Below, one piece after another: positions 1-40,089 of a stretch of DNA of 40,089 nt. The stretch lies in NCBI GenBank assembly GCA_002245135.1, contig NGBS01000316.1:62001-102089 (forward strand), in the 5' to 3' direction. The DNA comes from Proteromonas lacertae. Taxonomy: Eukaryota. A program made the position numbers and the translations under genes. How positions within the stretch are numbered: position 1 is the stretch's first letter; the number at the start of each line of letters is the position of its first letter. The notes beneath the pieces are model-generated. The model did no database searches. It was not told the origin of the DNA and worked only from the letters and a program-made list of their open reading frames with translations.

Positions 1-3000
1 TCCAATGTCAATCCTTCAATTTTTGGATGTATATCATAGGTAGTATCCTTACCTGATACTGTAAATAAACTGACATTATAATAATAATTACCAGCTATGA
101 AGGTATATTCACTTTCTTTATATATTAAGGTAGGTAGTTCTTTATTACTACAAGTTGAGACAATTTCTATCCATTTTCTATCATTTCCACAGTAAAATGT
201 TCTTTCTCCGCCTAAAGTATCATTATTACATGGAATTGATATTTCAGTTCCACTTAAAGTCTTAGGAAGTTTCTTATCAATCGATGCTTCACAATACCTT
301 ATAGGACATAAATGAAAATTAATATCACGTAATATCAGAAGCTTATCTGAACCAGTAACATATTTATAACTAATCCGAAATGAGGAATATAAAGTTGATA
401 AATTATAGTTTGTAAATATTTTTCTATTGTTGTATGGATATAATATATTATCGAATTTTGCTATAGAAACATGAAAATTATTAATATCAAATCCATCAAA
501 ATCAATATCTTGAAGAGCACTTTTACCTTTTACTACTGCCTGAATACTGAATTGATTAAAATAAGAATAAAAATGATCTTTAAATCTGATTTCTATCCAT
601 CCATTTATATCACTCTTCCATATTGAATTTGGATTCTCATCAAAACCATATTTTATTTTTGATTGTAATGAATAATCATGAGTATCAGTTTCATTAACAG
701 TATTTGTATATTTGTTTAATATTAAACAATCGCTTTCACTTCCAATGATTCTTAATAAATAGGTATTTATTTGAGGGAAATTAGTTTGATTCTCAAATTT
801 ATGTAATTCGATTGTGATTATTACTTTTTCTTCTTCTAAAAATGACAATGGTAATATAAACACTTCATCTGTCATATTATCATTTCTTCCCGTTGCCATT
901 GTATCTGGAGTTATCTCACCAGGTGGTAAATTATTTCGAAATATCTCTTCTCCATTTATCTTCATCAATATTCCACTTATATATCTTACTTTAAATGTAA
1001 ATGCATTATATTTCTCTAAATCACTAAATGAATCAATCTTTCGGATATAAACTACATTTCCACTTATTTTTCCTTTTAATTCACTCAATGATGATTCTTT
1101 CCATACACCACTTGCTTTATCAATATCATCCCAACCATCTTCATATTTACTTGAATATTCCCATTCTGTATTAAAATTATAATCAGAAATTGCATTGAAA
1201 TCGTCACTCCCTTCATTTTCATGTAGTATCAGAGATCTTCTAGTTACAGGAATATTATTAACCAATACATCAATATAAGCACTTTTATATCCGTAATAAT
1301 GATTATAATAATAATAAAAGGAAGTATAAACATCTTCATCAAGACAATAACTATATTCATATGTAGTATCTTTAGTCTTTTTTTCTTCATCCCAATCTAA
1401 AGTAATTATGGGATGTATGTCATCTTCACTTTCAACATTCTTCTTATATAATCTGTAATTGGATTTGAATGGATAACAAGTATTTTCATCAATATAGAGT
1501 TTTATTGTAATAACTGATTTTTGCTGTTTGAAACAATAATCAAAAATATTATCTTCATATATTATCAGATTCAAATTACTTGTTGTTATTCCACTTACTC
1601 CAATTGCTTTTATGATATATTCTGTTTCTGGCAATGATTCATTTACTTTTCCACTTATTATACATGCTGAACTATTAAAATTAAGAAATGATGGTAATTT
1701 AGGTGATATTTCACATCTTTCTAAGAATCTTGTAGATTCTGGTATAATAGAAAAATTATCATTTAAGTAATATTCATATATTTTTTTACTATATTCTAAG
1801 ATTGGCAACTTAATATCAGTGGTAAAATCTATCATTTTATAATAACCATTTTCATTTGTTACATTTTCGATTAACACTCCATTAGAATACAGTGAAAATG
1901 TATTTAATATTTTGTAATTACTGCTTTCATATGTGTATAACTTATAATCACCATCAATTAAACATACTGTTTGAGAATAAACAGGAAAAAAATCTGTATA
2001 AAGAAGAATTTCATCTGATATTGGAGATAAATCTAAATTCTTAAATTGATATATTAATGAATGATATCTTTTATCATCATTACAATCGAATTTGAAATAT
2101 ACTAATTTTTCATTTTCTAAACATCCACTTAGAATATTAACTAATATTGTTTTAGTAATTGGCATTTTACAACTTCTGTAATAAGCTTTTATTATAATTT
2201 CATATACATTCAATGGAATTCTCGGAGTTATTGTAAAAACATTCGTTATATTATTAAATGTATAATTAATAATTTCACTTTCTATTTTATAATACAACAC
2301 AAAACCATTATTAACTTCGATTGAAAAATGTCTTTCTTTTCCTAAAGTTAAATTCAACCAATCATAATGAACAACATTAACATTATCTAAATCAAGTAAA
2401 TGAATGCCTTGAGGTATAATATAATCAATAACACTCATCTGGATTGTGGTATTTAGAATTATGCCATTATTCAATTTACCACTTATTACATAAGATTTCT
2501 TTTCAGTTTCTAGTCTTGGAATTCCATGAATGCCACAAATATCACTCAATTCTATACCTTTTGGTAAGGTTGGATATGATTTACAATTACTGATTAAACC
2601 ATTTACATGGACAGTTGGATATAAATCATCGATTTGTTTATCTTTTAGAAAAACCACATAACTACTACTATATTCAAAATCATCTCTTGGAATATAGTAT
2701 AAATATTCATTCAAATCTTCATATTCACCTTCTCCTTTCTTCATATATAATTCTATTCCATTTTTACCAACATATTTCATATAATTTACTCGAATGAAGT
2801 GATAACCAGTATTCAATTTGATTGTTATATTAATAGAACTCCATTTATGATTTCCACTGTTATTTATTATTTCTACATTATCAATATATAACCAAGATCC
2901 ATATACAGATGTTAGATTGAATAAATAAATATCATCACTATCAATTCTTAAATACCCTTCCCAATTAATTCCAAATTCATTTTCTAAATTGTGAGTTAAT

Positions 3001-4650
3001 CCATCCCAAACACTGTTATCAATTTCATATGGATGATTTATTCCTTCTTCTAATCGGATCATTTCAACATTCACATTTTCACTAGATGGAGTATATGGAA
3101 TTGTATTTACATAGTTGAAATTATCTGTTTTTAAATAATAACCAACGATTCCTTTCACATATTTATCTATTACATCTATCATTATTGTTACTGTATTTGT
3201 TCTTGAAGTACTGGTTTTACAATATATGTTCATTGATATTTTGGAAGTTATTTTACCTTTCAATATGTTTTTATCTAAATCTATTGATATTAAATCACCT
3301 CCAAAACAATCACTAGCTTTTCCTCTTTCAAATTTGAATGGAATTTCAAAATAACTATTCATTGGAACACTGTAATAATCACTGTCAAATCTCAAATCAG
3401 AAACTGGCTTATATAATGTTTTAGCTTGATAAAATGGAATTGATTCTTCTTCAGTGTTATTTGGTTTTATCCATTTCAGTTTTAATCTGTAACTGGATGA
3501 ATCATATTTATCTGAACATTTTACATCTTCATCACCACCTGAATAACACTCTTTTTGTTTTTTACTGTAAAATCCTCTCATCTCAAAATCATGATAACCA
3601 AATATTAATCTCACTTTATTTGAAGATTCTGAATATTCCCATAAACTACAAAACCCATAATAATCCATATTATCTTTAGTATAATTGAATTTGGTTGAAT
3701 TAAAAACATTTACTTCATCAACATACACTTCATATAATGAATAATCAGAATTACTCATAAATATATATTCTCCTTCATTTTCCACATATATTAACCCTTT
3801 TATGGTGAAATTCCAATACTCAATACTATTTGAGGATAAATAATGTTTCAATTTTTCATCCCAAATAACGTAAGTATTATCACCATCTAATCCATCTATA
3901 TTATCTATTACTGTGTTTAAACTGTTATAAACTGTTGTAATTTTATCATAACCACAACTAAATTCATTTACTCCGTCTATTTCAATATTCAATCCTGTTT
4001 TATACTCAAATGGAATTTTGGATATTATAATATCTGTTGTTATTCCACTTTCATTTGAAGGATTTTTAGCTTTTATTGTTATTCTATTTATATATATTAT
4101 ATCACTTTATTACATACATTAATCTATCGATTGGAGAATAATCATTGAATGATAGTATTCCATTTTCAGATATTGAGATATTGTAACTTCCTAATGGTTG
4201 AAAAGATATTGACCAATTTTCTACTTTTCTATCACATTTACATTCAAATGAATCTTTCAAACTGTCCACTATATTCAATTCATCTATTCCACATGATATT
4301 ACTGTTAGTACATCCCAAACTACAAAAAATTAACAATAATTATACTCTTTATATTTAATACACTTCTCAATTTAGTTTCATCTTGTTTGGTTAATGTCAC
4401 AATATATAGTTCAACATCTTCTTCTTCAGGAATACCTGTGATTCTACCACTTGAAGGATCAAGTGATAGGCCTTTGATTAAACTAGGCTTAACCGTAAAT
4501 ACACCTCCATAAGATCGGATATTTGGACTATTCGACATTATTGCTTTACCTACAACATAATTTGGATTTTGATTTGAATAATCAAAATCATTCTTAGCAA
4601 ATACACACAGAATCAGGATTGCTAATAATTATATTTATTTACATATACAA
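1..4650 (-). CDS. Large secreted/surface protein with putative Ig (He_PIG-like) repeats and a PA14-like domain; 3' end runs off the window; interrupted by short introns and frameshifts
   Basis: Manual minus-strand translation gives a hydrophobic LAILILCVFA start region, He_PIG-like segments (LIKGLSLDPSSGRITGIP; LPKGIELSDICGIHGIP; LPSFLNFNSSACIISGKV) and a PA14-like INWEGYLRIDSDDIYLFNLTSVYGSWLYIDN...LNTGYHFIRV near 2790-2970. Exact start uncertain. Confidence 0.65.
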
Positions 4651-4829
4651 AATAAGCAAAACTCTCTTATTTCCGTCTTGAATACAAAATCACTATACTG
4701 AAAATAACTATACACAAATTTTTCAAAGCTCAGATCATGATTTTGAGCTTGTCGAGCTGTCGAAGGTATTTCATTTTTCTTAATATACTTTAGTCCCAGC
4801 TTAATCAAAACACTTGATTTTATTTCTTG

Positions 4830-6059
4830 ATGGATTCTCCTGTCGGTGTATCTTTTCATTCCGCATGTAATCCAACAATAATCACGTTGATTACTTTTCT
4901 TGCAATATTGGTTGAGTTAGTTTGGTTGATTGTGCTAACAGGTATTACATTACTTTATATATGATGATTTTCAATAGCATCAAAGTCATCTTCAAGTAGT
5001 TCTTCAGATTACAACCCAAATGTATTATTAACAGGTTCACCAAAACCTCCAAGTGGTTATCGTTATGGTGGAGCGTTAGATTCAGGTCGTGGAGGTTGGG
5101 TTCATATTCCTTCTCTTCCAGAGCCAATAAGTGATATTACATCTGAATCATATGGTGATAAAGTGTTATTATTCGGTGGTTTACTTAGAAACTTAACTAT
5201 CAACCCACACATGTATATCTTCCACTCAGTATTTCAGAATTACACTGTTATTAATACAACTCCTAATCCAGTCTACAGAGCAGGGCATGTTTTAGTAAAT
5301 GACAAATTATATCTATTTGGTGGTTACAATACCTATGATGGAGGTGAAAATGGTCATCCAACCAATCAAGTAAGAGTATATGATATAAATTCAGGTATTT
5401 GGTCAAATTTGAAAGAATTAACCATAGCAAGAGGTGATGTAGCTGCTGAAGCATATGATGCTAATACTGTTTATCTATTTGGAGGATATGGTGAAGAATT
5501 CAGTCAAGATCAAACAGGTAATTTATGTCAAAAATATGATATAAGAGCTAACTCATATTCTTCCTGTAAAAGCATGCCAACTCCACGTGGAGATTTGAAT
5601 ACAGTAAAGAAAGAGAATGCAATCTATGCAATAGGTGGTTATAGAGCTAGTGATGATAGTTTTGTGAAAACATTTGAAGTTTATCATCCAGATAGTGATA
5701 GTTGGTCAAAAAGAGCTGATGTACCAATAGCATTAGGCGATTTTGGATTAGTGAAAGCTCATAATCACGTTTATCTCATTGGAGGTGAATTATTTAGTGG
5801 TTATACTGCTGAATGTCCATGGGGACCTTGTCATGTTAATGAAATACCATCTCATGCAGTTTTCTTATATGATGAAATGAATGATTTTTGGATTAGACTG
5901 GCACCATTGCAACAAGCTAGATTTAGAATTGCTTGTGCTGTTTATAAAGATACATTGTTTGCATTTGGTGGCAGTACTGAGAATGAAGTAGCAACTGACA
6001 GTGTTGAAGCATATCCGATTGTTGATGATAAGATCTTATATTATCATTATAAGAATTAA
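4830..6059 (+). CDS. Kelch-repeat beta-propeller protein with N-terminal transmembrane anchor; intron 4942-4977
   Basis: ATG at 4830, hydrophobic ITLITFLAILVELVWLIVLT, and a 36-nt GT..AG intron joining in frame to ORF 5163-6059, which has six kelch GG motifs (LFGG, LYLFGG, VYLFGG, IYAIGG, VYLIGG, LFAFGG) with Y..W spacing. Confidence 0.85.
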
Positions 6060-6674
6060 AATCATTTCATAGGAATTTGTGTCGGTGTTTTTTTGCTTAT
6101 TATTATATCAACATAAGTATTAATGAAAGAAATGAGTGTTTAATTAGTTAAATTTACATGACAATACTTTAAAATTGGCTTTTTAGACTTTATATGGCGA
6201 TGTCTTATAGGTTTCTTTATTTCCTTTATTGAAAATACTAAATAGCAAATGAACAGCAATATTCCACATAACACTGAAAAACTTGCACTATATGCTCATA
6301 ATAGATAAATTGAAATATTACCTTAGAGAATTTCTATGTTTAACATCTACTATTTTAAAATCTATTATCATAAAAGCTATAACTATTAAATATACAATTT
6401 TCTATAACGAAAAAGCACATTAAAAATCCAAACAACGGAGCTCCGATTATTAACCAAACATAAAACATGAATTTTGATATAACAGACAAATTTTGTGGAA
6501 AAATATATCTTTATAAAGTGATTATAGTAAATATGTTGTACAAATAACTATTCTCTTCTTCTAACATGATGTTACAAAGAATGGGGATTTTATTGGACGA
6601 AAAATTTGCATAAACCAATTTCGTGTTTTTTTATTTTCTCTCTTCTAAGTCAACATTAATCATAAAAACAATTA

Positions 6675-9600
6675 TTACATTAATATACAACAATTTGCTG
6701 AAGATTCTGATAGAAAACCAGTTAATTCATTTCTCTTTTCAATAATTCTCAAATTCTTTATAGAATGGAAAGATTGCATAAACGATTTAATATCATCAGA
6801 ACAAACATTATTTTTAAATGTTACACATAATTCGTCTAAATCTTCAAATACTTCTGAATTATTCTTAATCAATTCCATTTCTTGCTTCTCTAACTCATTT
6901 CTACTTATATCAATTTTCTTTAATGGATAATAATCTTTCAATCTATTAATTAAAACAGTTAAACCCTTAATTCTCATATTGGTATTAGATAAATTCAAGG
7001 AGATGGGTTTATATTGAAATGTTTCTACAAATTTATCAAAATATCTACAAACAATTTCTACTCCTTCATCTCCTATTGGATTACCATCAATATCTATAAG
7101 ATAAGCATCTTCACTTAAACAATTCACTATTTCTGCCAATCCTGATGATGTTATATGGTTATTTGATAGAGTAAGTCTTGTGTATTTTATGTATTTAATT
7201 AATGATATATGAGAATCATTGATATTCATATCTGAAAATGTGCTATATCTCTTTTTATTATTGCAATAGTTTAAATAATATTTCAATTCTCTTTCTGTCC
7301 AATTGGTTGACTTTATAATGATGAAAGGATATGTTTTTTTCTTTAATGATTTTTTACACAAAGCTTTCAATCCTTTCATTCCAATATAATTACCAGACAA
7401 TTTCACTGAACTACAATAACCAATTCTATCAAGTATTTCTGATAGAATAATAGCTCCATTATCATCTATTGATGTATTTTCCAAGTTTATATCTATAAAG
7501 TTGATTTTCTCTAAATTGTCATCAAATATCTTTATACCTAAATCACCAATTGGATTGTCTATAATAAGAAAAAATAAATTACATTCAATCATACTTTGTA
7601 TATATATTTTATCTATTCTTTCATTCTTGATAAGTCTCTCAAGACAATCGGTATTATCTGGCTTTATATTATTATCTGAAAGATCTAATATTTTAATTGT
7701 TCTATGAACAAATTCTAAACACTCAGCAATGTGAGAAATACTATTTATTGTTAGTTTCATATCTATTATGTATATAATCATTTAATATACTCACAAAATA
7801 AATGTCAGGAAGGAAGTATTTCTTATAAGGCAGTAGCTTAATAACACCCTTATCACCAATAGGATTACCAAACAAATGAAGCTTTATCAAATTGACAAAA
7901 CTACTTAAATTACTAACTAAGCAGTTTATACCTTTTTCTGTTAGACAATTATCTATTCCATTAAAAATAGAGAGTATTTATACTACTCAAATCTAAACTT
8001 TCTATTGCCTCACATTCATCTTTTCTCAACTTAATAAACGCTTCGAAAAAAACATCATCAATTTCTAAGTTGCATAACTTTAAACCCAACAGTTTATCAA
8101 AATTGTAGTGTTGAATATATTTCACTAATGATGGAATTGACACATCAACAAGTAAGTCTTTACACATATCAAATTTTACTTTTTCAATTCCTAAATTCAC
8201 AATAATGGATTTGATTCCATCATATCCAATGTTATTTTCCTCTATATCTAAATATTTGAGATTCTTTAGAAGTGATAAATTATTTGATAAGCATTGTATT
8301 CCTTCGTCAGTAATGTTATTGCTGGATAAGAACAATTTCTCCAAATCTGGAAACTTATATAACTCATTGCTTAATAATATAACTGATTCATCATCCAAAT
8401 GCATCTCTCTAAAATCAAACACGTTTTCCTCACTGAGTAATAATTGAAGATATGAAGTAAGCAATTTAAATCCTTTTGGACCAATAGGATTTTCTATTAC
8501 AAAATATTAAATAATAGAAATTATAATACTCTTAATATTAAGATGTAATAGATTCATATGTGGTAGTGATTCTGTTAGAGACTCAATAAACTGATGATGA
8601 ATATTGCAATTACTGACATTAAGTTCTTTTAAACTACTAAGATTAATGAAACAGTCTTTAAATAATGTTTGATTCTTAACAACTAAAGAAATATCTATAT
8701 TATTGTTATTTATAGTATAATTTATATTATACTAAACTTTATTCTTGATACACCAATCTCTTTCAACATCTCAAATAAATATTTAACTCCTTCTTCACAC
8801 TCACAAAAACAATTATTATCTATTGTAGCTGTATCACTACCTATATCATATTTTATCTTCAATAACAAATAATCCAAATAACACTTTCTTTTGTCTTTGT
8901 CATAATGACATATATAATATTTCATATAATTTTCTATGAATAAATCACTATGAAGTTTTGAAATCCACCATAAAATTAATAAATGAGATTTATTATAATT
9001 TTTATTATACTCTAACAGCAGTATTTTACTTATATCTAAGTAGATTAAAATGGAAATATTATATATATATATATACCTTTATACATTGGAGAATAAATTA
9101 AATATTGTTTTGGAAAGATATTACATATTTTCACTATTTCTATATCTCTTCTTAATAATTCAATTCTTTCTTCACTCATTTTCATTTTGTTGTTTTTAAC
9201 ACCAAACAATTCTATTTCTTTTATCATATCTTGTAAGCTTAATCTTGATTCTTCTTTCAATATAAACACTCTTTGTAAAATTGATGATACTCTACAATCC
9301 TTTATTAAATCATGTTTATATTTACATTCTTTAATATTTCTTTTTGTTTCTTCTTTAGAACGACTATTATTGAATGGTAATTCTGATGTGAATAATTCAA
9401 ATATAATACAACATATTGACCATATTTCACTTGATTCACTTAACTCTTTATTTTCTATCTGTTCAGGACTCATGAAATTTATGTCATATAAACTATAGTC
9501 ACTTTCATTTCTCAAACTATTCAAATATAAATCACACATCCTTAGACTATGATTATCTTCATTATACTGGATGTTTGATGTTTTAATATTGAAATTAAAT

Positions 9601-10020
9601 ATATCAAATTGATTTATTTTGGATAATAGAGAAAAAAGAGATAGTAATAGTGTAAGCAATTCAATGGAGGAAGGATTTGATTTAATTAAATCTTCAAGAT
9701 CATTCTTGTACATACTTCTACCAACACATATTATGTTATTTGTACATATAATTATCTCTGATGGATGTATACATGACTGTAGCAAAAGAGAAGAATACGA
9801 ATAATTTTGTTGAATATTAAACATATAATTTGCATCAACATTGCTAATATTAAATAATTTAATAATTTTCATATCGTTTTTACTACAAACTTTCAATCTC
9901 ATTTCAGTTCGGCTCTTGCAGTTTTTATCTAATATCTAAACCATATAAAGTATAAAATACTGTGACATTTGAAGGAATTACCGTCGAGAGAAGCGTATCA
10001 GAGAAGATAGAAGAAAACAT
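6675..10020 (-). CDS. Multi-exon protein: degenerate protein-kinase-like domain followed by RNI-like leucine-rich repeats
   Basis: ORF 9045-9902 has kinase subdomains (NIKTSNI, FMSPEQ, SEIWSICCIIFELFTSELPF). ORFs 7961-8464 and 6675-7781 have LxxLxLxxNxIxDxG repeats. Pieces are linked by short GT..AG introns (e.g. 9936-9960). Start and single-gene status are inferred. Confidence 0.7.
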
Positions 10021-10811
10021 TGTTTCAAAAATATATTCGTTTTGTATTCTCTTTGAATCTCATTATTTACATTATAACTCCATAACAAAACACTTTATAC
10101 TAATTTATATTATATAAATAATTAAAATGTGAGTGACTATTTTACATTCAAGAACTCTTTTGATAGTTCTTTCTTTTCTTCTTTCGATATTCCATCTATT
10201 ATAATTGTTTTAATTTCTGAAAATGTTTCTAAGAATGATTTCAATAATGTTTTATCTATATTCTCTTTTACAGTTATTGATAATTCTCTTAATCTACAAT
10301 ACTTTGATAGTTTTGATTAAACAAATCGGAGTCATATACCATTACAGATTCTATAAACAAACTTGATTTGATATTTCTATTTCATCTTCTGCTAAAACAT
10401 TTATATATATCCCACATAAAGATAAAACAAGGTAAATCTTAATTATCTAGAAGATATTTATGATTTTAAAATACTTTTAAAATGAAATTCATTTCGAAAA
10501 TTTTGGTACAATTACTCCCCCAATATTAAAAATCAAGATAAGATCTTAATTGGAAAAAATAATAGTTATTATGAGGTATAATATGAATGACAACTAAATT
10601 ATTAGTAAAAATGTAATATTTTGAATATTATTAGTTACTTCACATAAATGAAGGAGTAATTGAGAAGAGGTATATAGTTACTTTTGCATAATTGCAGAAT
10701 AATGTTCTTAACATATTCAATCATTACTGCTATATTAATATAAAGAAAATAACAATTCAACAAATTAATTTGTATTAACTTAATCAAATAAAAAGAAAAT
10801 GTAAAAACTAA

Positions 10812-11091
10812 TTAGATTTTCCAAAAGTTCAGCAATTCTATTGATTCATTAAGACGATAAGGTATTGCATAAGGATATAAAGGACTTTTAAAATTCTTAA
10901 AACACACTTCCTCAAATCCATCTTCATATTTTATACTCAAAGTTCTTCTATACATATTATATATAATTTCATATTTTTCATCTTTCTTCAAATATCGACT
11001 AGGAACTTGCACTTTTTCGCCATTCTTACCATATAAAAATGAACCATCAGCCCACATTCCTATACAGCAACTATATGGATCATCTCTTATA
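10812..11091 (-). pseudogene. 3' fragment of a SPRY/B30.2-like domain gene, 5' part cut off at the element's left end
   Basis: The frame extends upstream of the ORF (RDDPYSCCIGMWADG) to the TSD. YEIIYNMYRRTLSIKY...F..PLYPYA resembles a SPRY C-terminus. Confidence 0.45.
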
Positions 11092-11097
11092 ATATAT
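11092..11097. repeat. Left target-site duplication ATATAT
   Basis: Identical ATATAT at 32287-32292. Six bp is the usual Polinton TSD length. Because it is palindromic, the exact TIR/TSD boundary is slightly ambiguous. Confidence 0.75.
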
Positions 11098-11151
11098 TAT
11101 AGAGGATATGAATAAACAGGATATTTAGTGTTCCTATACCCAAAATATCCA
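11098..11151 (+). repeat. Left terminal inverted repeat (54 bp)
   Basis: TATAGAGGATATGAATAAACAGGATATTTAGTGTTCCTATACCCAAAATATCCA is the exact reverse complement of 32233-32286. Confidence 0.97.
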
Positions 11152-11208
11152 GTTCTGTTGAATAATTTTGCGGAAAAGTTCTACATCATAATCAGTATAG
11201 CTGTACAA

Positions 11209-11262
11209 ATCTATAGTTTTTCTCTACAGTAGCAAAGCCCCGTAGTAGAACAGCTCACTACA
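11209..11262 (+). repeat. Left subterminal imperfect inverted repeat
   Basis: ATCTATAGT(T/C)TTTCTCTACAGTAGC...GTAGAACAG(C/G)TC(A/G)CTACA matches the reverse complement of 32104-32156, with a divergent 10-11 nt centre. Confidence 0.9.
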
Positions 11263-11490
11263 TCTATAAGTCACTAACCCTAACCCTAGTTAGATCTATT
11301 TAATCATTATTATGTAATTATTTTTTTATAATATTTGATGCATAAATCATCAAAAACATCAAGAATTTATCAAATGAATGATAAATCATCAAATAAATCA
11401 ATTTTATTTTAACAATATAAAAATTGCATCTTGAATTCATTCGACATTTTCCTGAACTTTTCAGCATAAAATATTTTTTGCTTTATTAAC

Positions 11491-12222
11491 ATGTCTCACT
11501 TACATCAAATTGTTTACGTATCTGATAGTGATACAGATAGTGATTATGAGAGAGATATTGATAGTATCTCTAATCCTAAAATCAGAAAAATTTGTAAGAC
11601 AATTTATTTAGAAGATAAGGCTGCTGGTATCAAAAGACCAAAATATAGTATAACTTATATTATATTATAATTTATAGGTGTACCAGTAACAGGTGCTTCA
11701 TTTAACCCTTTTAATCCATACAGGTCTTTATCCATCAAAATTGAGTCACCCAATGGTGAGCCACCAAAAGAAAAATCACCATTATACTCACCAACAACTC
11801 CACCTGATACAGAATCAAATGTTAGACGTTTAATTAACTCTACTGTTCAAGAGCCTCCTCTACCACCACCAATTGTTGCTCATTATGATTATCATCCTGA
11901 AGAGCCTCCAATGGTAATTGCATCATTCAGTACAAATTTACCAGATAAGGACACCTTAACTTATGAAGAGATAAAGAAGCTGAGAAATGAGAGCTTAGTT
12001 GGTAATCGTATTAGAAACGGAAGAAAGAGAGTAAAGGCAATTAGAGAAGATTTAAGCTTTAAAATAGCAGCTGATGTAAACTTGTCAATGGACTTACAAA
12101 GATATTATGATGTAATGTTTAAGAAGAAGGAGTTAGAAGATAAGTTGTTTAAGCATCATAACCTAGAAACAAAACTCTTAAAGAAGATCACCAAGAAGGT
12201 ATTACAAGATAAAACTAATTAG
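11491..12222 (+). CDS. Viral hypothetical protein (233 aa; acidic N-terminus, Pro/Ser-rich middle, basic helical C-terminus) with a 30-nt intron at 11648-11677
   Basis: ATG at 11491 is open to 11647. Removing GTATAAC...TTTATAG (contains an in-frame TAA) joins it in frame to ORF 11911-12222. Confidence 0.8.
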
Positions 12223-12389
12223 TTATTAATTATTAATACTTTCTTTGATTGAATTTTGTTTTTTTATTGGTTGATTAAAAATAACATAAGCCAATAAATT
12301 AATCGAAAATCCAAGTGTTTTTTAACACTATAATTTCGATAAGATTTTCATTTGAAATTTTCTTGCTTCTTTTTTTTAAAAAAAAGACA

Positions 12390-12902
12390 ATGAATAACTC
12401 TAATATTGATAATATATATAGAAAATGTAGCACATGTAATCATAAGTATAAAATAGAATTATTTGGTAAATATAAGAATGGTAAATATCATAAATGTTGT
12501 AGAAGGTGTAGAAATATAACTAAAATACATGATAGAAAAGTTAGAGAATATTTAAAGTTAATTCCATTACCAATAAATAATAAATCAGTGAAAAAATGTA
12601 GCACTTGTTATAAAATATGTAATTTAGATAATTTTAAGAAGAATGAAGATGGATCTTATAATAAAACATGTAATCATTGTAGAGAGATTAATATAAAAAA
12701 TAGATTAAAAAGATATAAAGAAGCTATAGAATCTCATATAAAAAATGAATCTGTGAAACAATGTAGTTACTGTTTTAATGAATATAGTTTAAATTCCTTT
12801 TATAAAAAGAAAGATGGTTCATATTTTAAATTATGTCCTAATTGTATTTTTAAAGCAAGAGAACGATATAATCAATTAAAAAAAATAAATGATAATCATT
12901 GA
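12390..12902 (+). CDS. Viral zinc-ribbon protein with three CxxC-x(17-18)-CxxC repeats
   Basis: KCSTC...KCCRRC, KCSTC...KTCNHC, QCSYC...KLCPNC. First ATG is at 12390. Confidence 0.8.
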   Translation: MNNSNIDNIYRKCSTCNHKYKIELFGKYKNGKYHKCCRRCRNITKIHDRKVREYLKLIPLPINNKSVKKCSTCYKICNLDNFKKNEDGSYNKTCNHCREINIKNRLKRYKEAIESHIKNESVKQCSYCFNEYSLNSFYKKKDGSYFKLCPNCIFKARERYNQLKKINDNH

Positions 12903-12993
12903 ATTATAAATATCGATTTTTATTGGGTTTTTCATAATTTATCATTTTACTTTCATTTTCATTTTTCTTGCTCTTTTTCTAAAAATATAAAAA

Positions 12994-13692
12994 ATGAGTT
13001 ATTTTGAAGATGAAAATATAGAAGGATTAAAAACATGTTGTCGTACATGTGGCACTATATACAATCTTTATGAAATGGGAAGAAAATCAAATGGTTCTAT
13101 ATATAAAACTTGTATAGCATGCAGAGAAAAATTACGATTACAGTATAAAAATAAAAAGGAGTCTGTTCCATCTTTATCTGAAGAAAAAGGGTTAATTAGT
13201 AATCCATATTTATCAATTAATGATGAAATTGATAGAACAAGATTTGCTAAGTGTGGTAAGTGTAAGAAGATGTTTAGACTAACTGATTTGACTAAAAATA
13301 CTAAAACTAATGAATATTTTCATCAGTGCAATCAGTGTAGAGCATATTGTAAGTGTTATAAGAATTTATTAAAACAAAAGAAATCAATTCTTAATTTAAT
13401 GCATGAGGTATTTCAGTGTAGATGCTGTTCATTGTTCTATGATAATGATTATTTAGGTAAAGAAGAATTAAATGATAAAGTTATGACATTTTTATGTAAA
13501 GGTTGTCTTAGATTTAAGTTAAGATTAAAAACATATAAAAATTTATATAAAGATGAAGTTATAAGTGATAGTCAACTGATGAGATGTTATTATTGCGGTA
13601 TGTTGAGAAAAAAAGAAATAATGACTTATCAAAACATTTGTAATATCTGTATTAAAAAATACCATCATTGTTTAAAAAAACATTCAATATAA
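12994..13692 (+). CDS. Viral zinc-ribbon protein with four CxxC...CxxC units, probable paralog of the upstream gene
   Basis: CRTC..CIAC, CGKC..CNQC, CRCC..CKGC, CYYC..CNIC. Confidence 0.8.
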   Translation: MSYFEDENIEGLKTCCRTCGTIYNLYEMGRKSNGSIYKTCIACREKLRLQYKNKKESVPSLSEEKGLISNPYLSINDEIDRTRFAKCGKCKKMFRLTDLTKNTKTNEYFHQCNQCRAYCKCYKNLLKQKKSILNLMHEVFQCRCCSLFYDNDYLGKEELNDKVMTFLCKGCLRFKLRLKTYKNLYKDEVISDSQLMRCYYCGMLRKKEIMTYQNICNICIKKYHHCLKKHSI

Positions 13693-13762
13693 TTTTTTTG
13701 TTAAATATATAGTTATTGTTTTATTTAGGTATTTCTTATCATATTAGAGTTAAAAATATATA

Positions 13763-14110
13763 ATGAATATTTCATCAAATACATCTTTAATGAATTCATT
13801 AAAAGATGTATCAACTACAATTGATTCACTTAAAAATGAGATGTATATAGTATTATTTTTGTTAGGTTTATGGGTTTTAAATAAAATTAAAAAAATATGT
13901 GTGTATTTATATCGGAGACATTGCCCAGAAGATATATCAAAAATATTAGATGAACCTGTAACACCAATAACAACAATACCAATGTCGACTTTTATGACTA
14001 GATCAATGCCTCCACCTTCACCAAAAGTATCAAGAGTTCATTCAAATAGATCACTTAATACATATATAGAAGATATTGATATAGATATGAATGAAAAAAA
14101 GAATAATTAG
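13763..14110 (+). CDS. Viral small single-pass membrane protein
   Basis: MYIVLFLLGLWVL hydrophobic stretch followed by basic residues and a Pro/Thr-rich tail. Confidence 0.65.
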   Translation: MNISSNTSLMNSLKDVSTTIDSLKNEMYIVLFLLGLWVLNKIKKICVYLYRRHCPEDISKILDEPVTPITTIPMSTFMTRSMPPPSPKVSRVHSNRSLNTYIEDIDIDMNEKKNN

Positions 14111-14242
14111 TATATAATATATATATAACTTATATAATAGATATAAAACCCAAAACAAAACAAAAAAATAATTCAATTCTTTAAAGTACCTTTTTAATAT
14201 AAAGATAAGGTATAACTTAACAAAGTGTTTTTTATGATTTGT

Positions 14243-15844
14243 TTATTGTAAGAAATCATCAAATATACTACCATCATAAGCTGGACTAAATTCAATATCA
14301 TCTGGTTCATTAGTGATTATATTACCATCTTCATCAAAGTTTAATTCAGGATTTTCTTCTTTTAATTTTTGTACATATACTTTTTTTAAAGCAGCTATTT
14401 GCTTTTCCAATTCATTCTCATATTCCAATTTTCGTTTGAAGACATCATACTGAACTTGACCTGAATTCTTTACAATTGTACCAAACGGTTTTGGTACAAT
14501 CTTTACCAAAGGTTTCGGAGGTAATGGTGGTGGTAGTGATTGATTTATTATTGGTGGTGGTTCATTAATTGAAACATCTATTTTCGGAGCTATCGGTTTT
14601 AATGATGGTTGAATAAATCGATTTCTTGTTGCCCAATTGTGTTTGGTATAATGTTCCGGTTCTGATTTTGCTTGCTCTATTTCCTTTATAGTATTCGGAT
14701 TAATGATACTTTTTGGTGTACTAATATTATCATCATTATCCTTAGATTTATCTGTTTTTGATACATCAGCAGCTTTTGGTACATCAACCATTTTATCAAT
14801 AACCTTTACATCAACAACTTTATCAACCTTTTTATCAGCAATAACTTTAGCTACATCATCCTTTTTATCAACAACTTTTGGTGCATCAACAACCTTTTTA
14901 TCACTAACCTTTTTATCATCAACCTTTTCAGCATCAACAACTTTATCAACCTTTTTATCAACAGTAACTTTAGCTACATCAACCTTTTTATCAACAACTT
15001 TTGGTACATCAACAACCTTTTTATCACTAACCTTTTTATCATCAACCTTTTCATCATCAACAACTTTATCAACCTTTTTATCAGCAGTATCTTTAGCTAC
15101 ATCAACCTTTTTATCAACAACTTTTGGTACATCATCAACCTTTTTATCAGCATCAACTTTAACATCCTTTACATTATCAACCTTTACATCATCAACAACT
15201 TTAGCTTTTACAATGTTTATTTTAATGACTTCATTATCATCATCTTCAAAATCATCATCTTCACATACCCAGTCTGTTTCTTTATCATTTAATGCTTCAT
15301 CATTTAATTCTTTGAGACTCTTTTTAGCCTTTTTAGCAGATGGTTTCCTTGTAACAACTTTACGAATTTTTTTAGGTTTATCATTAGTATAAATATCTAC
15401 ATTATCATTGTTTGATTTTCTCTTTACACCACCTAATAATTTTACATCTGAATCAAAGTTGTGTCCAACAGCATATGGACTTATTGATAAAACATCATCT
15501 AGACCTTTAAAGACATTAGCATTTACATAAGACGGATTTTTGTTAATACAACTAAAGAAGTGGTTTATTGCTTCTGCATACTGGATGACTGATGTTAAAG
15601 ATAATAAACTTGGTGAATTGGAATAATGAATGTATTTAATTTTATCATCACAAAAATTTATTATATGTGATGATAACATTTTAATCTTGATCCATTCTTT
15701 TACATCTATGGCATTGTAGCTCTTTCTACTAAACCACTGAGCTATACCTTCATGTTGCTGAGACTTCTTAACAACTTTTGATGTTTTTGATAAAGAATTT
15801 TCTTCTTCAACTCTTGGTGAACTGTGCTTAACACGAATACTCAT
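14243..15844 (-). CDS. Viral hypothetical protein (533 aa) with K/D/V tandem repeats
   Basis: Long ATG-initiated ORF with a globular-looking N-terminus, NLS-like KPKKIRK, DKKVD repeats and a Pro-rich/coiled C-terminus. Confidence 0.8.
   Translation of the reverse strand: MSIRVKHSSPRVEEENSLSKTSKVVKKSQQHEGIAQWFSRKSYNAIDVKEWIKIKMLSSHIINFCDDKIKYIHYSNSPSLLSLTSVIQYAEAINHFFSCINKNPSYVNANVFKGLDDVLSISPYAVGHNFDSDVKLLGGVKRKSNNDNVDIYTNDKPKKIRKVVTRKPSAKKAKKSLKELNDEALNDKETDWVCEDDDFEDDDNEVIKINIVKAKVVDDVKVDNVKDVKVDADKKVDDVPKVVDKKVDVAKDTADKKVDKVVDDEKVDDKKVSDKKVVDVPKVVDKKVDVAKVTVDKKVDKVVDAEKVDDKKVSDKKVVDAPKVVDKKDDVAKVIADKKVDKVVDVKVIDKMVDVPKAADVSKTDKSKDNDDNISTPKSIINPNTIKEIEQAKSEPEHYTKHNWATRNRFIQPSLKPIAPKIDVSINEPPPIINQSLPPPLPPKPLVKIVPKPFGTIVKNSGQVQYDVFKRKLEYENELEKQIAALKKVYVQKLKEENPELNFDEDGNIITNEPDDIEFSPAYDGSIFDDFLQ
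14770..15200. repeat. Coding tandem repeat, about 123-bp (41-aa) unit, roughly 3 copies, built of DKKVD sub-repeats
   Basis: DKKVDDVPKVVDKKVDVAKDTADKKVDKVVDDEKVDDKKVS recurs with few substitutions. Confidence 0.85.
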
Positions 15845-16004
15845 TTTTTAAAAAGTAAATGCGAAATAAGTGATGAGAAAATAGGAAATGAAAAATGATT
15901 TCAGAATCAAGAGAAACCGTTTTTATAGAAATGTTTGATGATTTCAAGCTTAATTTAATAAAATCAAAAATATTAAATGATATAGTTAATTTAATTTTTT
16001 ATTT

Positions 16005-17168
16005 TTATGTATATCTTGAATTAGGTCTTATAGTTCTACCAAAAGAACTCTTTCTTATGTTTTTAGGTACAACATATGCTACTATATCATTTTTATCACT
16101 ATCATTTTTGTTTGAATTTATGCTTTTTATTGCACTTAATCTAAATCTACCTTTAGTTTTAATTGCATTCTTAATTTTTCTTAATTCATAAGGTTTAAAT
16201 TTAAATAATCCAAGGTTTTTAGGATTAAATTCAGAAGGAATTGATCCATCTATATTCTTTAATGAATAAGAAAAAGGTGTCTTTTTATCAATCATATAAA
16301 CTTTATCACTAAAATATCTGCTTTTATCTAATTTATTTCTTCTTCTCTCTTTAACTCTAACATATTCATTTTTATTAAATTTAGTATCTTTTAATCTTCG
16401 TTCTTTATTTCTTTGCCTTGATTCTTTATAAAACAAATCTTGTAATTCAAAATCATTATGAACTTCATTTGGTGTATACCCATTAAGCGAACTATGTGGT
16501 TTTGAATTATAATATAATACTACAGTATTTACTATATTAATTAGACCATTAAGATTATTTAATTTATTAAATTCTTCATCATCTAAAGTATTTAAGTATC
16601 TATAGAACATATTTTTGATAGTTCTTACTGCACTATCTAGTATCTTCATTATATTATGTTCATCAGTATCTTTCATTATAAATCTAATATTGTTTTTATT
16701 AAATAGCTGTAAGAACTTATTACCATATATCACACCTGATTCTTGATCCATTAAAATAGAACCTACAAATCTAGCATTTTCATCAGTATGTGCTAAATCT
16801 TGATAAAACCATTTTTCAAATACTGGAAATACGCTTGATTCAGTTTTACTTTTAACATAATATATCCACACTTTTCTACTAACTACTTCAATAATAAATA
16901 AAAAAGGTATGTTTGTATTATTGAAAAAAATAATATCCATTTGATATGAACCAGGTATCTTTTCTATCTCATACTTTATTTTTATTCTATTTTTAACTGC
17001 TACTTGATAATCTGGTTTTGATTCAACTAACTCTTTAGCAGTTCTTGTTATATCAGGTTTTGAATACTTTGATGATAATTCATCAACACTAAATTTTATA
17101 AAATCACTTTTATTTAAATAACCAAAGTCTTTATATAATTCATTTATTTTATGTTGTAAATCAGACAT
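16005..17168 (-). CDS. Retroviral-like (rve) integrase of Polinton/virophage type
   Basis: GSYQMDIIFF, FIIEVVSRKVW, ILMDQES, ILDSAVRTIK, YYNSKPHSSLNGYTP and SH3-like FNKNEYVRVK. First ATG is at 17168. No chromodomain seen. Confidence 0.92.
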   Translation of the reverse strand: MSDLQHKINELYKDFGYLNKSDFIKFSVDELSSKYSKPDITRTAKELVESKPDYQVAVKNRIKIKYEIEKIPGSYQMDIIFFNNTNIPFLFIIEVVSRKVWIYYVKSKTESSVFPVFEKWFYQDLAHTDENARFVGSILMDQESGVIYGNKFLQLFNKNNIRFIMKDTDEHNIMKILDSAVRTIKNMFYRYLNTLDDEEFNKLNNLNGLINIVNTVVLYYNSKPHSSLNGYTPNEVHNDFELQDLFYKESRQRNKERRLKDTKFNKNEYVRVKERRRNKLDKSRYFSDKVYMIDKKTPFSYSLKNIDGSIPSEFNPKNLGLFKFKPYELRKIKNAIKTKGRFRLSAIKSINSNKNDSDKNDIVAYVVPKNIRKSSFGRTIRPNSRYT

Positions 17169-17218
17169 TTTATTTAAAAAATAAAACAAATATATAATAA
17201 TAAAGAATTATAATTTTT

Positions 17219-20200
17219 TTATTTTTTATGATGTCTATCTTTAAGCCACTTATAATATAATTCTATATCTGCTTTACTTAAACGACATCTAGTAGGATCA
17301 ATACCATTACTTAAAATTGTATTAAAAAATTCTTCTCTTGCTTCATCACTACTAAATCTTAATGTATGTAATTGTGAATTATTATTTATATCATTATCAT
17401 TTCTAATAGGTTTATAAAAAGTATTATCACCTACAGCCATAATTGAATCTGGATCATCATCATAATCTTTTTCTTTTTCAGTATTTGTTACTGTAACTAA
17501 TTCTTTATTATTTGTAGCTGCTACTTCATTTTGTTGATTATTAACTAATGTTATATCAATTTTTCTTCTTTTGTTAATACTTTTTGTTTTAACTTTTTTA
17601 TTATCATCAGTAATAAAATCTTTGTTATAATATTTTGAATTTTTACGTCTCTCATCATTACTTCTTAATACTCTACCTGGTAATGGTGGTGGTGGTTCAT
17701 TAATTAATGTTTTCTTTCTTCTTACAGTTTTCTGTTTTTCAGACTCTTCTAATTCTTTTAATCTTATTTCTTTTAATCTTTCTCTTCTTGCTGCTTTTTC
17801 ATCTCTTGCAAGTTTTTCTTGTAATAATTTTAATTCTTTTTCTTTCTTATCTGCCTCTGAAGCATTTTTTATTGTATGAAGAATATTATTAATAACTTCT
17901 GTTGTTTTATACCCACCATTTTTAACTACATCAATTGCTTTAGATGTAAGATTTATAAAATCATTTAACATATTTCTTCCATTTTCTTCTATATTTATAT
18001 AATGATTTTGAATAGTAGGTTGTGGTGGTGGAGGTTCTTCAATTGGTTGAGTCTCTTGTACATTAGAAATATCTAAAGGAGGAACTTGATGATGAGGTAC
18101 TGGTAGTGACGGTGGTAGTGGTTCTTGAATAGGTAATGGTTCTTGTATATCTTCTATATCATCTTCTATTTCATTATTGTTATCATGAAGTGATATAGTA
18201 GGAATTTCAAATGTTTTACTACTTTTATTTTTCTTACTTCTATTATATTTTCTTTTCTTATTTTTATAAAATGAATAAGTATTTCCATCTTCATCTTCAT
18301 AAACACCATCATCATTATAATCTGTAATAAAATCTTTATATTTTGATGGCCTTTTTTTAATTCTTTTACCTAATAATGAATCATCTGTATTTGTTTCTAC
18401 ATCTCTAGTAACTTCATTTACAGTATTTGTTGATTCATCATTTAATGAAATAGGTAAAGGACTAGTTGATTCATCATTTAATGAAATAGATATAGGACTT
18501 GTTGATTCATCATTATGTGGTGGTGGGGCAGGATGATTAATTATTATAGGTGGTGGAGGATGTATTTCTTGTTGGCTTTGTAATTGTTCTAACTGGTTTT
18601 CTAATTTCTCAATTTCAAACAAATATGTATCTCTTTCTTTTTCTAATTCATAAATTGTTTGATTCATTATTCCTCCTTGTTGAGATATTTGTATTAACTG
18701 TTCATTTATTTGTTTTTGTATATTTTTTAATTCTTCTTGTAATCTTTCTCTCTCACGTATTTCATCTTGTAATTGATTTTCTATTTCTCTTTGTCTATTT
18801 ATATTATCATTTGGTTCAATATCTATATTATTTCCCATTATTAATCTGATTCGATGATTATTAGAATTTATAATATTAGTTGAATCACTAAGAATTAATG
18901 AATTATCATTATTATTAATTATTAAATCAGTTGATCCGTTATCTATAAATGTTCTTGAAGGTGTATTGTTTAACGAAACAACTAAAGGTTGCATATCATT
19001 ACTAGGAGGGAATATTACTCTTAATCTTCTATTAACTGTATCAGTTGATGTACTAGTATCTGATACTGATGGAGGAGGTTCTTGTATTTCTACATCATCA
19101 TATCTTTGATGAATTAAATCTCTATTTGTATATTGATTTACATTATTATGAGGTCTTGTACTAGTTAATATTCTTCTAGGTGATCTAACAATTGAATCTA
19201 TATGATTTCTATCATTAACTATTCCTATATTTGGTATATCAGTTGATGTACTAGTATCTGATACTGGTGGAGGAGGTTCTTGTATTTCTACATCATCATA
19301 TCTTTGATGAATTAAATCTCTATTTGTATATTGATTTACATTATTATGAGGTCTTATTCTAGTTAATATTCTTCTAGGTGATCTAACAATTGAATCTATA
19401 TGATTTCTATCATTAACTATTCCTATATTTGGTATATCAGTTGATGTACTAGTATCTGATACTGGTGGAGGAGGTTCTTGTATTTCTACATCATCATATC
19501 TTTGATGAATTAAATCTCTATTTGTATATTGATTTACATTATTATGAGGTCTTGTACTAGTTAATATTCTTCTAGGTGATCTAACAATTGAATCTATATG
19601 ATTTCTATCATTAACTATTCCTATATTTGGTATATCAGTTGATGTACTAGTATCTGATACTGGTGGAGGAGGTTCATGTATATGTACAACATCATTAATT
19701 TGTGTTCGAAGTCTATTCTTTTTTCGTTTTTTATCTATTACTAATCTTGTTCCATCTCTTGATCTGTAATTATCTCCTGTACCACTTGTATCTACATAAT
19801 AATCATTTAATCTTCCTGGTAAATGAATTTCATCTCTATTTCTTAAATTAGGTCTACCACTATCATTAATTTGAATATGAGGTGAATTGACTGGTGAGTT
19901 GACTTGTGATATAAGTGGTGAATTAGGTGATGGTGGATTCACTACTGGCGGTGGCGGATTCACTATTGGTGGACCTCTACCTGGTGGTGGATTTATTACA
20001 CCTCTACCTGGTGATGGATTTACTACGCCTCTACCTGGATTTACTACAGGAACTCTAAATAGTGGGCCTCTACCTGGTGGTGGATTTACTATACCTCTAC
20101 CTGGATTTACTACAGGAACTCTAAATGGTGGACCTCTACCTGGTGGTGGTGGATTCACTATTGGTGGTCCTCTACCTGGTGGTGGTGGATTCACTATTGG

Positions 20201-21451
20201 TGGTCCTCTACCTGGTGGTGGATTTACTATACCTCTACCTGGATTTATTACAGGAACTCTAAATGGCGGGCCTCTACCTGGTGGTGGATTTACTATACCT
20301 CTACCTGGATTTACTACAGGAACTCTAAATGGTGGACCTCTACCTGGTGGTGGTGGATTCACTATTGGTGGTCCTCTACCTGGTGGTGGTGGATTCACTA
20401 TTGGTGGTCCTCTACCTGGTGGTGGTGGATTCACTATTGGTGGTCCTCTACCTGGTGGTGGTGGATTCACTATTGGTGGTCCTCTACCTGGTGGTGGTGG
20501 ATTCACTATTGGTGGTCCTCTACCTGGTGGTGGATTTATTACACCTCTACCTGGATTCAATATTCCACCTGGTGGTGGATTTACTATACCTCTACCTGGA
20601 TTTACTACAGGAACTCTAAACGGTGGTCGTCTAGCTGGTGGACCTCTACCTGGTATTATTACACCATTACCTCCTGGAACTAAAAGAATTCTACCTCCTG
20701 GTGGTGGTACTGGTGGTCCACCTGGACCTGGACCTGGTATATTAGGTGGTGGTACACCTCCACCACCTGGTGGTGGAGGTGGTGGACCTCCTCCTCCTCC
20801 TCCTGGTGGACCTCCTCCTCCTCCTGGTGGTCCTCCACCACCGCCTGGTGGAGGTGGTGGAGGTGGTGGTGGTGGTGGAGGTGGTGGAGGTGGTGGTGGT
20901 GGTGGAGGTGGTGGATGTGGACCTCCTCCTCCTCCTCCTCCCCCTCCTGGCAGTCCTCCTCCTCCACCACCTGGTCCTCATCTTCTTCTCGTATAAATAA
21001 ATCTAGGATTATGTCGATAAAATTCATCACCTATCATAACTGATTGTTCTACAGGTCCTAAATATTTATCTACATCAGCTGCACTTGCTTTTCCTTGTCT
21101 GATTGCATCTTGATATATTTCAAAGTTTTTCTTTAGTCTATTTTGATTAGGTCTATTTCTTTCAATGTTATTGATTATATGTTCCATTGCTTCATTCATG
21201 TTATTTGTTCTTTTTTGATTTACATTTTGCATATATTCTTTTTGATTAAATTCATTAAAAGCTTCTTCTCTTGCTTTATTTCTTTCAACACTATTCATAT
21301 AATACTTTATCAATTCTGCTTCACTATTCTTTTTAACATGTTTATTGAATCTCTTTACCTTTGCTCTTCTTCTAATACGTTTTAATATTCGCTTCATTAA
21401 TAAATTAGTCATCTTTTTAGATAACTTATTTTTTGATTTTTTATTACGCAT
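17219..21451 (-). CDS. Viral large Pro/Gly-rich, coiled-coil, largely disordered protein (1410 codons) interrupted by one in-frame TGA at 20978-20980
   Basis: ORFs 20978-21475 and 17219-20560 are in the same frame. Manual translation of 20977-20561 shows no further stop and no ATG. First ATG is at 21451. Confidence 0.75.
19041..19675. repeat. Coding tandem repeat, 198-bp (66-aa) unit x about 3.2, near-identical copies
   Basis: TCAGTTGATGTACTAGTATC recurs at 19041, 19239, 19437 and 19635. Confidence 0.95.
19940..20977. repeat. GC-rich coding repeats: 36-bp NPPPPGRGPPIV units, FRVPVVNPGRG variants, poly-Gly/poly-Pro (P23) tracts
   Basis: Repeated GGTGGTGGATTCACTATTGGTGGTCCTCTACCT, plus (GGT/GGA)n and (CCT)n runs. 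Confidence 0.95.
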
Positions 21452-21515
21452 ATTATATATGTATATAAACCACAAAGAATTTTAATAATAAAAATAGTAT
21501 TAATATTAATCTAAG

Positions 21516-22082
21516 TTAATATATAGGTAGTATTGCATCATCACCAGGCATTTTAGCATCTTCTGGAACTGGTTCTAAACCATCCTTTTTATCACCTATG
21601 CTGAATGGATCATCACTACCAGGTACTTTAATAACTTTCTTTTTATTAACAGGTTTTTTAACTGTATCAAGTGTACATGTCTCATCAACATCTAAATCTT
21701 TTTCTACATCTTTAATATTTAAATTATCTAATGCTTTTTCTCTTCTTCTCTTCTCATATAAATTTTTCATTCTTGTTGCTCTAGCTTTCTCTAAATTTTT
21801 AATTCTTTGTAATCTAGCTTCATCACTCAGTCTTATATTCTTTTTAACTGATTGTCTTGTTGGTATATAATTATTATCAATATCATCTAATTCATTAACC
21901 TCAGATTTATCATTAACTAATTCACTTTCACTTTTATTTAATCTATATAATAACTCTGCAATTTCTCTATCAGTTTTACTCATATCTTGAGCTAAAGGTG
22001 TGTTATAATCATCTTCATCAGATGAATCACTATGATAATAATCACGTGTACTTATTATTTTTTTATTTTTATTACTATTCAT
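21516..22082 (-). CDS. Viral hypothetical protein (188 aa) with charged helix
   Basis: ATG-initiated ORF with SDEARLQRIKNLEKARATRMKN, a charged helix of a kind I associate with PLV/virophage hypotheticals. Confidence 0.7.
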   Translation of the reverse strand: MNSNKNKKIISTRDYYHSDSSDEDDYNTPLAQDMSKTDREIAELLYRLNKSESELVNDKSEVNELDDIDNNYIPTRQSVKKNIRLSDEARLQRIKNLEKARATRMKNLYEKRRREKALDNLNIKDVEKDLDVDETCTLDTVKKPVNKKKVIKVPGSDDPFSIGDKKDGLEPVPEDAKMPGDDAILPIY

Positions 22083-22148
22083 TTTTTATTATAATACAAA
22101 ATTATAAAAGAATTTTATGAATGAATAATATATAATAATATTTTATTA

Positions 22149-22919
22149 TTATTTATGCTTAACACTATAAGCTAAAAAGTTTTCTAAATCAAGTTGTGGA
22201 TTATAAATACCTTTTTTATTAAATCCACAAGGTTTTGTTAAACCATTATTAACAGGCATACTTCTTACTCTTCTTCTCTTACCTGCACCATTACTAACTG
22301 GCATTCTTCTTGCAATTAGTTTTCTTAAACCAGCACCATTTTGTTTATATCTTAAACCACCTCTAACTCTTCGTTTACCATAACCGAATTTTGATGATGT
22401 ATTATACACTTTATCAGCTACATCAGCAACTTTATCAAAACCTAATGTATTAGCAACATTACGAGCTTTTCTTGCTATATTGCTTATATACTTCTTCTCT
22501 CTCAATGCACTATTAATCTCTTTTGCTTTTTCAATACCATTTTTAAATTTGTCAGAAGTTACAAAATCTTTAACTTTTGTTATTCCTGATTTTATCCAAC
22601 TACCTAAACCTGCTGATCTAATCAATCTACCATCATTAGCAAACCTATATCTTCTAGTTGTTCTTACTTTTCTTGCTTTTCTTGCATTTCTTCTTTGTTT
22701 TACTTGTCTACAATTTATAGTTAATGAGATTCCATTAGTTTTTCTTCTTCTTAAAGGACATCTTCTTGTAGTAGTTCTTCTAGTTGATCTTCTTCTTCTT
22801 CGTCTACCATAACCCATATTCTCAATACTATCACCAATTGCTGGTCCAGCAAATGGTATTAACTTTGCTGCATTTGATAAAATTTTTGATTTTTTTAACC
22901 AATCTTTAAACTTACCCAT
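22149..22919 (-). CDS. Putative virion core / membrane-lytic precursor (adenovirus pVI/pVII-like): Arg-rich, amphipathic helices, GxG protease-site motifs
   Basis: MGKFKDWLKKSKIL and GLGSWIKSGITKVKDF amphipathic segments; MGYG-RRRRRR, FGYG-KRR, NGAG-LRK, NGAG-KRRR, VRGG-L. Lies head-to-head with the protease gene. Confidence 0.65.
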   Translation of the reverse strand: MGKFKDWLKKSKILSNAAKLIPFAGPAIGDSIENMGYGRRRRRRSTRRTTTRRCPLRRRKTNGISLTINCRQVKQRRNARKARKVRTTRRYRFANDGRLIRSAGLGSWIKSGITKVKDFVTSDKFKNGIEKAKEINSALREKKYISNIARKARNVANTLGFDKVADVADKVYNTSSKFGYGKRRVRGGLRYKQNGAGLRKLIARRMPVSNGAGKRRRVRSMPVNNGLTKPCGFNKKGIYNPQLDLENFLAYSVKHK

Positions 22920-22991
22920 TGATATATATGTTAAGAAATCTATAAATAACTGGTCATTAAATAAATTCTTAATATATTAAAAATATTAAAT

Positions 22992-23555
22992 ATGAATATA
23001 TTCACTAATGTTTATGCTTATGGTAGTAGAGTGATAGATAGTAATAATATTAAAACAGATGCAATATCAAATCATGACATAATTAAAATAATGACATTTT
23101 TTCCTGCAGCTAATAAATATTTTAAAGGTGTATATTTATGGAATGAAAATCAATATATTAATAAATATAAAGATTGTAATAAATGGTGTGTTATACTATG
23201 CACAAATAAAACAAGTGATAAGAGATCAAAAATTGGTCACTGGGTTAGTTTAATTATTGATAATGATAAAAAAGAGATATTATATTATGATAGCTTTGGT
23301 GAACCACCAAAAGAAATAAAAAAATTTTATAAAAGAATGCAAAGATGTAAGAAATACCCTGATGAATTATATCAAATTAAAATAAATAGAGTAAAACATC
23401 AAAGAACTAATAGTGCAAGATGCGGATATCATGCAATTTTATTTTTATTATCAATATTAGATAATAATAAAACATTTAAAGAAGCAACTAATTTTAATAC
23501 AATTGAAGGTGAAGCTAAAGCAAAATTATTACAAAATAAATTTAAAATGATTTAA
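22992..23555 (+). CDS. Adenain/Ulp1-like (clan CE) cysteine maturation protease
   Basis: GHWVSL (His), YYDSFG (Asp), HQ..NSARCGYH (Gln, Cys). Confidence 0.92.
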   Translation: MNIFTNVYAYGSRVIDSNNIKTDAISNHDIIKIMTFFPAANKYFKGVYLWNENQYINKYKDCNKWCVILCTNKTSDKRSKIGHWVSLIIDNDKKEILYYDSFGEPPKEIKKFYKRMQRCKKYPDELYQIKINRVKHQRTNSARCGYHAILFLLSILDNNKTFKEATNFNTIEGEAKAKLLQNKFKMI

Positions 23556-23968
23556 TTATTTTTATTATTATTATTATCTGTGTATGTTGATTTAGTTTTT
23601 AAAAACTTTTGTTCTTCTATATAACCAGGTTGATCACTATCCCAATGATAACCAATTATAGAATGCCATGCATCATTTGTCTTCATCTTAAACTCTAAAC
23701 GAAGATATGTTTCTTCTAATGATGTTATTACATTTGAATCAATAAAATGTCTTTCATCATTCACAGTTCTACAGATTTGTAACTTCTTCCAAGCCTTTCT
23801 CACTATTTCTCTAACAGCTTCTCTCTTAAAAACTGATTGATATTCCCAAAAATCATAATAATTACTAGCTTCACAAAGCAAGTTATCTACCTGATTAAGC
23901 ATTTCATCAAATTGCTCTTTTGTACATACACTTATAAAATACTTGTATTTTTTATCGAAAATATACAT
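23552..23968 (-). CDS. Viral hypothetical protein (138 aa)
   Basis: ATG at 23968. Its stop overlaps the protease stop in a shared TTAA (23552-23555). Confidence 0.65.
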   Translation of the reverse strand: MYIFDKKYKYFISVCTKEQFDEMLNQVDNLLCEASNYYDFWEYQSVFKREAVREIVRKAWKKLQICRTVNDERHFIDSNVITSLEETYLRLEFKMKTNDAWHSIIGYHWDSDQPGYIEEQKFLKTKSTYTDNNNNKNN

Positions 23969-23995
23969 TTTCACTTTTTGTCCGGAAAAATGAAA

Positions 23996-26140
23996 CTAAA
24001 AATATTTTGATTTTTTATACATATAGCCGTTATGTAACAAATGTTTTCTTCTTCTCTTACCTGTACCATATAAATCAGTATGAGCTAATACATTATCTTG
24101 TTCAGTAGTAAATTCAGGATGATGTATATCATTATAAATATATACATATTTTTTAAGTGATCTATGTATAACAACAACAACTTTATCATTAAATTTACAT
24201 AGAAAAGGATAGTTATAATATTTATATACACCATCATTAGGCATATCTAATAAATAATTATTTATTTGAATTTGACATCGATCTAAAACATACCAGTCTT
24301 GACTATTTTCATAATAATTAGGTATGATACTTAATGTAGCACATACAATTTTCTTTTCTTCTTCAGTTTGTCCAGGTTGTTCACCCCAATTTATGTGATA
24401 TCTTTTTGGGAATAAAACATTACTATTTTTAGCTTCTTCATCATCTATTATATTAATCAAGGGACACATTAAATATAAATCTTCCTTAGCTTTACTTAAA
24501 TTACTATGAAAGAATCTTAATTGACATTCAGCATAAGTATTTATAGAATAATCATAACCATAAAATCTTAACATATTTGATTTCTTTTTTAATTTATCGA
24601 AGGGATATATTTCTGAATTTTTAATAGGCAATTGAATATTGAATTTATTTACATATGCTATAAAATTATCATAAGAAACATTATCTTTTAATATTACTAT
24701 CTTTTCATTTTTAAATTTGTTATTCATATAACCTTGAACATCATATATATAAGTTATCAAATGAAATAAATCTACTGCATAAATATGAAGTAGCTGTTCC
24801 AACGATAATTTTCTCACATTACTTTTATTAGTTATAAATGTATTAGGATCTTCATCATTAAATCTATATAAAACAAATGTAGGAGGTTTTAAATCAGTAC
24901 TTTTCGTAAAATTAATACTATTTTTACTATTTGGTTCATATTTTAAATTTTGAGAATCTAAACGAAATGGAACTTCATCATATACCCAATCTGTTTCAGA
25001 ATCAGTATCATTATTATTATCTACTGATGTAACAGGTTCATTTGGAGCTTCTGAATCTACTGGTGTAACAGGTTCAGTTGGGGCTTCTGAATCTACATCA
25101 TCATTATTTTGAAATATTGATGAATAAGGTACTTGTCTTGTAGTACCATCTAATCTAAAATGATTAACTGTATCTGGTGGAGCAGTCGGATGTGATGGTG
25201 GTGTTATTGGTGAATATACCGGTGATACCTCTCTTGGTATTTCATTATTATTACTATAATCACTTGAAACTAAAGGTGGTGGTATTGGTAAATCATTTTC
25301 ATCATAATTAAGTCTATATGTATCATCATCAATATCATCTTGTACTGATTGAGCTTGTTGTTGTTGTGGTGGTGGTGGTGGTGATGATGGTTGAGGTTGA
25401 GAGTGTTGTTGTTGTTGTGGAACAACAGGTTGTTGTACCACATTATTTCTAAAATTTACATTTACATTACCTCTATTAGGATTTGTAACTTGATATCTTC
25501 CATTATAATCTGCTGATAAAGCTTCTTCAACAGGTAATAATGGTGGAAAAGAACTGATATATTTTTTCTTTTGTGCTAATCTATTCATATAAAACATAAT
25601 TGCATCAGCATAATGATTTGTATCTCTTTGTCCTTCTTTTATATTATTTGATTCAAGTATTTTTTGAATTGTTGCTATGTAATTCATTCTATATCCATTA
25701 GAAGCAGATGATGGTAAACCCATTATATTTCTTTTGTCATAATCAGGAGGTTCAGGATATACATTACCATCTCTTAAACTAGGTATTTTATACTTACTAA
25801 TAAAAAATAATTCTGTAACACAATTATATATCAATACAGCTATAGAGAATGCTGTTCTTTCTTGTTGTGCAGTTATATACCAAAATTTCGTTTTCATTAA
25901 CTTATTAATAAATATTCTTATCTTATTAATTGTTACAGAACAATACACTTGAATCGTTTGTGAATGAATTGATCTATCTATTAAAGGTTGATTTTCATAA
26001 GGATCATCAGGTAAATCATCATCATCTTCCTCATCATCATTATTACTATCTTCATTATTATTTTGTTGTTGTTGTGAATGTGGTTGAATTGATTGATTCA
26101 TAATCGTTATTATCATATATATCTTTATCATCTTCTTCAT
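23996..26140 (-). CDS. Viral hypothetical protein (about 700 aa) with Q/P-rich linker and C-terminal LYGTG-KRRRK motif; may be fused to the upstream ORF
   Basis: Long ORF with two globular-looking regions. Start is uncertain (26140 or 26101, or a frameshift from 26058-26807). Confidence 0.75.
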   Translation of the reverse strand: MKKMIKIYMIITIMNQSIQPHSQQQQNNNEDSNNDDEEDDDDLPDDPYENQPLIDRSIHSQTIQVYCSVTINKIRIFINKLMKTKFWYITAQQERTAFSIAVLIYNCVTELFFISKYKIPSLRDGNVYPEPPDYDKRNIMGLPSSASNGYRMNYIATIQKILESNNIKEGQRDTNHYADAIMFYMNRLAQKKKYISSFPPLLPVEEALSADYNGRYQVTNPNRGNVNVNFRNNVVQQPVVPQQQQHSQPQPSSPPPPPQQQQAQSVQDDIDDDTYRLNYDENDLPIPPPLVSSDYSNNNEIPREVSPVYSPITPPSHPTAPPDTVNHFRLDGTTRQVPYSSIFQNNDDVDSEAPTEPVTPVDSEAPNEPVTSVDNNNDTDSETDWVYDEVPFRLDSQNLKYEPNSKNSINFTKSTDLKPPTFVLYRFNDEDPNTFITNKSNVRKLSLEQLLHIYAVDLFHLITYIYDVQGYMNNKFKNEKIVILKDNVSYDNFIAYVNKFNIQLPIKNSEIYPFDKLKKKSNMLRFYGYDYSINTYAECQLRFFHSNLSKAKEDLYLMCPLINIIDDEEAKNSNVLFPKRYHINWGEQPGQTEEEKKIVCATLSIIPNYYENSQDWYVLDRCQIQINNYLLDMPNDGVYKYYNYPFLCKFNDKVVVVIHRSLKKYVYIYNDIHHPEFTTEQDNVLAHTDLYGTGKRRRKHLLHNGYMYKKSKYF

Positions 26141-26789
26141 TAAAAGGTTGTGTATGATCTTTTGTTTCTTTTTGTATTTTTCTAATTCTTTTATTTTCTA
26201 ATTTAACAACATTCAATCTTTCTTTAGGATGAAGCACAACAAATGGATTATTTCTTAATATATAATTAGAAGCAATACATAATTCATCAATAGCTTTATT
26301 TAATCTATCAACAATTATTTTAACATCATTGTTTGTTTCATAGCTATATTGATATAATGATTTATTTCTTGAAAACGGTCCATGTTGATATAACGATTTA
26401 CACCAGTTAAATAACTTCATATGTACATCATATAAATTATAGATTCTATTAAACTCATGATCAGGCCATCCTACTGGTATAAGTCTCTTATCAATTATTT
26501 CATCTAATCTAAATCTTGTTAACTTTTTTGCATTATCATATATAATATCTTCATAATCTTCATTACTAAGATGTTCATCATTGCCTACAATACTTATATT
26601 ATCAGAATCAGTATTTTCTTCTGTTTCATCATCATCATCATCATTATTAGCATTAACAGAATTATTACTATTATTAATACCATTATTACTAGAATTGCTA
26701 CGACTGTTATTATTTGAGTTATCTACTGCTGTACCTTCATCATCATCAAAATTTAATAAATCTCTACGTATTCTATTACGATTGTTCAT
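26058..26789 (-). CDS. Viral hypothetical protein (N/D-rich N-terminus, helical domain)
   Basis: ORF 26058-26807 with first ATG at MNNRNR. Overlaps the next ORF in another frame. Confidence 0.7.
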   Translation of the reverse strand: MNNRNRIRRDLLNFDDDEGTAVDNSNNNSRSNSSNNGINNSNNSVNANNDDDDDETEENTDSDNISIVGNDEHLSNEDYEDIIYDNAKKLTRFRLDEIIDKRLIPVGWPDHEFNRIYNLYDVHMKLFNWCKSLYQHGPFSRNKSLYQYSYETNNDVKIIVDRLNKAIDELCIASNYILRNNPFVVLHPKERLNVVKLENKRIRKIQKETKDHTQPFNEEDDKDIYDNNDYESINSTTFTTTTK

Positions 26790-26841
26790 TATGTGAGAAA
26801 AAATCAATTAACTTTTTATTTGAATAATTCTTATACATATA

Positions 26842-27810
26842 ATGCAACCTAAGAGTGATACTAATAAATTAGGTCATAGAAGAGCAATTTTTTTATCATC
26901 AACTGATATTATTGAAAGAGAGTCAGATGTATATACAAAGTGTTTATCAACACCTGTTATAACTGAAGAATATCAGTATATTACGTTAAACATAGCAAGA
27001 ATATCAAACAATAACATATACACTATTCAAAATGATGTTAATGAAAAAGTATGTTTTGATATAGAATATTTTCATGTAAATGATCCTATAAAACCCTTAA
27101 ATGATCCAAGCGTAATATTAAGCGGACCAAAATTAAATACATTAGAGATAAAGATACCACAAAATCATTATAGTGGTGAAGAGTTTTTAAATTATTTAAC
27201 AAAGAGTATGTTAACTGAATTAAAATTTACTACACTAGTACGTAAAGATATTTTACCTGTAAAAGAAAAAGATGAAGATGAAAGTTTTAATTATTTCTTA
27301 CATCCTCAAGCTGGAGATAAGATATTTGACTGGTATGATAAGACTACGAATAGATTAAAATTATATTGTGCAATATATACTCACTTTGGTAATTATATAC
27401 TAACAAAAATAAAAATGCGAATGCCTAACCTATTTGGTAGGTTATTAGGTAGTAATGTAATAGATGACGAATTAATTATATTAGATAGTAATCCATCGCA
27501 TAGTTGGGGTACAAAAGAACAATACTATGATCATAAATTTTTATTAACACCATCACTTATATGGTGTAATGTAATACAAGTTAGATGTAGTTGGGTTAAT
27601 AATGGTGAGAATTCAGCTGTTTTAGCAAACATACCTATAACTGATATATCAAACACAAATATAACATGGGTTAATCCACAAATAGATTGGTCAACTAAAA
27701 AGATGCAATTTCATGATTATCAAAAAATAAAGTTCAATCTATCAAATGAAGATGGTTATGCTATAGATTTAACTAATATATCATTTCAATTTGAGATAAT
27801 AGTTTATTAA
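26842..27810 (+). CDS. Minor capsid (penton) protein, single jelly-roll
   Basis: IPQNHYS..EF, RLLG, IQVRCS, VLANIPI and IKFNLSNEDGYAIDL..F.FEI match the Polinton/PLV penton pattern. Lies directly upstream of the MCP. Confidence 0.82.
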   Translation: MQPKSDTNKLGHRRAIFLSSTDIIERESDVYTKCLSTPVITEEYQYITLNIARISNNNIYTIQNDVNEKVCFDIEYFHVNDPIKPLNDPSVILSGPKLNTLEIKIPQNHYSGEEFLNYLTKSMLTELKFTTLVRKDILPVKEKDEDESFNYFLHPQAGDKIFDWYDKTTNRLKLYCAIYTHFGNYILTKIKMRMPNLFGRLLGSNVIDDELIILDSNPSHSWGTKEQYYDHKFLLTPSLIWCNVIQVRCSWVNNGENSAVLANIPITDISNTNITWVNPQIDWSTKKMQFHDYQKIKFNLSNEDGYAIDLTNISFQFEIIVY

Positions 27811-27872
27811 ATACTTATATAATTTTTAATTTTTGATTGTATTACCATTTTTCTTACCAAAATTAAATATAT

Positions 27873-29402
27873 ATGAATAATATAACAACTGTACCACAAT
27901 CTCAAATTCATAACAGTGTTGTACCAACATTAATACCTGATTATGTCTACATTCCTATTACACCTAACCAAACAAGAGATGTAGTTGTTTTAAGTCAAAC
28001 ATCATCAACTGATACAATAACTTTTGAATTATCACCAGATAGTTGTATGAATTTATCAAAATCTTATCTCGATTTTGATTTAATAATCGATCCTCATATA
28101 GTATCTGCAAATCCTGGTAATCCTGCTGCAGCTGGTAATGCATATACTATAGCAGGACGAGCAGCAGCAGCATTACCAGGTCCTGCAGTAGGTGAAACTC
28201 ATGCTTTAAGATTAAGAAACACAATGAATTTTAATTCAATTAAAGTATACAACAAAACAGGAACAGTATTATGCGATTTAGATAACAGCTATAATGAATA
28301 TAGAGACTTAATGCATGAATTATCTTATCATTGTCCAGATGATGTGAAAGGTATTAAATATTATGATGATACATTTGATGGATGTCATGTAGCAAAAGAT
28401 AAAGCAAATGGTCAATATGAAGTAATAGATCCATTATTATTACATTATACTCCTGGTAATAGAACAAGATCTAGATGTGGTCTTAAAGAAGAACATTATA
28501 TGGAAGTGATAGATCCTGTAGGAGGTGCACCAATGGTTGATATAAGAATAAAAAGGCATTGCCGATTTCATTTTGCTGATTTATTTAATACAATTTTATC
28601 ATGCAAAAGTGATATTTATTTTGGTGAAACAATTTATATTTCAATAACATTTGCAGGAATTAATTCATGGATATTATATAAGCATAAATTAATTGCACAA
28701 ACAGCTGAGGCTGATCATGATGGAGAAAGCTATTATGATGAATGGACAAGATTTATTGAAATGAATATAATAAATCCAAAATTATATGTTGCATATAATA
28801 AAAGTCCACAATGTAATGCAAATACAATTAATTATGTTACTCATCATGGTATAGATTTTACTGATTTCAATATAGTTCAGTTAGTAAAAGATACTATTAC
28901 AGGTGATCCTAATTTTAGCTATAATTTTACTATTAATAGTAGTTTAGGTCCTTATGTGAAATATATATTATATAGAGTTTATATGAATAATGTTGCAACT
29001 AGAACACCTTTACCTTTTAAGTTTGCTGATGATAGAGTTAAATGGCAAATAAATGATACACCATGTACACCAGATTATTTAAATATAACTAAATATGAAA
29101 CATTTGAAAAATTATATCCTATAATTAGAGGAACATATTTTGAGAGATGTCATCAAGAAATTGATTGGTATGAAAGATTTTTTGATATATTAAATTTCGG
29201 AAGTGATTCATTAACTGATATAAAATCAAGAGCAGGTAGAGATTTAAGTAAAGATTTAAAAATTACTTTTGAAGCAAGAAATCATGTTTTTGATACAAAT
29301 AATACTGCTCATCATGCAGTAATGACATATCATCACAAGTTCTACATTATAACAGGTAAGATGTTAATCATCTCAGCTAGAGGAGTAGAGAAGGTGATTT
29401 AA
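27873..29402 (+). CDS. Major capsid protein, double jelly-roll (divergent)
   Basis: 509 aa, beta-rich. N-terminal TITFELSPDSCMNLSKSYLDFDL and FNSIKVYNKTGTVLCDL patterns. Sits between penton and ATPase. Confidence 0.82.
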   Translation: MNNITTVPQSQIHNSVVPTLIPDYVYIPITPNQTRDVVVLSQTSSTDTITFELSPDSCMNLSKSYLDFDLIIDPHIVSANPGNPAAAGNAYTIAGRAAAALPGPAVGETHALRLRNTMNFNSIKVYNKTGTVLCDLDNSYNEYRDLMHELSYHCPDDVKGIKYYDDTFDGCHVAKDKANGQYEVIDPLLLHYTPGNRTRSRCGLKEEHYMEVIDPVGGAPMVDIRIKRHCRFHFADLFNTILSCKSDIYFGETIYISITFAGINSWILYKHKLIAQTAEADHDGESYYDEWTRFIEMNIINPKLYVAYNKSPQCNANTINYVTHHGIDFTDFNIVQLVKDTITGDPNFSYNFTINSSLGPYVKYILYRVYMNNVATRTPLPFKFADDRVKWQINDTPCTPDYLNITKYETFEKLYPIIRGTYFERCHQEIDWYERFFDILNFGSDSLTDIKSRAGRDLSKDLKITFEARNHVFDTNNTAHHAVMTYHHKFYIITGKMLIISARGVEKVI

Positions 29403-29455
29403 AAATTATGATTTTAATTACAATTTAATATTTCTATTGCTATTATTACTTTATT

Positions 29456-30217
29456 ATGTTTAAGTTTGAAAAAATAAATAACATAAGGGTTGAACCTGTA
29501 GATGGTGGTGAAAAATTCAATCCTAAGAAGATAGTTGGTTATGATTATTTCAATGAGCCATTTTGTAACATTTTTATAGTTGCTCGTAAAAATAGTGGTA
29601 AGACTACTCTCATCTATAATATATTAAGACATGTTTTGGATCCAAGATATAAAGAAAAACAACATGTTCACTTCTTTGTGGGAACTATCAAACAAGACAA
29701 GTTATATGATTCAATCAAAGAATTACTCGATTATCACGAAATTGATTATGATGAAAATGATTCACTCATTGATCCAGAGTCAGGTGAGAATGTGGTAGAG
29801 AGAATGATGAAAGAAATAAATGATGTTGATAAAGATAATTATTCTTATGCTGAGCATATTATGATCTTTGATGATCTTAGTTTAGAATTAAAAACATCAA
29901 CAATAATACCTGTACTGATGAAAGAAAATAGACATTTAAAATCAAAAATTATTATTAGTAGTCAATATATAACAGATATAGTACCAGCAGCTAGATCACA
30001 AGTTGATTATTGTCTTACATTTTATGGGTTAAGTAATAGAAATCTATTTGATTTATACAACTCATTAAATATATGGATCCCTGAGTATGAAACATTTAAA
30101 AAATTATATCTTGCAGTCACTAAACCACAATTCAATTTTTTATATATTGATAATGTTAAAAAAGTCTTTAGAGCAAATTTTAATATTATGATTGAAGATC
30201 ATTCTGAAGTTTCTTAA
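29456..30217 (+). CDS. A32-like FtsK/HerA genome packaging ATPase
   Basis: Walker A ARKNSGKTT, Walker B IMIFDD, NRH..IIISSQ, ARSQVDY, FLYID. Confidence 0.93.
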   Translation: MFKFEKINNIRVEPVDGGEKFNPKKIVGYDYFNEPFCNIFIVARKNSGKTTLIYNILRHVLDPRYKEKQHVHFFVGTIKQDKLYDSIKELLDYHEIDYDENDSLIDPESGENVVERMMKEINDVDKDNYSYAEHIMIFDDLSLELKTSTIIPVLMKENRHLKSKIIISSQYITDIVPAARSQVDYCLTFYGLSNRNLFDLYNSLNIWIPEYETFKKLYLAVTKPQFNFLYIDNVKKVFRANFNIMIEDHSEVS

Positions 30218-30272
30218 ATAATATTTTTATAAATATATATATATATATATATATATTCATTAATAAAAAATA

Positions 30273-30944
30273 ATGTTTATTGGGGATAGAAATAAAGTTG
30301 ATGTATTAGATGAAGATAAATTAATAGATGATATTACAAATAATATTACAGATAAATTAGATGAAGTGAAAGATCAAATTCTAACAGTATGTAATACAAT
30401 AAATAGTGTAGTAAATAATATACCTCGTACTATAATACCAAGACCTTATTGTTTGCATAAACAACATACATTTTATTCTATGAAAAGAAAATATTTAGTT
30501 AATGGATCACCTGTATGGGATACTAAAATTACTAAAATACCAATCAAAATAGAGATGTTTGAGCATTTTATGAAGATTAAATTATATGATGGTTTTACAT
30601 GTAATTATAGTGGATATATAGGTCATCAATTATATTTAGATGAAGATGATATCATCAAAGCTGAACCTGGTAGAGATGAATATTTACAACGTTATTATAA
30701 TATACTACTAGGATTATACTCTAATAAATTATTCCCCATTAGAGCAACAAATGTTAAAGATACTTATCATACATTAACTAATAGACCTTATTATGAGATA
30801 AAACATACATTAGTTAATAATAATAATAATCAACCTACATTATGTATTGTAGCTGATCAATACCCTAATCAAGAATATCTTGCAATACCAAGACAGACAT
30901 TCTTCACAGATTATATGAACACAGGTATTACAGAATTCTTTTAA
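30273..30944 (+). CDS. Putative fibre/spike-like protein 1
   Basis: MFIGDRN N-terminus, heptad-like stalk and beta-rich C-domain shared with the next gene. Function is inferred. Confidence 0.55.
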   Translation: MFIGDRNKVDVLDEDKLIDDITNNITDKLDEVKDQILTVCNTINSVVNNIPRTIIPRPYCLHKQHTFYSMKRKYLVNGSPVWDTKITKIPIKIEMFEHFMKIKLYDGFTCNYSGYIGHQLYLDEDDIIKAEPGRDEYLQRYYNILLGLYSNKLFPIRATNVKDTYHTLTNRPYYEIKHTLVNNNNNQPTLCIVADQYPNQEYLAIPRQTFFTDYMNTGITEFF

Positions 30945-31044
30945 TATAATAATAATAATAATAATAATAATACGTATATATAAATCAGTTTTAAATTTCT
31001 TGATGAATTTAATAGATTTTATATTTTTTATAATATATAAAATT

Positions 31045-31929
31045 ATGTTTATTGGTGATAGAAATAATAATACATTAGATATTGATACAAAAGAGATTGC
31101 AAGTGAGATATCAAAAAATGTTAGTGTTAATATAGATATTCAAACATTATCAGATTCTATATCACAAAAGATTCAAATACCAACACCTAATATAACTGTA
31201 GATAGTAATAGTATATCAACCTATATAAATCAACCAATAAATGATAATACTGATACTAAAACAAAAGCAATAAAAGATGAAGTAGATCAAATTTATAATG
31301 AAGTTGATACAATAAGAAATATTGAAAGAGTTGTAGGTTGTAATGATTATAATACTGATGAAGAATTATATATGACTCAAGGTTTTGGTAAATATGATTC
31401 AATTTATAATCATCTTAAATTAATAAATATATATAACCCACAACCTTATAGTATTCAAATTACTACATGGACTGTAAAAGTTACTAGAACAGATAATACA
31501 TCATCAATTATAGATCAGATACCTATTAAAGTTACAATATTCATGAATTCTATAAGAATCAAAATTTATAATACACATCAATTAATTTATAATGATAGAT
31601 CAGATATAAAACAAATTGATATTTATCTAGATGATAATCATTTATTATCAAAATTATATAGTAATCAATCTGTATTAACTGATTTTTATAATAAGCTTAT
31701 TGAAAAATACCCTAATGATGGTAGTAATTGTATAGTATTCCCATTACAAGTTTATAATAATTCTCAATACCCATCAGAATACATACCAACACATTTTATA
31801 TTAATAAATGATAATAAACCTAATCTACATTTACAAAGTGATAGTATTGAAGGTTATCAAAAACAATGTATATTACCTGGTGTTATTGAAACTATGTATA
31901 TTGATTACAGTATTATCAATCCTTTATAA
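31045..31929 (+). CDS. Putative fibre/spike-like protein 2, paralog of 30273-30944
   Basis: ATG at 31045 gives the identical MFIGDRN. QPY..IPIKVTIFMNSIRIKIY matches RPY..IPIKIEMFEHFMKIKLY. Confidence 0.55.
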   Translation: MFIGDRNNNTLDIDTKEIASEISKNVSVNIDIQTLSDSISQKIQIPTPNITVDSNSISTYINQPINDNTDTKTKAIKDEVDQIYNEVDTIRNIERVVGCNDYNTDEELYMTQGFGKYDSIYNHLKLINIYNPQPYSIQITTWTVKVTRTDNTSSIIDQIPIKVTIFMNSIRIKIYNTHQLIYNDRSDIKQIDIYLDDNHLLSKLYSNQSVLTDFYNKLIEKYPNDGSNCIVFPLQVYNNSQYPSEYIPTHFILINDNKPNLHLQSDSIEGYQKQCILPGVIETMYIDYSIINPL

Positions 31930-32103
31930 TATACTATTTATTACATCATCAATATCTTTTAGTATAATTTTAGTATATTTTTAGTGAATTATAAACACCT
32001 TTTATTAATTTTAGTGAAATCCCACCATGTATTATAAAATATTTATCCCATCATCCTTTATATCCCTACCAGTAAAACCAGTAGAACTTAGAATAACATA
32101 GCT

Positions 32104-32156
32104 TGTAGCGACCTGTTCTACCCCTGCCGTGGCTACTGTAGAGAAAGACTATAGAT
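32104..32156 (-). repeat. Right subterminal imperfect inverted repeat
   Basis: Reverse-complement match to 11209-11262. Confidence 0.9.
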
Positions 32157-32232
32157 CAATATTTTACTATTAATCCATCAGTAATTAATATTTCAAATTT
32201 TTTAATTTGTTTCCTCAATATTTTAAACATTT

Positions 32233-32286
32233 TGGATATTTTGGGTATAGGAACACTAAATATCCTGTTTATTCATATCCTCTATA
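32233..32286 (-). repeat. Right terminal inverted repeat (54 bp)
   Basis: Exact reverse complement of 11098-11151. Confidence 0.97.
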
Positions 32287-32292
32287 ATATAT
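32287..32292. repeat. Right target-site duplication ATATAT
   Basis: Matches 11092-11097. Confidence 0.75.
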
Positions 32293-33616
32293 ATCACTCT
32301 GCTTTTTGTTTGAGCGTTTATGCTTGTAATGAATTTTGCAATGGACACGGAACATGTGAAGCCAATGATAAGTGTCAGTGCTATTTTGGATGGGGTGGAG
32401 CAGATTGCTCATTACGTATATCTATTAAATTTTATTAATAGGTGCTTGTCCTTATGGAGAGGCTTTTGTAGATTTAGCTTTAGGTGATTTAAATCATGAT
32501 GGTGAAGTGACGACTGATGTTGTAAAGACTGAATGGTTCCCAGATGTAGGAAGAAGTGAACTACACACAGGTGACTATAAACATAGATATGCTGAATGCT
32601 CAAATGCTGGTTTATGTAATAGAGAGACAGGTGATTGCGAATGTTTCCCAGGTTATGAAGGTTCTTCTTGTCAAAGAATGTCATGTGCTACAGCTGTTGA
32701 AGGAAATCCTTGTTCTGGACATGGTGTTTGTCTTCCAAGTGAAATAAAAGCAGGAGAGTTATGTGGATGGGAATTAAAAAAGACATTATATTGTAGATGT
32801 GATGAAGGTTGGACTGGATTTGATTGTAATGAGAGAGTTTGTCCTAAAGGTTTAGATCCATTGAGTAGTAGTGATAAAGGTAAATCTGTTATGCAATATA
32901 GATTCACATTACCACATAATCATACACTTGCTCGTAATTTATATACAATGATTCCTTCAGATATAATGGATCATTATTATGAAGTTACTTTTGGTGATGT
33001 AACTTATACTACTCCAGTTATTTCAAAAGTTCGTCGTGCTACAATTTGTAATAACGAGAAATCAACTGATCCAACTTATAAATCAAATGCTATTAGATAT
33101 CAAAATGAAATTAAAAATGCAATTAAAACTATTCCACCATTAAGTCAATCTACTGTTACTATTCAATGTGAAATGAGTGAATTAGGACCTACAGGTACAC
33201 CTAGACCTACAGGTTATGATCAAAATTTAAATAAATTAGCTGTTACTATCAATGTAGAATATACTGATTATGATTTATTTCAAAAATCACAGTTTACATT
33301 AGTTGAAATGAATGAAGATAAAGATGATTGTAATGAATTTAATAGTCCAAGTCCAGTTGGTACTGTTTCTCCATCAACAGTTGTTCATCCATTTAATTCA
33401 ACTACTGATAATACACCAACTTGTATTCCTAAAGCTGCTGGTGCTAATATCGATTATAACTATTATTATACTTCAGTTGAGAAAGTATTTAAATCTGGAC
33501 TAACTCAAACACCATGTGCATCTAGAGGTAAGTGTAATATCAATACTGGATTATGTGAATGTTTTACAGGATATTTCGGAGCAGCATGTGAAAACTCATT
33601 ATCTATAGCTGTATAA
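32293..33616 (+). CDS. EGF-like/tenascin-repeat mastigoneme-like protein (Sig1/Ocm-type); start codon missing at the element boundary; intron 32416-32441
   Basis: [79 protein letters not shown] and a C-terminal [19 protein letters not shown]. Confidence 0.8.
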
Positions 33617-33719
33617 AACACAATAATTATATATTATATATTATTTTGTTTTTATTGAATAACAAAATCAATAATAATAATATTTACATTAAATAAACAA
33701 AGAGGAATAAACTTATTTA

Positions 33720-36164
33720 TTATTTCTTAGTTATAGATTTTACAAATGCTGGAACATCTTCAGCTATGCAGTTCATATGTTCTCTAATATTTTCAACCAA
33801 TATTTCTTGCTCTTTAGAAGGGTTACTAATCAGAAATTGTTCTTCATTTGCTAATACTTCTTTAATTCTTATATACAACTCTATTTTATCTATATGTTCC
33901 ATCTCTACTCTATGGATTAAGTCACTAGCTGTCATTTCCAATCTCAATTTCTGTATAATGTCTCTAATCTCATTCAAAATCTCATTTCTTCTTCTGTTAA
34001 ACCATGGTCTAAAATGGGGAGAATGGAAAAAACGACTGTATAATATTTTCCACTGCATCTTATTAAATGGAGCTAATATTGCATTAGTAGATTCACACCT
34101 TGAAATAAACTCATTTTCATCAAAATTGATTAATAATTTATTAACATCCATATAAGGATCTATATAACAATAACAATAATATAATATATATAAATACTAA
34201 TAGATATAGAAGATTGATTCATTTGGAAATAATAATCCAAAGGACTTAAAAAACACTGTGTTAAAGCCTTAAAATGATCTCTCAATAACTTATTATTAAT
34301 AATAGTTGCAGGTAATGTAGCAGGTGATGGTTGTATTGGTATAGAAGGTGGTGGTGGTGGTGGAGGTGAATATTGTGGTAATTGTTGTTGTTGTTGTGTT
34401 AATGGAGTAGATATTGTATTTACTGGTATTGGTGGAGATGGTGTAGGAGTATAATAATAGTCATTATTACTATCATATTCACTATTATCATATTCATATT
34501 CATTATCTTCATCATCATCACTCTCATTATCACCATTTATACCACCACTACTACTAATATCATCATCTTTTGCACTTCCACTACTGAAATAACCATCATT
34601 GAATAAATTACTACTCTTTTTCAATACTAATAATCTATTCAAAGTGACAGAATTGGATTTCATTATGCTACTTCTTCTACTCACGAAATTATACTCATTA
34701 TCAATATGACATTCATCTAGAGTTGTCTTTTCTGGTACTACTTTTGGTGTTCTTTTATTAGGCCTATGACTTTCACCAACAAATGGTTGTAAATGAATAC
34801 AATTCGGCCAATACTTCAATGTCTTTATAATACATGGATTTGTCACTCCTAATATAATGGATGATAACTTTGTACCATGTGTCTCATCATGTAATTTCAC
34901 TATCTCTTTATAATCTTGATCACAGAGTGAGAAACAGGGTCTATAATCTCCACAGTATATTATTGGTGATATTAATCCTACTATGGATAACACAGCCATA
35001 CTACATTGTTCTGCATCATTAGCGAAGATGATTAATGGCTCACCAGTAATTGATATTTCCCATAAATGCCATAGACATCCTACATATTGACCAAATGTAG
35101 CGTATAATGGTAAACTCTATAAATAATAAATATAAAATATAAAATATACTTGAAAATATCCATATTCACTTTTAACTGGAGATGGTGCAATAAAATCATC
35201 AAAGAACTGTTGTGGACTTTTACTCTGTCCTCTTGAGGGAGTTAATAGTGAATTTCTTCTGAATGTAAATGCTGGTGATAATGGTAAACTATCAGGTTCA
35301 TCTAATTCCTCTCTTTCATCATCATAAGTTATACAATCACTCGTTGATTTATCCATTGGTAATACATCAGGTAATTCTTCATTGTTATATACTATTACAG
35401 TCGGTTTATCATTGCTGTTACTATTTGAAATCAGATTAACAGGTAGATTTAGTGCTGGTGGTATTGATGTTGATGTTAACGAAATAGCAGTTGGAGGATG
35501 GTGTAGGAGATGATTGTTCAGGATATTCTATAGATTCATCATTCAATCGTGGAGATGGTAATGGAGGTGTTTTAGCTGATGCTAGTACTGTTGTTGTGGT
35601 TAAATCTAATAAGTCAGGATCATTAGGTATTCTGGCTTTATATATATCACCATAGAGTGGACATTCAACCTTATGACCAATTAATGGAGGTGGCCAGAGG
35701 ATAAGGCTTGAAAATAGTGTTTCTAATGTTACCTCACCATATTGAAAGTACATATTTGCTATTTTGGTGGTTATATTTCTGAAAAAATGTATATTCTGGG
35801 ATTTTTGTGAGAATTACTAAAGGATTTTTGAAATGCTCCTCTTGGTTTATCTCTTGATTGGATTGATCTGAAATAAGTATAACCAAACAAAAATGAATGT
35901 TCACTTGGGTAAGCAGAAAATAATGGTATAGGCCATTTCTGTTCTAATTCGGAAAACATAAAATAAATCTGCAGGATCTGTTGGATGTTTGTCAGGCATA
36001 GCAATTAGACGAATATTATCTTTGCATGTTTTAGATAAAGCTTCTTGAGGGTAAATAGCTTCGATACTTTGGCCTTTATCTGTATCAAAATTGATAACCA
36101 CTAATGCAACAATCCAAGGCTCTAAACTATGAGGCGTTTGAAAATGTTTCGTTACTTCATCCAT
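33720..36164 (-). CDS. DENND6: DENN-domain Rab GEF, DENND6/FAM116-like (introns and frameshifts)
   Basis: WIVALVVINFDTDKGQSIEAIYP..IAMPD, FGYTYFR..RGAFQKS, LISPIIYCGDYRPCF, IILGVTNP, WKILYSRFFHSPHFRPWF. Confidence 0.85.
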
Positions 36165-36482
36165 TTGTGTTTTTATTATCAGGATCTATTATATCTTCCT
36201 ATTTTATATACTTTAAACCTAAAAAATCTAAGTTTATGATAATATATAACAAGAAAATCGAAGATAAAAAAATATACTGATCAGAAAACCATACACCGTA
36301 TTTTAATATTTTTTTGGAGCGAAAATTAATTTTTGCCTTTTGTAAGCTGTACTTGAATCTGAAAAAAACAAAACCCCTCATTTATAATTACCTACGACAT
36401 TACACACATATTTAACCAATAATTGGATTTTTAATGTATATTTCAAGTCAAATTATCCTTTAAAATAGAATATATAGTTATA

Positions 36483-37159
36483 ATGTCGGACTATAATGTA
36501 CTACAAGATCGACTGAAGGATGTAATTTACAAACTGAACAAGAAAGATCACTTTTGTATTTTCAGAGAAGCAGTTAATGCAAAAGATGTATGGTAAAAAC
36601 GTTGTTATATTTTTAGGTACCAGATTATTACGAAGTCATCAAAACATCCGATGGATCTAGGAACAATGAACAGAGTATTGACTTTTCTATTTATATATTC
36701 ATCAAAAATAGAAAATAGATGATAGAAAATATGGTAATTTGGATGAATTAGAGTTAGATTTTAGGTTGATGATAGCAAATTGCAAAGAATACAATGAAGT
36801 ATAAATATCACATTATCTATATATATATTTCTTTATAGCCAAATTCTGTTTATTACAATCAAGCATTAATATTAGAAGAATACGGTAATAGTGTATTTGA
36901 AAAGACACGTAAAATAATAGAACATGCAAGAGGAAGAGATACAAGAGCAGAAATAGTGAAATCATTTATCCCATTACCACTAGTATATCATAAACAAACA
37001 CATTCTAACTCACTCTATGGCACTTTCAAATGTAATATGCAAATATCCGTTTTACCTTATCTTGGCGGAGAAAATATATTGGTTCCTAATAAGGATAATT
37101 GTTGTATGGTTTGTGCTTTACCTTCCCCTGATTTACAATGTGAAAAATGTAAAATGAAA

Positions 37160-37196
<37 letters not shown>

Positions 37197-40089
37197 ATTG
37201 TAATAGTATCATATTAATTGTATGTTACGTCGTAAGAATGACATTATTGAATCATTATGTAGTTATTGTTCAAGACCTTATAATAGCAAAGCTGGTTGTA
37301 TATTATGTCCAAATAATATTAAAGGAATAATGTGTAGGGTAAGTAACACCAGTTGGGCTCATTTATGGTGTATTTATGGTACTAAATTCATTGAAAGTAT
37401 TGAAAACACTGAACCAAACACTAATAACACTACATTATTACCAACAGAACAACAATATTGTTGTTTTCTATGTAAAAAGACATTAGGATGTGTAGCAAAA
37501 TGTGCTTGTGTTAGTTGTGAAAGAAGAGTTCATGTAACTTGTGCAATGATGTGTCCTGCTATGATGGTAGTGATTTGGCAATCAAGGAAAGGTATTATAT
37601 ATTGTAAAGAACATTGTCCTTCTGAATATATAATCAAAACAAAGATAATTAATAACACAGTTAATAATATTCAAATTAAACCACCACATAATTTAGTGTT
37701 AAACTTTACTCTATCATCTTCGTCTAATTCATTAAAGTGTTGTGTTTGTAACAATATTTATGTTAATTCACATCCTTTACCTATCCTTCAATGTAATAAA
37801 TGTAAAATGACAGTTCATCCTGAATGTTATGGAATTCAAGGGATTATACCTGAAGATTTCATATGTGATTATTGTCAAGTAGTAGAAGATCCAAATGCTA
37901 GACAACCAATGTGTGAAATATGTCATAAAGAAGGTAAAAATGCATTTAAACCAACAACCATAGAAGGTAAATGGGTTCATTTATATTGTGCATTATGGAT
38001 TCCTACTCTCAGTTTCAAAGATTTGACAACTTTAAAACCAGTAATTGGGCTTGAAACAATCAATCCTTTATTAACTCAAGCCGTTTGTCAAATCTGTCAT
38101 TTGAGTGGAATTTGTTTGAAGTGTTCTGATAATACTTGTTCCTGTAATTATCATCCTATTTGTGGGTAGAGATGCTGGTTATTTTATGGTATTTAAAGAG
38201 AAAAAGAATGGTGAAATCAGAGCTATTAGTTATTGTTCAATACATTCTGATGCGGAGAGAGAAAAAATAGAAACAAGAAGTAGAAGAAAAGCAAATACAA
38301 CTACTCAAGAAAGAATAAAACTAAGACAAAAGATAAATTAGATGGTGTTATTACTAGTTCTAGAGATAAAGATGTTGGTCGTTCTGCAATTACTCCAGCA
38401 CAATATTGGAAGTTATTTGATCCATATTTTGATGATTTAATATATCGTAATACAAATGAATTCTTTGTTCCCTATGTTAGAACAAAAGAACAAATTGAAA
38501 ATAATCCATTATGCTTTATTCCTCCATTAGGTAATAAGTTGGAAAAAGAAAAACTTCAAACCGATTTGATTATAAATGGAGTTGAAGAGAATGATAAAAT
38601 ACCACAATCGACTGATTCTATCAGTTTTAGAGGTTATAATTTTAAGAATTTCAACACAATTTATCAAACAATACCATTTTCATTAAGCGATGAAGTATTG
38701 GATTGGGTTTATAGTCATTGTATTCTTTTAGATACAACATTCCGTGAAGCTGAACCAAAAGATATTCCTTTACTACTTCAGATTAATAAAATCAATCCTG
38801 GTTATAAAACTAAAGAATCTTATATGGAAGCATTCTCTGAGAAAAATGATTTTATATTAGTATCTGAAAGAATTGGTGTAAATGGATTACCCTATTTAAC
38901 AGGAATGTGCCATTATTACTTCCAATGGTTTCAAGATAAAGATGAAAATGGTAAAGTCAATGTTTTAGCATGTTATGTAGCTACATTACAGCAGTGAAAG
39001 AATCAACACATTCTGATTATATTAATCAATATAAAGTAGTATCAGAACCAAGAACAGGTGTTACATTATTTGCTATGGCTGTTGAACATGCTAGAAAAGA
39101 GAAAATGCAATATATTTGTTGTGATTCAACTGCTGAATCTGTATCTTTTATTTCAAAGTGTTTAATATGTCTGAAAAGATCCATTTCCTGATAATTCATA
39201 TCATCCAATGGGAATAGCGATTAAAGATTTCAAATATTGGAATTGTCTACCTCCAGCTCCAAAAGATCTAAATGATAAAACTGTAAAAATGACTTTTAAT
39301 GCAAAAAGTGATAAACCGATCATTCCTGATTGTCAATATCCTGAAGATAATCCAATCACTTCATTTTTCTTACATACAAATTATTTAGGTGAAGTGTTAG
39401 ATGATTCTACTCACTTTTTATATGAAAAGATAGGAGATAATAATGATGATGAAACAATACCAATTCTTGATCACCAAAGATAGATACAAAACCAATAACT
39501 AATCAATCAGAAGTAGCTGATGTAATACAAGATAATAATGCAAAGAATAATAGAATAAAGTTTGAATTAGATGATTTTGAACCTGAAGAAGTTGATGAAT
39601 TGAGGAATAATGAAATAGAAAAACAAATGAGAATATTGCAATCAGAATTGAAGAGTGTAATGCATAGAAATAGTAAAGAGGAGAAATAATAAGAAATAGA
39701 ATATTAGGGAATCATGAAGCCTTTTTGAATAATTTAAAACAAAATACTTGGGTAAATCAAGCTGAGATAATGTTTAAGAATTATATGACAAAAGTATTGG
39801 AATATGAGAAGAAACATAGTGTTCCAGATCTTGAAGATCAAGTTTGTGATGTATGTTATGATGATGATAGTGCATATGGAAATCAAATTGTATTTTGTGA
39901 TTCTTGTAATGTTGGAGTTCATCAAGTATATATATATTGTTGTGTTATTTATTTATTTATTAATAGAAATGTTATAATATTCCAATCATTCCAGCCAATG
40001 AATGGTATTGTATGAGATGTAAACAGAATCTATCACAAAGATATGAGTTGTTTTTTATGTGGTTGGCAAGGTGGTGCATTAGTTCCAAC
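36483..40089 (+). CDS. Bromodomain + PHD/ePHD (PZP) chromatin protein with internal GNAT-like domain; runs off the window
   Basis: IFREAVNAKD|VPDYYEVIK..PMDLGTM..LMIANCKEYN (29-nt intron 36588-36616); CNKCKMTVHPECYG; GNAT-like YVATLQ..RTGVTLFAMAVEHARKEKMQYICCDS; CDVCYDDDSAYGNQIVFCDSCNVGVHQ. Several frameshifts; one-gene status is inferred. Confidence 0.75.

What the first reader, a model, noticed from the sequence alone, without database searches (positions are those of the whole stretch)
11098..32286. Apparently complete endogenous Polinton-like virus with no recognisable replication module
Seen: both TIRs, a 6-bp TSD, and intact integrase, protease, penton, MCP and ATPase ORFs. Nearly all 21.2 kb is filled by ORFs, none showing pPolB (DxxSLYP, YxDTD), AEP primase or SF1/SF3 helicase motifs. 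Known: Polintons carry rve integrase plus pPolB, and most PLVs/virophages carry a polymerase or primase-helicase. Inference: this is an integrase-plus-capsid virus lineage that replicates with host or helper machinery, or uses a highly divergent replication protein among the large orphans (14243-15844, 23996-26789). It could be an undescribed group in gut stramenopiles.
Basis: partly seen in the sequence, partly recalled or inferred. Interest (0 to 1): 0.9.

Follow-up and report, generated by a model that had tools for sequence, protein, structure and literature searches.

The report
Polymerase-less Polinton-like virus of gut protist
A 21-kb virus-like element in the chromosome of what is likely a gut protist carries genes for insertion and for building a virus particle but no recognisable DNA-copying enzyme, so it likely borrows that enzyme from another element in the same nucleus; its capsid likely belongs to a family already listed in print, and this copy has two broken reading frames.

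Summary
The element is real: perfect 54-bp terminal inverted repeats, rve integrase, adenain-type protease, A32 ATPase and a double-jelly-roll MCP. ORFs cover 91% of it and no gap exceeds 393 bp. No pPolB, primase or helicase was found by motif or profile scans.

Four corrections. (1) The main orphan, 23996-26789, is one ~950-aa gene split by a frameshift. Intact homologues share a C-terminal Gly/basic motif with a core-like protein, so it is likely a virion protein; its fold is unresolved. (2) A second 1,410-codon frame has an internal TGA. (3) The 'TSD' is palindromic, so it cannot be told from the TIR end, and the rejoined flanks give no complete host gene. (4) The MCP shares 7 of 7 clade motifs, read by eye, with a published Proteromonas lacertae MCP (285 hits in that genome), and replicase-less PLVs are in print (VC40).

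No sister genome could be fetched, so family-wide loss versus loss in this copy stays open. Best reading: a new variant that is copied in trans.

The parts
11092..11097 (.). ATATAT: target-site duplication or outermost TIR bases (palindromic, ambiguous)
11098..11151 (+). left TIR, 54 bp, identical to the right TIR
11209..11262 (+). left subterminal box, 44 of 54 columns identical to the right box
11491..12222 (+). ORF1, 233 aa if a 30-nt GT-AG intron (11648-11677, holding an in-frame stop) is spliced; orphan
   Evidence: intron inferred, no RNA data
12390..12902 (+). 170-aa protein with 6 CxxC motifs, HNH-associated zinc-ribbon-like
   Evidence: PHROG 2255 E 9e-7
12994..13692 (+). 232-aa protein with 8 CxxC motifs
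13763..14110 (+). 115-aa protein with one hydrophobic stretch; orphan
14243..15844 (-). 533-aa orphan: about 110-aa globular N-terminal part, then K/D/V repeats (3 x 123 nt) and a Pro-rich tail; no replication motif
16005..17168 (-). rve-type integrase, 387 aa; candidate triad D78, D141, D178 (third residue Asp; the usual Glu is recalled)
   Evidence: PF00665 E 4e-4
17219..21451 (-). one reading frame of 1,410 codons with a single TGA at 20978-20980: 157-aa basic head, then a Pro/Gly-rich repetitive body with no Met for 661 codons
21516..22082 (-). 188-aa charged orphan
22149..22919 (-). 256-aa basic protein (27% K+R) with three G-x-G-basic motifs; likely protease-cleaved core protein
   Evidence: role inferred
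22992..23555 (+). adenain/Ulp1-type maturation protease, with His83, Asp100, Gln137 and Cys144 motifs present
   Evidence: PF02902, PF00770
23552..23968 (-). 138-aa orphan
23996..26789 (-). one ~950-aa gene split by a frameshift near 26100 into 243-aa and 714-aa frames; three conserved domains and a C-terminal Gly/basic motif; likely virion protein
   Evidence: P0193 (951 aa) is 63% identical to each piece over about 160 aa; P0201 (882 aa); fold unresolved
26842..27810 (+). probable penton (minor capsid protein), 322 aa
   Evidence: position and size only; no library hit
27873..29402 (+). [quoted passage not shown]
29456..30217 (+). A32-like packaging ATPase, 253 aa
   Evidence: PF04665 E 5e-4; Walker A/B
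30273..30944 (+). 223-aa protein, paralogue of the next gene; possible spike or fibre
   Evidence: BLASTP 26% over 170 aa, E 4e-8; role guessed
31045..31929 (+). about 294-aa protein (308 aa from the upstream ATG at 31003), paralogue of the previous gene
32103..32156 (-). right subterminal box
32233..32286 (-). right TIR, 54 bp
32287..32292 (.). ATATAT: target-site duplication or outermost TIR bases

Best explanation
This is an integrated Polinton-like virus with an rve integrase and a protease-type capsid module but no recognisable replicase, and it is likely copied in trans by a protein-primed polymerase or polymerase-helicase made by another element in the same nucleus that would recognise its terminal repeats. 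SHOWN: the ends, the gene set, the double-jelly-roll MCP fold, the absence of replication motifs and profile hits, and two broken frames. INFERRED steps: (1) host RNA polymerase II transcribes it in the nucleus (ORF1 has a host-sized GT-AG intron); (2) the integrase acts on the TIRs to insert, and perhaps excise, the linear DNA; (3) a helper replicase amplifies it from the 54-bp TIRs and inner boxes; (4) the ATPase packages DNA into MCP/penton capsids, and the protease matures the 256-aa and ~950-aa proteins at Gly/basic sites. This copy is likely ageing or carries assembly errors.
For: No room for a replicase: the longest inner gap is 167 nt, and no orphan has a long unbroken globular stretch (longest runs 150-170 aa). 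One Walker A in six frames. Linear TIR ends without a significant hairpin (z -0.9 to -1.5 for the TIR) and no initiator hit make host-only amplification harder to picture. DDE integrases correlate strongly with PolB, and both are proposed to act on the same ends (10.64898/2026.10.13.758929, passages). The matching MCP cluster has 285 hits in one gut stramenopile genome (PMC10120064 Table S4 row), so helpers could be present. A Blastocystis MELD virus has PolB plus integrase (PMC8502044 passage). Partial elements that may depend on complete copies are described in a related host (10.64898/2026.07.28.741278 passage).
Against: No helper was seen: no host genome is held, and no relative was found in IMG/VR, JGI or GTDB. 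The element is full-sized and tightly packed, with no polymerase remnant, which fits a stable replicase-less design equally well. VC40 shows that whole groups can lack detectable replication genes. The ~950-aa protein's fold is unresolved.
Confidence: 0.45

Rival explanations
1. The whole family lacks a replicase and relies on host nuclear enzymes: it is copied with the chromosome, spreads by integrase cut-and-paste with host repair, and is amplified by host polymerases for packaging.
For: Dense, remnant-free layout. Probable host-type intron. A distinct MCP clade of 12 of 85 rows (SH 100, branch 1.2). The virion gene is conserved in three lineages. VC40 is a precedent, and many EVEs lack a detectable polymerase.
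Against: No initiator protein was found, and no terminal hairpin beyond shuffles. Only one genome was seen. DDE integrases usually travel with PolB.
Confidence: 0.25
2. It is a virophage-like parasite whose DNA is copied in the factory of a giant virus of the host.
For: It has the four virophage-type core functions. AATTCTT is enriched in its intergenic DNA, 7 against a shuffled mean of 1.4 (chosen after the fact), which recalls EMALE promoter motifs (PMC8547959 passages). Several PLVs depend on giant viruses.
Against: A spliceosomal intron points to nuclear transcription, and EMALE genes have none. All EMALE types described there keep a primase/helicase or pPolB. No giant virus was seen here.
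Confidence: 0.1
3. The ~950-aa protein (or the 533-aa protein) is an unrecognised replication or terminal protein.
For: Its first two domains are 63% identical to P0193, more than the MCP's 53% to P0001. Adenovirus terminal-protein precursor is also protease-cleaved (PMC11161782 passage). The structure test was inconclusive.
Against: Domains of about 150, 160 and 280 aa are split by disordered linkers. No Walker A, pPolB or hDhD motif lies in frame. Invariant columns are mostly hydrophobic or Asn. The gene sits between protease and penton, and it is broken in this copy.
Confidence: 0.12
4. The window joins two different copies (by ectopic recombination or misassembly), so its gene set and 'TSD' do not represent one insertion.
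For: The rejoined flanks give no start for the EGF gene. Indel-like breaks occur in the element and possibly in the host EGF gene.
Against: Joining two colinear copies would normally keep the gene set. The TIRs are identical. The left-flank frame has no Pfam hit, so it may not be a gene.
Confidence: 0.08

Closest known systems
Proteromonas lacertae endogenous MCP cluster (PMC10120064, Tables S3 and S4; 285 hits, one cluster)
   Same: The printed 450-aa MCP carries all 7 motif classes that mark this clade (read by eye). Four of the 7 occur in 0 of 120 distant hits and in 11-12 of 12 clade members. Both were recognised only by fold.
   Different: In the parts I could read there is no gene map, replication gene or TIR description for these elements (Table S5 rows cut; Dataset S1 gave locus names only). 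The sequences were not aligned.
Polintons/Mavericks (Polintoviricetes), including Gosseviruses
   Same: TIRs, about 20 kb, rve integrase, cysteine protease, A32 ATPase, double-jelly-roll MCP
   Different: No pPolB or helicase, a short TIR, and an MCP on a long branch with no Pfam hit
VC40 subgroup of Zephyr PLVs (10.64898/2026.06.19.733378)
   Same: Small genome with no detectable replication gene
   Different: VC40 has an NCLDV-like MCP, Tlr6FP and a methyltransferase; the passage lists no integrase or protease
Blastocystis MELD virus (PMC8502044)
   Same: Gut stramenopile host, integrase, highly divergent virion proteins
   Different: It encodes PolB; whether its MCP is of this family was not testable
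Tlr1 of Tetrahymena and mid-GC EMALEs of Cafeteria
   Same: rve integrase plus capsid module without a standard pPolB
   Different: They carry a large helicase or primase-helicase gene; here the only Walker A is in the packaging ATPase

Membership tests
Polinton/Maverick (Polintoviricetes) | protein-primed PolB gene | tested here: not met
   0 motif A/B/C hits in six frames; no Pfam hit in 19 + 34 frames; no gap large enough
Polinton/Maverick (Polintoviricetes) | rve integrase | tested here: met
   PF00665 E 4e-4, 21 bits, below the 32.6 cut-off; weak DDE transposase rows
Polinton/Maverick (Polintoviricetes) | terminal inverted repeats | tested here: met
   54 bp perfect plus an inner box
Polinton/Maverick (Polintoviricetes) | 5-6 bp target-site duplication | tested here: inconclusive
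   ATATAT on both sides but palindromic; rejoined site unconvincing
Polinton/Maverick (Polintoviricetes) | cysteine protease and A32 ATPase | tested here: met
Polinton/Maverick (Polintoviricetes) | MCP clusters with group 1, group 2 or Gossevirus MCPs | tested here: inconclusive
Polinton-like viruses (umbrella term) | double-jelly-roll MCP | tested here: met
   13 of the top 14 VIA rows are DJR capsid or scaffold proteins; best Z 12.6, rmsd 5.5, 311 aligned; Foldseek E 2e-10
Polinton-like viruses (umbrella term) | [quoted passage not shown] | tested here: inconclusive
   322-aa ORF before the MCP; no hit; not folded
Polinton-like viruses (umbrella term) | A32 ATPase and a 15-45 kb genome | tested here: met
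Proteromonas MCP cluster of PMC10120064 | MCP of the same family | tested here: met
   7 of 7 motif classes read by eye in the printed sequence; motif specificity; motifs written after seeing both sides, and no alignment made
Virophages (Lavidaviridae) | virophage-type MCP | tested here: inconclusive
   Sputnik and mavirus MCPs score Z 10.7, below ASFV at 12.6, on a pLDDT-51 model; no sequence hit
Virophages (Lavidaviridae) | dependence on a giant virus | not testable with these tools
   needs culture
Tlr1-like PLVs | pPolB-S1H (Tlr1-like helicase) gene | tested here: not met
   the only Walker A is in the 253-aa ATPase; no helicase family apart from a weak P-loop row on that ATPase
Mriyavirus/Zora-like groups | HUH endonuclease | tested here: inconclusive
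   no library hit; HxH strings fall mostly in non-coding frames or in other genes; orphans not folded reliably

The most novel reading that the evidence does not exclude
A deep-branching family of gut-stramenopile viruses (at least 12 capsid lineages at 27-54% identity) integrates with an rve integrase, builds protease-matured adenovirus-style particles and has given up DNA replication genes altogether, being copied by host nuclear enzymes: a capsid-bearing DNA provirus with a retrovirus-like dependence on the host.
Probability: 0.25. Interest if true: 0.8.

Novelty: new variant of a known kind. Interest (0 to 1): 0.5.

Why it matters
How most Polinton-like viruses copy their DNA is unknown, and rve integrases nearly always travel with PolB. 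An element that keeps integrase, protease and capsid but no replicase breaks that pairing. Its family probably has hundreds of copies in a cultured gut stramenopile, so one genome survey could separate helper, host and hidden-enzyme models. If the loss is family-wide, it defines a new life style. If it is copy-specific, it is an ordinary non-autonomous derivative, though it still gives a gene map for an MCP cluster that I found only as a table entry.

Tried and rejected
Own genome: none held. Sequencing runs: none was listed, and no RNA holder was listed, so no reads were laid.

Locus searches found no relative: viral contigs with the MCP, MCP alignments, the ATPase, two distant-MCP alignments and a TIR pattern; metagenome contigs; genome contigs. 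Phage records gave nothing real. ESM Atlas gave no result for any protein sent.

The ~950-aa model (pLDDT 34.6) gave only common helical matches (best Z 6.4; one Foldseek row at E 9e-4 with prob 0.16; none at 0.001 in PDB), so it was not used as evidence. PDB sequence searches were empty or at noise level.

Terminal hairpins were no better than shuffles. An intron to skip the TGA at 20978 was considered but is unsupported (no good GTA donor listed there). The left-flank frame, which I first read as SPRY-like from memory, has no Pfam hit. The Starrett supplement held no Blastocystis entry or clade motif, but the file is cut at 4 million characters. The first tree run did not finish, so FastTree was used.
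Full report
Observation. The window holds a 21,189-bp element bounded by a perfect inverted repeat: 60 nt, made of 54 nt at 11098-11151 / 32233-32286 plus ATATAT outside each end. About 110-130 nt further in, each end has a second box, 44 of 54 columns identical. Its 13-nt core occurs only at these two places in the window. The inner ends score 44 in local alignment against a shuffled maximum of 37 in 300 shuffles. ORFs cover 19,218 of 21,189 nt; the two terminal gaps are 393 and 357 nt and the longest inner gap is 167 nt. GC is 26.9% against 27.5% in the flanks.

Core genes. Pfam gives rve (E 4e-4), Peptidase_C48/C5 (9e-8 and 2e-7) and Pox_A32 (5e-4); the first and last are below their curated cut-offs. 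Protease and ATPase motifs are present. The integrase's candidate triad is D78, D141, D178; that the third residue is usually Glu is recalled, and I did not test whether Asp is normal in this group. The 509-aa ORF has no library hit, but a model from 8 sequences (pLDDT 51) matches double-jelly-roll proteins in 13 of the top 14 rows, best ASFV p72 at Z 12.6, rmsd 5.5 over 311 residues. Foldseek agrees. The penton rests on position and size only.

No replicase found. A six-frame scan gave 0 hits for pPolB motifs A, B and C, one Walker A (the ATPase), four bare DTD strings without polymerase context, and 8 hDhD strings, none in the frame of either named orphan (patterns recalled). Of the 56 stop-to-stop frames of 60 aa or more, 19 are the main ORFs, 3 belong to the flanks and 34 are other frames. 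The 19 were scanned against Pfam, PHROG and NCBIfam (the full 1,252-aa frame) and the 34 against Pfam. No replication family appeared, apart from DnaB_C at E 0.1 on the ATPase P-loop.

The orphans. The 243-aa and 714-aa frames are one gene. P0193 (951 aa, Logan only) matches the first at 63% over 160 aa and the second at 63% over 159 aa, with a third conserved domain further on. P0201 (882 aa) is a third lineage. This copy is therefore split by a frameshift near 26100. All three lineages end in a Gly-rich, basic motif. In the element, a G-x-G-basic pattern occurs only here (once) and in the 256-aa basic protein (three times), among 20 frames tested. I read these as protease sites in virion core proteins; that is inference from recalled adenovirus biology. 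The fold could not confirm it: pLDDT 34.6 and no usable match. Against my reading, the first two domains are more conserved than the MCP. Whether these two breaks are decay, recoding or sequencing error is unknown. ORF1 opens to 233 aa if a 30-nt GT-AG intron is removed, similar to candidate introns in the flanks.

Insertion site. Two random flank 6-mers would match with probability 0.0008, so ATATAT on both sides is not chance. It is palindromic, however, and so equally a TIR end or a preferred target. In the rejoined site, the teneurin-like EGF gene on the right has no in-frame ATG, and the open frame on the left runs antisense into it. The TSD is unproven, and a join of two copies is possible.

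Host. Flank genes are eukaryotic (kinase, kelch, LRR, PHD, EGF), with candidate introns of variable length (the scan found 22-47 nt) and normal stop codons. Human Blastocystis have 30-nt introns and 39-55% GC, and tortoise isolates 21-23% GC (PMC12129017, passages). An Opalinata-type gut stramenopile fits, but this is inference.

Relatives. The MCP has 7 homologues at 33-54% identity, all Logan-only. A profile search gave 12 proteins at 1e-30, 39 at 1e-10 and 261 at 1e-3. A FastTree tree used 85 rows: the window MCP, 11 close proteins, and those of P0049-P0129 that are 400-580 aa long; fragments and weaker hits were left out. It puts the 12 close rows on one side of a branch of length 1.2 with SH 100, without a root.

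Literature. PMC10120064 (passages, section 9, supplement rows): the Table S1 and S4 rows give Proteromonas lacertae 285 MCP hits in one cluster, and the ten Blastocystis rows of Table S1 have no count. Table S3 prints a 450-aa MCP recognised by Foldseek. By eye that sequence has all 7 motif classes that mark this clade; 4 of them occur in 0 of 120 distant hits (motifs chosen after the fact). Table S5 rows for that genome are cut and Dataset S1 shows only locus names, so unseen supplements may already show whether those elements carry pPolB. The same paper says many EVEs lack a detectable polymerase. 10.64898/2026.06.19.733378 (passages) describes VC40, 15-20 kb and lacking detectable replication genes. 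10.64898/2026.10.13.758929 (passages) reports a strong DDE-PolB correlation and mobile replication modules. PMC8502044 (passages; supplement searched, cut, no hit) reports a Blastocystis MELD virus with PolB and integrase. PMC11161782, PMC8547959 and 10.64898/2026.07.28.741278 (passages) describe integrase-bearing relatives that keep a helicase or polymerase. PMC12220804 and 10.1101/2025.04.19.649669 (passages) added nothing decisive. Nine searches found no description of the gene content of the Proteromonas elements; bioRxiv supplements were closed.

Mechanism. The element can plausibly insert (integrase, TIRs) and build particles (MCP, probable penton, ATPase, protease, cleavable basic proteins), but making particles needs many genomes. 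It has linear ends with no significant hairpin and no initiator gene. The simplest supply is a protein-primed polymerase or polymerase-helicase from another element that recognises the ends (0.45). Host-only copying as a family trait (0.25), a hidden replicase (0.12), a giant-virus helper (0.10) and a chimeric join (0.08) remain. An earlier, unchecked note from this scan describes a Polinton split into a polymerase half and an integrase-capsid half; it is a lead for the helper model, not support.

Verdict. The feature is real and unusual in pairing rve integrase and protease with no replicase. It is not a Polinton by definition (pPolB not met) and is best filed as a PLV of the Proteromonas-type MCP family. 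It is a new variant of a known kind; interest 0.5, rising to 0.8 if the loss proves family-wide.

Noticed in passing
intergenic gaps, e.g. 17203, 21475, 22108, 22964, 26826: AATTCTT occurs 7 times in 1,864 nt of gaps against a shuffled mean of 1.4 (1 of 2,000 shuffles as high; chosen after the fact). Five lie in sense just upstream of the integrase, the 1,410-codon gene, the 188-aa gene, the protease and the penton. Candidate promoter element.
   Followed up: partly
12346, 12951, 12957, 15887, 23989: TTTCATT lies upstream of the two CxxC genes and the 533-aa and 138-aa genes (5 against 1.5 expected; 41 of 2,000 shuffles). Possibly a second promoter class.
   Followed up: partly
11648-11677: Probable 30-nt spliceosomal intron in a viral gene; EMALE genes were reported to have none.
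   Followed up: partly
19022-19702 and 19881-20996: Three 198-nt tandem repeats (95-96% identical) and nested Pro/Gly-coding repeats raise GC to 52% locally.
   Followed up: no
32293-33616: Host teneurin-like EGF gene directly at the right end, lacking a start codon. A hydrophobic stretch in a neighbouring frame suggests an indel in a T run, so the assembly may hold indel errors.
   Followed up: partly
11276-11290: Short telomere-like TAACCC repeat just inside the left subterminal box, absent at the right end.
   Followed up: no
30273-31929: Two paralogous orphan genes that both begin MFIGDRN, at the end of the capsid module; candidate spike proteins.
   Followed up: partly

Follow-up and report, generated by a model that had tools for sequence, protein, structure and literature searches.

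Polintons/Mavericks (as outlined in PMC8097293) and the Blastocystis 'MELD' virus (as outlined in PMC8502044) resemble the element described here in having terminal inverted repeats (TIRs), a 6-bp target-site duplication (TSD), an rve integrase, a cysteine protease, a packaging ATPase, a double-jelly-roll (DJR) capsid and a length of about 20 kb. The MELD virus, in the available text of PMC8502044, also has divergent virion proteins, and it carries both PolB and an integrase, whereas the present element has no recognised protein-primed PolB (pPolB). Protist Polinton-like viruses (PLVs) are, like this element, endogenous, about 21 kb long and equipped with a capsid module, and pPolB is often absent from them (PMC10120064, PMC9356565 and PMC12721341, in their accessible portions). 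The available part of 10.64898/2026.07.28.741278 describes it as unsettled, for most endogenous PLVs, whether transcription is the work of the host nucleus or of a helper giant virus.

Intact vertebrate Mavericks are reported to be intronless in the accessible portion of PMC8097293, and the endogenous viral genes of the PLV surveys PMC10120064 and PMC9356565, which were called with ORF finders, lack introns according to the passages available. The Oxyrrhis PLV is described as having no GT-AG introns (PMC12721341, in extract), and cryptophyte PLVs carry group I introns (PMC12220804, in extract). Unlike the PLVs of PMC10120064, PMC9356565 and PMC12721341, as far as these extracts go, the present element has one predicted host-type intron, and those of its capsid relatives that were looked up are all Logan proteins. 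Spliceosomal-type introns in full-length integrated polinton-like elements, as here, are known from dinoflagellate eupolintoviral proviruses (PMC12166617, in extract); those are repeated, transposon-derived introners, mostly non-coding, whereas the one in this element is 30 nt long, has no second copy in the window and interrupts a coding gene. In the punuivirus GEVE of Chlamydomonas (10.64898/2026.10.09.758095, in extract), host-type introns are enriched in the host-read latency genes and the virion genes are under a viral promoter motif. That virus is a giant of 506 genes in which the split was demonstrated by RNA-seq, whereas here there are 17 genes and the split is predicted from sequence. 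PBCV-1 (PMC3946568, in extract), a DJR-capsid virus without an RNA polymerase and a presumed user of host Pol II, has a spliceosomal intron in its DNA polymerase gene; it is a lytic giant virus with its intron in a known enzyme gene, and the present element differs in both respects. A literature search by title and opening of the abstract found no spliced early gene in a polymerase-less PLV, and supplements could list introns in individual PLVs. The surprise is moderate, given that published examples of introns exist for polinton-like proviruses as well as for latent giant viruses.

The element spans 11098-32286 of the window, i.e. of the whole 40,089-nt stretch of DNA analysed. It is 21.2 kb long, carries 17 genes (g1 to g17) and is integrated in a protist chromosome. 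Its features, with the basis of each in brackets, are as follows.

11092..11097, no strand: left target-site duplication ATATAT, 6 bp (sequence)
11098..11151, + strand: left terminal inverted repeat, 54 bp, with no difference from its right-hand counterpart (sequence)
11437..11450, + strand: motif of the initiator-plus-flank kind ahead of g1, a predicted core promoter for Pol II (14-mer match)
11491..11647, + strand: g1 exon 1, 52 codons and 1 nt
11648..11677, + strand: predicted host-type GTAT..TAG intron, 30 nt, with in-frame TAA (host-intron profile and coding model)
11678..12222, + strand: g1 exon 2, a Pro/Ser-rich part predicted to be disordered, then a basic predicted helix of ~85 residues
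12390..12902, + strand: g2, Cys-rich protein with weak HNH/Zn-ribbon-like matches (profile search)
12994..13692, + strand: g3, Cys-rich protein (ORF)
13763..14110, + strand: g4, small protein with a hydrophobic stretch (ORF)
14243..15844, - strand: g5, KD/V-repeat protein (ORF)
16005..17168, - strand: g6, rve-type integrase (PF00665, E 3.8e-4, below the Pfam cut-off; the 6-bp TSD is consistent)
17219..21451, - strand: g7, long frame of Pro/Gly repeats, interrupted by one TGA near 20978 (ORF)
21516..22082, - strand: g8, protein (ORF)
22149..22919, - strand: g9, Arg/Lys-rich protein (composition)
22992..23555, + strand: g10, adenain/Ulp1-like cysteine protease (profile search)
23552..23968, - strand: g11, protein (ORF)
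23996..26789, - strand: g12, a single ~930-aa gene interrupted by a frameshift (comparison with homolog P0034)
26842..27810, + strand: g13, without a family match
27873..29402, + strand: g14, double-jelly-roll major capsid protein, 509 aa (fold comparison)
29456..30217, + strand: g15, A32-like packaging ATPase, weak match (profile search)
30273..31929, + strand: g16 and g17, both beginning MFIGDRN (ORF)
32233..32286, - strand: right terminal inverted repeat, 54 bp (sequence)
32287..32292, no strand: right target-site duplication ATATAT, 6 bp (sequence)

Like a Polinton-like virus, the element has a DJR major capsid protein and an A32-like ATPase, and its 21.2 kb fall within 15-40 kb. With Polintons/Mavericks it shares TIRs, a 6-bp TSD and an rve integrase (below the cut-off), but no match to the pPolB expected of them was found in any element frame scanned; a very divergent enzyme is possible, since g12 was assigned to no family. 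The element thus resembles a Polinton-like virus and does not pass for a Polinton by the pPolB test. No polymerase or helicase of any kind was recognised in the element frames scanned, an Rfam search of the element found nothing, and scans for the capsid, the ATPase and the TIR found no other locus. The fold of the g14 capsid protein matches those of iridovirus and PBCV-1 (E ~2e-12) and of mavirus and Sputnik (E ~1e-10), at 6-10% identity. Among 1.84 billion representatives it has 18 relatives, and the 10 of these 18 that were looked up are all unnamed Logan proteins on short contigs.

The basic composition of g9 points to a likely virion core protein. It contains repeated GYG-RRR and NGAG-K/L motifs, which might be cleavage sites for the element's own protease, by analogy with adenovirus core proteins. 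By its position and size, g13 is likely to be a minor capsid protein. The common start of g16 and g17 suggests a duplicated pair, perhaps fibre-like. Two frames of the element are broken. In g7, a basic frame of 157 aa and 1252 open codons of Pro/Gly repeats lie on either side of an in-frame TGA at 20975-20980 (-). There is no host-like intron there, and the TGA may be a programmed read-through, decay or an error. The frameshift in g12 lies within 26058-26197 (-); a hidden intron was rejected there, since the Logan homolog P0034 is continuous and the break has no host-like donor.

The insertion interrupts the 5' end of a host EGF/Sig-like gene (10980-11097 and 32287-33616), which lies on the same strand as g1 and is probably disrupted by the element. 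The host is likely to be a stramenopile: the flanking EGF protein resembles clusters in which Oomycota is mostly the commonest taxon; one of them is named Sig2, and the top-ranked cluster lists Ciliophora. A Blastocystis-like lineage, as it appears in the accessible text of PMC12129017, would be in keeping with the low GC of the host, its short variable introns and its normal stop codons. A degenerate inverted repeat extends the TIRs inward (11152-11420 and 31950-32232; local score 91, against a shuffled maximum of 69), and the tips of the TIRs are identical while the inner parts of the repeat at both ends have diverged. A telomere-like CCCTAA tandem, whose 12-mer is unique in the window, lies between the left TIR and g1 at 11276-11290. 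The identical 54-bp TIRs, the intact TSD and the low decay indicate a young insertion: one unexplained stop in 18,435 coding nt corresponds to ~0.1% divergence if decay is neutral, with an upper bound of ~0.45%, and only ~0.04 decay stops are expected in g1. So little decay since insertion makes a later gain of the g1 intron unlikely, and the intron is likely to be older than the current insertion. A host gene at 37222-40089, presumably of the bromodomain type and with PHD assigned by a profile match, has several frame switches without clear introns. These suggest residual indel errors, so that some of the breaks in the element may be assembly errors.

The stretch 11648-11677 (+) in g1 has the form GTAT..TAG, is 30 nt long with 10% GC, and carries an in-frame TAA. 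When it is left out, the frame runs from the ATG at 11491 to the TAG at 12222 in 233 codons, and the intron is in phase 1. The original prediction had proposed this very intron and this 233-aa ORF, and its coordinates and sequence are exact; the host introns of 25, 26, 29 and 36 nt to which it had likened the stretch are all four present among the host candidates. As in U2-type spliceosomal introns, the ends are GT-AG, the size and composition are those of the host's introns, and removal of the 30 nt restores the frame with coding sequence on both sides. The stretch is judged, with high confidence, to be a real spliceosomal intron, and very probably g1 would need host Pol II and the spliceosome to be expressed. 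Alternative in-frame splice sites in g1 are a donor at 11627 and acceptors at 11686 and 11692. Two of these were scored against the host profile: donor 11627 reaches 10.9 and acceptor 11686 reaches 10.1, whereas the 30-nt intron reaches 19.4. RNA folding across the intron is weak (z -2.2). With up to 3 mismatches allowed, the intron sequence occurs once in the 40-kb window, so that there is no second copy there. A reading of the TAA as Gln was rejected, since frames of both element and host end in TAA under the standard code.

The statement that this is the only intron in the element holds for introns that break a frame, but three candidates of the UTR type also score as host-like. These are high-scoring GTAT..TAG stretches at 30974-31015, 14110-14140 and 31962-31984 (+), in UTR positions of g17 and g4, and it is possible that they are UTR introns. 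A 27-nt in-frame candidate inside the capsid gene was rejected, the residues there being conserved in relatives. In the host, similar patterns precede start codons at 36220-36260 (-) and 36436-36477 (+) and are possibly 5'-UTR introns.

The host set used for comparison consists of 18 intron candidates, chosen by eye from the results of two scans, one for joined frames and one for the pattern. For 14 of them, removal links open frames, in some cases within EGF and PHD domains, and the other 4 are based on pattern only. All 18 are of the form GTAT..TAG and 25-47 nt long (median 33.5), with a mean GC of 14%. The profile used to rank stretches across the element was built from 17 of them, candidate 4766-4793 being dropped as a possible promoter. 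When the 2911 GT..AG stretches of 22-51 nt that the two strands of the element contain are ranked against this profile, the g1 intron comes first. Its score of 19.4 is near the top of the host leave-one-out range of 7.1-20.2. None of the 1759 sense candidates in the other element ORFs scores as high. When single-base nonsense changes were simulated in those ORFs, a strictly host-like, frame-restoring intron bracketed 9 of 2610 (0.35%). Relaxed rules 'explained' 368 of the 2610 simulated stops and any GT..AG as many as 1646, so that the case for the intron rests on the strict match to the host.

A cross-validated coding model, trained without introns, agrees with this assignment. None of the 5947 overlapping leave-one-out coding 33-mers scores as low as the intron read in frame. 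Exon 1, at 22 bits, lies above all 54 non-coding windows and above 77 of the 209 coding windows, while 11680-11910 is strongly coding at 60 bits. A non-coding intron between coding sequence in exon 1 and in 11680-11910 argues against a simple stop and also against two separate ORFs.

The sequences upstream of the genes contain two motifs, both fixed as patterns after looking. The first is the 14-mer TCATTYBNNNWTTY, applied after the pattern had been seen, which we take to be the oomycete initiator-plus-flank (INR+FPR) consensus. Related strings, YCAYTYY and MWTTTNC, occur in the accessible text of PMC3599244, and the longer promoter string was not found in the literature search. The 14-mer lies upstream of 4 of the 17 genes only, g1, g2 (-42), g3 (-41) and g5 (-54 and -47), all at the left end of the element, with positions from -41 to -54 (shuffle mean 0.3, P 0.001, antisense 0). 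Taken singly, neither half reaches significance (INR, P 0.076; FPR, P 0.165). Over the whole window there are 11 matches against 4.75 expected, none of them upstream of a host start placed in the window. The second motif, WTTCTW, occurs within -70 of 13 of the 17 starts (shuffle mean 6.7) and at -35 to -14 in 10 of 17 genes against 1.4 expected. It is present at the capsid, ATPase, protease and basic-protein genes and absent at g1, g5, g11 and g12. A de novo k-mer scan is borderline after correction (family-wise P ~0.055). The upstream sequences suggest two overlapping gene classes, which are not clean, since g2 and g3 carry both motifs, overlapping one another. The mimivirus early promoter was rejected, AAAATTGA being found upstream of 0 of 17 genes, with a 7-of-8 match at -71 of g1.

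The search for g1 homologs that the original prediction had proposed found none, host or other. Exon 2 has no relative among 5.8 billion proteins (searched at lengths of 99-315 aa only) and none in the ESM Atlas, IMG/VR, JGI metagenomes, phage records, Pfam or PHROGs, and its two weak matches in a PDB sequence search are probably due to chance. Exon 1 has no match in Pfam or PHROGs, the databases scanned with it. In a single-sequence model, exon 2 consists of ~95 disordered residues followed by one helix of ~85 residues, with pLDDT mostly >90, and the last 91 residues of g1 include 24 Lys/Arg. A bZIP assignment was rejected because there is no Pfam match at E up to 1 and the leucine heptads are irregular.

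Several short motifs of g1, chosen after inspection and to be taken as leads, would suit a nuclear protein. Exon 1 opens with a SIM-like motif, IVYV and then an Asp/Ser run, in agreement with the consensus of an hhXh core and, after it, acidic or phosphorylatable Ser residues (shuffle P 0.0002). The motif is absent from the 18 other element frames scanned. It resembles the SIM of Daxx described in the available part of PMC8616421 and is a putative SUMO-binding motif; the same part of that paper warns that the consensus is degenerate. Exon 1 also has KRPK, common by itself (P 0.13). YSPTTP occurs in exon 2 (P 0.001), as do K(K/R)x(K/R) motifs, which fall short of significance. The synonymous GC3 of g1 (52/228) is higher than that of the other element genes (499/6014, P 6e-11) and that of host exons (443/3455, P 8e-5), an excess driven by Lys, Glu, Ile and Asn codons. 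This is consistent with a gene acquired from a source less rich in AT, or with one selected for translation by the host, and does not single out the present host as donor; the codon classifier is noisy, one host EGF gene having scored as virus-like.

That g1 has no intron is very unlikely. In that case the TAA would stem from decay or from faulty assembly, or else two products would be made, a 59-aa peptide and a separate 103-aa protein from the ATG at 11911. The element does contain another in-frame stop and a frameshift without introns, the frame switches of the nearby host gene do suggest residual indel errors, and loose splice rules do 'explain' 14-63% of random stops. However, the 33-nt in-frame reading is less coding-like than every coding window, the sequence just downstream of the intron is strongly coding, and the strict null explains few stops. 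Also very unlikely is that the intron arose after insertion, by intronisation on the part of the host, perhaps with the interrupted host gene's promoter reading through into the element. Such a gain would suit an element at the 5' end of a host gene oriented as g1 is, and introners are described as colonising integrated elements in dinoflagellates (PMC12166617, in extract), but decay of at most ~0.45%, an intron with no second copy in the window and an initiator-like motif belonging to g1 itself all argue against it.

The two other alternatives accept the intron as it stands. In one, g1, perhaps with the other left-end genes, is transcribed by the host from the provirus, and the virion genes are read, as in virophages, by the polymerase of a helper giant virus through WTTCTW. 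A positional motif common to 10 of the 17 genes, the lack of a recognised polymerase or helicase, and a capsid fold that matches mavirus and Sputnik about as well as others would all suit a helper, and the PLV PgVV-14T and mavirus/Sputnik do use helper promoters. This alternative is nonetheless unlikely: the mimivirus early motif that PgVV-14T uses is upstream of none of the 17 genes, a gut giant-virus survey found no gene flux between egoviruses and Blastocystis, which matters if the host is Blastocystis-like, and host Pol II, aided by an activator of viral origin, could likewise read a shared late motif, as in systems of the herpesvirus type. In the other, g1 travels as a passenger: a eukaryotic gene was taken up in DNA form, intron included, beside the TIR, and it is spliced but does not regulate the element. 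Its GC3, above that of both virus and host, its place at the end of the element and its fully host-like intron speak for capture. We consider it quite improbable, as g1 has no homolog among 5.8 billion proteins even though a close relative of the host is represented there (P0031, 85% identity), and its promoter class is common to g2, g3 and g5.

The reading preferred here, with a probability of about 0.5 on the evidence of sequence, is that g1 is a spliced, host-read early or latent regulator and that the virion genes make up a second tier. Because the substrates of spliceosomes are Pol II transcripts in the nucleus, a required intron places the transcription of g1 there, which is where the preferred reading, the helper-virus alternative and the passenger alternative alike would put it. 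An intron in g1 alone says nothing direct about the other 16 genes. The proposal that host Pol II and the spliceosome transcribe the element in the nucleus stands for g1, with its host-type intron, initiator-like motif and short protein motifs of a nuclear type, but was not borne out for the whole element, in which 13 of 17 genes share a motif that g1 lacks. The accompanying suggestion that g1 is an immediate-early regulator is plausible. A captured host gene, the other suggestion, is possible, with codon use that differs from virus and host alike and no homolog in the searches made.

In the mechanism proposed for the preferred reading, host Pol II would start at the initiator-like motif about 50 nt before the g1 ATG, and the host spliceosome would remove the 30-nt intron from the transcript. 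The predicted 233-aa product, with its disordered part, SUMO-binding-like motif, NLS-like motifs, proline-directed phosphosites and long basic helix, would enter the nucleus and act, through its coiled coil, as a regulator on SUMO-marked chromatin or transcription factors. There it would relieve silencing or switch on the WTTCTW-marked genes, so that the virion-gene program would be separately controlled and come after g1. Replication would depend on the host or on another element, given that no polymerase was recognised. The gene itself would have come with its intron from a eukaryotic source before the current insertion, as its atypical codon use suggests.

A more specific and quite doubtful extension of this reading, drawn by analogy, is that the element represents a polymerase-less, integrase-bearing stramenopile PLV lineage that fits a two-tier program of the punuivirus type into 17 genes. 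A single spliced, host-promoter-driven, SUMO-binding regulator next to the TIR would then act as a latency-to-lytic switch, as spliced herpesvirus immediate-early genes do, and the virion genes would follow through a short late motif, without a giant-virus helper. For g1 itself, the host-type intron would be a built-in marker of transcription by host Pol II. Gene calling from ORFs only, as used in PLV surveys, would give g1 as a 103-aa fragment and miss its exon 1.
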